Source: Rhodanobacteraceae bacterium
GTDB taxonomy: Bacteria; Pseudomonadota; Gammaproteobacteria; Xanthomonadales; Rhodanobacteraceae
DNA: 64,000 nt
Reading direction: 5' to 3'
NCBI GenBank assembly: GCA_045864815.1
Contig: BTVG01000006.1
Coordinates: forward strand, 61,611 to 125,610
The translations under genes were made by a program, and so were the position numbers. Under the pieces are notes generated by a model. It did no database searches, was not told the origin of the DNA, and saw nothing but the letters and a program-made list of their open reading frames with translations. Positions 1-64,000 of the stretch are shown here, one piece after another (the stretch's first letter is position 1; the number at the start of each line of letters is the position of its first letter).

Positions 1-1
1 A

Positions 2-1120
2 GCCAACGGCAACGTCGTCATCGGCGTCGGCGGCTGCGTCGCTTCGCAGGAGGGCGATGCCATCGTCAAGCGCGCGCCGTTCGTCGATGTCGTATTCGGC
101 CCCCAGACGCTGCACCGCCTGCCGGAACTCATCGATGCGAAGCGCCGCACGGGCAAGCCTCAGGTCGACATCTCGTTTCCAGAAATCGAAAAGTTCGACA
201 AGCTGCCGGAGCCGCGAGCCGAAGGGCCCTGTGCATTCGTTTCGATCATGGAGGGCTGCTCCAAGTACTGCACGTTCTGCGTCGTACCGTACACGCGCGG
301 CGACGAAGTCAGCCGGCCGTTCGACGACGTCATCGCGGAGGTTGCCGCCCTCGCGGATCAGGGCGTGCGCGAAGTCAACCTGCTCGGCCAGAACGTGAAT
401 GCCTATCGGGGTCCCCTGCATGACGGCGGCGTCGCCGACCTGGCCCTGCTGATCCATGCGATCGCCCAGCTCGACGGCATCGGTCGCATCCGCTTCACGA
501 CCTCGCATCCGCTGGAATTCTCCGACTCGCTGGTCGAGGCCTACGCCAGCGTGCCCAAGCTCGCAAACTACCTGCACCTGCCGGTACAGGCCGGCTCCGA
601 CCGCGTGCTCGCGGCAATGAAGCGGGGCTACACCGCGCTCGAATTCAAGCAGAAGATCCGCAAGCTGCGCAGCGTACGTCCGGATATCTCGATCTCGTCG
701 GACTTCATCGTCGGCTTTCCCGGAGAGACCGACGCGGACTTCGACAAGACCATGAAGCTGATCGAGGACGTGGGCTTCGACCAGAGCTTCAGCTTCATCT
801 ACTCCAAGCGACCGGGCACGCCGGCGGCGAATCTCGAGGACGACACCGGCGCCGACATCAAGCATGCACGCCTGCAGCGACTTCAGGCGGCCGTGACCGC
901 GAATGCGAACCGGATCAGCCAGGCCATGGTCGGCACGCGCCAGACCGTGCTCGTCGAAGGCGCCAGCCGCAAGAACGCGGCCGAACTCACCGGCCGTACC
1001 GAGAACATGCGCTACGTGAACTTCCCGGGCGATGCACGTATGGTCGGCCACTTTGTCGATGTGGTCATCACCGAGGCCATGTCGAACTCGCTGCGGGGAC
1101 GTATCGCAACCGCCACCTGA
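2..1120 (+). CDS. miaB: tRNA 2-methylthio-N6-isopentenyladenosine synthase MiaB (5'-truncated by window edge)
   Basis: Frame open from base 2 ([13 protein letters not shown]...FGPQTLHRL). Radical-SAM motif [25 protein letters not shown]-terminal TRAM-like region. Confidence 0.95.
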
Positions 1121-1136
1121 ACTGCAGTGCGCCCGG

Positions 1137-3410
1137 TCAGGGCCGCACGCAGGCCGGTTGGATGCGGCCCGCCGCCGCCTCGTACAGCGCATGATCGCGC
1201 GGCACGGCGGACCGCAGTGCGGCGATGCCCCGTTCGGCCAGATCCAGTTCGGCCCAGGCACGTGCGCAATCGCCGCTGCGCGCGGCGATCTCGGCCAGCA
1301 ATCCGTGGCCCAGGGGGGCACTGCCACCATTGGGCTGGGCGTCGAGCACGGCAACCGCCGGAACAACCAGGGCTCGAGCCCCATCGATATCGTCACGCAA
1401 CAGCAGCAGCCGGCTCTGCTGCAGATCGAACGCGGCGCGCTCGACGTGTCCGACCGGGTACTCGGCGTAATAGACCGGCTGCGCAGCCGCCAGATGTTCA
1501 TGTGCCGAGGCCTCGGACTGGGCCAGCAGCACTTCGGCGAGCAACAGCTGGCCTTCGGCGCGGCGCATAGGGGAAAACGCGGCCGGCGCCGTACCGATGC
1601 GACGTAGTGCCTGCTGCAGGGAATCGCGTGCGCGCTCGAGGTCGAATGCCCGGTAGGCACTCCAGCCGCGCTGGCGCAGATAGTTTTCGACCGCATCGGG
1701 ACGGTTGTCATCCACGTGCCGCAGCAGTGCATCGCCGCGCGCGAACAGCGCGTCGGCACGGTCGAACTCGCCAAGCCTGGACAGCGCGCCAGCGACGCTA
1801 CCGAGTGCGTCGAGCGCGACAGCGGGCGGTGCTTCGCCGGCCAGCTGTTCGATTCGTGCAGCAGTCTGACGCAATGCCGTGCGATGGCGCGGCTCATCCT
1901 GCACCGCGGCCAAAAGCTTGTAGGTACCGAGCTTGCCGCTCGCGCTGGCCTCTACGTCACGCTCGAGCTGTACCACCGCCGCCTGCAGCACGGCTTCTGC
2001 TTCCTGTGGCTTGCCGAGATTGATGAGCCCGTGTCCGATCTCGCTGAGTGCGCGCTGCAGCAGGGCGGGATCATCGGCATTCTCGCGCTGCAGTGTTTCT
2101 GCGGCGGTGCGCAGGAACTCGCTCGCATGCGGATCACGGCCGGCGTAGTGTTGCGGATTGGCCGCGCCAAGCACGCCGAGCATCGCATCGCGGTGCGCGT
2201 GTGCGACCCGCGCCTGTTCTGCCGCGATGCGCGCCTGGCGCAGGGCCGCGAGCGCACCGCCGCCGAGCGCGACCAGCGTCGCCAAGAGCACCATCAGCGG
2301 CCAGCGATAGCGCATGATCAGCTGCCGCGTCTGCTCGCGCGCGCCGCTCACGCCGCTGCGCGGCGCGCGTCCGGACAGCCAGTCGTCGAGGTCGTCGGCC
2401 AGCGCCGCAGCACTGGCGTAGCGCTGTGCCGGCGACTTCGCAAGCGCCTTGTGCACGATGCGCTCCAGCGCGCCGCCCAGACGCCGTCGTTCGCGCTGCA
2501 CATAGTCGACACGACAGGCCTGCAGCAGACTGCGTGGCGGCTCGCGCAATATGGCCGCGGCCCAGTCCTCAGTTCCCGTTTCGACACGGGCATAGGGCGT
2601 CGCACCGGCGACGAGTTCGAACAGAAGCAGCCCGAGCGCGTAGACATCCGTCGCCGTCGTGGTGCGTTCGCCGGCAATCTGCTCGGGAGCGGCGAAACGC
2701 GTGGTCATGGCGCGCCACGCGGTTCGCGTGTGCTCGCCACCGCCGTCGTCGTCCAGCAGCTTGGCGATGCCGAAATCCAGCAGCTTTGGCTCGCCATTCG
2801 CGCCCACAAGAATGTTGGCCGGCTTGATGTCGCGATGAACGATCAAATGGCCATGCGCGAAGGCGACCGCGGCGCAGATGCGCCGGACCAGTGCGACACG
2901 ACCGCGCAGGTCCGGCCCGATTCGTTCGACGTGGCGCGCCAGCGAGCATCCGTCCACGAACTCCATCGCGAGCCAAGGCTGCCCTTCGGGCGTGAGGCCG
3001 CCGTCGATGAGTCGGGCGATGTTCGGATGATCCAGCCGTGCGAGCAGCTGCCGTTCGCGCACGAAGCGGCGCGCGAGTTCCGGGTCCAGTGCACCATGGC
3101 GCACGAGTTTCAGCGCAACGTTCTGCTCGAAGCCCCCCTCGACGCGTTCGGCGAGAAAAACCTCGCCCATGCCACCGCGACCGATGCGACGGAGCAGCTG
3201 GAATGCACCGACGCGCCGTATCGTCGGCGTCACGTCGGGCGGCGGGTCCAGGTCGCCCGCGTCGAGGTTCGCCAACAGTCGCTCCAGCGCACCACGCAAC
3301 TCGGCATCTTCGGCGCCGAGCGCAGCGAGATGGCTTGCGCGCAGTTCGGGGTCGAGCTCCATCAGCGCATGGAATTGCGCCCGCAGCTCGCCGAAGCGCT
3401 GCGGTGTCAT
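1137..3410 (-). CDS. Membrane-anchored Hanks-type Ser/Thr kinase with C-terminal TPR-like domain
   Basis: IGRGGMGEVF, VALK, HRDIKPANIL, DFGIAK, APEQ, DVYALG motifs; TM segment WPLMVLLATLVALGGGALA; helical C-terminal half. Start ATG 3410 (or 3461); the longer ORF to 3734 overlaps the sigma gene. Confidence 0.9.
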   Translation of the reverse strand: MTPQRFGELRAQFHALMELDPELRASHLAALGAEDAELRGALERLLANLDAGDLDPPPDVTPTIRRVGAFQLLRRIGRGGMGEVFLAERVEGGFEQNVALKLVRHGALDPELARRFVRERQLLARLDHPNIARLIDGGLTPEGQPWLAMEFVDGCSLARHVERIGPDLRGRVALVRRICAAVAFAHGHLIVHRDIKPANILVGANGEPKLLDFGIAKLLDDDGGGEHTRTAWRAMTTRFAAPEQIAGERTTTATDVYALGLLLFELVAGATPYARVETGTEDWAAAILREPPRSLLQACRVDYVQRERRRLGGALERIVHKALAKSPAQRYASAAALADDLDDWLSGRAPRSGVSGAREQTRQLIMRYRWPLMVLLATLVALGGGALAALRQARIAAEQARVAHAHRDAMLGVLGAANPQHYAGRDPHASEFLRTAAETLQRENADDPALLQRALSEIGHGLINLGKPQEAEAVLQAAVVQLERDVEASASGKLGTYKLLAAVQDEPRHRTALRQTAARIEQLAGEAPPAVALDALGSVAGALSRLGEFDRADALFARGDALLRHVDDNRPDAVENYLRQRGWSAYRAFDLERARDSLQQALRRIGTAPAAFSPMRRAEGQLLLAEVLLAQSEASAHEHLAAAQPVYYAEYPVGHVERAAFDLQQSRLLLLRDDIDGARALVVPAVAVLDAQPNGGSAPLGHGLLAEIAARSGDCARAWAELDLAERGIAALRSAVPRDHALYEAAAGRIQPACVRP

Positions 3411-3504
3411 GGCATCGGGTGGCACGCGAGGTCTCCGGGGCTGGTCTGGGCCTGCGTGCATGCGTACGCGCGCAGGCGTCGCCAGCTGACATGGCGCATG
3501 CGCG

Positions 3505-4071
3505 TCAGTCGCCGATCCGCTCGCGCAGCCAGGCACGCGCCATCGCCCAGTCGCGATAGACCGTGCGCTCGTCCACGCCGAGCAGTTGCGCGACCTCGCT
3601 GACTTCCAGCCCGGTGAAGTAGCGCAGCTCCACGATTTGCGCCATGCGGGGATCGAGCGCCTCCAGCGCGCGCAGCGCCTCGTCCAGTGCCGGCAGCGAG
3701 GTGTTCTCCTTGATCGGCAGGCCGACGGCTTCAACCAGGTCGGTGCGCTGCCACTGCCCGCCGCCGCGCTTCTCCCGCAATTGGGCGCGCGCGCGGTCGA
3801 CCAATACCTGGCGCATCAGCTTGGCTGCGGTCGTGAACAGGTGCTTGCGGCTGGTGATGTTGAGCCGCGCCGCGCCGAGCAGCCGGACGAATACATCGTT
3901 GACGAGCGCCGTCGGCTGCAGCGTTTCGTGCCCTTGCTGGCCGCGCAGCGCATGCGCCGCGAGCCGGCGCAACTCGGCATAGACATGCGGCAGCAGCGCA
4001 TCGAGCGATGCATCGTCGCCGCCCTGCCACTGCTGCAGCAGCCGCGTCACTTCGACATCGGATTCTTCCAT
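3505..4071 (-). CDS. ECF sigma factor, TIGR02999/ECF43-like (kinase-associated)
   Basis: VTRLLQQWQGGD, VYAELRRLA, TLQPTALV, KRGGG, ELRYFTGL, TVYRDWAMARAWL; directly upstream of the kinase. Confidence 0.9.
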   Translation of the reverse strand: MEESDVEVTRLLQQWQGGDDASLDALLPHVYAELRRLAAHALRGQQGHETLQPTALVNDVFVRLLGAARLNITSRKHLFTTAAKLMRQVLVDRARAQLREKRGGGQWQRTDLVEAVGLPIKENTSLPALDEALRALEALDPRMAQIVELRYFTGLEVSEVAQLLGVDERTVYRDWAMARAWLRERIGD

Positions 4072-4159
4072 GTGCCCTCCCCGTCCAGTCTAACCGAGCT
4101 TCATGTCAGGTCCGGCGGCGGACGGCGTATGTGGATGCGAGCCCCCAGGAATTTCCGAC

Positions 4160-5707
4160 ATGCAACCTTCACCCCTCGTTTTCGCGGCGGCACTGTGCTT
4201 CTCCGGCGCTTCTGGCGCCATGACGTACGTGGTCGACACCGGCAGCGATCTTGCGCTGACCGTCTGCGAGCCGGGCCAGCCCGGCGACTGCTCGCTGCGT
4301 GGTGCACTGCAGAATGCCAACGGTAACCCGGATCCGGACCGCATCGAGTTCGCAATCCCGCCCGGCGATGCGAGCTACGTGGCTGCGACCGACCATTGGC
4401 GCATCAGCGTCGGTGCAGCTCCGCTGCCTGCGATCGAAAATGCGCTCGAGATCGACGGCTATACCCAGCCCGGCGCGGCACCGAACACGATCTCTGCCGA
4501 CAGCGGAGGGCTCGACGCCGTTCTCAAGATCGAATTGACACCGGGCAGCCAGGGCGGAACGCAGCAGAACGGGCTGGAAATATCGCCGAATTTTCCCGCG
4601 CAGGCGGCAAGCACGATCCGTGGCCTCGCGATCAGCCGATTCGCGCAACAGATCCAGCTCTGGGGCACGAGCGCCCACCGCGTGGAGGGCTGCTTCCTCG
4701 GCACCGACATCGCCGGAACGGCGGCCGCGGCGGCCGTGTCCGGCACCCGGGGTTACGGCATCTTCACGTTCGGCGCCGGGGCCTACGTCATCGGCGGCAC
4801 GTCGCCTGCCGCACGCAACCTCATCAGCGGCCTGCTCTCCGCCATCATCCTGCAACGCGACAACGACGGACTGACCGTGCAGGGAAACCTGATCGGCACG
4901 GATCGCAGCGGCACCGTGGCGATTGGGCATACGAGCTTTCCAGCGATCTACACCGTGTCGCGACTCACGAATGCGCGCATCGGCGGCGCGCAGACCGGCG
5001 CACGCAACCTGATTTCAGGCAACCCGCTCGGCGCCATCGGCTTCAGTGCCGCCGGCACCGGGCCATACGCCGGCACGCGCATCGAAGGCAACGCAATCGG
5101 CACGGATGCGAGCGGCATGCTGCCGCTACCCAATGGTGGTACGCCCGGTACCGCACAGCCGGCGATCAGCATCAGCGGCACTGACAGCTGCCATCTTCTG
5201 ATCGAAGGCAATACGATCGCGTTCAACCGCGGCGCCGGCGTCGCGGTGATCGGTTGCCGCGGCGTCGATGCCGGACGCAACCGCTATGCCCACAATCGCG
5301 GACTGCCGCTCGATCTGGCCCTGGGCTCATTCGCCGACGGCACGAACGTGAATGATCCGGATGACGCGGACCTCGGCAGCAATCGGCTGCAGAACGCCCC
5401 CGTGATCGACGACGTCGCCCTCTCCGGCGATGGCACGACGGTCCAGCTCACGTTTCACGTCGACACCGCCCCCGCGAACGCCGCCTATCCATTGACCATC
5501 GATGTCGCAACCGGGGCCGGCGGGCAGCCGCAGAACGCCGTCGCGTCGTTCACCTACATGGCCGCCGAAGCCCAGTCGCCCAAGACGGTGGCACTGGCCG
5601 CGTCGGCCCTGCAGGGCGGCGCACTGGTTCTCATTGCCACCGACGCCGAAGGCAACACGAGCGAGATCGCGAGCGACGCGATATTCGCCAGCACGCTGGA
5701 ATTCTGA
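4160..5707 (+). CDS. Secreted CSLREA-like / parallel beta-helix repeat protein with C-terminal IFxxxLE motif
   Basis: Signal peptide MQPSPLVFAAALCFSGASGA; CSLRGALQNAN; repeats GCFLGTDIAG, GNLIGTDRSG, GNAIGTDASG and ARNLISG x2; ends DAIFASTLEF. CAGGA about 10 nt before ATG 4160. Confidence 0.75.
   Translation: MQPSPLVFAAALCFSGASGAMTYVVDTGSDLALTVCEPGQPGDCSLRGALQNANGNPDPDRIEFAIPPGDASYVAATDHWRISVGAAPLPAIENALEIDGYTQPGAAPNTISADSGGLDAVLKIELTPGSQGGTQQNGLEISPNFPAQAASTIRGLAISRFAQQIQLWGTSAHRVEGCFLGTDIAGTAAAAAVSGTRGYGIFTFGAGAYVIGGTSPAARNLISGLLSAIILQRDNDGLTVQGNLIGTDRSGTVAIGHTSFPAIYTVSRLTNARIGGAQTGARNLISGNPLGAIGFSAAGTGPYAGTRIEGNAIGTDASGMLPLPNGGTPGTAQPAISISGTDSCHLLIEGNTIAFNRGAGVAVIGCRGVDAGRNRYAHNRGLPLDLALGSFADGTNVNDPDDADLGSNRLQNAPVIDDVALSGDGTTVQLTFHVDTAPANAAYPLTIDVATGAGGQPQNAVASFTYMAAEAQSPKTVALAASALQGGALVLIATDAEGNTSEIASDAIFASTLEF
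5675..5707 (+). repeat. C-terminal motif copy 1: DAIFASTLEF*
   Basis: Last 10 codons of 4160..5707. Confidence 0.7.
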
Positions 5708-5719
5708 GAGGACCCGCCA

Positions 5720-7153
5720 ATGCGACAGATACCGTCACTGTGCGTAGCACTCACCCTGCTCACACTCATACCCGCCGCGTATGGCGCGGAATGGTTCGTT
5801 TCCACCACAGGCAGCGACGCAACCGGGACCGGCTCCATCACGCAGCCGTTCCGCACCGTGCGCCATGTCGTCGAACCCGCCAACGACATCGTGGCGCCCG
5901 GCGACACGATCACCCTGCGTGGGCCGCCCGTCAACAACGTCTACGACGAGATCGAAGTTCGCCTGCGGGTGCCGCTGACCCTGCGCAGCCATCCGGGCGA
6001 ATGGGCGCACATCGCCTGTCCGATCGCCATCGAGGACACGGTCTGCATCCAGATCGATCCGGGGGCGTCGGGCAGCCGCATCTCGCGACTGGAAGTCAGT
6101 GGCGGCAATCTCTACGCGATCTTTCTGCAGACCGACTGGTATCGTCCCGACGGTACCGACGGGAACGGCGCGTCGAACATCATCATCGAGGACTCGAAAC
6201 TGCACGGCAGCGGCCGCGACGTGATCAAGATCACGCCGAAATGCGACAATGTGACAATACGGCGCAATGAGATCTATGCCTCGGGCGCCATCTATCCGCC
6301 AGGCACTCCACCGGAAGAAAAGAACGCCGAAGGCATCGACAACGTCAACGGCGCGAACATGCGCGTCGAAGACAACTACATCCACGATACCGCGACGACC
6401 GGCGTCTACTTCAAGGGCGGGGCACGCGACGTCATCGTGCAGCGCAATCGCATCGAGAACGCCGGGGAGGCCGGCATTCTCGTCGGTTTCGACACGAGCC
6501 CGGACTTTTTCGACCTTTCGGAAAATCCGCAGTACTACGAAGCGATCCGCGGTGTCGTGCGCAACAACGTCATACGCGGAACGAACTATGCCGGCATCGG
6601 CCTGTACGCATCGAGGGATGCCGTGGTCGCGAACAATACGATCGTCGATGCGGCACGATCGGGGCATGCGGCGATCTACTACGGCGTCACCCTGCAAGAC
6701 TTCGATCCCGAAGCGGGCCGGCCCGCCAACACCGGCGCACTCGTACGCAATAATCTCGTGATCCAGAACGCCCGTCCCTGCGTGGCCGTGCGCTATTCGC
6801 AGGATCTCGGCGGACTGAGCGGACTCGTTGGCAGTCCCGGCACCGACTACAACGCGTTCCACGACATCACGGGCGCCTGTACCTACATCGACGCGCGTCC
6901 GGGCAGCCCGCTCGACGAGGGCGGTACGCTGGCCCAATGGCGCGTCGCGCTGGACGCGGACAGCCACAGCTTCGAAACCGCACTCGCCGTCGACGACACC
7001 GGGCACCTGCCGGCGGGCAGCGCCGCAATCGACACGGGGCAGACACTGGCTCAGGTCACTGACGACATCGACGGGCAGGCGCGCGCGGGCGCCTACGACA
7101 TCGGGGCAGATGAGCGCAGCGCCGACGCGATTTTCGCGAATGGCTTCCAATAG
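5720..7153 (+). CDS. Secreted right-handed beta-helix (pectin-lyase-fold) protein with choice-of-anchor-Q-like domain
   Basis: Signal peptide; WFVSTTGSD...QPFRTV N-terminus; Asn-ladder repeats (IIEDSKLH, VTIRRNEIY, VEDNYIHD, VANNTIVD); GSAAIDTG...DIDGQAR...YDIGADE; ends DAIFANGFQ. Confidence 0.8.
   Translation: MRQIPSLCVALTLLTLIPAAYGAEWFVSTTGSDATGTGSITQPFRTVRHVVEPANDIVAPGDTITLRGPPVNNVYDEIEVRLRVPLTLRSHPGEWAHIACPIAIEDTVCIQIDPGASGSRISRLEVSGGNLYAIFLQTDWYRPDGTDGNGASNIIIEDSKLHGSGRDVIKITPKCDNVTIRRNEIYASGAIYPPGTPPEEKNAEGIDNVNGANMRVEDNYIHDTATTGVYFKGGARDVIVQRNRIENAGEAGILVGFDTSPDFFDLSENPQYYEAIRGVVRNNVIRGTNYAGIGLYASRDAVVANNTIVDAARSGHAAIYYGVTLQDFDPEAGRPANTGALVRNNLVIQNARPCVAVRYSQDLGGLSGLVGSPGTDYNAFHDITGACTYIDARPGSPLDEGGTLAQWRVALDADSHSFETALAVDDTGHLPAGSAAIDTGQTLAQVTDDIDGQARAGAYDIGADERSADAIFANGFQ
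7124..7153 (+). repeat. C-terminal motif copy 2: DAIFANGFQ*
   Basis: Last 9 codons of 5720..7153. Confidence 0.75.
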
Positions 7154-7308
7154 CCAGGCCCAGCCCCCGGATTACGCGTGAATCGCGGCAAAACCGTTCA
7201 GTCTTCGTGGGACGCGCGGTTCAGCTCGACTCTCCGATAGTCGCGCAGCCTCGCCGGCGTCATTGCCAGGCGAGCTTTTCTCCATATCCACAACGATAGG
7301 AAAACGCG

Positions 7309-7872
7309 ATGAACTGGATGATCGTTACGGCGATGGCTGCGGCCCTCGTCGCGGGCGTCTGCACCGCCGCACCGGCGTGTGCCGACGGATTTTTCGTCGA
7401 CGGCCGCTACGGCCGCTCCGACTTCGACGGCGACGGCAAGGACATTGCTCTCGGCATCAACGGCGGCTATCGCTGGGGTGCGTTCGGGCTCGAGGGCGGC
7501 TACATCGATCTGGGCTCCCTCGACCATGGCTACGCCTTCATCGGCACGCCCGGCGGCGGCACCTCGAGCCTGCACTCCGGCATCGACGTCGGCGGCTGGA
7601 CGCTCGGCGCCAATGGCCATTTCAATCTGACGCCCAACTGGTACCTTTCCGCACGCGCAGGCCTGTTTCACTGGAAGGCCGACGTCGATCTCGTCGGCGT
7701 GACCCAGAACGCCGAATTCAGCGGCAGCGACTGGTATACCGGCGTCGGCATCGGCTACGACTTCAGCGAGCGCTTCGGCGTCGGTCTGAACTACGACCAT
7801 TACCGTGCCGGCAAGAGCGGCCTGGATTTCGATGCCAACGTGGTCAGCGCCAACACCGAATTCCGCTTCTGA
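7309..7872 (+). CDS. Small outer-membrane beta-barrel protein (OmpA-like transmembrane domain)
   Basis: Signal peptide; alternating Gly/aromatic strands (GINGGYRW, GLEGGY, GVGIGYDF); ends in Phe (NTEFRF); GGAAAA upstream. Confidence 0.85.
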   Translation: MNWMIVTAMAAALVAGVCTAAPACADGFFVDGRYGRSDFDGDGKDIALGINGGYRWGAFGLEGGYIDLGSLDHGYAFIGTPGGGTSSLHSGIDVGGWTLGANGHFNLTPNWYLSARAGLFHWKADVDLVGVTQNAEFSGSDWYTGVGIGYDFSERFGVGLNYDHYRAGKSGLDFDANVVSANTEFRF

Positions 7873-7896
7873 TACCGGCCAGTCGCAAATGACATC

Positions 7897-7923
7897 CGCC
7901 CTCCCCTCGTCAGGGGGAGGGCG
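7897..7923. terminator. GC-rich hairpin between convergent genes (probable bidirectional terminator)
   Basis: CGCCCTCCCC-tcgtcag-GGGGAGGGCG, perfect 10-bp stem; no clear U-tract. Confidence 0.5.
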
Positions 7924-7934
7924 CAACCGGGCCT

Positions 7935-7967
7935 TCACCCCTCCAGTCCGTCGGCGAAGATCCGCAG
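7935..7967 (-). repeat. C-terminal motif copy 3: LRIFADGLEG*
   Basis: Last 10 codons of 7935..9203. Confidence 0.75.
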
Positions 7968-9203
7968 CGGCACGCCGCCGCCGGCATCCGTCGTGCAACG
8001 ATGCTGCGCATCGTATTCGAGCGCACCGATATCGGGCGCCCCGTCACCCCGGCGATTCGCACAGAAATCGTCGGCCGTCTGCGGCGTGGCCGCCCCGAGA
8101 TCCACGAGGCTCGCACCATCCCGCAGGCGAAAATCCGCCGCCGGCGGGTTCTGAAACCAGACCGCGAAATTTGCCAGGCTCACGTTGAGCAGATTGCCCG
8201 CGTTCGTGCTTGTGCCGCCATTGCGCAGGTTGATGCCCGCGCTCGACAGGTTATTGCGGATCTGCGCCGTCGACTCCGCGTAACGCACGTCGATGCCAGT
8301 GGTCGCGTACAGGGTGTTGTGCTCGATGCGCGTATTCGCGGCACGATTCAGATAGATGCCGACATCGTTGCACGACAGCACGATGTTGTTGCGCAAGACC
8401 CCGTGCTGGTGTTCCGGGATACAGGTCCCGTCCTCACAGATCGAGTTCGGACTGGTTCCGCCACCACCGAGCGACAGTCCCAGTCGGGTGCCGCCGGAAA
8501 ACTGCCGGCTGCACCGCACGAGATTGCGTTCGAACACGCCGTCGCGCGAGTTGCCCTTCAGGAATGCCGCATAGCTGACACCGTCGCCGCCGGCTTTCTG
8601 ATAGTCGTGAATCGTGTTGCCGCGCACCGTCCACCGCCGGCCGCCGACCACGTCGATCTTCGTCACCGGATTGCCGGTGTTGCGCGCGCGCGTGTCGTAG
8701 AACAAGTTGTATTCGACCACGACGTCATCGGGATAGGCGTAGACCCCATTGATCGCGAAACCGTTGCTTTTGATCTGCGCATTGAAGTCGCGCAGCACGT
8801 TGTCCCGCAGCAGCAGGAATTCGGCGCTGCCGAAGACGTGGAACGCGTGCTCGCAGTTCGAGTCGTTCGCGCACGCACCTTCGACGTCGAGGCCCTCGAA
8901 ACGCCAATGCGCACCACTGACCTTGAAGCCTTCGACGAGACCGCTGCCGAACCGCAGCAGCACGCTGCGCGGTGCTGCCGCGCGAACGCGGATCGGTGCA
9001 GCGGCCGTGCCGTCGGCGAGGCAGTTCAGGTTGGAATCGACGACGTAGGTGCCGGCAGCCAGCACGATGTCGTCGCCGGGCGCGGCATTCTGCAGCGCGC
9101 TGCGCAGGCCGGCGACGTCGCCCACGGGGACGTGGCGCAGGGCGGTGGCATTGCCTGCCAGTGCCGACAGCGCGATCAGCAGGCCGATCGGCGAAATTCG
9201 CAT
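7935..9203 (-). CDS. Secreted right-handed beta-helix protein (polysaccharide-lyase-like) with choice-of-anchor-Q-like domain
   Basis: Signal peptide MRISPIGLLIALSALAGNATA; AAPGDDIVLAAGTY; repeats RDNVLRD, EYNLFYD, RGNTIHD, EHNTLY; DFRL...LVDLG...PDIGALEY; ends RIFADGLEG. Confidence 0.8.
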   Translation of the reverse strand: MRISPIGLLIALSALAGNATALRHVPVGDVAGLRSALQNAAPGDDIVLAAGTYVVDSNLNCLADGTAAAPIRVRAAAPRSVLLRFGSGLVEGFKVSGAHWRFEGLDVEGACANDSNCEHAFHVFGSAEFLLLRDNVLRDFNAQIKSNGFAINGVYAYPDDVVVEYNLFYDTRARNTGNPVTKIDVVGGRRWTVRGNTIHDYQKAGGDGVSYAAFLKGNSRDGVFERNLVRCSRQFSGGTRLGLSLGGGGTSPNSICEDGTCIPEHQHGVLRNNIVLSCNDVGIYLNRAANTRIEHNTLYATTGIDVRYAESTAQIRNNLSSAGINLRNGGTSTNAGNLLNVSLANFAVWFQNPPAADFRLRDGASLVDLGAATPQTADDFCANRRGDGAPDIGALEYDAQHRCTTDAGGGVPLRIFADGLEG

Positions 9204-9317
9204 GGTCCGGCTCCCCTCCGACGATTCAGGAGCCAACGGTAGCGCAGGCGCGCCGCCTCTGCCGTCGACCACTTCCGACTCCCGAAGCGCCGGCATCTAC
9301 GCTAACCTGCCGCCCCT

Positions 9318-10316
9318 ATGCCCAGTACTCGACACGAATTCACCCTGGAACCGGACCATCTCGAACGGCTGGCCAATCTGGCAGGCCCGTTCGACGAGCA
9401 CCTGCGCCAGATCGAGCTGCGCCTCGGCGTCAGCATCGCCAACCGTGGCAACGTGTTCCGTGTCGACGGCGATGCCGGTCACGTCGAAGCCGCCGAGAAG
9501 GTGCTGCGGGCGCTCTACGCCGCAACCGAGGACGAAGTCCTCGATGCGCACCGGATCAATCTGCACCTGCAGGAGTCCAACGTCGCCGCGCTCGACATCG
9601 CCGCAGCCGCGGGCACCCAGGAGGTCGTCATCCGCGTCAAGCGCGGGTCCATCAAGGGACGCGGACCGAACCAGTCACGCTACCTGCATGCGATAGCAAC
9701 CCACGACATCAATTTCGGCATAGGCCCTGCCGGCACCGGCAAGACCTATCTCGCCGTCGCGAGCGCCGTCGACGCGCTGGAGGCCAACCGGGTGCAACGC
9801 ATCATTCTCGTCCGCCCCGCGGTCGAGGCCGGGGAGAAGCTCGGCTTCCTGCCGGGGGACCTGACGCAGAAGGTCGACCCCTATCTGCGTCCGCTCTACG
9901 ACGCGCTCTACGAAATGCTCGGCTTCGACAAGGTGGCCAAGCTCATCGAGCGCAACGTCATCGAGATCGCACCGCTGGCGTACATGCGCGGACGCACGCT
10001 CAATGATTCGTTCGTGATCCTCGACGAGGCACAGAACACGACGGTGGAGCAGATGAAAATGTTCCTGACGCGCATTGGCTATGGCTCGGTCGCCGTCGTC
10101 ACCGGCGACGTGACCCAGATCGACCTGCCACGCCAGGTGCGCTCGGGCCTGCGCGACGCGATCGAAGTGTTGCGCGATCTGTCCGGCATCAGCTTCACGT
10201 TCTTCACGGCACACGACGTGGTCCGCCACCCGCTGGTGCAGAAGATCGTGCGCGCCTACGAAAAACATGACGCCGAGAAGCACGAGGCTACGAAGAACGC
10301 AGGAGGCGGGGTATGA
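9318..10316 (+). CDS. ybeZ: PhoH-family ATPase
   Basis: GPAGTGKT Walker A, RPAVEAGEKLGFLPGDL, DEAQN, DVVRHPLV; between miaB and ybeY. Confidence 0.93.
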   Translation: MPSTRHEFTLEPDHLERLANLAGPFDEHLRQIELRLGVSIANRGNVFRVDGDAGHVEAAEKVLRALYAATEDEVLDAHRINLHLQESNVAALDIAAAAGTQEVVIRVKRGSIKGRGPNQSRYLHAIATHDINFGIGPAGTGKTYLAVASAVDALEANRVQRIILVRPAVEAGEKLGFLPGDLTQKVDPYLRPLYDALYEMLGFDKVAKLIERNVIEIAPLAYMRGRTLNDSFVILDEAQNTTVEQMKMFLTRIGYGSVAVVTGDVTQIDLPRQVRSGLRDAIEVLRDLSGISFTFFTAHDVVRHPLVQKIVRAYEKHDAEKHEATKNAGGGV

Positions 10317-11164
10317 CGATGTCGTGGAAAGCCGCGCTGCTGCTGGCATCGTTTTCTGCCACAGCCCCGGCGCAGACGCTGAGCGGCCCCGAAAGTGTCG
10401 AGTTCCATCCGCGTTCGGGACGCCAGCTCGTCAGCAACAAGAACGGCGGCAATGTGCTCTGGCGCAGTGCGACTGGCACGCTGAGCACGTTCACGAGCGC
10501 GCCCACCGCGCCCTACGGCATCGAGTTGCTGCGCGGCACGGTGTACGTGCTCGATTCGGGCTCCCTGCGCGGCTATGACGTCGACACGGCTGCCCCGGTA
10601 CTGAACCTCGCGATCACGAACGCGCAATTCCTCAACGGCATCGCGTCCGACGGCGACCACACGCTCTACATCACCGACTTCAATGCGAAGGGCCTGCTCA
10701 AGGTCGATGTCACCGACCTCGCAAATCCGGTGCAGACGCCGCTGCACACGCTCCCGTCGAAACCCAACGGCGTGGTCTACGACAAGGCCAACCGTCGGCT
10801 ATTGATCGCGACCTGGGGCAGCGACGGCGTGCTCAGCTACGACATTGCCGCCAACACCGCGCCGGCCCCGCTGATCACCGCGACCGGCTTCAGCAACATC
10901 GACGGCATCGCGCTCGATTGCAATGGACACCTTCACATCGCGGCATGGAGCTGCCCGGGTGGAGGCGGCTGCCTCGCCCGCTTCGAGCCGCCGTTCACGA
11001 CGGCGTCGCCGGCAACCATCGTGGCGTCGTCGCTGTCGAGCCCGGCCGACATCGACTTCGACGTGCGTGGCGGTGCGATCGGCGTACCCGAATCCGGCGC
11101 GAACCGTGTCACGCTCGTGCCGGTCTGCGCGCCGGCATTGTTCACCGATGACTTCGAACGCTGA
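10313..11164 (+). CDS. Secreted SMP-30/gluconolactonase-like beta-propeller protein
   Basis: Signal peptide; blade motifs GPESV, PYGI, LNGIASD, PNGV, IDGIA, PADIDFD; ends ALFTDDFER; ATGA overlap with ybeZ and TGATG overlap with ybeY. Confidence 0.75.
11132..11164 (+). repeat. C-terminal motif copy 4: [10 protein letters not shown]
   Basis: Last 10 codons of 10313..11164. Confidence 0.65.
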
Positions 11165-11625
11165 TGGACCTGCTCGTCCACGTGGGCCGCGCCAGCAATC
11201 TGTCCGCTGCGGGCATCCCGCGTGCGGACAGTTTCCGGCGCTGGGCCGCGGCTGCATTCGCCGTCACGCGGCGACGCCGCGCCGGCGAGCTTTCGATCCG
11301 GCTCGTCGGTGCCGAAGAGGGGCGCGCGTACAACCGTGACTACCGTGGCCGCGACTACGCCACGAACGTGCTGTCGTTTCCGGTCGAACTGCCGTCGGGC
11401 CTGCGCACACCGCTGCTCGGCGACATCATCGTCTGCGTCCCCGTCGTCGCGCGCGAGGCGGCTGAACAGCACAAGCCGGTGCGCGCTCACTATGCGCACA
11501 TGACGGTACACGGTGTGCTGCACCTGCTCGGCTACGATCACGTCAACGACACCGACGCCGAGCACATGGAAGCACTCGAACGCCGCGCGCTGGCCGCACT
11601 CGGCATTGCCGACCCCTACGCCTGA
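11164..11625 (+). CDS. ybeY: rRNA maturation endoribonuclease YbeY
   Basis: [31 protein letters not shown] zinc motif. Confidence 0.95.
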
Positions 11626-11626
11626 G

Positions 11627-12349
11627 TCAGGACGCCGCGTCCGGCAGCGGCGCCACACTGCGCGAAAGGCCGGTGTGGCGCACATCCTTGCCACGCACGA
11701 GATAGATGACCTGCTCGCAGATGTTCTTGCAGCGATCACCGATGCGTTCGAGCGCGCGCGCGCACCAGAGCATCTCGAGCGCCGCGGGCACCCGCTCGGA
11801 TTCCCGCTGCATCAGCTCGACGAGCAGATGCGTGAGCTCCTTGTAGAGCACGTCGACCTCGCGGTCACGGCGCAACCGTTCGAGCGCGCGCGTTTCGTCC
11901 ATGCGGGCAAACGTGTCGAGCGTCCCCCGCAGCTGGTCCCGCACCAGGCTGCCCATCTGGGCGAGCCGGAAACCGTAGTGTTCGGCGAATTCGGCACTGC
12001 CCAGTTTTTCGGCGATGCGGGCAATGCGTTCGGCCTCATCGCCGATGCGCTCGAGATTGGCCACCATGCGCACGACCGCCAGCACCAGCCTCAGGTCCGA
12101 CGCCGCCGGCTGGCGCCGGGCGAGGATCTGGGTGCAGCGCGCATCGATCTCGAGTTCGGCCGCGTTGACGTCGTCCTCGCGCGCGACCACATGGGCAACC
12201 TGGCGCAGATCGCGCGCCGCGAGCGCTTCCAGCGCCGTTGCGAGCTGCGCCTCGACCAGCCCGCCCATGGCCAGCACCTGCCTGGTGAGCGCCGCGAGTT
12301 CGCTGTTGAACTGCTGGGAAATGTGCTGGCCTAGGTGGAGACGGTCCAT
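11627..12349 (-). CDS. phoU: Phosphate signalling protein PhoU
   Basis: HISQQFNSEL, MGGLVEAQL, QPAASDLR, LERIGD twice; follows pstB. Confidence 0.93.
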   Translation of the reverse strand: MDRLHLGQHISQQFNSELAALTRQVLAMGGLVEAQLATALEALAARDLRQVAHVVAREDDVNAAELEIDARCTQILARRQPAASDLRLVLAVVRMVANLERIGDEAERIARIAEKLGSAEFAEHYGFRLAQMGSLVRDQLRGTLDTFARMDETRALERLRRDREVDVLYKELTHLLVELMQRESERVPAALEMLWCARALERIGDRCKNICEQVIYLVRGKDVRHTGLSRSVAPLPDAAS

Positions 12350-12454
12350 TTGTGCATTCGTGGCTATCGGTGGCGGCGTATCTGGTCAGGCCGAGGTTAC
12401 GCCCTGTTGACACGGCGCAAAAGGTGCAATGCGGCAGCGCTGCCGGCGCGGCGC

Positions 12455-13267
12455 TCAGCGCGCCGGCGTCTCGCGCATCCGCCCGGTGATGTAGTCTTCG
12501 GTCTCGCGCAGGCGCGGGTTGGTGAAAATCCGGTCGGTCGCGTCGAATTCCAGCAGCCGTCCGGCCTGCAGGAACGCGGTGTAGTCGGCCACGCGAGCCG
12601 CCTGCTGCATGTTGTGTGTCACCAGCAGCACGCTGTAACGCTCGCGCAGTGCCACGACCAGTTCCTCGAACCGCAAGGTCGATATCGGGTCGAGCATCGA
12701 AGCGGGTTCGTCCATCAGCAGGATTTCCGGCTCGACGGCGAGCGCCCGGGCAATGACCAGGCGCTGCTGCTGGCCTGCGGAGAGCTGCAGCGCACTGTCA
12801 CCGAGCCGGTCTCGGACTTCGTTCCAGAGCCCGGCAGCGCGCAGCGCGGCCTCGACGCGATCGTCGATTTCCAGCCGCGAACGGATACCCGCCAGACGTA
12901 AGCCGAACGCGACGTTCTCCGCGACCGACTGCGGGAACGGATTGGGTTTCTGGAACACCATACCGACACGACGGCGCAGATCCGGCAGCACGATCGTATC
13001 CGCATAAGCGTCGACGCCGAAGACGCGGACCTCGCCACTGATCCGGCACCCGGCAATCTCGTCGTTGAGACGGTTGAAGCAACGCAGCAGGCTCGACTTG
13101 CCACAGCCGGAAGGGCCGATCAGCGCGGTCACGTGCCCGCGCGGCACCTGCAGGTCGACACCGGCCAGCGCGCGCCGGCCGGCGTAGTCGAGACTGAGGC
13201 CGCGCGCTTCCAGCGCGATCTCGCATCCGGCGAGCAACTGCGCCGGCATCACGCCGGCGACATTCAT
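12455..13267 (-). CDS. pstB: Phosphate ABC transporter ATPase PstB
   Basis: [57 protein letters not shown]; ATGA overlap with pstA. Confidence 0.93.
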
Positions 13268-14577
13268 ACGGCGAGCTCCCGCGCACGTTCGCGCAACCGG
13301 TTGCGGACCGCAATCGCTGCCGCATTCAAACCGACGACGACGACGAGCAACAGCAGCGCAGCTGCGTGCGCCTGCGCCGTGTCGCGCTGGGCGTCGCTGC
13401 CGGCCAGGGCAAGATCGTAGACGCTCTGGCCCAAATGCATGAACTGGCGCGACAGGTGCAGATACGGAAACTCCGCGTCCAGCGGCAGCGCCGGCGCGTA
13501 CCTGACGGCGCCGACCAGCATCAGCGGTGCGACTTCGCCGGACGCACGCGCAACCGCCAGGATGAGCGCCGTCAGCAGGGCCGGACGCGCGACCGGCAGC
13601 ACCACGCGCCACAGGGTCTCCGCACGCGTGGCACCGAGTGCGAGCGCGCCCTGGCGCAGCGAATCCGGAACACGCCCCAGGCCTTCTTCGGTCGCAATGA
13701 CGACGACGGGCAAGGTCAGCAGCGCCAGCGTCAGCGCGGACCACAGCAGGCCCCCGCCGCCCCAGTGCGGCGTCGGGTTCGCGAGCACCGCGTCTAGACC
13801 GCCTCCGATGCCATTGACGAACAGCACCAGGCCGAGCAGGCCGTAGATCACCGCTGGCACACCCGCCAGATTGGCAATCGCCGCGCGCAGCAGGCGGGCG
13901 CCACGCCGGCTGCCGGCATACTCATGCAGCCAGAGGGCGAGCAGCACGCCCAGAGGCATCACGAGCACACTCATGAGCAGAACCAGCACGACGGTACCGA
14001 CCAGCGCAGGGAACACACCGCCGCCGGCCTGAGGCTCGCCGACGACGAAACGCCAGGCACGCCGCAGGGCAATACCGGTTGCATCCGTCGTCGACAGCTG
14101 GTTCGCGGCGAACACGTCGACCACGTCGTCAGGCGCGGCGAAGGAACCGCCGGCTGCCTGAGCGCTCAACAGCGCACCCACGTCCGCCTGCGCCGCGGGG
14201 GCGCCGCCGCGCAGATAGAGTTCCCGGCCATCGCGCAGACGCACCGACAACGCGTCGGCGGGCCACGCCAGCGCGATCAGGTCACTGCGCCGGATGCGGT
14301 GATAGTCGGCACCACGTCGTGTCCATTCACTGCCGCGTACGATGAGCTCGCGTGCGTCCTGTCTTAGCACGGCGGCCAGCAGGACTTGCTCCGTGTCGCC
14401 ACTACGCCAGCGCAGTTCCGCCACCGGCGCCGGCACAAAGGCGTGCGCCGTCTGCCGCAGCAGCACCACGAGCAGGGTCGCGAGGGCGAGCAGACTCAGG
14501 CCTACCGCACCGGCCGCGAGCCACAGCCCCGGATCGCTGCGCCGCAAGGCGCCGCGCACTGGTGTCGCGAGCGCCAT
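13264..14577 (-). CDS. pstA: Phosphate ABC transporter permease PstA (long, N-terminally extended type)
   Basis: [36 protein letters not shown]...[20 protein letters not shown]; start ATG 14577 estimated. Confidence 0.88.
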
Positions 14578-14578
14578 G

Positions 14579-15673
14579 CTAAAGCCCCGCCAGCCGGCGG
14601 CGCAGTCGGCCGCGCACGAGTTCCGCCACGGCATTGAGCATCAGACACAGCGCGAACAGCAGCAACGCGGACAGCAGCAGCAGGCCGTAGCGCTCGCCGC
14701 CTGGCGTCGCTTCGGGCGCCTCGAGCGCCAGATGTGCCGCTATCGAGCGCAAGCCCGTCAGCGGCGACGCATCGAACAACGGCGTGTTGCCGCTGGCCAT
14801 CAGCACGATCATGGTTTCGCCCAGCGCGCGACTGAAACCCAGCAGCAGGGCCGCTGCGACACCGGGCGCAGCAACCGGCAGCAACAGCCGCCACAGGGCC
14901 TGCCAGCGCGTTGCACCCAGCGCCTGCGCGCCCAGCATGAATTCCGCCGGTACGGCGAACAATGCATCCTCTGCGAGCGTGAACACCGTCGGCATCACGG
15001 CGAGTCCGAGCACGAGGCCCACGACCAGCGCGTTCCAGGGTGTCGTCGGCTGCACGAACGCGGCGATGGCAGTACCCGCCATGGCATCGCCGGCCGCCAG
15101 CGCGCCCCAGGCGAGCGCCACCAGCACGGGCAGCGACAGCCAGACCTCCGTCCCTGCCGCCGCGCGCCGCCAGCGCATCGGCGCCGCTTGCCGCCAGACC
15201 ATGCCGGCTGCAGCGAGCACCGGCACGAGCGCAGCGAGAAAGCACACGAATGCCAGCACGTGCCGCGCGAGCCAGGGCGCCAGCAGCAGAGAGGCCACCA
15301 GCCCCAGCACGACGGCAGGGACCGCCTCGAACAGTTCGAACAGAGGCTTCAGCAACTTGCGCCAACCCGGCGGCGCGAAACGCGCACACCAGATGGCGGC
15401 ACCCAACCCCAGCGGAATCGCCACGGCCAGCGCGTAGGAAGCGGCCTTGAAGCTACCGGCGAGCAAGGGCAGCACCGTCTCGCTCCAGCCCGGGGTCACT
15501 CGCGCCGACGCGAGCAGGAACAGCGGCATCGCGACGGCAAGAACGGCGAGCGCTGCCGCGGCGCCGCCGAGGCCGCCGCGCAGCCAGCGCTCCCGGCGCT
15601 CACGCACGGCCGCTCGCTGCGCGAAACGCACAGCCAGCGGCACGGTGAACGACGGGGAAGCCGGAACGGGCAT
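14579..15673 (-). CDS. pstC: Phosphate ABC transporter permease PstC
   Basis: GSFKAASYAL, LKPLFELFEAVPAVVLG, GLAVMPTVFTLAEDAL, SRALGETMIVLMASGNTP, EAPEA. Confidence 0.88.
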   Translation of the reverse strand: MPVPASPSFTVPLAVRFAQRAAVRERRERWLRGGLGGAAAALAVLAVAMPLFLLASARVTPGWSETVLPLLAGSFKAASYALAVAIPLGLGAAIWCARFAPPGWRKLLKPLFELFEAVPAVVLGLVASLLLAPWLARHVLAFVCFLAALVPVLAAAGMVWRQAAPMRWRRAAAGTEVWLSLPVLVALAWGALAAGDAMAGTAIAAFVQPTTPWNALVVGLVLGLAVMPTVFTLAEDALFAVPAEFMLGAQALGATRWQALWRLLLPVAAPGVAAALLLGFSRALGETMIVLMASGNTPLFDASPLTGLRSIAAHLALEAPEATPGGERYGLLLLSALLLFALCLMLNAVAELVRGRLRRRLAGL

Positions 15674-15679
15674 GGGCGC

Positions 15680-15713
15680 ACGCTAGGAGCTGAATATGAC
15701 AGTCATGTTACAG
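15680..15713 (-). promoter_or_regulatory. PHO box plus -10 element of the pstCAB-phoU promoter
   Basis: Minus strand CTGTAAC-ATGA-CTGTCAT (15713-15696, 11-bp period), 10-nt spacer, then TAGCGT (15685-15680): the geometry of PhoB-activated sigma70 promoters. Confidence 0.8.
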
Positions 15714-15721
15714 CCCGCTGC

Positions 15722-15777
15722 TTGTCACCGCGGCGTCATGCAGCGGCAATCGGCACGCCATCGCCGCTTCGCACTCT
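15722..15777 (+). promoter_or_regulatory. Plus-strand phased PHO-like repeats and putative -10 facing the glycosyltransferase operon
   Basis: TTGTCAC (15722) and GCGTCAT (15733), weaker CGGCAAT (15744) and ACGCCAT (15755), all at 11-bp spacing; CACTCT 10 nt later (15772). Confidence 0.55.
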
Positions 15778-15816
15778 GCACAGGCGATGCAGCCATCGGT
15801 CGGAGCTTGCGCCGGC

Positions 15817-15987
15817 ATGAACTGGAACACGACTGCGATACGCCCTGACGCGGCGCTCAGCAGTCCGGTGCCGCTCGACGGGCCGCCGCATTGCCACACC
15901 CCCTACCCGCGCGGCATGCCGTGCCCGGAAAGCGACGGGCCGGACCCCACCCGGAGCCTGCGCCATGCGCGTCGCGATCGTCACTGA
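15817..15987 (+). CDS. Possible small Pro-rich ORF (56 aa) upstream of the glycosyltransferase
   Basis: ATG 15817 with GGAG 11 nt upstream; overlaps the GT start by 23 nt; no recognisable domain. Confidence 0.25.
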   Translation: MNWNTTAIRPDAALSSPVPLDGPPHCHTPYPRGMPCPESDGPDPTRSLRHARRDRH

Positions 15988-17107
15988 AACCTATCCGCCC
16001 GAGATCAACGGTGTCGCACTGACCGTGCAGTCGCTCGCCCACGGCCTGCACGGGCGCGGCCATGAGGTGCAGCTGATCCGCCCGCGCCAGCCGGCGGGCC
16101 GCGAGGACAATCACGAATCCATCGTCGACGAGGTACAGGTCAGCGGCGCCGCGATTCCCCGCTACCCCGGACTGCGCTTCGGCTGGCCGGCGCGGCGCCG
16201 GCTCGAACGGCTCTGGCGTACGCGCCGTCCGGACGCCATCTATGTCGCGACCGAGGGGCCGCTCGGCCATTCGGCGCTGCGTGCGGCGCGGCGCCTCGGC
16301 ATAGCCGCAAGCACCGGTTTTCATACGCGTTTCGACGACTTCGCCCGCTTTTACGGCGTCGGCTGGCTCACCCCCTTCGTATTTGCCTGGCTGCGCCATT
16401 TCCATGCGCATTCCGCTGCCACGCTGGTACCCACGCAGGAACTCGCTGAATTCCTGCGTGGACGCGGCTTCGGCGCCGTGCGCCTGCTGCGCCGTGCGGT
16501 CGACACACAGCTGTTCGATCCGGCGCGCCGCTGCGAACAGCTGCGCCTGGCCTGGGGCCTGACCGACGACGAACTCGCCGTGGTCTATGTCGGCCGCATC
16601 GCACCGGAGAAAAACCTCGAGCTAAACGTCCGGGCATTCCGCGCCCTGCAGCAACATCGACCGCAGGCGCGCTATGTCTGGATCGGCGATGGCCCGGCCC
16701 GCGCCGAAATCGCACGCGCGAATCCCGACTTCATTTTCTGCGGCAGCCTGCGCGGCGACGAGCTCGCGAGGCACTTTGCCAGCTGCGACCTGTTTCTGTT
16801 CGCGTCGCTCAGCGAGACCTTCGGCAATGTCACGCTCGAAGCCATGGCCAGCGGCGTCGCCACCGTGGCCTTCGACTACGGCGCCGCGCGCGAACACATG
16901 ATCGACGGCATCAACGGCCGTCGCGTCGCCTGCGGCGATGCCGGAGCGTTCGTCGCCGCCGCGGTCGCCCTCGCATGCGACGCCGCGCAGCGTCGTGCCC
17001 AGGCCGCCGCCGCGCGCGACGCAGTGATGCACCTGAGCCCGCAATCGGTCACCGATCACTTCGCCGATCTCCTCGCCTCGCTGCCTGCCTCCCGGAGCAC
17101 CGCATGA
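15965..17107 (+). CDS. GT4-family glycosyltransferase (putative diacylglycerol glycosyltransferase)
   Basis: MRVAIVTETYPPEINGVA, VATEGPLG, VYVGRIAPEKNL, SETFGNVTLEAMASG. Confidence 0.9.
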   Translation: MRVAIVTETYPPEINGVALTVQSLAHGLHGRGHEVQLIRPRQPAGREDNHESIVDEVQVSGAAIPRYPGLRFGWPARRRLERLWRTRRPDAIYVATEGPLGHSALRAARRLGIAASTGFHTRFDDFARFYGVGWLTPFVFAWLRHFHAHSAATLVPTQELAEFLRGRGFGAVRLLRRAVDTQLFDPARRCEQLRLAWGLTDDELAVVYVGRIAPEKNLELNVRAFRALQQHRPQARYVWIGDGPARAEIARANPDFIFCGSLRGDELARHFASCDLFLFASLSETFGNVTLEAMASGVATVAFDYGAAREHMIDGINGRRVACGDAGAFVAAAVALACDAAQRRAQAAAARDAVMHLSPQSVTDHFADLLASLPASRSTA

Positions 17108-17664
17108 ACGCCATCGAACGCTGGAACCGTCTCGAAATCCGCAGCGGCGAATGGCGCCTCTGCCTGGTCGCGAACCGCTGGGGAACGCGCCGCACGATTG
17201 CACGCTTTTTCGGCCTAATCAGCCGCGCCGGTGACGGCGTGTTCTGGTATTCGCTGATGGGGGCGCTCGCCCTGCTCGGCGGCCCGCGCGGGGCGCAGGC
17301 CGCGCTGCACATGGCAGTGGTCGGCCTGATCGCCCTCGCGCTGTATCGCAGCCTCAAGAAACACACGCGCCGGCCGCGGCCGTTCCGCGCCCACGAGGGC
17401 ATCGTCGCGCACATTCCCCCTTTGGACGAATACAGTTTTCCATCCGGACACACACTGCATGCCGTCAGTTTCAGTCTGGTCGCAATCGCCTATTTCCCGC
17501 TGCTCGCAACCGTGCTGATCCCGTTCACCGCGCTGGTCGCCGCGTCGCGCGTCGTCCTGGGGCTGCATTTCCCGAGCGACGTGCTGGCCGCCGGTGCGAT
17601 TGGCAGCGCACTCGCCGGTCTTTCGCTGTGGCTGATTCCCGGGGTACGGCTACTGGCGGCCTGA
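17104..17664 (+). CDS. PAP2-family membrane lipid phosphatase
   Basis: KKHTRRPRP, SFPSGH, SRVVLGLHFPSDV; ATGA overlap with the GT. Confidence 0.9.
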   Translation: MNAIERWNRLEIRSGEWRLCLVANRWGTRRTIARFFGLISRAGDGVFWYSLMGALALLGGPRGAQAALHMAVVGLIALALYRSLKKHTRRPRPFRAHEGIVAHIPPLDEYSFPSGHTLHAVSFSLVAIAYFPLLATVLIPFTALVAASRVVLGLHFPSDVLAAGAIGSALAGLSLWLIPGVRLLAA

Positions 17665-17711
17665 AGGCCCGCCGCCGGCATCGTGTGCATGTGCTGAGGT
17701 TACGCGATGCT

Positions 17712-18584
17712 TCAGCGCACGACTGCCGCAACGACGCCGGGTCTCGACTGTTCGTCCCAGTCAGCCGCGTTCGCGACTTGTCCGTGCCGGCGTACGCTGA
17801 CGAGCGCATCGCCGTCGATGTCGGCAAACGTCCACACCGCCTCCGCCGCCTGCGCCACGATGCCGTCATCCGGCAGGCCACGATCGCTGGCCGCGAATAC
17901 CGCAGCGACGCCGGTGTTGGCATCCAGCGCCGGGCTCCAGGAGGCTGCGCCGGCGGTGACCGACTGGACGACGTAGATCTGGTTTTCGAGCGCACGCGCG
18001 CGGCAGCCCAGCCGCACGCGCGTGGCACCGGCCTGGGTATCGGTACAGCTCGGCACCAGCAGCAGGCGTGCGCCGGCTTCGTACTGGCGGCGCGCATACA
18101 GCGGGAATTCACTGTCATAGCAGACGTTGACCGCGATGCGGCCCAACGCGGTGTCGAACACCTGCAGCAGGTCCCCGGGCTCGATCAGGCCCGTGTCACG
18201 CTCGAATCCGGTCAGGGTGAGTTTGTCCTGAAACCAGCGCCGTCCGTCCGGAGCGAACAATTCGGCACGGTTGCGGTAACGACCGCTGTCCTGACGCAGC
18301 AGGAAGGTTCCGGCCAGCACATGCAGGCCACAGTCGCGCGCGAGCGCCGCAAACAGTGCCTGCCAGTCGGCGTAGAGCGGCTGCAGCGCCTCGAGGGACG
18401 CCGCGAAATCCACACGTGTCGCGTCCACGAACTGTCCGGCCAGCTCGAGCGCCAGATATTCGGGCAGCACGGCCAACTGTGCGCCCTGCGCAGCGACGGA
18501 AGCGATCTCGCGCCGCAGTCGTGCCGCATGCTCACCGAAACTCGCGGGCGCGACTATGGGCCACCGGGCACTGGCGACGCGCAT
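17712..18584 (-). CDS. Carbon-nitrogen hydrolase (nitrilase superfamily)
   Basis: Triad contexts VLPEY (Glu), QDKLTLT (Lys), NVCYDSEFP (Cys); ARALENQ; TGATG overlap with the GNAT gene. Confidence 0.88.
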   Translation of the reverse strand: MRVASARWPIVAPASFGEHAARLRREIASVAAQGAQLAVLPEYLALELAGQFVDATRVDFAASLEALQPLYADWQALFAALARDCGLHVLAGTFLLRQDSGRYRNRAELFAPDGRRWFQDKLTLTGFERDTGLIEPGDLLQVFDTALGRIAVNVCYDSEFPLYARRQYEAGARLLLVPSCTDTQAGATRVRLGCRARALENQIYVVQSVTAGAASWSPALDANTGVAAVFAASDRGLPDDGIVAQAAEAVWTFADIDGDALVSVRRHGQVANAADWDEQSRPGVVAAVVR

Positions 18585-19183
18585 CAGCACGGATCCCCGC
18601 GCAGCCAGAATCGCAGCTGATGCATCTGCGGCGACGTCGCGCCGGTTTCCTGCCATTCCAGTTCGCAGAACATGTCGTCCTGGCGCCGGTAGCCCCGCTT
18701 GCGCCAGAACGCGTCGTTGTCGCGGTGCCCGGGCGGGCGGCGCGGATCGCCGGCATCCCGTTCGACGGCGCAGAATGCCGTCACCGGCAATCCGAGTTCG
18801 CGCGCACGCGCCTCGCGCGCATCGAAGAACGCATGGCCGAGACCGCGGCCACGCCAGGCCGGCAACAGCACTGACTCCCCGAAATAGAAGACCTGCGCGG
18901 AATCGATTCCGCGACGGGTGAACGGCTCCCGGAAAGCGGCGACCTCGTCCACCAGTGGGACCGCCGTGGATGCACCGACCACGGCATCGCCGTCGAAGGC
19001 CAGCACGAACAGGCTGCGGGGTGACCGCGCGTAGGTCGCCAGATACTGCGTTTCGTAGTCCGCGCTGCCGTCGTAGCAATATGGCCAGTCACGGAACACG
19101 GCAATGCGCAGCGCTGCGACGGCGGGCAGGTGCGGCGTCACCGCCGCACCATGACAGCACTCGATTCTCGGCTCCGTGCTCAT
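18584..19183 (-). CDS. GNAT-family N-acetyltransferase
   Basis: LRIAVFRDWPYCY, VVGAST, YFGESVLLPAWRGRGLG (acetyl-CoA motif), FWRKRGY. Confidence 0.85.
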   Translation of the reverse strand: MSTEPRIECCHGAAVTPHLPAVAALRIAVFRDWPYCYDGSADYETQYLATYARSPRSLFVLAFDGDAVVGASTAVPLVDEVAAFREPFTRRGIDSAQVFYFGESVLLPAWRGRGLGHAFFDAREARARELGLPVTAFCAVERDAGDPRRPPGHRDNDAFWRKRGYRRQDDMFCELEWQETGATSPQMHQLRFWLRGDPC

Positions 19184-21000
19184 GCACCCTTGGTCTGTGC
19201 GATCCACTCGTCGACCGCGCGCTCGAGCAGCACCATCGGCAGGGCGCCGGTCTTCAGCACGACGTTGTGGAACTGCCGGATGTCGAACTTGGCGCCGAGT
19301 TCCTTCTTCGCCTTCTCGCGCAGCTCGAGGATCTTGATCATGCCTACCTTGTAGCCCAGCGCCTGGCCCGGGGCGACGAAGTAACGCTCGATTTCCGCCA
19401 CGACGTCGGTCTCGACCATGCCGGTGTTGTCGAGCATGTACTGGATCGCCTGCTCGCGCGTCCATTTCTTGGAATGGATACCGGTGTCCACGACCAGACG
19501 TACCGCGCGCATCATTTCGTCACGCAGACGGCCGAGATTGTCGAGCGGATCCGTGTGAAAGCCGAGTTCGTAGGCCAGGCGCTCGGTGTACAGCGCCCAG
19601 CCCTCCGAGAACGCCGTGAACGGCAGGACGCGGCGGAAGAACGGAACCCCCTTGAGCTCCTGCTGGATGGCGATCTGGAAGTGGTGACCCGGGATCGCCT
19701 CGTGATAGGCCAGCGTGCGCATCGTGAACTTCGGCAACTCGGCCACATTGCGCAGATTGGCGTAGAACACGCCCGGACGCGAGCCGTCGAACGCGCCCGG
19801 CTGGTAGTACGCGCCGGGGGCGGTGGCCTGCGCGAATTCCGGCACCGCTTCTACCTTGACGCCGAGCTTCGGGCGGATGTCGAAAGCCGGACCCAGCTTG
19901 CCGTCGATGTCGTCGATGATGGACTGGAAGCGCGCGAGCAGTTCCTTCTTGCCCTCGGGCGTGTCCGGAAACAGCTGGTCCGGACGCTTGGTGATCTCGC
20001 GCACACGATCGCCGATGGTGCCGTCGACCAGCCCCTGGTCGCGCAGGATCGCATCCATTTCGGTGCTGATCCGCGCGACTTCGGAGAGGCCGATGTCGTG
20101 GATCTGGCCAGCGCTCATTTCCGTCGTCGTGTGATTGCGCACGCACCAGGCGTAGTAGGCGTCGCCGTTGGGCAGATGCCAGGCGCCGTAGTTGCCGTCG
20201 GCCTTTGCACGCAGCGCCTCCTGATAGGCGATGAGCTTCTGGTACGACGGATATACGCTGTCCTTGATCGCCTGTTCGACACGGGCCAGCAGGCCGTCGC
20301 GCGTGGCCTGGTCCATGTCGCCGGCCGGAATCTTGTCGAGCTTGTCCTTGAACGTGGTGTACAGCGTGTTTTCCTTCGGCGCGCTGCCGATGAAACCCTG
20401 CATCTGGGTGATGACCTTGTCCACCGTGAAGCGCGGCGGCCAGATACCCTTGCTTTCGTACAACTTCAGGTATTCGATGGTCTGGTCGAACTTGGCCGGG
20501 AACTTGCCCAGTCGCGTAATGTAGTCTTCGGCCTCGCCCTTGCTCGCGACCGGGTGCTGCTGCGCCATGAAATCCGGCAGGGCGCTCTGGATGCCGAACA
20601 TCTGGTTGACCGGGAATCCGTATCCCCGGAACTGATCGCCTTCGACCTGCAGGCGCAGGAAGTAGTCGAGGACGTCGTAGGACAGCTTGCCGTCCGCATC
20701 GAGCACGTTGCGGTCGTAGCTGTGCAACATGTCGTAGCTTTCCTTCAGGATCTGGAACTGACGCTCCTCCTCGGCCGGCGACGCATCGGCGAAATCGTCG
20801 CTGTAGAAATCCATCCACTGCGGCAGGATGCGCATGCTCGACAGCATTTCAGGATTGCTGACCGCGAACTTCGCGAACACGCGGGTATAGAACCAGTCAA
20901 GCTTGGCCGGCTTGAAATACCAGACATGCACAAACAGCAGGCCGATGGCAACGACGAGGATCAGCAGGAGGCTGACCAGCCACTTCAACAGACGTTTCAT
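19180..21000 (-). CDS. DUF885-family protein with N-terminal membrane anchor
   Basis: N-terminal TM; LAYHEAIPGHHFQ, AFSEGWALYTE, RAVRLVVDTGIH, PGQALGYKVG, FDIRQFH. Confidence 0.88.
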   Translation of the reverse strand: MKRLLKWLVSLLLILVVAIGLLFVHVWYFKPAKLDWFYTRVFAKFAVSNPEMLSSMRILPQWMDFYSDDFADASPAEEERQFQILKESYDMLHSYDRNVLDADGKLSYDVLDYFLRLQVEGDQFRGYGFPVNQMFGIQSALPDFMAQQHPVASKGEAEDYITRLGKFPAKFDQTIEYLKLYESKGIWPPRFTVDKVITQMQGFIGSAPKENTLYTTFKDKLDKIPAGDMDQATRDGLLARVEQAIKDSVYPSYQKLIAYQEALRAKADGNYGAWHLPNGDAYYAWCVRNHTTTEMSAGQIHDIGLSEVARISTEMDAILRDQGLVDGTIGDRVREITKRPDQLFPDTPEGKKELLARFQSIIDDIDGKLGPAFDIRPKLGVKVEAVPEFAQATAPGAYYQPGAFDGSRPGVFYANLRNVAELPKFTMRTLAYHEAIPGHHFQIAIQQELKGVPFFRRVLPFTAFSEGWALYTERLAYELGFHTDPLDNLGRLRDEMMRAVRLVVDTGIHSKKWTREQAIQYMLDNTGMVETDVVAEIERYFVAPGQALGYKVGMIKILELREKAKKELGAKFDIRQFHNVVLKTGALPMVLLERAVDEWIAQTKGA

Positions 21001-21156
21001 GAACTCCCCCGGCGACGGCGACTAGGCAATGGTCGCGAACTGTCGCACGTTGCCGCGGCGGCGTAGGTGCCGGAAGTCATGGCGCAGTGTCGACCGGCGT
21101 CCGCGGCACCGCGACCGGCCCGTATACTGGTGCCGCGGCCGCGCCAAGGAGAGCTC

Positions 21157-22008
21157 ATGAACTACCGGCATGCGTACCACGCGGGGAATTTTGCCGACGT
21201 GCTCAAGCACGCGGTGCTGGTGGGACTGATCGAGGCGTTGAAGCAGAAGCAGACGCCGTTCTGCTACATCGACACGCATGCGGGCCGGGGCCGTTACGAC
21301 CTCCACGGCGAGGAAGCGCTGAAGACCCGCGAATATGCCGACGGCGTGATGCGCCTGCTCGATGCGGCCCGGCTCCCTGCCGCGCTGCACGTCTACCTCA
21401 ACCTGGTACGCGCGCTCAATGGCAGCCGCCCCAGCCATGACATCGCGGTCTATCCGGGCTCTCCGCTGCTGGCGAGCCTGCTGCTGCGTGACGGCGATCG
21501 CGCCCAGCTCTGCGAACTGCAACCCGACGAGGCCGCCGCCCTGCGCGGCGTGTTTCGTGCCGATCCGCGCGTGGCGGTGCACGAGCGTGACGGATACGAA
21601 GCACTGAAGGCGCTGCTGCCGCCCAAGGAAAAGCGCGGACTCGTGCTGATAGACCCGCCGTTCGAGGCCCAGGAAGGGGAGTTCCGCCTGATCGAGGCCG
21701 CGCTGAAGCATGCGCGGACGCGCTGGCCGACAGGCATCTACGCGATCTGGTACCCGATCAAGCTGCGCCAGCAGATCACCGGCTTCCACCGCTGGCTGCG
21801 CAGCAGCGGATTCTCCAAAGTGCTGGTGGCCGAGCTGCTGGTCCATCCGGACAACTCGGCGCTGCGGCTGAACGGCACGGGCATGGCCATCGTCAACCCG
21901 CCGTGGAAGTTCGAGCGCCAGCTCGATGAACTGCTGCCCGTGCTTACCCAGCATCTCGCCCAGGGTCGTTTCGGCCAGCATCGGGTTGAGTGGCTCATCG
22001 AGGGTTGA
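21157..22008 (+). CDS. rlmJ: 23S rRNA m6A2030 methyltransferase RlmJ
   Basis: [39 protein letters not shown]; AGGAG upstream of ATG 21157. Confidence 0.95.
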
Positions 22009-22141
22009 GCCCGTCCGGCAGAGCGCGCGTATCCCCTTGCCACAGCGAGGAAAGAAGTCGCCCGCCGGCGCCCGCCCGGCAGCGCGACGCGCGCCCCGAC
22101 CAGGGCCGCCTATAATCGCCGCCCCCAGCCGAGGTTGTCCC

Positions 22142-23176
22142 ATGTCCAAGATGATGAAGGCCCTGGTCAAGCGCGAAGCCACCAAGGGCATCTGGATGGA
22201 AGAAGTGCCGATGCCCGAGATCGGCCCGAACGACGTGCTCGTCAAGCTCGAGAAGACCGCGATCTGCGGCACTGACCTGCACATCTACAAGTGGGACGAG
22301 TGGTCCCAGCGCACGATCAAGCCCGGACTCGTCATCGGCCACGAGTTCGTCGGTCGCATCGTCGACATGGGTGCGGGCGTGCGCGGCTATCACGTCGGGC
22401 AGCGCGTGTCGGCGGAAGGGCACATCGTCTGCGGCCACTGCCGCAACTGCCGCGCCGGCCGCCAGCACCTGTGCCCGAACACGATCGGCATCGGCGTCAA
22501 CCGCCACGGCGCGTTCGCGGAATTCATCGCGATGCCCGCATCGAACCTCTGGCCGATACCCGACCAGATCCCCTCCGAACTCGCCGCGTTCTTCGACCCC
22601 TACGGCAATGCCGCGCACTGCGCCCTCGAATTCGACCTGATCGGCGAAGACGTGCTGATCACCGGCGCGGGCCCCATCGGCATCATTGCCGCCGGCATCT
22701 GCAAGCACGTCGGTGCCCGCAACGTCGTCGTGACCGACGTCAACGACTACCGCCTGAAGCTGGCTGCGGAGATGGGCGCGACACGCGTCGTCAACGTGGC
22801 CAAACAGTCGGTCAGGGACGTGGTGAAAGAACTGCACATCGAAGGCTTCGACGTCGGCCTGGAAATGAGCGGCAACCAGCGCGCGTTCACGGACATGCTC
22901 GACTGCATGTACCACGGCGGCAAGATCGCCCTGCTCGGCATCCTGCCCAAGGGCGCCGGCATCGACTGGGACAAGGTCATCTTCAAGGGGCTGGTACTGC
23001 ACGGCATCTACGGACGCCGCATGTACGAGACCTGGTACAAGATGACGCAGATGGTGCTGACCGGCTTTCCGCTGGCCAAGGTGCTGACGCATCAGATTCA
23101 CATCGACGACTTCCAGCGCGGTTTCGACCTCATGGAAACCGGCAACTGCGGCAAGGTCGTCTGCAGCTGGAACTGA
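22142..23176 (+). CDS. tdh: L-threonine 3-dehydrogenase
   Basis: [22 protein letters not shown] zinc motifs, [20 protein letters not shown]; TATAAT at 22111. Confidence 0.95.
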
Positions 23177-23204
23177 CGCCGTCGCCAGGCGGCGCCCGCT
23201 CCGT

Positions 23205-24650
23205 ATGACGCGTTCTCCGTTCCGCACGCCCCTGTGCGCATTGACGCTCGCGCTGGCCGGCGCGGGCGTCAATGCCGACGAATTCGAGAGCGAGCCAAGT
23301 CTCGACGCGGCGGCGATCGTGCAGCCGGCGCTGCTCTCGGCACCGAATGCGACGGTCGCACCGAAGGCCCTGGTGCACGGCTACATGGCGCGCTTCGAAC
23401 TGAACACCCCGTTCGGCCAGCTGCCCGCCGAAAGCGTCGAGCTGCTCGCGATCCGGCAGGCCGAGGTACCCGCGATCGAAACCCTGGAGCGGGCGAGCCG
23501 CCGCGGCGCATTCGCGCACGCACTCGGCGAGCGGTTCCGCAAGACCGGCAAGTCCGTGCTCCAGGTCGTGTCGCATCCGATCGATTCCCTGGCAGGACTT
23601 CCGTCCGGCGTAGCGCGCTATTTCCGCAAGCAGGTCGAGCGCTGGACGGGTCGCGCGCAGTCAGCCAGCGATCGCGCCGCGCGCGAATTCGGTGCGGATG
23701 GTGATCCGTTCCGCACGCCTCAGACCCCCATGAGTGCCGCGCGCGCACCGCTGCCGGGCAAACCCGCGACAGGGACCGAAAGACCCTGGTATGGCAGCCT
23801 CGGCAAGGAAATCGGCCGCGAAGCCAAGCGCCAGCTCAAGTACAACGCCATGCGACGCGAGATGGCCAGACACCTGGGCGTCGACCCTGACTCCAGCAAT
23901 CCGCTGCTGCGCGAACGGCTTGATACGCTGGCCTGGGCCGCGGTTGCCGGCGACTTCAGCGGGGCCGCCGCGCTCGACATGGTTGGCGGCGCCGCGGCCG
24001 AGGTGATGTCGGCAGGCGGCCGGCTCAATGCGCTGGTCTGGGAACTGGACGACGAAAACCTGCGCGAACGCAACCAGCGGCGGCTCGCCCACTGGTGCAG
24101 CGACGCATTCGCACTGCGCCAGTTCCTGCGCCGCGGGGGGTTCAGCGACAGTCTGCGTACCGCGCTGGCCGACGAGGTCGACGCGCTGCAGCCCACACGA
24201 GGCTGCAACGACTTGCTGGAGATCGGTGCCGGCACGCGTAGCGAACTGGAAGCGCGCTATCTCGTCAATGCGCTGCGGCTGCTGCGCAGTCATGGCGCGC
24301 GAAATGGCGAGCTGTTCGTTGTCGGCGCGGCGCTGGCCTGGCGCGGAGACGACGGCCGGCTGCTGCTGCCGCTGCCACTGGACTGGCTCAGCTGGACTGC
24401 CGACATGGGCGAATTCTTCGCCGCGCCGCAGTTCCGCGTCGAAGACAAGACGGCACTCATCGGCGGCACCGCCTCGACCGCCGCACAACGTGCACTCGCT
24501 GCGCGCGGATGGCACCTGAGCCTGCGCACGCCATTCGCGGGCGCGCCGGCCTACACCGACGATCTGTCGCAGGGGCTGCCGCAATCGGCCATCGAGGAGG
24601 CTCCGCAGCTGTGTGTCGGCGACATAGCCGAGACCGCCGCCTGCCTGTGA
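23205..24650 (+). CDS. Hypothetical exported protein (481 aa)
   Basis: Long ORF with signal peptide (ALTLALAGAGVNA) directly after tdh; no domain recognised. Confidence 0.7.
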   Translation: MTRSPFRTPLCALTLALAGAGVNADEFESEPSLDAAAIVQPALLSAPNATVAPKALVHGYMARFELNTPFGQLPAESVELLAIRQAEVPAIETLERASRRGAFAHALGERFRKTGKSVLQVVSHPIDSLAGLPSGVARYFRKQVERWTGRAQSASDRAAREFGADGDPFRTPQTPMSAARAPLPGKPATGTERPWYGSLGKEIGREAKRQLKYNAMRREMARHLGVDPDSSNPLLRERLDTLAWAAVAGDFSGAAALDMVGGAAAEVMSAGGRLNALVWELDDENLRERNQRRLAHWCSDAFALRQFLRRGGFSDSLRTALADEVDALQPTRGCNDLLEIGAGTRSELEARYLVNALRLLRSHGARNGELFVVGAALAWRGDDGRLLLPLPLDWLSWTADMGEFFAAPQFRVEDKTALIGGTASTAAQRALAARGWHLSLRTPFAGAPAYTDDLSQGLPQSAIEEAPQLCVGDIAETAACL

Positions 24651-24796
24651 GGCAGACGCCGCGCGTGAGCGCTGGCAAGCACGTCGGACTGTGACGCGAT
24701 CGACACCCCGACTGTGGCGGCGGCGAAACATCGTGTCGCCGCGCGTATCGATAATCCGCGAGCCGGTGGTGTCGCCGGCCTGCAGGAACGGATCGC

Positions 24797-25363
24797 ATGT
24801 ACGCGGCTGCACCACACCAGATCACTCATCTACTGCGCGCCTGGCAATCCGGCGACGGCGGTGCGCGCGAATCGCTGCTGACCCTGGTCTACGACCACGT
24901 GCGCGCCATCGCGGCAAGTTCGCTGCGCGGCGCCCCCGGCGCGACCCTGACGCCGACCGAAATCGCACACGAGGCGCTGCTGCGCATCCTCGGTGCCGAC
25001 GCTGACTGGGAAGACCGCCGCCACTTTTTCCATGTCATTGCCCAGGCCACGCGACAGATCCTCGTCGATGCGGCGCGCCGTCGTCAGACCGACAAGCGTG
25101 GCGGCGGGGTCGAACGTGTCGACATCGACGATGCCGCCGACCAGATCGCCGCGGTCGAGGCCGATTCACAACTGCTGCGCGTCGACGCGGCCCTGGCGGA
25201 ACTCGGGCGCACCGACCAGCGCCGTGCACGGACGGTCGAGCTCGTGTATTTCGGCGGCTTTTCGCGTGCCGAGATCGCCGCGACGCTTGCCGTATCCGAA
25301 GGCACCGTCGACCGTGATCTGCGCCTGGCCCGTGCCTGGCTCAAGGTCGCCATCGAGGCGTGA
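24797..25363 (+). CDS. ECF sigma factor, TIGR02999/ECF43-like (second paralogue, no adjacent kinase)
   Basis: ITHLLRAWQSGD, TLTPTEIAHE, RQILVDAARRR, KRGGG, ELVYFGG, TVDRDLRLARAWL. Confidence 0.88.
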   Translation: MYAAAPHQITHLLRAWQSGDGGARESLLTLVYDHVRAIAASSLRGAPGATLTPTEIAHEALLRILGADADWEDRRHFFHVIAQATRQILVDAARRRQTDKRGGGVERVDIDDAADQIAAVEADSQLLRVDAALAELGRTDQRRARTVELVYFGGFSRAEIAATLAVSEGTVDRDLRLARAWLKVAIEA

Positions 25364-25477
25364 CACGCGCCGTCGCGGCGCCGGACGATAGCCACGCGCG
25401 GCCGTGACGCGGGGCTTGAGGTTTCCCGCACGTCATTGCGTAACCACGGACGACCACCTTCGCCCCGGAGTAGCCCC

Positions 25478-26224
25478 ATGTCGATCCGCACCATTTCCCG
25501 CCCCTTCGCCGCACTCGCGGCAATGCTGCTGACCCTGCCGGTGTCTGCTGCGCGCCCGCTGCCCGGTGCCGGTGCGCCTGCGCCAGATCTCGTGCTGAAC
25601 TGGTTCGACGGCACACCGAACTTCAGTATTGCGACGAATCTCAACTGCATCACGCAGCAACCGGAAGTCACTGTGTCGGGCTACACCGGCTTCACCTACC
25701 TGCCGCCGAACCGGACGCATTCGGTCGGCGAAGTGTTCTACACCCACCTCGTGCTGGGCCACCCGGGCAATCCCTGCACAGGCAGCGCCGTCGGTATCGA
25801 GATCGCTCTGCCCGCGGGCGTGCAGTTTGCAACATCGGCGGCCAACCCGGCATTCTGTTTCGCCCGGAGCCCGCAGGGGCCTACGTTGTACAACCTCGGC
25901 GCCGATCCGGCATATGGCTGTCCACAGAGCTATCCGCTCAGCGCCAATGGCTTCCGCATCGCTGCCCCCAATGGCGGTATCGGCGCCGGCCTCTGGGGCA
26001 TGGCGCAGGGATTCTGGCTCGAACTGCTGATCCCGCTCAGAGCGACGACGGCACAGAGCGGCGCGAACCCTATCGTCTGGACCATCAACCCCGCGATCGG
26101 ACAATTCGGCCAGGTCGGCGTCGGTCCCCAGATCAACGGCGACGTGGTGTTCCGCACCTCGCTCGAAGACCAGTCACTGACCCTCACGCTCTGCACGCTG
26201 GCGCCGGTCGCCACCGGCTGCTGA
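25478..26224 (+). CDS. Secreted Cys-containing hypothetical protein with near-terminal VFRTSLE motif variant
   Basis: GGAG before ATG 25478; signal peptide; several Cys; ends DVVFRTSLEDQSLTLTLCTLAPVATGC. Confidence 0.7.
   Translation: MSIRTISRPFAALAAMLLTLPVSAARPLPGAGAPAPDLVLNWFDGTPNFSIATNLNCITQQPEVTVSGYTGFTYLPPNRTHSVGEVFYTHLVLGHPGNPCTGSAVGIEIALPAGVQFATSAANPAFCFARSPQGPTLYNLGADPAYGCPQSYPLSANGFRIAAPNGGIGAGLWGMAQGFWLELLIPLRATTAQSGANPIVWTINPAIGQFGQVGVGPQINGDVVFRTSLEDQSLTLTLCTLAPVATGC
26141..26170 (+). repeat. C-terminal motif copy 5 (variant followed by 17-aa tail): DVVFRTSLED
   Basis: Same D-x-hydrophobic-F-x-x-x-L-E spacing as the other copies. Confidence 0.5.
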
Positions 26225-26302
26225 GGTCATGCGGGTTCACCCTCACCAGCAGTCCCGATCTGCACGCCCAAATCTACGAAGGCTTATGTACGAACATCTT
26301 CG

Positions 26303-26331
26303 TTGACAAATGCGGGCACCGATCCTAGGCT
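26303..26331 (+). promoter_or_regulatory. Sigma70 promoter for 26371..26868
   Basis: TTGACA (26303-26308), 17-nt spacer, TAGGCT (26326-26331). Confidence 0.7.
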
Positions 26332-26370
26332 GCCCAGGCCGAAGCACTCGGCCTACGGGGAAATCTCGCC

Positions 26371-26868
26371 ATGTCGTACACACGCCTTGCAGCGCTGTTC
26401 GCGCTCGCCGCCCTGGCACTGTCGCCCGGGCTCGTTCCGGCCAAAGAGTCATCCCAGCCCATCGTCGACGCCGGGCGACAGGAAACCTTCGCGGACCAGG
26501 CCGCCGCGATACGCCAGCAAATGAAACCCGGCGGTCGCTTCGAATTCGTCACGGCGGAAGAACGCCGCGAGGTCGACCGGCAGCTCGACACCATCACGGC
26601 ACTGCTCGACAAGCGTGCCGGAGGCCGTCTCAGCGACAACGACCAGCTCGATCTGCTTGCCGCGCAGGAAAGCGCCAACGCCATCCTGACGCAGCGCGAC
26701 GGACGGCGGCTGATCTGCGAGTTTTCCGCGCCGACCGGCTCCAACCGCAAGGTCAAACAATGCGTGACGTATGCCGATCGCATGCGCGCGCACAAGGAAA
26801 CCCGCAACTATCTGCGGGAAACGATGGGCAAAAGTCCGTCCTCGGGCGAAAAGATCGACGGCCTGTGA
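26371..26868 (+). CDS. Hypothetical exported protein (165 aa)
   Basis: Signal peptide; helical middle; C-terminal Cys pair LICEF...KQCVT; good upstream promoter. Confidence 0.75.
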   Translation: MSYTRLAALFALAALALSPGLVPAKESSQPIVDAGRQETFADQAAAIRQQMKPGGRFEFVTAEERREVDRQLDTITALLDKRAGGRLSDNDQLDLLAAQESANAILTQRDGRRLICEFSAPTGSNRKVKQCVTYADRMRAHKETRNYLRETMGKSPSSGEKIDGL

Positions 26869-26920
26869 GCGATCCGGCGCAGCGCGACCAGGGACGGTCG
26901 CACCGCAGATGACGACGTGC

Positions 26921-26950
26921 TCAGTCGAGCCCGTCGCGGAACAGCAGGTC
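26921..26950 (-). repeat. C-terminal motif copy 6: DLLFRDGLD*
   Basis: Last 9 codons, immediately after the catalytic-Cys strand. Confidence 0.75.
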
Positions 26951-28081
26951 GGGCACGTGCATCACGATGCAATGGATCGCGCCCGACAGCCCGATGATCC
27001 CGCTGCAATCCACACCGACCACGCTGCGCTCCGGCAATGCTGCGCGGAACGTGTCGAGCGCCGCCGCATTCTGGGTGGCAAAGCCGTTGAACTGGCAAAC
27101 CAGCGCCACCTTGTTCAACAGCACGGCATTGGCGTAGGTGAAGTGCGTGCCGCCACTGCGCCAGGCCGGCGTGCGATAGACCGTATAGCCCCGCGCGGCG
27201 AGATCGGCCGCCGTGCTTTCCGTCACTGTATACGGCACGCCGTCGCCGCTCGCATGCTGGCTGATGAGCACCTTGTCGTCGGCCAGCGGCAGCATCCACA
27301 TGTCGATGTGCTGGGTGGAGTCGTAACTCGCCGGGAACGGATCCGTCAGGGTCAGGTTCAGTCCCTGGTAGTCGCGGTAGTAATCCTTGATCTGCTGTTC
27401 GCTGAGCCCGGGGTTCTCGTTCACGATGAGCCGCGTCATGAACGCGTCGCGGTTACGGAACAAATGGAAATTGCCACCGCCGTGCGTCAGCGGAATATCG
27501 TACTTGGTCTCGCCCGAATACGTTGCCCAGGTGGCCGGGAACGCGTCATCGCCGGGGCGCGGCCGGTTGTAGACATGATCGACCGCGCTGCGGTGACCGT
27601 TGTCCTCGATGAACCGAGGACCGTAGTCACGCATCCAGACGCTGCAGCCGCTGCTGCAGGGCTGGGTCACGAACTTCACCCGCGACAGATCGGCGCCGGC
27701 GCCGGCCAGGGTCGAGGCCGCACTGCTCTGCTGGCTGGCGCCGGTCACGACCACGTAGACAGATGCATCCGGATCGCCGGTCGTGATCGCGACCGTCATC
27801 TGCGTGATCAGCGCGTTCTGCGATCCCCAGCGCACGAGAATGCCGCTGTTCCCCTCGTATTCGGCCTGCGCACGCACGCGACCGGGCGGCGGTGCAAACG
27901 GGACTTGCAGCGCGTCAGGCAAGCGCCAGTGACGGCGCTCCTCGGCGCTGAGCCCGCGCGGCAGCGGATACGGATCGTCATCCTGGATCAGCGCGAGAAC
28001 TTCGGGGGGCACGGTGCGCGGCTCAGCCGCATGCACGCCCACAGCCGCCAGCAGTAACACCCCGAACGTCGTAACCCGCAT
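26921..28081 (-). CDS. Secreted agmatine/peptidylarginine deiminase-family enzyme
   Basis: Signal peptide MRVTTFGVLLLAAVGVHA; catalytic contexts WMRDYGP, HGGGNF, HIDMW, GAIHCI; ends DLLFRDGLD. Alternative ATG 28096. Confidence 0.85.
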   Translation of the reverse strand: MRVTTFGVLLLAAVGVHAAEPRTVPPEVLALIQDDDPYPLPRGLSAEERRHWRLPDALQVPFAPPPGRVRAQAEYEGNSGILVRWGSQNALITQMTVAITTGDPDASVYVVVTGASQQSSAASTLAGAGADLSRVKFVTQPCSSGCSVWMRDYGPRFIEDNGHRSAVDHVYNRPRPGDDAFPATWATYSGETKYDIPLTHGGGNFHLFRNRDAFMTRLIVNENPGLSEQQIKDYYRDYQGLNLTLTDPFPASYDSTQHIDMWMLPLADDKVLISQHASGDGVPYTVTESTAADLAARGYTVYRTPAWRSGGTHFTYANAVLLNKVALVCQFNGFATQNAAALDTFRAALPERSVVGVDCSGIIGLSGAIHCIVMHVPDLLFRDGLD

Positions 28082-28350
28082 TGCCGCCCCCGCCATGAAA
28101 GGTCTGATTCACATACGCGCAACGCGGCTTCCGTACCCGTCGCTGACGCCCGAAGCCGATCCGACGTCTGCCGGCGAGCATGCCGCCGACGCCCGGCGCT
28201 CCCCCATCCGAGGCCGTACGCCGCGGACACCGGCAAGTCCTGCGGCCGAAGCCAGTGATGCTAGCAAACACCGCGGCCGACGGCAGCGCATTTGGGTCAC
28301 ATCGCTGGATGTCGCACAATCGCGATCTTTCCGCCCGATCCGAGACCGCC

Positions 28351-29541
28351 ATGGACTACCCCGCCCGCGACCGACTGACCGCCGAGCTCAACGCCATCCG
28401 CGAGCAGGGCCTGTACAAGACCGAGCGCATCATCACCACGCCGCAGTCGTCGGCGATCACGACCACCGACGGGCGCGAAGTGTTGAATTTCTGCGCCAAC
28501 AATTATCTTGGCCTCGCCGACAATCGGGAGGTCATCGAGGCCGCGAAAGCCGCGCTCGACAGTCACGGATTTGGCTTGGCCTCGGTGCGTTTCATCTGCG
28601 GCACGCAGGATCTGCACAAGCAGCTCGAGGCCACCATTTCGCGCTTCTTCGGCACCGAGGACACCATCCTCTACACGAGCTGCTTCGACGCCAACGGCGG
28701 CCTGTTCGAAACTATTCTTTCGGACGAGGATACCGTCATCTCCGACGCCCTGAACCATGCGTCGATCATCGACGGCATCCGTCTGTGCAAGGCGGAGCGC
28801 CGGCGCTATGCGAATGGCGACATGACGGAACTCGAGAAACATCTCTCGGAGACGCAGCACCGGCGCACGCGCCTCATCGCCACCGATGGCGTGTTTTCCA
28901 TGGATGGTTTCATCGCAAAGCTCGACGAAATCGTCGCGCTGAAGCGCCGCTACGGCGCAATGCTCATGGTCGACGATTCGCATGCGACCGGGTTCGTCGG
29001 ACCCACCGGGCGCGGTTCGGCCGAGCTGCACGGTGTCATGGATGAGGTCGACATCTATACGTCGACGCTCGGCAAGGCGCTCGGCGGCGGGTCGGGCGGC
29101 TTCACGACCGGCCGGCGCGAAATCATCGAACTGCTGCGCCAGCGCTCGCGTCCCTACCTGTTTTCCAACACGCTGCCGCCGCCGCTCGTGGCGGCCTCGC
29201 TGAAAGTCTTCGAAATCCTCGCGCGATCGACCGAGCTGCGCGACCGCGTCGAGGCGAACGCCAGCCGCTTCCGCGAAGGCATGACCGCCGCGGGCTTCGA
29301 TCTCAAGCCGGGGCGCCATGCGATCGTGCCGGTCATGCTGTACGACGCCAAGCTCGCGCAGGCGTTCGCGAGCGAACTGCTGGCGGAAGGCATCTACGTC
29401 ATCGGCTTCTTCTATCCGGTGGTGCCGCAGGGCCAGGCCCGCATACGCACACAGATGAGCGCTGCGCACACGCCGGAGCAGATCGATCGCGCCATCGAAG
29501 CCTTCACTCGGGTGGGCCGTCGGCTCGGCGTCATTCGCTGA
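28351..29541 (+). CDS. kbl: 2-amino-3-ketobutyrate CoA ligase (glycine C-acetyltransferase)
   Basis: [69 protein letters not shown]. Confidence 0.95.
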
Positions 29542-29563
29542 GACGGCGGCGCGGCTGCGTCGT

Positions 29564-30319
29564 TCAGCGCAATCGCTCCACGTCGTCGGCGTCGAGCCGG
29601 CGCCAGCGCCCCTTGGCCAGCTCGCCGAGCGCGAGCTGGCCTATCGCCACCCGCACGAGCCGCAGCACGCTGATCCCGTGCGCGGCGAGCAGGCGTCGGA
29701 TATGCCGATTGCGCCCTTCGTCGAGCACGATCTCCAGCCACGCATGACGGGTACCGCAGCGCAACAGCTGCACGGACTTCGCCGCGAGGCACTCGCCGGC
29801 ATCGTCGACGCCGGATCGCAGGGCCGACAGGAGATCCGCCTCGGGAACACAATCGATCTGCACGTGATACGTCTTGTCGACGTGGCTCTCAGGTGCCGTG
29901 AGCCGTGCTGCTGCGGCACTGTCATTGGTCAGCAGCAACAAGCCTTCACTGGCCTTGTCGAGCCGGCCCACTGGCGCAAGCCACGGCAACTGAGCGTCCG
30001 CAATGAGTGCATACACAGTATCGCGCCCGTGTTCGTCGCGAGCCGTCGTCACGATCCCGCGCGGCTTGTTGAGCATGATCCAGACCGCCTCGGCCGCGGC
30101 AATCGCGCTGCCGTCGACACTGATGCGATCACCCGGTCGCGTCGGCGCTTCCGGGTCGCGGACCGTGCGTCCGTTGAGCTGCACGCGCCCGGCCCGCACG
30201 AGTTCGGCCGCGCGGCTGCGCGAGCAATAGCCGCGCCTGGACATCGCCCGCGCGATGCCGTGACGCACGCCGTCGATCGGAACCGGCGCTCCGCGCGTTC
30301 CACCGCTGGTGCGCTTCAC
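29564..30319 (-). CDS. RsuA/RluB/RluE-family rRNA pseudouridine synthase
   Basis: S4-like CSRSRAAELV, MLNKPRG, GRLDKASEGLLLL, EGRNRHIRR; start uncertain (GTG 30319). Confidence 0.88.
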   Translation of the reverse strand: MKRTSGGTRGAPVPIDGVRHGIARAMSRRGYCSRSRAAELVRAGRVQLNGRTVRDPEAPTRPGDRISVDGSAIAAAEAVWIMLNKPRGIVTTARDEHGRDTVYALIADAQLPWLAPVGRLDKASEGLLLLTNDSAAAARLTAPESHVDKTYHVQIDCVPEADLLSALRSGVDDAGECLAAKSVQLLRCGTRHAWLEIVLDEGRNRHIRRLLAAHGISVLRLVRVAIGQLALGELAKGRWRRLDADDVERLR

Positions 30320-30414
30320 GGCACGGAGCCATACGGCGGGGCTTTCACCGGGCGGCCCGCGCGGGGATGATGCAGACTCCGCGGCGCGCCGCATCTGACC
30401 CTGGCGGGTTTTCC

Positions 30415-30867
30415 ATGTCCGAGCATCACACCTCCGTCATCTGGCTGCGTGACGACAGCCCGTTCGAACGCGGCAATTATCGCCGCGAACACCAGCTGCG
30501 TTTCGAGCGCGGTCAGACGCTGCGCAACTCGGCAGCGCCGGGCTTTGGCGGACTCGGCGATGCCACCGATCCGGAAGAGCTGCTGCTCGCGGCGCTGAGC
30601 TCCTGCCACATGCTGACGTTTCTCGCGCTCTGCGCAAACCGCGGGTATCTGCTGGAGAGCTACCATGACGATGCGGTAGCCACCCTCGACAAGAATGCCG
30701 ACGGCAAGTTTGCCGTGACGAAGGCGCAGCTCAACCCGCGCACGGTGTTTTCCGGCGACAGGCAGCCGACCGCGCAGGAACTCGAAACGCTGCACGAGCG
30801 CGCCCACGCAAACTGCTTCATCGCGAATTCGGTGAATTGCGAAGTCATCGTCATGCCGCCGCGCTGA
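30415..30867 (+). CDS. OsmC/Ohr-family protein
   Basis: DPEELLLAALSSCHMLTFL and HERAHANCFIANS Cys pair. Confidence 0.88.
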   Translation: MSEHHTSVIWLRDDSPFERGNYRREHQLRFERGQTLRNSAAPGFGGLGDATDPEELLLAALSSCHMLTFLALCANRGYLLESYHDDAVATLDKNADGKFAVTKAQLNPRTVFSGDRQPTAQELETLHERAHANCFIANSVNCEVIVMPPR

Positions 30868-31019
30868 GTCTTGCACGGGGCGCCGGCGGCACCGGAGGCT
30901 TCGTCGTTGCGACGACGCTGGAACCTGCGGCCGACCGCGGCGCCTCGTCCATTTCGCAGTGCCGCCTGCACCAGGCCACAGGTCCGGCGCGACAGCGCAC
31001 GACCGCTCCGCGCGTTTGC

Positions 31020-32288
31020 TCAGGACTTGCCGAACGGCCGCTTCAAGCGCGAGAAAAGCCCGCCGCCGGATTCGCGCTCGCTCTTGACCGGCGCGCGCAG
31101 CGAGGCGCGGGATTCCCATTCGATCAGGCCGATCGCGTGATAGGCGTTGACGACGTCGAATACCTCGGCCATGGGTACGTTTGCCGCGGCCGCGATCTCG
31201 TTCAGACGCGCCGGCTGCATCATCGCCCGCGCGATCCGCTGATGCCGGTGCACTTCGCGATCGAGTTCGACCCAATGCTTGAGCCGGTAGGTTCCTCCGG
31301 GATCGAGTTGCGGCGACAGTCGCCCGCCCGAATTCACCAGCGTCTCGAGCCAGAGCAGGTGCTGGTAAGGCTGCGCCGGCTGGGTGTCACGGATCTGGCC
31401 GATTTCCGCCGTCGTCAGCCGGCGCCAGTCCGAAACCGCCAGCGGTTCCCGCGCATACGCCTCGAGCTCGGAAAGGTGTCCCTCGCTGTGGAACATGCGG
31501 TGCTTGGGATCCAGGGTCAGCGTCGCGGCGCCGTCGAAACGGATCTGCGCCGGCCCCGCGAGCAGGCGGCCATCCAGGTAGTCGCGCAATGGATGGCGGC
31601 TCGTGTCCACCACGCTACCGCGCTTCACCGGCGGCAAGGTGTTCGGTCCCGGGACGCTCCCTTGGCGCGACAGCCCGTCGCTGACTTCGAATGCACGCGC
31701 TTCGCTACGGGCTGTCGGCCCGCTGGTGCGCTCTACGCGCGTGTCCTCGTCCAGCGTCAGCGGTACCGAATAGCGCGGCTTGTGCATCTGCTCGTCGCGC
31801 CGGAACAGCGAATCCGGATCGACGAGGGTAGCGTCACCATGCGGACCCGACGTCGCAGCATCGTTGTCGAGCACGCCGGCCAGCGTGGCGGGAGGGTCGA
31901 GCTTGCGCGACGGCGTCTGGACGAACTCGAGATAAAGATCGTCGGTGCCCGAGTCGAACTGCGGCATCAGCAGGAGTCCGCCACCGGCCTGGTTCAGCAC
32001 GTCCACGACATTGGGTAACTTCAACGGGCGATGCAGGCGCAGCTCCTGGGTCGACTCCGTGGGGTCGTCGGTGATCACTGCGACGCGCATCCCCGCGGCG
32101 AGCGCGCGCGTGCGCGCCATCTGGCCGGCGAACGCATTGGTATCGACGATCACAAGATCGGCCCCTTCTTCGGTGCCCCAGCGCCAGCGCTGCTTCAGCT
32201 GATCGCCCGCCTTGCGCATCAGCAGGCGCAGGTGCGCCGTATCGTCATCGCTGAGGCCGATCACCACGAGATTCTTGTCGATGCGCAT
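31020..32288 (-). CDS. Hypothetical protein with degenerate receiver-like N-terminus and possible C-terminal HTH
   Basis: Long ORF; ADLVIVD and LHRPL receiver-like segments, low-complexity linker, LNEIAAAANVPMAEV. Confidence 0.65.
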   Translation of the reverse strand: MRIDKNLVVIGLSDDDTAHLRLLMRKAGDQLKQRWRWGTEEGADLVIVDTNAFAGQMARTRALAAGMRVAVITDDPTESTQELRLHRPLKLPNVVDVLNQAGGGLLLMPQFDSGTDDLYLEFVQTPSRKLDPPATLAGVLDNDAATSGPHGDATLVDPDSLFRRDEQMHKPRYSVPLTLDEDTRVERTSGPTARSEARAFEVSDGLSRQGSVPGPNTLPPVKRGSVVDTSRHPLRDYLDGRLLAGPAQIRFDGAATLTLDPKHRMFHSEGHLSELEAYAREPLAVSDWRRLTTAEIGQIRDTQPAQPYQHLLWLETLVNSGGRLSPQLDPGGTYRLKHWVELDREVHRHQRIARAMMQPARLNEIAAAANVPMAEVFDVVNAYHAIGLIEWESRASLRAPVKSERESGGGLFSRLKRPFGKS

Positions 32289-32438
32289 GCCCCGCCCCCG
32301 GCGGACCGCTTCACGAAGCTTCCACGCGGAACGCGCCAGTCAGGCGCGTCGCCGCAATGGTCCAATAGTACCGGCTATTGCGCCGGCACCAACCCCCAAG
32401 CGCAGTTCAGTGCAGCGGCGTATCGCGTGAAACCGCGC

Positions 32439-32924
32439 TCAGCCAGGTTTTGCGGCCTTGCGCTTGGGCTTGAGCATGGTGCCCGTGCAGCGCGACGAAC
32501 CGCAGCGACAGGCCCAGATTGCCTTGAGGCGCGGCGTGTGCCGCTCCTCGAGCGTGATGCCGTAGTCATAGCAAAGCTCTTCGCCAGCGCGGATGTCGCG
32601 CAGTGTCTCGATGACAATGCGATCCTTGCGCGCGTCGCCTCCGCTGTGCTCCTCCAGGCTGGACTGGCAGTTCGGCTCGCAGCTGTGATTGATCCAGCGT
32701 GCGATGTTGCCACCTTCGTTCGCATCCAGTACGTAGCGATCGTTGAGCGTGAACAGAAAGGTGTGCCCCGTATCGGCATTGCCGGGATAGCGCTTGTCAG
32801 CCTGCGCATGCGTCAGCAGTTTGCCGCGGTATTCGATCACCGTGGTACCGGCGGGAATGTCGACGGCGGCGAACACGCCGTTACCATGGATGGGGGAGCG
32901 GCGGGCGACGATGCGACGCGACAT
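32439..32924 (-). CDS. SET-domain protein (putative lysine methyltransferase) with post-SET Cys motif
   Basis: SPIHGNGVFA, ARWINHSCEPNC, GEELCYDYG, CRCGSSRCTG. Confidence 0.92.
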   Translation of the reverse strand: MSRRIVARRSPIHGNGVFAAVDIPAGTTVIEYRGKLLTHAQADKRYPGNADTGHTFLFTLNDRYVLDANEGGNIARWINHSCEPNCQSSLEEHSGGDARKDRIVIETLRDIRAGEELCYDYGITLEERHTPRLKAIWACRCGSSRCTGTMLKPKRKAAKPG

Positions 32925-33196
32925 GAGGACTCGGTCTGATCAGGGGGAAGGCATTGTGCCGTGTCGCCCCGGCGCCGGGAAGCGTGCACGAAGCCGCGCA
33001 GCCGCGTGCGGCGACACGCGGCCCAAACACGACAGGCTCCGCACCTGAAAACCACCGCCGCCGTGAATTCCGACCGCTCGTCGGCTACCGGCAACGGCTG
33101 CGATCCGCATCACCGAAGGGAATCCGATTAGGTCGTTAGCTCTATGCCGCTGCAGCAGCGTTGGCCGCGACTGTGCTTTCTCCGGGGAATTCCACG

Positions 33197-34009
33197 ATGT
33201 TCCGATTGATCTGCCTTGCCGTGCTCGCCGCGGTCTCTGCGGCACCGAAAGCCGCGACGTTCATCATCCGCGACCACGATGCGGCCGGACTCGTGGCCGC
33301 GATCCGCTCCGCGGAAAGCACGCTCGAGCCCGACCGCATCGAACTCGCTCCGGGCGGCCTCTACGTCCTGAGAACCCCCAGCGACACGCGGCAGCAGCTC
33401 GGTCTGCCACTGATCCGCAGCGCGATCACCATCGTCGGCAATGGTGCGGAAATACGGCGCTACTCGGATGACGAATTCGCCATGGTCGGCGTCGCCCACA
33501 GCGGCAAACTCGCGCTCGAGCATCTGGCCATTGCCGAAGCCTCGCGTGGAGCGATCATCAATCGCGGCGTGCTGCATCTGGATACGGTGCGCGTCACCGA
33601 CAGCATCGCCGACGACACCAATGCGATCGTCGTCAACTATGGCACGCTGCGCGGCTGGGACAGCGAGATCAGCCACAATGCCGTGCTCTCGGCCAAGCGC
33701 GACGCCGGGATAGTGCTCAACTTCGGACGCATGGAACTGGCGCGGTCGCGACTCGCGGGCAATACCGTCACCGGCCGGCGCAGCTCCGTGCTGACGGCGT
33801 CGGCCCTGCTGAATCTCGGTGACATCAGCCTGCGTGACGTGACCATCGAGGGCAACAGTTCGCTGGCCGAGCCGAACGACACATCGACCGCGCATGCCGT
33901 GGTGAACATCGGCAACGGCTCCCTGCACGGCGAGCGCGTGAGGCTCGTCGACAACTGGCCGGAAGAAGCCAACCGCCTGCCATCGAGCGACCCGGACGCA
34001 ATCAACTAG
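33197..34009 (+). CDS. Secreted pectin-lyase-fold (beta-helix) protein
   Basis: Signal peptide MFRLICLAVLAAVSAAPKA; AAGLVAAI..DRIELAPGGLY; repeated N-x-G-x-L strands. Confidence 0.65.
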   Translation: MFRLICLAVLAAVSAAPKAATFIIRDHDAAGLVAAIRSAESTLEPDRIELAPGGLYVLRTPSDTRQQLGLPLIRSAITIVGNGAEIRRYSDDEFAMVGVAHSGKLALEHLAIAEASRGAIINRGVLHLDTVRVTDSIADDTNAIVVNYGTLRGWDSEISHNAVLSAKRDAGIVLNFGRMELARSRLAGNTVTGRRSSVLTASALLNLGDISLRDVTIEGNSSLAEPNDTSTAHAVVNIGNGSLHGERVRLVDNWPEEANRLPSSDPDAIN

Positions 34010-34139
34010 CAAAAAACACGGCAGGTCGCCGGTCAGCTGAAGCAGCTACGATCCACCCTGGACGCGGGCAGGTGTGCCCGGCGGCTATCTGCAGCCACGG
34101 GTTTCTGCTCTACTGGCGAGTCTTTCCGGTCGCGCCGTC

Positions 34140-35576
34140 ATGTCGCAGCATCGCCATCTATTGCAGGGGCTGACGTTCAAGCTGGCCCTGTTCTACCTCC
34201 TGCTGTCGGTGCCGGCGCTGGCGCTGATCCAGTGGACCATCGTCAGCTTCGAGTTTCACGAACTGTTCAAGGCAGTCGATTCCGGGCGTCTCGCGTCGAT
34301 GACACAGGACGCCGCGACCGAGATCGGCCACCACTGGCGCGACGACAAGCCACCCGGCGAAATCGAACTCGCCACGCGTGCCGAGGCGCTGGTGCTGCGG
34401 CTCGAGCGACCGCAGGACGGCCTCGCGCCGAGCTCCTATGTGATGCTCGAGTTGTCCAAGGTGCCTATCGCGGTCGGCGTTTACGACGCGTCCGGCCACC
34501 TGCTGGCAAGCGCCCCGGCTGACAGCTGGACCGCGACGCCGCCCAGCCCCGGGCATCCGGCCTGGGACCAGGCGCGCCACTCCGGAACGGCAGACTTGCC
34601 CGGCGCAGAGGCACCGGAACGCGTGCGCCGCGTTCTCGCGACGATCCGTGACGGCGCGGGAACGCTCCGCGGGTTTCTGCTGACCGAGTTGCGGCTGCCG
34701 CTGCCCTGGCAACGCATCGCTGGTGAAAAGAGCTTCGAATGGCCGGTGCTGTTCGTCTATCTCGTCGTCTTCAGTCTGGCGACCGCTTTTTTCATGGTGC
34801 GCTGGGTCACACGCCGGCTCAACACGATCGCCGACGCCGCCGAGTCCTGGAGCGCCGGCGATTTCTCGACCCTGATCCCGGACGATTCCGGGGACGAACT
34901 CGGACGTCTGTCTCGCGACCTGAACCGCATGGCGGTCGAACTCATGAGTCTGCTGCAGTCCCGCGCGGAACTCGCCAGTCTGCAGGAACGCCAGAGGATC
35001 GCGCGCGACCTGCATGACACGGTCAAGCAGAAGGCATTCGCGTTGAACCTGCACATTCGCGCCGCGCGACGACTGATCGGCACCGACAACGATGCAGCCA
35101 AGGCGCGCATGGACGAGTCGTTCGCACTGATCGGTGGCATCCAGCGCCAGCTCGTGCTCGTGCTCGACGAACTGAGGGTGGAACGTGCTCCACGCGGGTT
35201 CCTGGCGCCGCGACTGCGCGACCTCGCCGAACGCTGGGCACGCATCAGCGGCCTGCAGCGCGAGTTCGACCTGGATGACACGATCCGCGATGACGCGGTG
35301 CACGGCGAAGCCCTGCTGAGCATTGCCGAGGAGGCTCTCGCCAACGTGCTGCGACATAGCCGTGCGACCAGGGTCTCAATCCGGCTCCATCGCCAGGACG
35401 AGCAGATTGCGCTCTCCATCGCCGATAATGGCATCGGCGGTGCCGACAGCAGCAGCGGCATGGGACTGGCGAACATGCGCGCCCGCGCGGAAGGGCTGCC
35501 GCAGGGCCGGTTCGAGCTGATCAGTTCGCCCGGTGCCGGCACCGAGGTGAGAGTCCGCTGCAATTACGGAGCATGA
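34140..35576 (+). CDS. Sensor histidine kinase (2 TM, HAMP, HisKA_3, HATPase)
   Basis: DELGRL..LNRM (HAMP), ERQRIARDLHD, EALANVLRHS, IADNGIG, GMGLANM. Confidence 0.9.
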   Translation: MSQHRHLLQGLTFKLALFYLLLSVPALALIQWTIVSFEFHELFKAVDSGRLASMTQDAATEIGHHWRDDKPPGEIELATRAEALVLRLERPQDGLAPSSYVMLELSKVPIAVGVYDASGHLLASAPADSWTATPPSPGHPAWDQARHSGTADLPGAEAPERVRRVLATIRDGAGTLRGFLLTELRLPLPWQRIAGEKSFEWPVLFVYLVVFSLATAFFMVRWVTRRLNTIADAAESWSAGDFSTLIPDDSGDELGRLSRDLNRMAVELMSLLQSRAELASLQERQRIARDLHDTVKQKAFALNLHIRAARRLIGTDNDAAKARMDESFALIGGIQRQLVLVLDELRVERAPRGFLAPRLRDLAERWARISGLQREFDLDDTIRDDAVHGEALLSIAEEALANVLRHSRATRVSIRLHRQDEQIALSIADNGIGGADSSSGMGLANMRARAEGLPQGRFELISSPGAGTEVRVRCNYGA

Positions 35577-36229
35577 CTGCCATGAATTCGACGATTCGCG
35601 TCATCATCGCCGACGATCACGTGCTGGTGCGGCAGGGCGTGCGCGCCTTCCTCGACACCTGCGACGACCTGACCATTGTCGGTGAAGCCGACAGCGCCGA
35701 ATCGGCCGCCGCCGTCTGCCGCGAGCTCGCGCCCGACGTGGCGCTGATCGATCTGGTCATGCCGGGCGGCGGCGTCGAGGCGACGCGGCTGATCCGCAGT
35801 TCGTGTCCGTCGACCCAGGTGCTGATACTCACCAGCTACGAAGACGATGCGCAGATCGTCCACGCGGTGCAGGCCGGTGCTTTGTCCTACCTGCTGAAGG
35901 ACACGGACGCAGATACCCTGGCAGACGCAGTGCGGCGTACGGCCCGCGGCGAGGCGATACTGCATCCACGTATCGCAACGCGTCTGGTGCAGGCCGTGCG
36001 CGCCCCGGCGACCGACCCGGCACCGAGCGCGCTCGACCGGCTCAGCCTGCGCGAGCGCGAAGTGCTCGAGCTCATGGCCGACGGCCTGTCGAACCAGATC
36101 ATCGCAACCCGCATGGGCATCGGCGAAAAGACCGTGAAAACCCATGTGAGCAACGTACTCGCCAAGCTGGAACTGCAGGACCGCACCCAGGCCGCCGTCT
36201 ACGCGTGGCGCGCTGGCGTGAAGCGCTGA
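35573..36229 (+). CDS. NarL/LuxR-family response regulator
   Basis: IADDH, DVALIDLVMP, GALSYLLK, LSLREREVL, TVKTHVSN; ATGA overlap with the kinase. Confidence 0.93.
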   Translation: MTAMNSTIRVIIADDHVLVRQGVRAFLDTCDDLTIVGEADSAESAAAVCRELAPDVALIDLVMPGGGVEATRLIRSSCPSTQVLILTSYEDDAQIVHAVQAGALSYLLKDTDADTLADAVRRTARGEAILHPRIATRLVQAVRAPATDPAPSALDRLSLREREVLELMADGLSNQIIATRMGIGEKTVKTHVSNVLAKLELQDRTQAAVYAWRAGVKR

Positions 36230-36279
36230 CCCCGCGAACGAGGCGCGGGCATCGCGACCTCAATTCATGCAAGCGGTCG

Positions 36280-36304
36280 CCCGGAACTGGATTAGCGTTC
36301 CGGG
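36280..36304. terminator. Inverted repeat between convergent genes
   Basis: CCCGGAAC-tggattagc-GTTCCGGG, 8-bp stem. Confidence 0.35.
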
Positions 36305-36362
36305 ATCAATCCATCGAAGCGCTCGTGGGTGCGTGAGGCATCGTCCCAGATCGCCGGCGCCG

Positions 36363-37037
36363 CTATCCGCCGCGCAGCCGCGGCACGAAGCGGGACAACA
36401 ACACCATCCAGAGCGCGCCGGCCGCCCAGCCGGCGAGTACGTCACTGGGCCAGTGCACGCCGAGATACACGCGGCTGCAGCCCACGGCGGCTGCGACGAT
36501 CCACGCGACCAGCAACACATAGTCGCGCGCACGCCGGCTCTCGAAATCCGCAGCCAGCAGCATCGCGAAGGTCACCCAGGCGACGGTGGCCATCAAGGTG
36601 TGTCCGCTGGGGAAGCTCGCGCTGTAGATCTCGGCTTCGTGCGAGACCAGATCGGGCCGCGGCCGGGATACGAGCAGCTTGGCGGCAGCGCTGACGAGCT
36701 GGGCGCCGACGATGCTGAAAGCCAGGATCGCCATGTCCTTGAACCGCCGCTGCAGTCCGAGAAATCCGGCCAGCAGCAGACTTGCTCCGGCCACTACGCC
36801 AATGCCGCCGAGACCGGTCATGTCGCGCATCACGTCTTCGAACCAGCCCGGCCCGATCGGATCGCTCGCCTGAGCGTCGCGCAGCAGCAGCATGATCTGG
36901 CGATCGAGCGTATGCGCGCCGCCGTCGGCAAACAGCGACGACACCGCGAGCGCGAGCAGAGCGACGGACGCGACGCCGATCACGAGCCGCCGCGACCAGC
37001 GTCGCTCAGCGGGCGCCTGCCACGCGGAGCCGGTCAT
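36363..37037 (-). CDS. PAP2-family membrane phosphatase
   Basis: KLLVSRPRP, SFPSGH, SRVYLGVHWPSDV; start uncertain (37037 or 37094). Confidence 0.88.
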   Translation of the reverse strand: MTGSAWQAPAERRWSRRLVIGVASVALLALAVSSLFADGGAHTLDRQIMLLLRDAQASDPIGPGWFEDVMRDMTGLGGIGVVAGASLLLAGFLGLQRRFKDMAILAFSIVGAQLVSAAAKLLVSRPRPDLVSHEAEIYSASFPSGHTLMATVAWVTFAMLLAADFESRRARDYVLLVAWIVAAAVGCSRVYLGVHWPSDVLAGWAAGALWMVLLSRFVPRLRGG

Positions 37038-37074
37038 ATCAGGACTCCACCAGCGCGGCAATGACCGGATCGCA

Positions 37075-38553
37075 TCAGCAGCATCCGTGATCACCGTGGT
37101 GCGAGTGCGCGGCGCTCGCCGCCACGCCTGCCGTCAGACCGGCCTGGCCCGCCACGAAATGATCCGCGACGACTTTCGCCACACACATCGTCACGCGCTT
37201 GCCCGTTGGGATATGCAGGAACTCGTTCGGACCATGCGCATTGGAATGCGGCCCCAGCACGCCGGTGATCAGGAACTGCGCGCCCGGGAACTTCTCGCCG
37301 AGCATGCCCATGAACGGGATCGTACCGCCTTCGCCCATGTACGCCGGTGCGGGGCCGAAAAACGTCGTCGACGCCTCGGCGACGGAATTTTCGAGCCATT
37401 CCGACAGCTGCGGTGCGTTCCAGCCGGTTGAGGCCTTCTCGAGATCGAACGTGACCTCGCAGCCGTAGGGTGGATCGCGCTCGAGCAAGGTCTTCAGAAA
37501 TTCGCCGGCAGTCGCACCGTCACGCGTGGGCGGCAGGCGCAGGCTGAGCTTGACCGCGGTGAACGGCCGCAGCACGTTGCCGGCCGACTCCAGCGGCGGC
37601 ATCCCGGCCACGCCGGTCACGGACAGCGCCGGACGCCAGGTGCGATTGAGCACGAGCTCGGCCAGATCCTCACCCATCGGCTGCATGCCGTTCACGAAGG
37701 GAAATTTGGAATACACCGCATCGCCGAGCACCTCGGCGGAGCGCCTCGCCTGCTCGACGCGCTGCGCCGGAATTTCGACGAACAGTTCCGGCGTACGGAC
37801 TCTGCCGGTCGTTCCGTCCTCCAGCCTGTCCAGCAGCTGCCGCAGGATGCGGAAACTCGAGGCGACGACACCGGACGCGTCGCCCGAATGCACGCCTTCC
37901 TCGAGCACCTTGACCGTCAGGTTTCCGCCGGTAAGGCCACGCAGGCTCGTCGTTAACCAGAGCTGTTCGTAGTTGCCGCAGCCCGAATCGAGGCAGACCA
38001 CCAGTGACGGCCTGCCGATACGCCCGGCGAGATGATCGACGTAGTACGGCAGGTCATAGCTGCCGGATTCCTCGCAGGCCTCGATCATGACCACGCAGCG
38101 GGCATGGGGAATACCCTGCTCCTGCAACGCGAGAATGGCCGCCAGCGAACCGAATATCGCATAGCCGTCATCGGCGCCGCCGCGTCCATAGAGCCTGTCG
38201 CCCTTGATGACGGGCTTCCAGGGTCCGAGGTCATCGGCCCAGCCGGTCATTTCCGGCTGCTTGTCGAGATGACCATAGAGCACGATGCAGTCGTCGTTGC
38301 TGCCGGGTATGTCGATGAAAATCAGCGGCGTGCGCCCCGGCAATCGCACCACATCGACCTGCATGCCTGCGATCGGCTGCGCGCGCGCCCAGTCCGCGAG
38401 CAGCTCGATCGCCTGATCCATGTACCCATGCTCTACCCAGTCGGCATCGAACATCGGCGACTTGTTGGGAATGCGGATGTACTCGACGAGGCGAGGAACG
38501 ATTTCCTCGTCCCACTTGGCCGAAACGAAGGCACGCAACTGTTCGGTGTTCAT
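37075..38553 (-). CDS. M20-family metallopeptidase/dipeptidase
   Basis: YGHLDKQP, GRGGADDGY, EACEESGS, GVHSG, GEGGTIP, NAHGPNEFL; His/Cys-rich tail. Confidence 0.9.
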   Translation of the reverse strand: MNTEQLRAFVSAKWDEEIVPRLVEYIRIPNKSPMFDADWVEHGYMDQAIELLADWARAQPIAGMQVDVVRLPGRTPLIFIDIPGSNDDCIVLYGHLDKQPEMTGWADDLGPWKPVIKGDRLYGRGGADDGYAIFGSLAAILALQEQGIPHARCVVMIEACEESGSYDLPYYVDHLAGRIGRPSLVVCLDSGCGNYEQLWLTTSLRGLTGGNLTVKVLEEGVHSGDASGVVASSFRILRQLLDRLEDGTTGRVRTPELFVEIPAQRVEQARRSAEVLGDAVYSKFPFVNGMQPMGEDLAELVLNRTWRPALSVTGVAGMPPLESAGNVLRPFTAVKLSLRLPPTRDGATAGEFLKTLLERDPPYGCEVTFDLEKASTGWNAPQLSEWLENSVAEASTTFFGPAPAYMGEGGTIPFMGMLGEKFPGAQFLITGVLGPHSNAHGPNEFLHIPTGKRVTMCVAKVVADHFVAGQAGLTAGVAASAAHSHHGDHGCC

Positions 38554-38804
38554 CAGTCTTCCTGGGACGCTGCAGCGAGGCGCGAATGGTACTCCGGCAA
38601 ACGCCGGCTAACGAGTTGTGCCACGGGAATTTTTCCCTAGGGACCAGGCCGGATTGCGATTTTTCCTAGTGGGAACGACGGCATCCGCTCAGGTATCTGC
38701 GCGGCAATGTTCCGACGCCGCGGAAGCGGCACCTGCCTATCGTGTCACCTGTCGGGGCCAGAACGGCACGACCCTGAAACCACCCCTTGAACAGGAGCAT
38801 TCCC

Positions 38805-39113
38805 ATGAAGAACTTCATCAAGTCCCTCGCCCTCTCGCTCGCTTTCTGCTTCCCGGCGTTCGCCGCCCAGCCGGTCAACGTCAACACCGCCGACGCCGGC
38901 ACGATCGCCGCCAACCTCAAGGGCGTCGGCCAGAGCAAGGCCGAGGCGATCGTCGCCTACCGCGAGAAGAACGGGGCGTTCAAGAGCGTCGACGATCTGG
39001 CCAAGGTCAAGGGCATCGGCGAGAAGACGGTTGCCGCCAATCGCGAATACATCCTGGTCGAGGGTGGCAGCGTCAAGGCCAAGCCCGCGAGCGGCGACCG
39101 CTCCGGCGGCTGA
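38805..39113 (+). CDS. ComEA-family helix-hairpin-helix DNA-binding protein
   Basis: AGGAG RBS; signal peptide; VNVNTADA, LKGVGQSKAEAIV.YR, VKGIGEK. Confidence 0.9.
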   Translation: MKNFIKSLALSLAFCFPAFAAQPVNVNTADAGTIAANLKGVGQSKAEAIVAYREKNGAFKSVDDLAKVKGIGEKTVAANREYILVEGGSVKAKPASGDRSGG

Positions 39114-39236
39114 GCGCGCGCCGGCGCGCAACCGCGGCGGCAGGTGTCGCCGCGGGCCAGTCAGGCGGGGACGGGCGTACAGGCAGACGGTCGAGTCACG
39201 CAGGGATGCTCCACGGCAAGGTAGCCGTCGCGACCG

Positions 39237-39953
39237 TCAGTCTTCGCCGCCCGTTCCCGCCCTCTGCTCGCGCAGCAACTGGCGCAGGAACGGAACGGTC
39301 ACGCGTCGCTTGGCCGCAAGCGACGCGCGATCGACCTGATCGAGCAGCTCGCCGAGACTGCCGAGGTCGCGCGCATAGTGCGTAAACAGGAAATCCAATA
39401 CGGTTTCGTCGAGCGCGATGCCGCGTGCCTCGGCCCGCTCACGCAGAACTTCGCGTCGTTGCGCGTCATCGAGCGGACGCAGCGGAGCCTGCGTACAGCT
39501 CGACAGCCGCGACACGAGATCAGGCAACAGTATGCCAACCTGCGCCGGCGGAGCCGCCGCGACGAACACCAGGCAACTGCCTTCCGCGCGACAGCGGTTG
39601 TAGAGATCGAACAGCGCGTGTTCGGCTCCCCCTATGCCCGCGATTGCATCGACATCGTCGACTGCGAGCAGGTCGCTGCCGCCGAAGCCGCGGATCGCGT
39701 CGTCGTGAGCGCCGGCCAGCGCCGCCAGCGGCAGGTATTGCGCGCTGAATCCAGCCGCGCTCGCTGCCTGGCAGGCCGCCATCAGCAGATGCGTACGGCC
39801 GCTGCCCTCCGGCCCGTGCAGATAGACCCAGGCCGACGCCGCGCCGGCGGCGACCTGCTGCAGCAGTCCTACCGTAGCGGCGTTGCCCCCGGTGAAAAAC
39901 GTTTCGAACCGCTGCTGTGCGGGCCAGCGCCAGCCCAAAGGCAACTGCTGCAC
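39237..39953 (-). CDS. hda: DnaA regulatory inactivator Hda
   Basis: QLPL clamp-binding motif, GPEGSGRTHLL, FDLYNR, DLVSRL; start uncertain (GTG 39953 or ATG 39977). Confidence 0.9.
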   Translation of the reverse strand: MQQLPLGWRWPAQQRFETFFTGGNAATVGLLQQVAAGAASAWVYLHGPEGSGRTHLLMAACQAASAAGFSAQYLPLAALAGAHDDAIRGFGGSDLLAVDDVDAIAGIGGAEHALFDLYNRCRAEGSCLVFVAAAPPAQVGILLPDLVSRLSSCTQAPLRPLDDAQRREVLRERAEARGIALDETVLDFLFTHYARDLGSLGELLDQVDRASLAAKRRVTVPFLRQLLREQRAGTGGED

Positions 39954-39954
39954 G

Positions 39955-41154
39955 TCAACCTGCCGCCGGCTTGCCATCACCCGGAGCTGCACCGGCCGAC
40001 GGATCGGTCGCCGTCGACACGAGCTCGCTCGCAGCGACGATGCTGCCGTTGGAGACGACAACGACCTGCGAGGCCCCGGCCGAGGCCTCAGGCGCCACGT
40101 CCGCCTGCTGATACAGCTGGCTGGCCGTGTATTTTTCGTGCAGATAGCGCAACAGGACCATCGCCACGGCAGCTGCCGGCAAAGCGAGCAGCACGCCGAG
40201 GAATCCGAACAGCTCGCCGCCGGCGAGCACCGCGAAAATGACGGCGACCGGATGCAGGCCGATCTTGTCGCCGACGAGCTTGGGCACGAGCACATAGCCC
40301 TCTATCGTCTGGCCAACGCCAAACACCGCGAGCACCATGAACACGTGCGCCCAGTCCTGGTACTGGACGATGGCCGCAATCAGGGCCATGCCCAGACCTA
40401 CGATGGCCCCGAGATACGGAACGAAACTGATGAGGCCGGCGATCATGCCGATCAGCGGCCCCACGTCGATGCCGACTAGCCAGAGACCGACCGCATACAG
40501 GGTGCCGAGCGACAGCATCACGCTGAGCTGGCCGCGCAGGAACGCACCGAGCACCTCGTCGGACTCGCGCGCCAGCCGACTCAGCGTCGGTTCGATCTGG
40601 CGCGGCAGCAATTCATTGACCCGCGACACCAGCAGGTCCCAGTCACGCAGCAGATAGAACGTGACGACGGGAATCAGCACGAGCTGGGCTATCCAGCCGA
40701 GCACGGTCAGGCCGGACGCCGATACTTGTGCAAGTAGCCGCGTAGCGATGCCACCGGCCTCGCGCCAGTGGCCCTTGAGCATCTCGATCAGCTTGTTCGG
40801 ATCGGCGAAATCGAGCGTGACGCCGAAACGCTGCTCGAGCTGCGGCTGGGCCTCGGCCTGTATCCAGGCGAGCCAGCGCGGCAGCTGATCGAGAAACTTC
40901 GCGATCTGGCGCTCGGTGAAGGGAATCACGAGGAGCACGATCGCGACGAGCGCGAGCCCGATCAGCAGGAAAACGAGGCAGACGGCGAAATTGCGCGAAA
41001 GCCCCATGCGCTCGAGCCGGTCGACGACGGGGTCCCACAGGTAGGCGAACAACGCCGCGATCGCGAACGGCGTCAGCGCCGGCGCAAGCAGGTAGATCAA
41101 ACCGCCGCCGACCAGGATCAGCACCAGCCATTGCCAGCGTTCGGTCGTCGTCAT
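39955..41154 (-). CDS. AI-2E/PerM-family membrane transporter
   Basis: Multi-TM; FLRGQL, ISFVPYLG, PKLVGDKIGLHPV, FGFLGVLLALP. Confidence 0.9.
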   Translation of the reverse strand: MTTTERWQWLVLILVGGGLIYLLAPALTPFAIAALFAYLWDPVVDRLERMGLSRNFAVCLVFLLIGLALVAIVLLVIPFTERQIAKFLDQLPRWLAWIQAEAQPQLEQRFGVTLDFADPNKLIEMLKGHWREAGGIATRLLAQVSASGLTVLGWIAQLVLIPVVTFYLLRDWDLLVSRVNELLPRQIEPTLSRLARESDEVLGAFLRGQLSVMLSLGTLYAVGLWLVGIDVGPLIGMIAGLISFVPYLGAIVGLGMALIAAIVQYQDWAHVFMVLAVFGVGQTIEGYVLVPKLVGDKIGLHPVAVIFAVLAGGELFGFLGVLLALPAAAVAMVLLRYLHEKYTASQLYQQADVAPEASAGASQVVVVSNGSIVAASELVSTATDPSAGAAPGDGKPAAG

Positions 41155-41717
41155 TGCGTGTCACTCCGTTGAGGGTGCGTTTCGCGCCAGGCCTTGAGCG
41201 ACCAACGCACCACGTAATCGATGCCGCTGGCCAGCGTCGCGAGTGTCACCATCGAGAGCAGTGCGAGATTGAACCACTCCGGCCATTCCGCGAAACGCGA
41301 CAGATGCAGCAGCGTCGCGAGCACGAGCACGATCTGCAATCCCGTCGTCAACTTGCTGAGCGCACTCGGCGCTGCATCCAGCGGGCCGACCAGGTTGTGA
41401 TAGGCGACCGCGCCCGACACGATGACGACGTCGCGGCCGATCACGAGCCCGGCCAGCCACCACGGCAGGGCACCCGCCTGCGCAAGCCCCACGAAACAGG
41501 CGACGAGCAACAGCTTGTCGGCCACCGGATCGATGAGTCCGCCGAGCCGGCTTTGCCACGAGAATCGTTTCGCGAGAAACCCGTCGAGCGCATCCGAGAA
41601 TCCGGCAACGAGCGCCACGATCAACGCGGCATCGAACCGTCCGTCGCGCAACAGCCACGCGAGCGGCACGGTCAGCAGCATGCGCAGCAAGGTAAGCAGG
41701 TTGGGGATATGGCGCAT
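41151..41717 (-). CDS. CDP-alcohol phosphatidyltransferase
   Basis: IPNLLT..R, SDALDGFLAK...LGGLIDPVADK signature. Confidence 0.92.
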   Translation of the reverse strand: MRHIPNLLTLLRMLLTVPLAWLLRDGRFDAALIVALVAGFSDALDGFLAKRFSWQSRLGGLIDPVADKLLLVACFVGLAQAGALPWWLAGLVIGRDVVIVSGAVAYHNLVGPLDAAPSALSKLTTGLQIVLVLATLLHLSRFAEWPEWFNLALLSMVTLATLASGIDYVVRWSLKAWRETHPQRSDTQ

Positions 41718-41720
41718 GTG

Positions 41721-42803
41721 TCAGGGATTCAGCGCCAGCGTCGCCTCCACGCCGTCGATCGGCGGTGCGGTATTGACGACGCGCAGGACGCCGTCGGGCG
41801 GCAGATACGCCAGCCAGCGATCGAGCGCCAGATTCAGGGTCAACTTGAGCAGCAGCCCGTCGCCACGCGCCTGTTCAGGCTGGAACTCACGCACGAGGTC
41901 ATTGCCGCCGAGTGTCTCGAACAAGCGCGCATAGTCCTGCGCCGACTGCAGGCCGCTGACCCAGATTCTGGCCTCGGTGATGCGGCGCTCTTCGGCGGCG
42001 GTGGACGCGCGGCCGCGGGTGCGGTCCACCGCTCCCTCCGCGCCACCCGAGAGCGCCGCAGCGAGGTCGGCGTCGCGCGTTTCCCAGGCCGGCTGGGGTT
42101 GCCCGCCCAGTGCGAGCGTCCAGCGTACCGACCACACATCGCCGACGCGCCGAAGCTGCCCGATCAATACGGTGTCGGTCTGGTAGCGCGCCGCATCGGC
42201 GCTGAGGGTTGCGACATCCCCCTCCCAGACGATCTGTGCAGTGGTCTGCGCCTGTTCCGGCGTATCGAGGCGCGGCCAGACCAGCGTGATACCGCGCTGT
42301 TCGGCAACCTGCTGCATCGCCCGCCCGGCAGGATCCGAACTGTCGAGCAGCCGCAGGCCGTTGCCGTCGTCCACGACGAGCCAGGTCACGACCGGTGCAC
42401 GCGCAGCCGGCGTCCAGACCCGCAGGCCGCGATCGCGCAGCACGCGGTCCAGCGCGGCCCGGTCGAAACTCGCGACGAGACTCAGACGGAGCACCGGCTG
42501 GCCATCGACATTCGCGACTTCCTGCCGGTAGGTGTACTGCTGCACGTAGCGCTCGGCCGAATCGACGAGTTTGGCGACGGCCTCGCCGTTGATCGCGTCC
42601 CGATCGCCGGTCAGCTTGACCACGACCTGGGCCAGCGCGCTTTTCAGCGCGACGGCGCGCTGTTCGTCGGACTGGTCGGACACCGGCACTTCGCCGGCAT
42701 ACAGATTGGCCGAGGCTGACTGTGCCCGGACCGGGCCTCCGAACGACGACAGGCTCGCAAGAGCGAGCAGCAAAGTGATCAAGCGGGCGTAACGCACGGA
42801 CAT
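41721..42803 (-). CDS. DUF2066-family exported protein
   Basis: Signal peptide; LYAGEVPV...[11 protein letters not shown]; position between purM and hda is typical. Confidence 0.75.
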
Positions 42804-42930
42804 TCCCTGGTCGGCGGTCGGATTCCGGCCAAGTCTGCCCAAAGCCAGACCCGGCGTCCATGCGGCGGCGGCGGCGTGCATCGGCGCCGACTGCTATGAT
42901 TGCGCCCCTTTTTTCCACCCGGCCCGCCTC

Positions 42931-43967
<1,037 letters not shown>

Positions 43968-43968
<1 letters not shown>

Positions 43969-44609
43969 TGCCGGTACCGTTGCGCGTCGCGGTACTCGTT
44001 TCGGGTCGCGGCTCCAACCTGCAGGCGCTGATCGCCGCGCAGCGGGCGGGCCGGCTGCCGATCGACATCGTCGTCGTCGCGAGCAACCGGGTCGCGGCCG
44101 AAGCGCTGCGCCACGCCGAAGCGGCCGGCATTCCCACGCTCGCGCTCGATCCGGCCGGCATGCAGGACCGGCCGCGCTACGACGCCGAGCTGATGCGCCG
44201 CGTGGGCGACTACCAGCCAGACCTCATCGTGCTCGCTGGATTCATGCGCGTGCTGGACGCGGCCGCGATAGCTCCCTGGGCGGGCCGGATCATCAACATC
44301 CATCCCTCGCTGCTGCCCAAGTATCCCGGCCTGCACACTCACCGCCGCGCGCTCGACGCCGGCGACACGCTGCACGGCGCCAGCGTGCACTTCGTCACCG
44401 CCGAACTCGATGGCGGTCCGGTGCTGGCCCGCTGCGAAATCGCGATCGAAGCCGGCGACGATCCGGAGTCACTGTCAGCCCGGCTGCTGCCGCGCGAGCA
44501 TGAACTGCTGTGCCGCTGCGTCCAGTGGATAGCCGAGGGGCGCGCGCGGCTGCGCGACAATGTCGTGCACTTCGACGACGCCCCCTTGTCCGAAACCCTG
44601 CGCGTCTGA
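43968..44609 (+). CDS. purN: Phosphoribosylglycinamide formyltransferase
   Basis: SGRGSNLQA, LAGFMR, NIHPSLLPKYPGL, ELDGGP. Confidence 0.95.
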
Positions 44610-44672
44610 GCGGGGACAGGTTCAGCCGCGCGCGACGACACTGCGCCGTCCGCTTTTTCCGGAGTTCCTTCC

Positions 44673-45398
44673 ATGCGTTTCGCCGCACTGCTCGTGTTCT
44701 GTGCGTCCTCCGTGTCCGTGTTGGCCGCACCGCCGGACGCCTCCGGCACGGGGACGCCACTGCATCACCCGCTGAAGCCGTTCGTCGCCACCTACGACGT
44801 CAAGCGCGGCGGAAAGACCATCGGGGAGGCGACCATGACGCTGAGCCGTGACGCGGCGAACGGATGGACGCTGGTGACAGAGACGCGCGGGACGGCCGGC
44901 ATGGCGAGACTGCTCGGGCTGGATGTTCGCGAGGAATCGCACTTCACCGATCTGGGCGGCACGACCCTGCAGAGCATCGACTATCGCTATCGGCAGGACG
45001 CAGCGCTGAAATCGAAGCAGCGCCGCATCGAGTTCGACTGGACGGCCAACGAAGCGCGCGTCACCGACAGGGACAAACTGTTCCGCTATGTGCTGCAGCC
45101 CGGCACGGTCGATCGCCATCTGGTCGTACTCGCGCTGGCGCGCCAGCAAGGGGCCGAGCCCCCGCTACAGCTTGCCGTAGCCAGCAAGGACGCCGTCGAA
45201 CGGCAGATCTTCGCGCGTCGCGAGAACCGGATGCTTCGCACGTCTGCCGGGGAATTCTCCGCTACCCGCTACGAACGCACCGACAAGCCGGGCAAGGGGC
45301 ATTCCTGGTATACGACCCAACTGCTCGCGCCGCTGCAGGTCGAGCAGGTGCAGAAGGACGGCAACAACATCGTCATGGAACTCAAGGCGATCCGCTGA
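44673..45398 (+). CDS. DUF3108-family exported protein
   Basis: Signal peptide; beta-rich; position after purN typical of Xanthomonadales. Confidence 0.7.
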   Translation: MRFAALLVFCASSVSVLAAPPDASGTGTPLHHPLKPFVATYDVKRGGKTIGEATMTLSRDAANGWTLVTETRGTAGMARLLGLDVREESHFTDLGGTTLQSIDYRYRQDAALKSKQRRIEFDWTANEARVTDRDKLFRYVLQPGTVDRHLVVLALARQQGAEPPLQLAVASKDAVERQIFARRENRMLRTSAGEFSATRYERTDKPGKGHSWYTTQLLAPLQVEQVQKDGNNIVMELKAIR

Positions 45399-45465
45399 AC
45401 GACGGGTGCCGCAGAGCCGTCAGGCGCCGCTGCACCGACAGGCACCGCGGCGAAATCGTTCCGGC

Positions 45466-46728
<1,263 letters not shown>

Positions 46729-46830
46729 TTACTCGGTAACGGGAAATCGACATCGCGGGGCGCAGACTGCAATGCGCCGGTTTGGGGGAAGCAGAGCCCG
46801 CCGTCGTCGAATCCGGCAGAGGAACCGCAA

Positions 46831-47067
46831 TTACTGCTTTCCCGCTTCTTCAGGTGTCACGGTCTTGAGAGCCAGCGCATGGATGGCGCCACCCATCAGA
46901 TCGCCAAGCGTCGCATAGACCAGCCGGTGCCGCGCCAGAGGCAGCTTTCCGCGGAAGGCCTCGGCCGTGACCACGGCTTCGAAATGCACGCCGTCGGCAC
47001 CGCTGACCTCGGCCGTGGCGCCGGGCAGTCCCTGCTCGATCAGATTCTTGATGGTGCGGCTGTCCAT
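46831..47067 (-). CDS. BolA/IbaG-family protein
   Basis: DGVHFEA, RHRLVY, IHALALKT; upstream of murA. Confidence 0.9.
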   Translation of the reverse strand: MDSRTIKNLIEQGLPGATAEVSGADGVHFEAVVTAEAFRGKLPLARHRLVYATLGDLMGGAIHALALKTVTPEEAGKQ

Positions 47068-47255
47068 ATGGGGCGCTATCCGTGGCGGATTCAGGGCAGC
47101 GACGGATCGCCGCGACGAAATGCGGGTTTGCTCCGTCCCTGCGACGGGGACGACTAACCGGCTACACTATGGGGACGCGCATGTTACCGAAAATCCGCTG
47201 GCGCCAAAACGTTGCCTTCGAGCGCCCCGTTTCCCTGCTGCACCCTGCCCTGCTC

Positions 47256-48281
47256 ATGAATGCCCAGATCCTGCCGCTGATCTCCGCCTCCACGAACCAT
47301 CCGCCGCTGAATCAGGCGTCCCTGGCGCAGAGTGCGCTCCAGGTGGTCGAAACCGAAGCCCGGGCCATCGACCTGCTCAAGTCCCGCATCGACGACAGTT
47401 TCCTGCGCGCCTGCCAGCTCATGTTCGACTGCGCCGGCCGCGTGGTGGTCTCCGGCATGGGCAAGTCCGGCCACATCGCGCGCAAGATCGCGGCCACGCT
47501 GGCCTCGACCGGGACCCCGGCATTCTTCGTCCATCCGGGTGAAGCAAGCCATGGCGACCTCGGCATGATCACGCAGAAGGACGTCGTGCTCGCGCTGTCG
47601 AACTCCGGCGAGACCGACGAATTGCTGACTATCCTGCCGCTGATCCGGCGCCAGGGAATTCCGCTGATCGCGATGAGCGGCAACGACGGTTCGTCACTGG
47701 CGCGGCTGGCCGACGTCCACCTCGACGTCAGCGTTCCCGCCGAAGCCTGTCCGCTGGGACTCGCGCCGACGGCGAGCACGACCGCCGCGCTCGTCATGGG
47801 CGACGCGCTGGCCGTGGCGCTGCTCGAGGCGCGCGGTTTCACTGCCGACGATTTCGCGCGCTCGCACCCGGCCGGATCGCTCGGTCGCCGTCTGCTGCTG
47901 CATATCAGCGACGTCATGCATACCGGTGACCAGGTGCCCAAGGTTGGCGTCGATTCCAGCCTGTCCGAGGCATTGGTCGAGATGTCGCGCAAGGGACTCG
48001 GCATGACCGCCGTGGTCAATGCCGACGACACACTGCTCGGCGTCTTCACCGATGGCGACCTGCGCCGCGCACTCGACGACGACGCCATCGACCTGCGCAC
48101 GACGCCGCTGGCACGGCTGATGACGACCAAGGCAAAGACCATCACCCCCGACAAGCTCGCGATCGAGGCCGCGCGGCTCATGGAAGACTTCACGATCCAT
48201 GCGCTGCTCGTCGTCGACGAGCGCAACAAGCTGGTCGGCGCCCTGAACATTCACGATCTGCTCCGGGCCCGCGTCGTCTGA
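47256..48281 (+). CDS. kdsD: Arabinose-5-phosphate isomerase (SIS + 2 CBS)
   Basis: GMGKSGHIA, HPGEASHGDLG, EACPLGLAPT, FARSHPAG, TDGDLRR. Confidence 0.93.
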   Translation: MNAQILPLISASTNHPPLNQASLAQSALQVVETEARAIDLLKSRIDDSFLRACQLMFDCAGRVVVSGMGKSGHIARKIAATLASTGTPAFFVHPGEASHGDLGMITQKDVVLALSNSGETDELLTILPLIRRQGIPLIAMSGNDGSSLARLADVHLDVSVPAEACPLGLAPTASTTAALVMGDALAVALLEARGFTADDFARSHPAGSLGRRLLLHISDVMHTGDQVPKVGVDSSLSEALVEMSRKGLGMTAVVNADDTLLGVFTDGDLRRALDDDAIDLRTTPLARLMTTKAKTITPDKLAIEAARLMEDFTIHALLVVDERNKLVGALNIHDLLRARVV

Positions 48282-48402
48282 ACACGAACCGATGACGGCG
48301 ACGGACGGCATGGACGGCCGCCCTTCGATATCGCAGCATCCCGCACCGACGGCGCTTTGGCGCCGTCGGTCTTTCTCCCCCAGGCTTTTTCTTCGACGCC
48401 GC

Positions 48403-48939
48403 ATGTCCGATTCCCTGCCCCCGGATCTCCGTGAACGCGCCGCCAGCGTGCGCCTTGCCATATTCGACGTCGACGGCGTCCTGACCGACGGCCGGCTCTG
48501 GTATTCGGAGGACCGGCGCGAGCTCAAGGCCTTCCATGTGCACGACGGCCTCGGCCTCAAGCGCCTGCTCGCCAACGGCATCGAGGTTGGCGTGATCACG
48601 GCACGCATGAGCCATCTCGTCACCGAACGCATGGCCGAACTCGGCGTCGCACATGTGTATCAGAACCAGAAGGACAAGCTGGCTTGCCTGACCCAGCTCT
48701 GCGAAGCGCTGCAACTGTCACCGCAGCAGGTCTGCTACACCGGCGACGACCTTCCCGACCTGCGCGCCATGTCGCATTGCGGTCTCGCGATCGCGCCCGC
48801 CAATGCCGTTCCCGCCGTTGCCGGGCGCGCCGACTGGCGCACCCGTCGCTGCGGCGGCGAGGGTGCCGTGCGCGAGGTTTGCGATCTGTTGCTCGGCGCG
48901 CGCGGCCTCGCCGACGCCGAGCTCGCGCAATGGCTTTGA
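48403..48939 (+). CDS. kdsC: KDO 8-phosphate phosphatase
   Basis: FDVDGVLTDG, DGLG, GDDLPD, GGEGAVRE. Confidence 0.93.
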   Translation: MSDSLPPDLRERAASVRLAIFDVDGVLTDGRLWYSEDRRELKAFHVHDGLGLKRLLANGIEVGVITARMSHLVTERMAELGVAHVYQNQKDKLACLTQLCEALQLSPQQVCYTGDDLPDLRAMSHCGLAIAPANAVPAVAGRADWRTRRCGGEGAVREVCDLLLGARGLADAELAQWL

Positions 48940-49511
48940 TACTCGAACACCGCAGCAGGCTCATCGCCGGGCTCGCGCTTGCTGCCGCGGTGACCTGGGC
49001 GGCGTTCTGGCTGTTCCGCACCCCGGAAAGCGAGCCCGCGTTCGTCGGCCCGCCTCGCTCGAACTACACGCTCGCCGATTTCGAGCTGAATGCGCTCGAC
49101 GAAGGCGGCAAGCTCAGTTTCACCGTGACCGCGCCGGCGCTCGCGCGCCGCAATGACGATGGATCACTCTGGGTCGACGCGCCGAACTTCCTGATCGCCG
49201 CGAAGACTGGCGCTCCGTGGAAAGGCAGATCGCAGTCGGCCTTCGTCAACAAGGACGGCACGCATCTGCTGCTCGCCGGTCCGGTCGACATGCGGCGCGA
49301 TGCTACCGAAGATGCCGGGGCAGCGCGCGTGGAGACCCGCGACGTGGATGCGTACCCGAAGGAAAACCGCTTACAGACGGCTGCCGCCGCCACGATCACG
49401 CAACCGGGCTCTATACTGCGGGGCACCGGCATGAAGGCCGACCTCAACACGCACCAACTGGAGTTGCTCGCCGATGTCCACGCCTCGTTCGCGCGCCAGC
49501 GCAAGCCTTAG
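48930..49511 (+). CDS. lptC: LPS export protein LptC
   Basis: N-terminal TM, beta-jellyroll pattern, synteny kdsC-lptC-lptA-lptB. Confidence 0.85.
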   Translation: MALILEHRSRLIAGLALAAAVTWAAFWLFRTPESEPAFVGPPRSNYTLADFELNALDEGGKLSFTVTAPALARRNDDGSLWVDAPNFLIAAKTGAPWKGRSQSAFVNKDGTHLLLAGPVDMRRDATEDAGAARVETRDVDAYPKENRLQTAAAATITQPGSILRGTGMKADLNTHQLELLADVHASFARQRKP

Positions 49512-50019
49512 TCTCGTCGCGTTGATCGCGCTGGCGGCGCCGGCCGCACATGCGCTGAAGTCCGATCGCGAACAGCCGCTCGAAGTCGCAGCAAATCATT
49601 TCGCGACCAACCAGAACAAGCACCTGACCGTGCTGACCGGTGGCGTAAAACTCACGCGCGGCACGATGAAGGGCGAATCCGACAAGGGCACGGTCTATCA
49701 GGACGACGACAACGAGATCAGTCGCGTCGTGCTCGAGGGCAAGCCGGCCCGGCTGCAGCAGCAGCTCGACAGCGGCGGGATCATGCGCGCGACTGCGGCG
49801 AACATCGACTACGACACCACCAAGGCCACGGCGATCCTGACCGGCAACGCCGTCGTGATTCAGGAAGGCCGCGGCGAATTCCGCGGGGAACGCATCGTCT
49901 ACAACACCGAGACCGGCGAACTGACCGGCGAGGGCGCACCCGGCGGCGGCATCACGATGAAAATGCAGCCGAAGACCAAGTCCGGAAGTCCGGCCACGGA
50001 CAAGGACAAGCCGGAATAA
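49474..50019 (+). CDS. lptA: LPS transport periplasmic protein LptA
   Basis: Signal peptide; [23 protein letters not shown]; synteny. Confidence 0.9.
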
Positions 50020-50738
50020 TGCTCAGCGCGACGGGGCTGAAGAAGCGCTACAAGCAGCGCGAGGTCGTACGCGATTTCTCGTGCCGCGTCGACCAGGGCG
50101 AAGTCGTCGGCCTGCTGGGTCCGAACGGCGCCGGCAAGACGACCTGCTTCTACATGATCGTCGGCCTGGTCGGCACCGACGCCGGCAGCATCCGCCTCGA
50201 CGACGTCGACATCACGTCAGAGCCGATGCATGCCCGGGCGAGGCTCGGCGTCGGTTACCTGCCACAAGAGGCCTCGGTATTTCGCCGCCTCAGCGTCGCC
50301 GACAACATTCTCGCGATCCTCGAGCTGCGCCCCAGGCTCGACGCCGCGGCACGCGCGGCCGAGCTCGAAAAGCTGCTCGACGAACTGCAGATCAGCCACA
50401 TCGCACAGCAGAAGGGCGCGAGCCTGTCGGGCGGAGAGCGACGTCGCGTCGAGATCGCCCGCGCGCTCGCCGCGGAACCGCGCTTCATGCTGCTCGACGA
50501 GCCCTTCGCCGGCGTGGATCCGATCTCGGTCGGCGAGATCCAGCGCATCGTGCGGCATCTCAAGGAACGAGGCATCGGCGTGCTGATCACCGACCACAAC
50601 GTACGCGAGACCCTCGGCATCTGCGACCGGGCCTATATCCTCAGCGAAGGCCGCGTGCTCGCCAAGGGCGCGCCCGCCACGATACTCGCGAACGAACAGG
50701 TGCGTGAAGTCTATCTGGGCAAGGAATTCCGCATGTAG
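50019..50738 (+). CDS. lptB: LPS export ABC ATPase LptB
   Basis: [45 protein letters not shown]. Confidence 0.96.
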
Positions 50739-50980
50739 TCCGGCGCTGGTCCACAGCGCCACAGGTACACATTGCGACAAGTCCCTCGCCATTCCGGCGA
50801 CATCGCGGAAACACCGGCGCCAAACTCACCGGATCGTCTCCCAATCCGGCGCAGCGTGCAAGTCGCAGGACCTGATGTCCGTCGCGGTTCCCGCCAGCCG
50901 TTTTCCGCATTAGGATGGCGTCACGGGCCTTTCGCACCGTCGGCGGTATTCCTGCGAAATGCTCAGCAATGGGACCACTG

Positions 50981-52432
50981 ATGAAGCCTGCGTTAAATCT
51001 CCGCCTGCACCAGCAACTGGCGTTGACGCCGCAACTGCAACAGGCCATTCGTCTGCTGCAGCTCAGTAGCGTCGAACTGGAAATGGAGCTGCGCGAAGCC
51101 CTCGAATCGAATCCGTTGCTCGAACTGCCGGAAGAATCCGGTGAAGCTGCGCCCGCCGAGGCCGCGAACGGCGCGGAAGCACCGCCGCCCGAGTTCGAGA
51201 CCCGCGCTACGGGCAGCGAGACCGCGAGCACGGAAAGCGAGCCGCGCGAGACCGAGGAAGACCGCTTCGAGCCGCTCGACACGAATTTCGACACGCCATC
51301 ACGCAACGCAGCACCCGACGATGAATTCGAGCCACAGGAACCCGAGCAGCAGGACCTGCGCGACCACCTGCTCTGGCAGCTCAATCTGACCCCCATGTCG
51401 CCCCGCGACCGCGCGATCGCCGTCGCTGTCATCGAAGCCGTCGACGATGACGGCTACCTGCACGAGCCCGTGGAAGCGATACAGCAGGGACTCGCCAGCC
51501 TGTATGAAGTCGGTGCCGACGAAATCGAAGCCGTGCGTCACCGCATCCAGCGTTTCGATCCGCTCGGCGTCGCCAGCCGCAACCTGCGCGAATGCCTGCT
51601 GGTACAGCTCGACGCGTTCGACGCGGACGTCGAAGGCGTCGCCGTCGCCCGCGCCATCGTCGCCGACCATCTCGAAGTCCTGGCCAAGAACGACCGCGCG
51701 CGACTGAGCCGGAGCCTGAAGGCTGGCAGCGACCAGATCGACCTCGCCGTGCAGCTGATCCGGACACTCGATCCCAAGCCCGGGTCGAGCGTGTCCAGCG
51801 CGGCGCCGGAATACGTCGCCCCGGACGCGTACGCGTTCCGCCATCAGGGCCAATGGCAGGTCAGCCTTGCGCCGGGCTGCCAGCCGCAGCTTGCGATCAA
51901 CCGTCATTACGAATCGCTGATCGCGCGCGCGCAGCGCGACGACGCGTCCTACCTGCGCGGCCAGTTGCAGGAAGCGCGCTGGCTGATCAAGAGCCTCAAG
52001 ACGCGCGCCGACACCATACTCAAGGTCGCCCAGGCGATCGTGCGCGCGCAGAGCGCGTTCCTCGACTTCGGCCCCGAAGCGATGAAGCCGCTGGTGCTCA
52101 AGGACGTGGCCGAGGAGATCGGCATGCACGAATCGACCGTGTCGCGCGTCACCACGCGCAAGTTCCTCTACACGCCACGCGGCACCTTCGAGTTCAAGCA
52201 CTTCTTCTCCAGCGGCGTTTCCACGGTGGACGGCGGCAGCGCCTCGGCCACCGCGATCCAGGCCATGATCCGCAAGCTCATCGACGCCGAACCCACCGGC
52301 AAGCCGCTGTCCGACCAGGGACTCGCCGAAGAACTGAACCGGCGCGGCATCAACGTGGCGCGCCGTACCGTCGCGAAATACCGCGAAGCGATGAACATCG
52401 CCGCATCGAACGAGCGCTGCCGTCTCAGCTAG
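50981..52432 (+). CDS. rpoN: RNA polymerase sigma-54 factor
   Basis: LTPQLQQAIRLLQL, HESTVSR, ARRTVAKYRE RpoN box. Confidence 0.97.
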   Translation: MKPALNLRLHQQLALTPQLQQAIRLLQLSSVELEMELREALESNPLLELPEESGEAAPAEAANGAEAPPPEFETRATGSETASTESEPRETEEDRFEPLDTNFDTPSRNAAPDDEFEPQEPEQQDLRDHLLWQLNLTPMSPRDRAIAVAVIEAVDDDGYLHEPVEAIQQGLASLYEVGADEIEAVRHRIQRFDPLGVASRNLRECLLVQLDAFDADVEGVAVARAIVADHLEVLAKNDRARLSRSLKAGSDQIDLAVQLIRTLDPKPGSSVSSAAPEYVAPDAYAFRHQGQWQVSLAPGCQPQLAINRHYESLIARAQRDDASYLRGQLQEARWLIKSLKTRADTILKVAQAIVRAQSAFLDFGPEAMKPLVLKDVAEEIGMHESTVSRVTTRKFLYTPRGTFEFKHFFSSGVSTVDGGSASATAIQAMIRKLIDAEPTGKPLSDQGLAEELNRRGINVARRTVAKYREAMNIAASNERCRLS

Positions 52433-52434
52433 GG

Positions 52435-52461
52435 CTTGAACCTGACTCCGGGAACCCTTAT
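52435..52461 (+). promoter_or_regulatory. Candidate sigma32-type promoter upstream of hpf
   Basis: CTTGAA-N13-ACCCTTAT versus consensus CTTGAA-N13/14-CCCCATNT. Confidence 0.4.
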
Positions 52462-52567
52462 CGCCTGTATCGGGTCAACGCAAACGACATCACTTCGCAC
52501 GAAGCCGAGCTCGCCTCGTGCCGACCGCGTTCCGCGTCAGGAGCGCTCTACCGGAAGGAGAAACACC

Positions 52568-52897
52568 ATGCAGATCAATGTCAGCGGCCCCAAGGTTGAT
52601 GTGACGCCGGCCCTGCGCAGCTATGTCGAAGCCAAGTTCGAGCGCATCCTGCGCCACTTCGATCATCTCCACGACGTCGGCGTGCAGCTGAGCGTGGAGA
52701 AGCTGGTGCACAAGGCGGACGCGACCTTGCATGCAGCTGCCGGCAAGATCATCCACGCGGAAGCCACTGCAGACGACATGTATGCCGCGATCGACCTGCT
52801 CGCCGACAAGCTGGACGGCCAGATCCGCAAGCACAAGGAAAAACTGACCGATCACCACAAGGGCGAGGCACTCCGCGCCGCCGAACGCATCGCCTGA
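52568..52897 (+). CDS. hpf: Ribosome hibernation promoting factor
   Basis: AGGAG RBS; VTPALRSYV, ADDMYAAIDLLADKL; follows rpoN. Confidence 0.93.
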   Translation: MQINVSGPKVDVTPALRSYVEAKFERILRHFDHLHDVGVQLSVEKLVHKADATLHAAAGKIIHAEATADDMYAAIDLLADKLDGQIRKHKEKLTDHHKGEALRAAERIA

Positions 52898-52905
52898 CCT
52901 GCTGC

Positions 52906-52930
52906 GGGGCGCCGGCCTGACCGGCGCCCC
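52906..52930 (+). terminator. Hairpin after hpf (terminator or mRNA stabiliser)
   Basis: GGGGCGCCGG-cctga-CCGGCGCCCC, perfect 10-bp stem; no long U-tract. Confidence 0.45.
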
Positions 52931-53020
52931 CCTTGGCCCCCTCCCCCCGACGAATTTCTTCCGCACTGCGGCAAGACCCGCGCTATCATCCGCCCCTTTC
53001 GCGACTACACGCCGGGCGGC

Positions 53021-53473
53021 ATGCGTTTCAGCGATCTTCTCACTCCCGACAGCGTCGTCGCCGATTTGCGCGTCCGCTCGCGCGGCGCGGTGCTCGAGGC
53101 GTTGGCGCAGCTCATGGCGCCACCGGACCAGGCCCTGGCGGTACTGGAAGCGCTGAGCGAGCGGGAAGGACTCGGCTCCACTGCCCTTGGCCAGGGTTTT
53201 GCGCTGCCGCATGGCCGCAGCGCCGTGCTCGAACATCCCCGCGCCGCGTTCGTGCGCCTCGCGCAGCCGGTCGCCTTCGGTGCGGCGGACCAAGTCCCGG
53301 TCGACCTGTTCGCTGCCATCGTCACGCCCCATCATTTCACGACAGAACACCTGTCCCTGCTCGCCGACATCGCGACACGCGCGTCCGACCCGGCCGCGCT
53401 GGCGCGGCTGCGCGCGGCGGGCCACGCCAGCGCGCTCTACGCCGAACTGGCAGAATGGGGCCAGCCCGCGTGA
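53021..53473 (+). CDS. ptsN: PTS EIIA(Ntr)
   Basis: [19 protein letters not shown] (phospho-His), FGAAD..PVDL. Confidence 0.88.
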
Positions 53474-54432
53474 ACACCGCCATGGATCGCCTGACTGCCC
53501 GCCAGTTGTTCGACAGCCTTGCCGACCGGCTTTCGCTGCGCTGGACGGCGGGATCCCAGGGCAACGGCCGTACGCTCGATCCGGGCGATCATCACGCACG
53601 TCGCCCGTCGATGGTCGGCTACCTCAACGTGATCTATCCGAACAAGGTGCAGATCATCGGTACCGAGGAGCTCAATTACCTCGACAGTCTGGACTCGCGC
53701 CAGCGCTGGGAAACGGTACAGAAGATCATCAACTACCGGCCGACCGCGCTGATCGTCACCAAGGACCAGGCCTTACCGGGCGACCTGCGCGAAGCCGCCG
53801 ACGAATCGAACACGCCACTGTGGTCCAGCCCCAAGCGTGGCCACGAAATCCTAACCTTCCTGCAGTATCACCTCGCCCGCCTGCTGGCGCGGCGCGAAAC
53901 ACTGCACGGCGTATTCATGGAGGTCTATTCGATCGGGGTGCTGATCACGGGTGAATCGGGCTCCGGCAAGAGCGAACTCGCGCTCGAACTGCTCACCCGT
54001 GGCCATCGTCTCGTCGCCGACGACGCGCCGGAATTCACCCAGATCGCGCCCGACGTCATCGACGGCCGCTGCCCGGAGCTGCTCCAGGATCTGCTCGAGG
54101 TGCGCGGCCTGGGCGTGCTCAACGTGCGCGAGATGTTTGGCCATACGGCGGTGAAACCGTCCAAGTACCTGCGCCTCGTGGTGCACCTGCGACCGCTCAA
54201 TCCACTCGACGACGTAGACGGCATGAAGCGCCTCACGGGCGATGTCGGCTACCGCGAGATTCTCGACACGCGCATCCCGCAGATCGCGATTCCGGTTGCG
54301 CCCGGACGCAACCTGGCCGTGCTCGTCGAAGCCGCCGTGCGCAGCCACATGCTCAAGAGCAAGGGCATCGATCCCGCGCAGACCTTCATCGACCGCCAGG
54401 CGCATCAACTGCAGCGACAGGCCCCGTGGTGA
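53470..54432 (+). CDS. hprK: HPr kinase/phosphorylase
   Basis: [39 protein letters not shown]. Confidence 0.95.
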
Positions 54433-54449
54433 GTACCGGATCCACCGAC

Positions 54450-55319
54450 ATGGCCGGCGCGGGCGCCGACACCATCCACCTCGTCGTGCTGTCGGGATTG
54501 TCCGGCGCCGGCAAGACCGTCGCGTTGCGCACGCTGGAGGACTTTGACTTCTACTGCGTGGACAACCTGCCGGCAGCGCTGATGCCATCGCTCGTGCGGG
54601 CCGTCAGCGGCGGCGGCCACCGCCGTATCGCGGTCGGCATCGACGTGCGCAACCGCAGTGAGGATCTGAACCAGCTGCCGCAGGTCCTGGCCGAGCTGGC
54701 GCGGACCGGCGTCGACTATCAGCTGATTTTTCTGAGCAGCCGCGACGACGTGCTGTCCAAGCGCTTCTCCGATACGCGCAGGCGCCACCCGCTGTCCGCC
54801 GATGGCCTGCCGCTGCACGATGCGATCGCGCTCGAACGCAAGCTGCTGCGGCCCGTCTCGGCCATCGCCGACCGCGTGATCGACTCCAGCGAACTCAACG
54901 TTCATCAGCTGCGCCGGCTCATCGCCACCGAGCTCGGCATGAGCGGCGGAGAGCTGTCGCTGCTATTCGAGTCCTTCGCTTACCGACGCGGTCTGCCGAT
55001 CGATGCGGACTTCGTTTTCGACGCGCGCGTGCTGCCCAATCCGCACTGGGATCCGGCCCTGCGCCCGTTGTCGGGCAAGGATGCCGCGATCCGCGAATGG
55101 CTGCGGGCAAAGCCGGAAGTCCGTCGCTTCCTGGACCAGCTCACGGGATTCCTCGACGAATGGCTGCCGCATTTCGAGGCGGACAACCGTTCGTACGTGA
55201 CCATCTGCATCGGCTGCAGTGGCGGCCGTCACCGCTCGGTCTATCTCGCCGAACGCCTGGCCGAACATTTCCGCGGCACCCGCGAGCAGGTGCTGACCTT
55301 TCACCGTGAACTCGAATGA
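54450..55319 (+). CDS. rapZ: RNase adapter / nucleotide-binding protein RapZ
   Basis: SGLSGAGKT, CVDNLP, GIDVR, DARVLPNPHW, GCSGGRHRSV; start uncertain (54429-54450). Confidence 0.93.
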   Translation: MAGAGADTIHLVVLSGLSGAGKTVALRTLEDFDFYCVDNLPAALMPSLVRAVSGGGHRRIAVGIDVRNRSEDLNQLPQVLAELARTGVDYQLIFLSSRDDVLSKRFSDTRRRHPLSADGLPLHDAIALERKLLRPVSAIADRVIDSSELNVHQLRRLIATELGMSGGELSLLFESFAYRRGLPIDADFVFDARVLPNPHWDPALRPLSGKDAAIREWLRAKPEVRRFLDQLTGFLDEWLPHFEADNRSYVTICIGCSGGRHRSVYLAERLAEHFRGTREQVLTFHRELE

Positions 55320-55464
55320 AGCGCCCCCATTTTCCCGTCGGCGGGCAACATTCTTGCAAGCCGCAATCGTCCGACTCACTGTTAGGCATCGTGATGGCCA
55401 TTTCCTGTTTCGTCTCCGCCCCTGATCGCGCCCCGGCAGGCTGCTGCCGCACGGAGGTTCGGTC

Positions 55465-55857
55465 GTGAGCGTAGGCGTGCTGCTGTTGACCCACGAAGCC
55501 ATGGGCGATGCGCTCGTTTCGGCGGCGCATCACGTACTCGGGCAGTTTCCGCTGCCGCTCGACGTCATGGAGGTTGGCGCCTGCGCCGACCCGGAGCGGG
55601 CGCTCGGCGACGCCTCGCAGCGCGCCCGCCACCTCGACCAGGGCGACGGTGTGCTGGTACTGTCCGACCTGTACGGTTCGACACCGTGCAACATCGCGCA
55701 ACGCCTGTCCGGCCTCGGCTTCCGCACCCACTGCGTGAGCGGGCTCAACCTGCCGATGTTGCTGCGCGTGCTCAACTATCCGAATCAGGATCTCGACCAG
55801 CTGGCGCAGACCGCGGCCAGCGGCGGACGCGGCGGAATCTGTATCGACCATGCCTGA
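55465..55857 (+). CDS. PTS EIIA mannose/fructose-type component
   Basis: LLTHE, LSDLYGSTPCN, SGLNLPML. Confidence 0.9.
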   Translation: MSVGVLLLTHEAMGDALVSAAHHVLGQFPLPLDVMEVGACADPERALGDASQRARHLDQGDGVLVLSDLYGSTPCNIAQRLSGLGFRTHCVSGLNLPMLLRVLNYPNQDLDQLAQTAASGGRGGICIDHA

Positions 55858-56119
55858 ACGCGACATCGTCATCAGCAACAAGCTGGGCCTGCATGCGCGA
55901 GCGTCCGCCAAGCTGGTGCAACTGCTGCAAGGTTATTCGTCCTCGGTCTGGCTGCGCTGCCGCGGACGTGAAATCAATGCCAAGAGCATCATGGGGGTGA
56001 TGATGCTTGCGGCCGGCGTCGGCACGCCGGTCACGATCCGCGCCGAAGGGCCGGACGAGACCGCGGCACTCGACGCCGTCGTCGATCTGTTTCAGCGCAA
56101 ATTCGACGAAGGCCAATAG
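55850..56119 (+). CDS. ptsH: Phosphocarrier HPr/NPr
   Basis: NKLGLHARAS (His15), NAKSIMG (Ser46). Confidence 0.92.
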   Translation: MPERDIVISNKLGLHARASAKLVQLLQGYSSSVWLRCRGREINAKSIMGVMMLAAGVGTPVTIRAEGPDETAALDAVVDLFQRKFDEGQ

Positions 56120-56263
56120 CGTTTTCCGCCGTCCGGAACGCCGGCTGAGCGGAACGGACTGCGCTGACGGCGACCGCCACGGCAACGTGCAGCGCCCTGG
56201 CGCGCGCGTCCGACACAGGCTTGCGCCGGTTCGACCACTCCATCACAAGGACCCGTTGACCCC

Positions 56264-57994
56264 GTGAGCATGCGCATCGTCCTTTCCGGCATTGGCGCTT
56301 CGCGCGGCATGGTCCTGGGACGGGCGCGACTGGTGCAGCCCAGCCAGTTCATCGTCGACGACACACCGCTGGATCAGGCCGAGATCGAGACCGAAGCGGC
56401 GCGCCTGCAGCTCGCGCTGGAAACCGCCCAGGCCGAGCTGCGCGCGATCCGCGACAAGCTTCACGGCGCGCTCGCGCGCGAGATTGGCGAATTCATCGAC
56501 GCACACAGCATGCTGCTGAACGACCCGGAGCTGCTGACCGGTCTGTTCGATCTCGTGCGCCTCGGCCGCTACCGCGCCGGGACCGCGCTGAAAATGCAGC
56601 GTGATCGCCTGGCGGCGGTGTTCGAGGCGATGGACGATCCCTACCTGCGCAGCCGGCGCGAGGACATCGATCACGTCATCGGCCGCGTGCAATCGGCGCT
56701 TGCGCGCGAGACCAGCCCGGCCGAACGCCAGATCGCCGCCCGTGTCGGCACGATTCTCGTCAGCGACCAGATCGCGCCGTCGGAGATGACCCACCTCGCC
56801 GAGCAGGGCGTACTGGCCGCCGTCTGCACCGGATCCAGCGCGCTGTCGCACAGTGCGATCCTCGCGCGCAGCATGCGCCTGCCCATGGTCGTCGGCACGC
56901 ACGATGCACTCGCGGCCGTGCACGACGACGACCTGCTGCTCGTCGACGGCGACCAGGGCCAGGTCGTGGTGCATCCGACTGCGCAGGACCTGGCGCGCTA
57001 TCGCCAGTATCAGCGCGACGCGCAGCGCGAAGGACGCCGCCTCGCCGAGCTCGCCCATCAGCCCACACGGACGCGGGACGAGCACGCCATCCGCCTGTTC
57101 GCCAACGCCGAACTCGCCGGCGACGTCGCACAGGCACGTGCGCACGGCGCCGACGGCATTGGCCTGTATCGCACCGAATTCCTGTTCCTGCAGCGGCACC
57201 ACCTGCCGGACGAGGACGAGCAGTTCCAGGCCTACCGCGATCTCGTGCTGGGCATGGGTGGCCTGCCCGTGACGATACGCACGCTCGATCTCGGCGCCGA
57301 CAAGGCCGACACGACGGGCCTCGCGCTGACGACCGAACCAAACCCGGCGCTCGGCATGCGCGGCATCCGGCTTTCCATGCGGCGTCCCGCCCTGTTCGCG
57401 ACGCAGATGCGTGCGATCCTGCGCGCCTCGGCCTACGGCCCCATCCGCATCCTGGTGCCGATGGTCACCAATCCGGTCGAAATCCAGGCGACGCGCAAGC
57501 TGATCCAGATCTGCGCACGCGACCTGCGCACCGAAGGCCATGAGGTGGCCGATCAGTTCGAACTCGGCGCGATGATCGAGGTGCCCGCCGCTGCGATCGC
57601 ACTGCCGAACCTGATCCGCCACGTCGACTTCGTCGCGATCGGCACCAACGATCTCGTGCAGTACACGCTGGCCGCCGACCGCAACAACGACGCACTGTCG
57701 GAACTCTACGATCCGCTGCATCCGGCAATACTGCAGCTGCTCGCGGCGACGATCCGCTGCGGCGAAAAGCACGCGAAGCCGGTCAGTCTGTGCGGCGAAA
57801 TGGCATCGGACGCGCGCTATACGCCACTGCTGATCGCGCTGGGGCTCAGCAACTTCAGCATGCACTCGGGCGCGCTGCTCGAAGTGCGCGACGCGGTCGC
57901 GCGCTGCGACCGCGCGCGTCTGCGCAAGCTCGCGCCGCGACTGCTGCGTGCCGAAGACCGCGACGCACTGGCGGAGATCCTGGCGCGCGCATGA
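56264..57994 (+). CDS. ptsI: PEP-protein phosphotransferase Enzyme I
   Basis: SHSAILARS, GIGLYRTEFL, RTLDLGADK, NPALGMRGIR, GTNDL.QY, CGEMA. Confidence 0.95.
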   Translation: MSMRIVLSGIGASRGMVLGRARLVQPSQFIVDDTPLDQAEIETEAARLQLALETAQAELRAIRDKLHGALAREIGEFIDAHSMLLNDPELLTGLFDLVRLGRYRAGTALKMQRDRLAAVFEAMDDPYLRSRREDIDHVIGRVQSALARETSPAERQIAARVGTILVSDQIAPSEMTHLAEQGVLAAVCTGSSALSHSAILARSMRLPMVVGTHDALAAVHDDDLLLVDGDQGQVVVHPTAQDLARYRQYQRDAQREGRRLAELAHQPTRTRDEHAIRLFANAELAGDVAQARAHGADGIGLYRTEFLFLQRHHLPDEDEQFQAYRDLVLGMGGLPVTIRTLDLGADKADTTGLALTTEPNPALGMRGIRLSMRRPALFATQMRAILRASAYGPIRILVPMVTNPVEIQATRKLIQICARDLRTEGHEVADQFELGAMIEVPAAAIALPNLIRHVDFVAIGTNDLVQYTLAADRNNDALSELYDPLHPAILQLLAATIRCGEKHAKPVSLCGEMASDARYTPLLIALGLSNFSMHSGALLEVRDAVARCDRARLRKLAPRLLRAEDRDALAEILARA

Positions 57995-58079
57995 GCGCGT
58001 CGCGAAGTCCGGACGTTCGGCCGCATCGCGTCGGCGTCGCTCATGGCATGATCGCGCGACTCAGACCATACACATTCCC

Positions 58080-59003
58080 ATGTTCGCAGCCGATTTCGAT
58101 TCGCGCGTTGCTACTTTCGCTGCTGCCTTCCAGCGTCGCGACCCGTTCCGCTACGTCGTCGTCGACGGCTTCTTCGACGCGGATACGGCGGCACGCCTGC
58201 TCGCGGAATTCCCGCCGTTCGAGCGTGGCAATGCGCGCAACGAGGACGACGGGATCGGCAACAAGTCGACCTTCGAGCGCATTCGCGAGCTCGGCCCGAC
58301 CTATGCGGCGCTCGACGATTTTGTGCAGTCGCCGGCCTTTCTCGCCGTGCTGTCGCAGCTCACCGGCATCCCGGATCTGCGCTACGACCCATGGTATTTC
58401 GGCGGCGGCACACACGAGAACCGCAACAGCCAGGATCTCGACGCGCATGTCGACTTCAACCGGCACCCGGTCGAACCCTGGCATCGCCGGCTCAACCTGA
58501 TCGTGTACCTCAACCCCGAATGGCATGACGACTGGGGCGGCCTGCTCGAACTGCATTCCGACCCGCGCTCGCCGGACGACCGCGTGACACGCATAGCGCC
58601 GCTGTTCAACCGCGCCGTCGTGTTCGAGACCACTGAATGGAGCTGGCACGGCTTCGAGCGCATTGCCGTGCCGACCGAGCGCGCCGACGTAACACGGCGT
58701 TCCATTGCCTTGTACTTCTACACTACCGACCGACCGGCCGATGAACTCGCGCCGACGCATTCGACCATCTACGTCGAGCGTCCGTTGCCGGAACGCTTCC
58801 GCCCCGGCCACGTCCTCAGTGACGAGGATGTCGGCGAACTCAGGAACCTGCTCGCGCGCCGCGATCAGCACAACCAGCGGCTGTATCGCGACATCGCTGC
58901 CGCCAACGAACGCTGCGAACAGCTCCGGGTCGCCCTCGACCGCGGCCTGATCGGGCGCCTGCGCTACTTCGCGCACCGCCTGCTGGCACGGCGTGCGCGC
59001 TGA
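58080..59003 (+). CDS. 2OG-Fe(II) oxygenase
   Basis: GGGTHE, HVD (HxD), RRLNLIVYLN, FNRAVVF, SWHG, RRSIALYFY; start estimated. Confidence 0.85.
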   Translation: MFAADFDSRVATFAAAFQRRDPFRYVVVDGFFDADTAARLLAEFPPFERGNARNEDDGIGNKSTFERIRELGPTYAALDDFVQSPAFLAVLSQLTGIPDLRYDPWYFGGGTHENRNSQDLDAHVDFNRHPVEPWHRRLNLIVYLNPEWHDDWGGLLELHSDPRSPDDRVTRIAPLFNRAVVFETTEWSWHGFERIAVPTERADVTRRSIALYFYTTDRPADELAPTHSTIYVERPLPERFRPGHVLSDEDVGELRNLLARRDQHNQRLYRDIAAANERCEQLRVALDRGLIGRLRYFAHRLLARRAR

Positions 59004-59339
59004 CCCAGCCGCAGTCGACAGGCGCCGCGCGCGCCATACCTCCCCATCGCCCGGTGCATCCTCGCGCAGGACGCAACGTGGATGCCCGCACCCTGCGTCA
59101 TCAGCACCATTGCACGCCGCGCGCCACACTGCGCAGGCCGTTGCGGCTGATCTCCGTCCCTGAGATCACGCACGCGTAAAAAGACCTCGTGGATCCGGGC
59201 TCCGACGCCGCGGGAATGCGTGCGGCGCAATGCGTCTTTCGACGCGGAAGGACCCTCGATCGAAGCGCTTCGATGCAGCGGAAACGCAGCGACAACGGCC
59301 CGGACCCACACCGCACATCTACTCTCCCTGAGGACATTC

Positions 59340-60308
59340 ATGACCAACCTTCTGAAGGCCATCCCGATCGTTGCTGCGCTGATAACCAGCAACGCGGCAT
59401 TTTCCTGCGACGTCACGCTCCCTTCCGGCACCAGCGGAGCTGTCATCCAGCAAAACCTTTCCCCGCTGGCCAAGGGCACCGTTGTGTGCCTGAGTACAGG
59501 CAGCTACAACCTCGGGTCGACGACGCTGACCGTACCCACGGGCATGACGCTTAAAGGCGTCGGCGCCACTCGTGACGACGTCGTCATCGCGTCGTCCGCG
59601 CAGCGGATGATCTCGATCGAAAGCAACACGACCCTGCAGAACTTCACGCTACAGCCCACCAGCGGCCACTTGCCGGAATTCGGCGTGTTCTCCTAATTCC
59701 AGTCGGGCCAGATCGTGTGGGGCCTGAATCTCAAGGGCTCGCTCATCAATTTCGCCTCAATCGGTTCGAGCGACGTGAACGTCTGGGACACGTTCATGTC
59801 CGACAACGGCGGCAGTCCGTCGGCCGATCCGAACGTCTGGATCACCGACTCCAGCGATGTGGAATTCCTCTGGGGCGCGGTCTTCGGCGAAGGCTTCCAT
59901 CCCAGTGGTGGCGGCGACGGTGAAATCGCCGCCTACAACTCGACAAACGTCAGGATCAACGGCACGCAGGTCCTCGACTCGGGTGCCAGCGCCATCTATT
60001 TCGTCAACTGCGATTCGTGCCGCGTCGAGAACGCGACACTGCTCAACGCCGCCGGCTGGGGTCTCGACATCGTCGGAGGCTCCGACAACTTCACCGCCGT
60101 CAACAACTACGTGCAGGGCAGCCAGTACGGCGGGTCAGTGTTTCATCAGAACACCCAGTCCGGCGGCACCTATACCGGCAACACCTTCATCAATAACAAC
60201 ACCGGCGGCTATGCGAGCTGCAATGCGATCAATGTCGCCGGTAACCCGGCGGCACTCACGCTGAGCGGCAATACCGCAACGCCGGGGCCGATCACCTGCA
60301 TCCAGTGA
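59340..60308 (+). pseudogene. Secreted beta-helix protein interrupted by a single in-frame TAA at 59694-59696
   Basis: GAGGA RBS and ATG 59340, signal peptide; the frame continues after the stop (FGVFS*FQSGQIVWGL) with beta-helix repeats to TGA 60308. Confidence 0.75.
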
Positions 60309-60471
60309 TGGTCACCTCGCGAACCCATCATTCCGGCGCGTCCCCCGACGGCGCACCATCGCACCACGGGATCGTTGACGTTTTTTGACGCGCCGGGAAC
60401 GTAGAATAGTGGGCTCTGCCCTCCCGCAGCTTCTGCAGGGCCGCGGGCGGGCATTCCCTTTTTCCTTGTCC

Positions 60472-61584
60472 ATGGCGCCGCCAGTGACGATAAAAGCCCA
60501 GCTCGAAAGCCTCCTGCGCCCGGTTGCCCGGTTGTTGCCCCTGGCCATCAAGATTCCGCTCCGGCGCTGGTGGTATGCCGGGTCGCCCGCCACTCAGCAG
60601 GAGTCAGCTTACGCGCGGCGTGTGCAGCAGGAGGTATCACGATTTGCCGAGGAGGAGGTCGTCAACAACCTGCCGCCCATCTTCCATTACTGGTCGAATA
60701 CTTATTTGCGCAAGCACCTCGAGGCGTTCGGATTCTCCTATCCGGAAGACTTCTTCGCACGCCGCATCGAAACGCAGGCGAAATCGCTCGGACGCCCCGT
60801 CCGGATCATCAGCATCGGTGCCGGTAACTGCGACTGCGAAGTATTGATCGCACGCCTCCTCATCGAACGCGGTGTCGACGCTTTCCGCATCGAGTGTCTC
60901 GACATCACCGCGGAAATGCTCCGGCGTGGGGCCGAACTGGCTACCTCGCAGAACCTCTCCGAGCGCTTCGGCTTCGTGCAGGGCGATTTCAACGATTGGA
61001 AACCCGACGGCCACTACGACATCGTCATGGCCAATCAGAGCCTGCACCACGTCGTGAATCTCGAATCGCTGTTTACCGCCATCGACCGCGCGATCGGCGA
61101 CGACGGCATCTTCATCACCTCGGACATGATCGGCCGCAACGGTCACATGCGCTGGCCGGAAGCACTGGCGCTCGTGCAGGAGTTCTGGAGCGAACTGCCG
61201 GATGCGTACCGCTACAACGTACAGCTGCGCCGCCAGGAGCCGGTGTTCGGCAACTGGGATTGCTCGGTCGAAGGCTTCGAGGGAATTCGAGCGCAGGACA
61301 TTCTGCCGCTCGCGGTTCAGCGATTCGGGTTCGATTTCTTTTTTGCCTACGGCAATCTCATCGATCCGTTCATCGACCGCAGCTTCGGACCGCATTTCGA
61401 TCCGGATCGGCACTGGGATCGCCAGTTCATCGATCGCGTACACGCACGCGATGAAGCCGAAATGCTGGCCGGACACATCAAGCCGACACATATTCTGGCG
61501 GTCATGCGCCGCGATCGCAGCGTGCGGCCGCAAACTTGGTTGCACATGACGCCGGAATTCTGCGTGCGTCATCCGGCCCAATGA
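60472..61584 (+). CDS. Class I SAM-dependent methyltransferase
   Basis: ISIGAGNCD (motif I), ECLDI, QGDFN, ANQSLHH. Confidence 0.85.
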   Translation: MAPPVTIKAQLESLLRPVARLLPLAIKIPLRRWWYAGSPATQQESAYARRVQQEVSRFAEEEVVNNLPPIFHYWSNTYLRKHLEAFGFSYPEDFFARRIETQAKSLGRPVRIISIGAGNCDCEVLIARLLIERGVDAFRIECLDITAEMLRRGAELATSQNLSERFGFVQGDFNDWKPDGHYDIVMANQSLHHVVNLESLFTAIDRAIGDDGIFITSDMIGRNGHMRWPEALALVQEFWSELPDAYRYNVQLRRQEPVFGNWDCSVEGFEGIRAQDILPLAVQRFGFDFFFAYGNLIDPFIDRSFGPHFDPDRHWDRQFIDRVHARDEAEMLAGHIKPTHILAVMRRDRSVRPQTWLHMTPEFCVRHPAQ

Positions 61585-61600
61585 GCGGGCCTCCGGGCTA

Positions 61601-63166
61601 GTGGCTGCCGCAATGTGCCGCGCTGATGCGCGTCGGCCCGGCACGGCAGCCCTGCTCGTGCTGGCCATGGTCGCGTTCGGCAGTGCCGCAGCCCTGCTCG
61701 GCCAGAGCAACAACTGGGACCTCCGCAATTACCACTGGTACAACGGCTGGGCCTGGCTGCACGGCCGCCATCACCTCGATCTGGCCGCGGCCCAGGCACA
61801 GACCTGGTTCAATCCGCTGCTGCCGGCCGGCCTCTATCTGTTGCTGTCCTCGCTGAAGCCCTGGCTGGGAACGTTCGTGCTCGGCGCCCTGCAGGGATTG
61901 AACGTGCTGCCGCTGCACCGCATCGCGCAGCGGCTGCTGCCGGAACAGCGCGTACTGGCTCTGCTCGCTGCAGTCGTCGGCGCGACCGGCGCCACGCAAC
62001 GCGGCGAACTCGGAGCGAGCTTCGGCGACAACCTCGTGAGCCTGCCGCTGCTCTGCGCGCTGGCCCTGCTGGCCGCGCCGTCGAGCACGCTGCGCCGCAG
62101 CGTCGTGGCCGGCGTCCTGCTCGGTATCGCCGTCGGCCTGAAGCTGACCGCCGCTCCGGTCGCCGCGGGCATCGCCTGCGCCGGCCTCTGGCTGTTCCAG
62201 CGCCGCGGGCAACTGCGACAGCATGGCGTTACGCTGGCTGGGTGCGCCGCAGCCGCATTTCTGCTCGTGAATGGACCGTGGATGTGGCAGCTGTGGCACG
62301 ACTATGGCAATCCGCTGTTCCCCATGTTCGGCAAGCTGTTCGGCGGTGAGTTCGCCGCGCCGGTGGAACTGCGCGACACGCGCTGGCTGCCGCGCGACGC
62401 ACTGCAATGGTTGTTCTACCCGCTGGCCTGGGCCGACCAGCCGCGCCGCGTTTCCGAACTGTGGTTCCTCGATCTGCGTGTGCCGCTGTGGTTCCTGGCG
62501 ATACTGCTGCTGCCGTTCTGGTGGTCGCGCGCACGCGCGCAGAGCACTCAGCCGGCGATACTCGCCTTCGTCATTCTCGTCACCGCGCTGATCTATGCGT
62601 TCTGGCTAATGCTGTTCGGCTACTACCGCTATCTGGTCGTGCTGGAGATGCTCGCACCGCTGCTGCTCGTGATCGCGATGCTCGCGATTCCGCGACGCAG
62701 CGGCATCGTTTTCGCTTGCGGCGTGCTGGCCGCCATCGGCCTCGCCACGCGCCCGCCCAACTGGGGCCGGCTCAGGTCCTATGCCGACAGCTACGTCAGC
62801 GTGCAGTTGCCGCCGGTTGCGCAACAGGGCGATGCGCTCGTCGTGTTCGCCGACCATGAGCCGATCGCTTTCCTCGCGCCCTCATTTCCGCCGGGCACTC
62901 GGTTCGCGCGCATCCTTGGCAACGTGATGGGGCCACCGATACCGGAATGGGCGCTCGATCGTCGTGCCCGGGCGCGCATCCATACGCACCGTGGACCACT
63001 GCTGCTGCTCGCCGTGCATCTGGACGATCCGCAGCTCCCTGAGGCATTGCAGAGGCACGCACTGGTAGTGGATCGCACGCAATGCGCGCGCATCGACAGC
63101 AATCTGTTCAATCGCGACGGCATGCACGCGCAGGTGTGCCCGCTTCGAATCATTGCCACTCCCTGA
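61601..63166 (+). CDS. Polytopic membrane protein, putative GT-C-fold glycosyltransferase (GT87/DUF2029-like)
   Basis: Many TM helices; luminal-loop motif NWDLRNYHWYN; GLKLT; YYRYLV; soluble C-terminal domain. Confidence 0.55.
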   Translation: MAAAMCRADARRPGTAALLVLAMVAFGSAAALLGQSNNWDLRNYHWYNGWAWLHGRHHLDLAAAQAQTWFNPLLPAGLYLLLSSLKPWLGTFVLGALQGLNVLPLHRIAQRLLPEQRVLALLAAVVGATGATQRGELGASFGDNLVSLPLLCALALLAAPSSTLRRSVVAGVLLGIAVGLKLTAAPVAAGIACAGLWLFQRRGQLRQHGVTLAGCAAAAFLLVNGPWMWQLWHDYGNPLFPMFGKLFGGEFAAPVELRDTRWLPRDALQWLFYPLAWADQPRRVSELWFLDLRVPLWFLAILLLPFWWSRARAQSTQPAILAFVILVTALIYAFWLMLFGYYRYLVVLEMLAPLLLVIAMLAIPRRSGIVFACGVLAAIGLATRPPNWGRLRSYADSYVSVQLPPVAQQGDALVVFADHEPIAFLAPSFPPGTRFARILGNVMGPPIPEWALDRRARARIHTHRGPLLLLAVHLDDPQLPEALQRHALVVDRTQCARIDSNLFNRDGMHAQVCPLRIIATP

Positions 63167-63327
63167 CCGGCACGATGTGCGCGGCACACGCGACGCGACG
63201 TCAGTCTGCCGCCGTCGATGCGCTGCATTGACCAGCGGCGTCGGCCTGGTCACCCCGCGATGACTTCGGCACGTCCGCTCGCCGAGCGATGCTACACTGC
63301 CTGCCCCGCGCAGGTATCCCATTGATT

Positions 63328-64000
63328 GTGAAAGAGACGTTATATCGCTCGCTGCGTTGGCTCGACGCGCGTTTCGCGCCGGTCGCGCGCCATCTGCCCG
63401 AAACACTGAAGGCACCACTGCGCCGGATCGCGCGCGCGACCGATCGCACCAGCGGCTGCCGAGCGCCCGCTGCGTCCACGACGGACGAGGATGCACTGAC
63501 AGGCGAGGCCGTGGCGCCCGACAATGGCATGGTAATGCCAACGGTGGACGTCGTCGGCCCGGGCGCCGAAGTCGGCAGCAGTGACGGCAAGACCGACACC
63601 TATGCGGAACGCCTGCAGCGGGAACGGGAAATCTTCGCCGACCAGATCGACATCAATGCACTTCCGCGCATTTACCACTACTGGTCGCACACGTATCTGC
63701 GACCCAAGCTCGAGCAGTTCGGCTGCGCCAACCCCGACGAATTCTTCGCCGACGCACTGTTGGCGGCCGCGCGGGATGCCGGCACGCGCACGGCACGTTT
63801 CGTGAGCCTCGGTGCCGGCAACTGCGATACCGAAGTCCGCGTCGCGCAGATACTCGTGTCCCGGGGACTCTCGGACTTCACGCTGGAGTGCGTCGACATC
63901 AACCCGGTCATGCTGGAACGCGGTGCCACGCTCGCTCGGGAAACCGGCCTTGCCACCCGGGTTCTACCGATCACTGGCGACTTCAACGACTGGCAGCCAG
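63328..64000 (+). CDS. Class I SAM-dependent methyltransferase, paralogue of 60472..61584 (3'-truncated; not in the ORF track)
   Basis: Frame 1 open to the window end: LPRIYHYWSHTYLRP, VSLGAGNCD, ECVDI, GDFNDWQP; GTG 63328 estimated, TACACT upstream. Confidence 0.85.
   Translation, partial: MKETLYRSLRWLDARFAPVARHLPETLKAPLRRIARATDRTSGCRAPAASTTDEDALTGEAVAPDNGMVMPTVDVVGPGAEVGSSDGKTDTYAERLQREREIFADQIDINALPRIYHYWSHTYLRPKLEQFGCANPDEFFADALLAAARDAGTRTARFVSLGAGNCDTEVRVAQILVSRGLSDFTLECVDINPVMLERGATLARETGLATRVLPITGDFNDWQP

Follow-up and report, generated by a model that had tools for sequence, protein, structure and literature searches.

A short C-terminal tail shared by unrelated exported proteins of Dokdonella-like Gammaproteobacteria and Acidobacteriota: a candidate sorting or anchoring tag

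Six proteins with Sec-type leaders, encoded in a 64,000-nucleotide stretch of Rhodanobacteraceae contig BTVG01000006.1 (the window), end in variants of one short motif. As a portable module, this tail occurs on Sec-exported proteins that are unrelated to one another, and, as judged from sequence conservation, it is under purifying selection. The favored interpretation, which is given about an even chance of being correct, is that it is an undescribed C-terminal sorting or anchoring tag bound by a partner.

A shared tail in the window

A preliminary description of the window had claimed that six open reading frames with Sec-type leaders end in related tails, and this was confirmed by exact translations and by leaders (N-terminal, basic/hydrophobic/AxA-type) recognized by visual inspection and by a simple hydropathy heuristic. 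The heuristic was passed by all 6 tailed proteins, p1 to p6, versus 17 of the 48 other gene calls. The regular expression [ILVMA]F..[GSTD][FL][EDQ] matched the six-frame translation of the window 10 times, six of these matches being the p1-p6 tails. None of the other 48 heuristic gene calls, 54 in total, has the motif within the last 30 residues, and it is absent from the exported proteins at 23205, 26371 and 33140. The string LFNRDGMH near the end of 61601-63166 was rejected as a tail; the protein is a multi-pass membrane protein. Chance resemblance, or a DNA repeat or terminator overlapping the gene ends, might be suspected of a motif that is short, and degenerate in p1 and p5, but is already refuted: five of the six tails sit 0-1 residue from the stop codon, versus ~0.006 C-terminal matches expected from residue composition among ~54 genes, and the motif is conserved across orthologues and two phyla. 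Furthermore, codons differ among the window tails and nothing similar follows their stop codons, and thus conservation is at the protein level rather than that of a DNA repeat.

The first two proteins are adjacent on the forward strand. The p1 gene (4160..5707, +; 515 aa from the Met at 4160) encodes an exported CSLREA-family beta-helix-like protein with a weak Pfam Beta_helix match. Its tail, DAIFASTLEF (5675..5704, +; translation and regex scan), is degenerate; near orthologues end in DAIFADTFDF or DTIFADALGG, farther ones in VFADGFE at the stop, and most homologues, which are named CSLREA domain-containing protein, have a canonical [VL]FADGFE end followed by 0-2 residues. The p2 gene (5720..7153, +; 477 aa) encodes an exported right-handed beta-helix protein (Pfam Beta_helix/NosD) that scores 24.5 bits against NCBIfam choice_anch_Q (cutoff 25). 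Its AF2 model (mean pLDDT 91) has Foldseek matches to GH136, Pel9A, RG lyase and AlgE epimerases, and it is probably polysaccharide-active. Its tail, DAIFANGFQ (7124..7150, +), is the most canonical copy in the window.

Of reverse orientation is p3 (7935..9203, -; 422 aa from the Met at 9203), an exported Pel9A-like beta-helix protein (Pfam Beta_helix/NosD/Chondroitinase_B) with the tail LRIFADGLEG (7938..7967, -; translation and regex scan); the Pel9A-like_beta_helix match was obtained on the 422-aa p3 gene call of a near-identical contig (L001). The p4 gene (10313..11164, +; 283 aa), located between phoH and ybeY, encodes an exported SGL/NHL beta-propeller protein (translation, Pfam). Its tail (11132..11161, +; translation and regex scan) is a DDFE variant, which is also C-terminal in other proteins (P0099, P0116, L055, L081). 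An exported protein of unknown family, p5 (25478..26224, +; 248 aa), is encoded directly 3' of an ECF sigma gene and has an extended, Cys-ended tail consisting of DVVFRTSLED and QSLTLTLCTLAPVATGC (26141..26221, +), the latter being 17 aa that end in TGC at the stop. Finally, p6 (26921..28096, -; 391 aa) is an exported protein resembling Porphyromonas-type peptidyl-arginine/agmatine deiminases (Pfam PAD_porph, E = 1e-27, reaching the last profile position at residue 382), and its tail, DLLFRDGLD (26924..26950, -), begins 2 residues past the PAD domain end HCIVMHVP. The assertion that these proteins have different folds was correct in that about four classes are represented (beta-helix, SGL/NHL propeller, PAD and unknown), but p1, p2 and p3 are all of beta-helix type.

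Distribution, forms and conservation of the tail

A stop-independent DNA search for I-F-x-[DN]-G-F-E, using one genome per species, gave at least 123 matches, 103 of them usable (ORFs of at least 100 aa reaching a stop within the locus). Among the matches listed, 75 of the 103 usable ones lie within 20 residues of the stop, 26 at 0-4 aa and 49 at 5-20 aa. Unselected motif variants in neighboring proteins, falling outside the scan pattern, number 9 within 20 residues of the C-terminus versus 2 elsewhere, a rate ratio of ~82-fold. Lack of C-terminal enrichment had been set in advance as a refutation of the tag, and both the listed matches and the variants show the opposite. In a few Lysobacterales proteins the motif is internal, with 126-442 aa after it (L045, L092, L105).

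Three forms of the tail were recognized. The short form, found in Lysobacterales (Dokdonella, Tahibacter, Aquimonas, Ahniella and relatives), ends 0-4 residues past GFE. The long form, found in Acidobacteriota (Thermoanaerobaculia, Holophagae), is a fixed 19-residue tail, IFxDGFESGDTSAWSxxxP, with Pro as the last residue in 25 of 29 cases. In the third form, common among p1 homologues, the motif is followed by ~13-17 aa ending in G-x-C; the p5 tail fits this form, known from CSLREA homologues (e.g., AIFADGLEDQASTLTPGRCE at the stop), and p5 is therefore no weak outlier. The preliminary description had missed the acidobacterial form, as well as two features described below, a relationship to a ConA-like domain and the ECF sigma/kinase genes next to tail genes. 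Its mention of IFxDGFE endings in Dokdonella-like Rhodanobacteraceae was accurate, as revealed by p1 and p2 homologues and by the genome scan.

Homologues of p2 allowed conservation of the tail to be followed. About 80 of 120 homologues retain it as their very last residues, and in tailed homologues of 56-96% identity D-x-[IL]-F-x-[ND]-G-F-[EQD] is kept there while the x positions vary. The tail is likewise retained at this position in the CSLREA family. This conservation, together with the unrelated exported cargo, upholds the earlier proposal of a portable tag. One Dokdonella p2 homologue sits within an exopolysaccharide biosynthesis locus.

Cargo proteins and the position of known sorting signals

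The signal-peptide heuristic was passed by 47 of the 57 complete tail proteins. Among the tail-bearing proteins, at least 71 in number, 60 Pfam families are represented, such as FG-GAP, beta-helix, S8, M36, M14, M28, reprolysin, GSDH, sortilin/BNR and Calx-beta. NCBIfam models matched by the 71 proteins include choice_anch_Q (11), choice_anch_B (2), choice_anch_J (2) and M36 peptidase models of the myxosortase- (7), rhombosortase- (6) and T9SS-dependent (1) kinds, the M36 counts being overlapping, as well as an LPXTG-anchored peptidase family, a MYXO-CTERM family, rhombotarget A and ExeM/NucH.

Past the end of the PAD domain, p6 homologues have the long tail (P0260), the short tail (P0319) or PEP-CTERM (P0270), and further homologues have T9SS-type or GC-dockerin-like ends at this junction. 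Outside the clade, the tail junction of p2 homologues is occupied by a dockerin-like module, by DUF5648 or by a basic tail. Because the tail occupies the slot of known surface-sorting signals, it probably serves as a tag for sorting or anchoring that has not been described before.

Comparison with characterized systems

No Pfam or NCBIfam model matched the tails at E <= 10, including TIGR04183-type (T9SS) models, no PDB match exceeded chance, and a literature search returned no paper matching the tail, in agreement with the view that the tag lacks a characterized counterpart. Like PEP-CTERM/exosortase, GlyGly-CTERM/rhombosortase, MYXO-CTERM/myxosortase and LPXTG/sortase signals, the tail occurs as a portable C-terminal element on dozens of unrelated Sec-exported proteins per genome. 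It is likewise lineage-restricted, follows 'choice-of-anchor' domains at the same junction, alternates with PEP-CTERM in PAD homologues, and is carried by M36 peptidases whose NCBIfam names refer to a sortase system. However, it is not itself PEP-CTERM, GlyGly-CTERM or LPXTG-like, as had been stated, having no TM helix, Arg/Lys cluster, PEP, GG, LPXTG or invariant Cys, and the short form can end at the motif itself, with no leaving group. Lacking a membrane-spanning segment, the tail cannot be the substrate of an intramembrane sortase-type enzyme or protease, and tails in which E is the very last residue fit poorly with a transpeptidase that requires a leaving group.

The T9SS C-terminal domain (CTD; Por_Secre_tail) is also a non-membrane C-terminal signal on Sec-exported folded enzymes and adhesins and occupies the same slot in PAD and M36 homologues, but it is a folded beta-sandwich of 70-100 aa in Bacteroidota and relatives, whereas the tail, in Gammaproteobacteria and Acidobacteriota, is 7-19 aa, far shorter as had been noted, and predicted to be unpacked. 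Dockerin-cohesin systems similarly use a C-terminal module, one that would attach a variety of secreted enzymes to a scaffold through protein-protein contacts, and dockerin-like modules, including the GC-type ends of planctomycete-like homologues, are found at the same junction in p2 and p6 homologues. In contrast to the tail, dockerins bind Ca2+ through duplicated loops, are about 60-70 aa long and have known cohesin partners; repeats of this kind are absent from the tail, and the motif loci revealed no cohesin-like partner. The OMP beta-signal read by BAM, the OMP YxF read by the DegS PDZ domain, and the donor strands of chaperone-usher pili are short aromatic-rich terminal peptides that, once exported by Sec, are recognized through strand pairing or a peptide-binding domain, as the tail would be; in a related ConA-like domain the tail motif is indeed an edge strand. 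The cargo of the tail, however, consists of soluble folds rather than beta-barrels, its last residue is usually acidic rather than aromatic (F only in p1), its distance from the carboxylate varies, and no pilus or usher genes are nearby.

An unpacked tail and a related ConA-like domain

Residues 472-477 of p2, within the tail, have pLDDT <50 in the AF2 model, though they are conserved in the alignment. Low AF2 confidence is common at protein termini, and the model hints only weakly that the conserved tail is unpacked and exposed. The same motif forms strand 1 (residues 13-17) of a ~210-aa C-terminal domain modeled at pLDDT 95, whose fold is ConA-like (LamG/CBM4_9/X122-like jelly-roll) and which starts with IFxDGFESGxLxxWS and ends with FDEFESRRxxYIGP. 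This domain was found in scan loci of Vicinamibacteria, Chloroflexota and Gemmatimonadota and in metagenome proteins. Its start is the same as the first ~15 residues of the acidobacterial tail, and it too is a C-terminal addition to varied secreted proteins, but it is complete and confidently folded, while the tails correspond only to its strand 1 or strands 1-2.

Alternative explanations

This relationship raises the alternative that the tail is a stub, a remnant of a lost ConA-like domain or a cap against carboxypeptidases, with no partner in trans. The shared start, the length series of 210 to 19 to 7-9 aa and the Pro that usually closes the long form are consistent with it. Nevertheless, it is implausible that at least 60 unrelated families were each truncated independently at the same residue, purifying selection keeps the tail across genera, and the tail is strongly restricted to exported proteins and takes the place of genuine sorting signals in families that are defined by exchanges of this kind, so that a stub is considered improbable. 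A non-protein partner is a similarly doubtful proposition: the tail would make each enzyme adhere to exopolysaccharide, LPS or floc matrix of the cell itself, perhaps via Ca2+ bridged by acidic residues, keeping enzymes near the cell. Lectin-like or binding modules at the junction in homologues (DUF5648, dockerin-like ends), the lectin fold of the full-length domain, the Dokdonella p2 homologue in an exopolysaccharide locus and the apparent sludge, anammox or soil origin of many source genomes (by isolate and record names) are in line with this idea, but a lectin site needs more than seven to nineteen residues, and the invariant aromatics (F, F, W) point to strand pairing or another protein-protein interface more than to ionic binding.

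Gene neighborhoods suggest a further possibility, that the tail is a periplasmic ligand of the helical-repeat (TPR-like) ectodomain of a transmembrane Ser/Thr kinase controlling an adjacent ECF sigma factor, by which the cell would monitor or feed back on exoprotein production or export, much as DegS senses OMP C-termini and in turn activates sigma-E. Clustering of 688 neighboring genes from motif loci yielded no recurrent transporter, protease or scaffold, the sole recurrent neighbor being the ECF sigma/Ser-Thr kinase pair. In the window, a kinase gene (1137-3734), whose product has a TM segment at residues ~478-498 followed by ~370 aa of C-terminal repeats, and a PF07638 ECF sigma gene (3505-4071) are divergent from p1-p2, and a second PF07638 sigma gene (24797-25363) precedes p5 by 73-115 nt. 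Kinases of the same family recur at 9 of 120 listed motif loci, in Lysobacterales and Acidobacteriota alike, immediately adjoining the tail gene in about seven of the nine by gene coordinates, with a sigma gene at 5 loci; furthermore, TPR domains commonly bind short acidic C-terminal peptides. Despite these associations, signaling is regarded as rather unlikely. Adjacency may merely mean that the sigma factor regulates its neighboring gene, a single generic ligand would provide no specificity for many paralogous sensors, and p3, p4, p6 and most listed loci are without such a neighbor. Moreover, Xanthomonas has ECF43-type sigma/kinase pairs (PknS/EcfK; PMC13147305), yet no Xanthomonas genome is among the matches listed.

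A proposed role for the tail

A sorting or anchoring role is the most likely interpretation of the tail evidence. Points that count against it are that a peptide of 7-9 residues is short for specific recognition, that the motif is internal in a few Lysobacterales proteins, and that clustering of the neighboring genes yielded no recurrent transporter, protease or scaffold as a partner. Beta-strand addition would be the likeliest mode because the motif is the first edge strand of the ConA-like jelly-roll in other lineages. PDZ-type recognition of a free carboxylate at fixed register is unlikely, as the residues past GFE vary (0-4 in Lysobacterales). An address for type II secretion, suggested earlier, is also unlikely, because the ~35 Lysobacterales matches among those listed all come from Dokdonella-like genera, a restriction that is provisional, while Xps-type T2SS is widespread in the order.

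In the proposed mechanism, the tail is a short linear tag with the core [ILV]-F-x-[DN]-G-[FL]-[EDQ] at the C-terminus of Sec-exported, mostly degradative or adhesive proteins. Following export by Sec, the cargo would fold in the periplasm, and its exposed tail would be bound by a lineage-specific partner that either moves the cargo across the outer membrane or retains it at the cell surface or matrix. The tail may thus substitute for the PEP-CTERM signals, T9SS C-terminal domains or dockerins of homologues in other bacteria.

Tail-bearing proteins of the window

The preliminary description had claimed that six secreted proteins of the window, here p1 to p6, share a C-terminal tail with the motif D-x-[ILV]-F-x-(D/N)-G-[FL]-E, and translation reproduced their ends exactly. 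Three of the proteins are beta-helices: p1 (4160-5707, + strand), of the CSLREA type according to Pfam, NCBIfam and its homologues, ends in DAIFASTLEF, while p2 (5720-7153, +) and p3 (7935-9203, - strand), both assigned to right-handed beta-helices by Pfam/NCBIfam, end in DAIFANGFQ and LRIFADGLEG. The tail-bearing p4 (10313-11164, +) is an SGL/NHL propeller in the same databases; p5 (25478-26224, +), which belongs to no Pfam or NCBIfam family, continues from DVVFRTSLED for 17 residues to a final TGC; and p6 (26921-28096, -), a Porphyromonas-type peptidyl-arginine deiminase-like protein (PAD_porph), ends in DLLFRDGLD, with its family profile finishing 9 residues before the stop codon. Sec-type leaders were called on all six, by eye and with a hydropathy heuristic. 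The proteins represent several fold classes (beta-helix, propeller, PAD), but the original claim of six different folds is slightly weakened because p1, p2 and p3 have the same general fold.

In the full six-frame translation of the window, a relaxed regular expression gave 10 matches, 6 of which are the tails of p1 to p6. Five of these six tails lie 0-1 residue from the stop codon, against approximately 0.006 C-terminal matches expected from residue composition and about 54 genes, which argues against chance as their explanation. As had been stated, the tail is confined to these proteins: none of the remaining 48 heuristic gene calls of the window has such an ending, including the exported proteins at 23205, 26371 and 33140. 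A possible seventh tail in 61601-63166 (LFNRDGMH...) was rejected, as this gene encodes a multi-pass membrane protein. An origin from a DNA repeat or terminator was likewise rejected; the window copies differ in their codons and have nothing in common 3' of the stop, which places the signal at the level of the protein. The G+C content of the window is 64-71%, and its named close homologues are found only in Rhodanobacteraceae and Dokdonella MAGs.

Three genes of the window deserve separate mention. The gene for p4 is wedged between phoH and ybeY (9318-11625, +), an unusual passenger between two housekeeping genes, where its start and the phoH stop overlap by 4 nt, and its stop codon and the ybeY start by 1 nt. 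An exported beta-helix gene without the tail (59340-60308, +; leader from near 59340) is divided by an in-frame TAA (59694-59696) into ORFs 59220-59696 and 59715-60308; it sits in a stretch of slightly lower GC (0.63-0.64), and either pseudogenization or an error in the sequence probably explains the split. The product of 32439-32939 (-) is a bacterial SET-domain protein (PF00856, E = 2e-28).

Comparison with known C-terminal signals

Portable C-terminal tags on exported proteins are a known kind of signal, while the architecture of this tail is not a known one. PEP-CTERM, GlyGly-CTERM, MYXO-CTERM and LPXTG signals consist of a signature motif, a hydrophobic TM helix and a basic cluster at the extreme C-terminus, whereas the six window tails, like 26 short and 29 long tails from elsewhere, have 0-17 mostly polar residues past the motif and show neither a TM stretch nor an R/K cluster. 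Because the TM helix and basic cluster are missing, the tail is not a sortase- or exosortase-type signal. NCBIfam sorting-signal models gave no match to the tails at E <= 10, and exosortase, rhombosortase, myxosortase and sortase genes were found neither in the window nor in the loci listed from the DNA scan described below (at least 120, up to 8 kb each).

Other catalogued signals differ in size, context or export route. The T9SS CTD is a beta-sandwich of 70-100 aa (TIGR04183/NF033707), in contrast to tails of 7-27 aa that have no NCBIfam match and occur in Gammaproteobacteria and Acidobacteriota. The OMP beta-signal closes the amphipathic last strand of a barrel with an aromatic residue, usually F or W, whereas the cargo here consists of beta-helix, propeller and PAD proteins; the true OMP of the window, a 187-aa OMP_b-brl protein encoded between p2 and p3 (7309-7872, +), ends in TEFRF, while among the tails only p1 ends in F and the last residue of the other five is Q, G, R, C or D. 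In these respects the distinctions drawn in the preliminary description, from PEP-CTERM, GlyGly-CTERM and LPXTG-like signals, from the far longer type IX CTD and from the BAM terminal aromatic in most copies, were upheld. Type I secretion substrates lack a Sec leader and carry an uncleaved C-terminal signal of about 50 aa, often with RTX repeats, unlike p1 to p6 with their Sec-type leaders, and no RTX or HlyD/ABC neighbours were found. The tail is too short for a dockerin, a duplicated Ca2+-binding loop-helix of about 60-70 aa (PF00404); this family matched no window protein and was recorded only for P0108, a homologue without a tail. The tail is thus not a T9SS CTD, OMP beta-signal, type I signal, dockerin or sortase-type signal. 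Identity with any catalogued signal was rejected, as Pfam and NCBIfam (release 20) contained no model of the tail when whole proteins and isolated tails were searched at E <= 10. A tail profile gave only chance matches among PDB sequences, such as a WD40 blade of SWD1, and a literature search by letter strings and keywords returned nothing on the motif.

Position and taxonomic spread of the motif

A DNA scan for ATCTTCNNSRAYGGCTTCGAR (I-F-x-[DN]-G-F-E), which did not require a stop codon and covered one genome per species (GTDB), yielded at least 123 matches in at least 120 loci. Among the 123 matches listed, 15 fell in ORFs shorter than 100 aa and 5 ran off the edge of the locus; of the 103 that were usable, 26 end 0-4 aa from the stop, 49 end 5-20 aa from it and 28 are internal. 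The proposed C-terminal enrichment is thus borne out, with 75 of the 103 usable matches listed lying within 20 aa of the stop. Many of the internal matches among those listed are chance occurrences in cytoplasmic or otherwise unrelated proteins, and about 10 open a larger domain. Motif variants outside the DNA pattern, found in neighbouring genes, showed the same bias (9 in the last 20 residues versus 2 elsewhere, a rate ratio of approximately 82-fold). Such unselected variants occur in approximately 1.5% of neighbouring genes, a figure that clustering would bias upward; at this frequency, dozens of tail proteins per genome are plausible.

Among the matches listed, the tail takes two forms. 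The short form, with the stop 0-4 residues past GFE, occurs in Lysobacterales (Dokdonella, Tahibacter, Aquimonas, Chiayiivirga, Denitratimonas, Ahniellaceae), and the long form of 19 aa, I-F-[AS]-D-G-F-E-S-G-D-T-S-A-W-S-x-T-V-P, occurs in Acidobacteriota (Thermoanaerobaculia, Holophagae, Sulfomarinibacteraceae). Of the 49 listed tails that end 5-20 aa from the stop, 29 have exactly 12 residues past GFE; throughout these 29 the W is invariant, and 25 of them have Pro as the final residue. Xanthomonas, Lysobacter and Stenotrophomonas were not represented among the scan matches listed, and the tail is provisionally considered absent from these Lysobacterales genera.

Cargo and exchange with other C-terminal ends

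The leader heuristic was passed by 47 of the 57 tail proteins whose genes have a complete 5' end. A set of 71 tail proteins matched 60 Pfam families, including FG-GAP, beta-helix, InhA MAM, subtilases, reprolysin, M36, M14, M28, GSDH, sortilin/BNR and Calx-beta. In NCBIfam, the same set matched the choice-of-anchor families Q (11 proteins), B (2) and J (2), M36 peptidase models named as myxosortase-, rhombosortase- and T9SS-dependent, an LPXTG-anchored peptidase family, a MYXO-CTERM family, rhombotarget A and ExeM/NucH, all of which are families defined by swaps of C-terminal sorting signals between lineages. The choice-of-anchor Q model NF041518 was matched by those 11 proteins from other genomes with a best E of 2e-38; p2 (24.5 bits) and p3 (16.6 bits) gave matches just before the tail that were below its cutoff of 25 bits. 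In proteins of this type, a D[IL]GA[DYF]E end stands immediately before the tail.

Homologues of p2 illustrate this junction. Among the best 120, approximately 80 (identity 56-96%) end in D-x-[IL]-F-x-[ND]-G-F-[EQD] plus 0-6 residues; the few of these with source names come from Rhodanobacteraceae, Dokdonella and Ahniella, and the named homologues without a tail come from Burkholderiales, Betaproteobacteria and Methylococcaceae. After an invariant DIGADE, the alternative ends are a basic tail (PPRGRPKPKRP), a domain of about 75 aa, DUF5648, a dockerin-like module or Ig-like domains. The basic end or the 75-aa domain (YRYRYY...GRDWNLLDVG...AAAGY at the stop) occupies the tail junction in P0037, P0049, P0058, P0067 and P0079, in P0051, P0053, P0064 and P0083, and in others, and the recorded Pfam domains of these proteins cover neither end. 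One tailed homologue, P0097, is encoded in an exopolysaccharide locus of Dokdonella sp. MW10 (CP197094.1, 652780-674201) together with Bac_transf, several GT4 proteins, two AsnB-type amidotransferases, AMP-ligases with ACP, a PLP decarboxylase, a FemAB-like acetyltransferase and Wzy_C. In its gene content the locus is similar to exosortase-A-associated EPS loci; an exosortase gene was not seen in the 21 kb.

Homologues of p1 have three kinds of end: the canonical [VL]FADGFE with 0-2 further residues, a degenerate form like that of the window copy, and the motif followed by about 13 residues ending in G-[RK]-C. The third is common in CSLREA-family proteins of Lysobacterales (P0140-P0236), where the motif is followed by approximately 13-17 residues and a G-[RK]-C-x end, as in AIFADGLEDQASTLTPGRCE at the stop, and the tail of p5 (26141-26221) matches this Cys-ended form. 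Homologues of p6, collected by a profile-free search of 1.84 billion representatives, have alternative ends at one junction, directly or a few domains after G-A-[IL]-H-C-I-V-M-H-V-P: the long tail in P0260, the short tail in P0319, PEP-CTERM in P0270, P0276, P0288 and P0303, and T9SS-type and GC-dockerin-like ends. At this junction, the multidomain PAD homologues P0250, P0251 and P0256 carry a variant, [LI]F-x-D-R-F-E, followed by 3-5 residues. Among neighbours of tail genes in the loci listed, one PEP-CTERM-like and one IPTL-like end were seen, too few for a conclusion on coexistence.

Predicted structure and possible origin

The AlphaFold2 model of p2 is a confident beta-helix (mean pLDDT 91) with a fold like that of GH136, Pel9A, rhamnogalacturonan lyase and alginate epimerases. 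Residues 472-477 score below 50 though they are conserved in the alignment, and the model leaves the tail unpacked, which argues against its being an integral strand of its own protein.

Where the motif is internal, it opens a C-terminal domain of about 210 aa (IFxDGFESGxLxxWS...RYRARFYFDPN...FDEFESRRxxYIGP at the stop) that has no Pfam model; in Pfam and NCBIfam the internal motif gave only weak N-terminal matches to CBM_4_9 and NTTRR-F1. Its carriers (L096, L048, L065, L032 and P0391-P0461) often have it after VVVWxSxxQDGSxxGVFGQRY-type repeats. The domain was modelled with a pLDDT of 95 as a ConA-like fold of 16 strands, with the motif as strand 1; in the PDB it comes closest to the X122 domain of Teredinibacter, the globular domain of calreticulin and the clostridial neurotoxin HCN (BoNT HCN). 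This jelly-roll is a complete all-beta domain past the motif, whereas the window tails stop 0-17 residues past it. The short tail thus corresponds to its first strand and the long tail to its first hairpin, and strand addition to a partner would therefore be a reasonable candidate mode of recognition. A split-domain receptor, in which a ConA-like domain without strand 1 is supplied with it in trans, found no support: the N-terminally short matches (P0402, P0405, P0411, P0438 and others) have internal Met starts, no signal peptide and mostly lie on contigs of about 1 kb, and thus look like miscalled or fragmentary genes.

Gene neighbourhood

All-against-all clustering of 688 genes from the 120 loci listed revealed no recurrent transporter, protease or scaffold near tail genes. 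Only one neighbour recurs in these loci, a transmembrane Ser/Thr kinase that has a helical-repeat domain in the periplasm and is paired with a PF07638 ECF sigma factor; it was found in 9 of the 120, in both Lysobacterales and Acidobacteriota, and as a rule its gene lies right next to the tail gene. The window contains one such pair, a transmembrane Hanks-type kinase (1137-3734, -) with a periplasmic helical-repeat region of approximately 370 aa and a PF07638 sigma factor (3505-4071, -), transcribed divergently from p1-p2. Another PF07638 sigma factor (24797-25363, +), without a kinase, lies directly upstream of p5. Sigma factor/kinase pairs are a known regulatory type, ECF43 (PMC8999054, PMC13147305), to which the tail-linked copies may belong. 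Most simply, they would regulate the adjoining exoprotein genes; that they also sense the tail is speculation. The OMP gene at 7309-7872 is conserved in two near-identical contigs, L001 and L002, but other tail genes have no such recurrent neighbour, and its product is probably not the partner of the tail.

Possible function and significance of the tail

The observation of a shared tail is confirmed, and its interpretation as a portable tag read by a secretion or tethering machinery is partly supported: the tail is portable, rides on exported cargo and exchanges with known signals, but the neighbourhood search yielded no partner. The tail would act as a short linear sorting or retention tag that is read, once Sec export is done, by a lineage-specific partner. 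A role in sorting or anchoring stands at about even chances, and recognition specifically by strand addition is rated lower. Competing explanations hold that the tail is a ligand for the ECF-linked kinases, a matrix-binding peptide, or a vestigial or protective stub.

A wider and distinctly more doubtful proposal is that the tail defines a new sorting or tethering class in diderms: a TM-free C-terminal peptide of 7-19 residues, with a dedicated post-Sec partner common to Dokdonella-like Lysobacterales and Thermoanaerobaculia/Holophagae and dozens of cargo proteins per genome, the peptide possibly supplying a missing jelly-roll edge strand.

Behind each of the signals LPXTG, PEP-CTERM, GlyGly-CTERM, MYXO-CTERM and the T9SS CTD a dedicated envelope machine came to light, and each made the surface and secreted proteome of an organism predictable. 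The tail computes like these tags, being portable, lineage-restricted, attached to exported cargo and interchangeable with known signals; it has neither the TM segment nor the basic segment required by every sortase-type system, and a T9SS domain is far larger. Should it prove to be a sorting or tethering signal, the machinery that reads it must differ in mechanism from theirs. Among the carriers are Dokdonella, Tahibacter, Aquimonas and Thermoanaerobaculia; several are in culture, making function testable, and a simple model of the tail would flag a large, so far unannotated class of extracellular proteins. From isolate and record names, many source genomes appear to originate in activated sludge, anammox granules and soils, and we infer that degradative enzymes kept near the cell would matter there for floc formation and polymer turnover.
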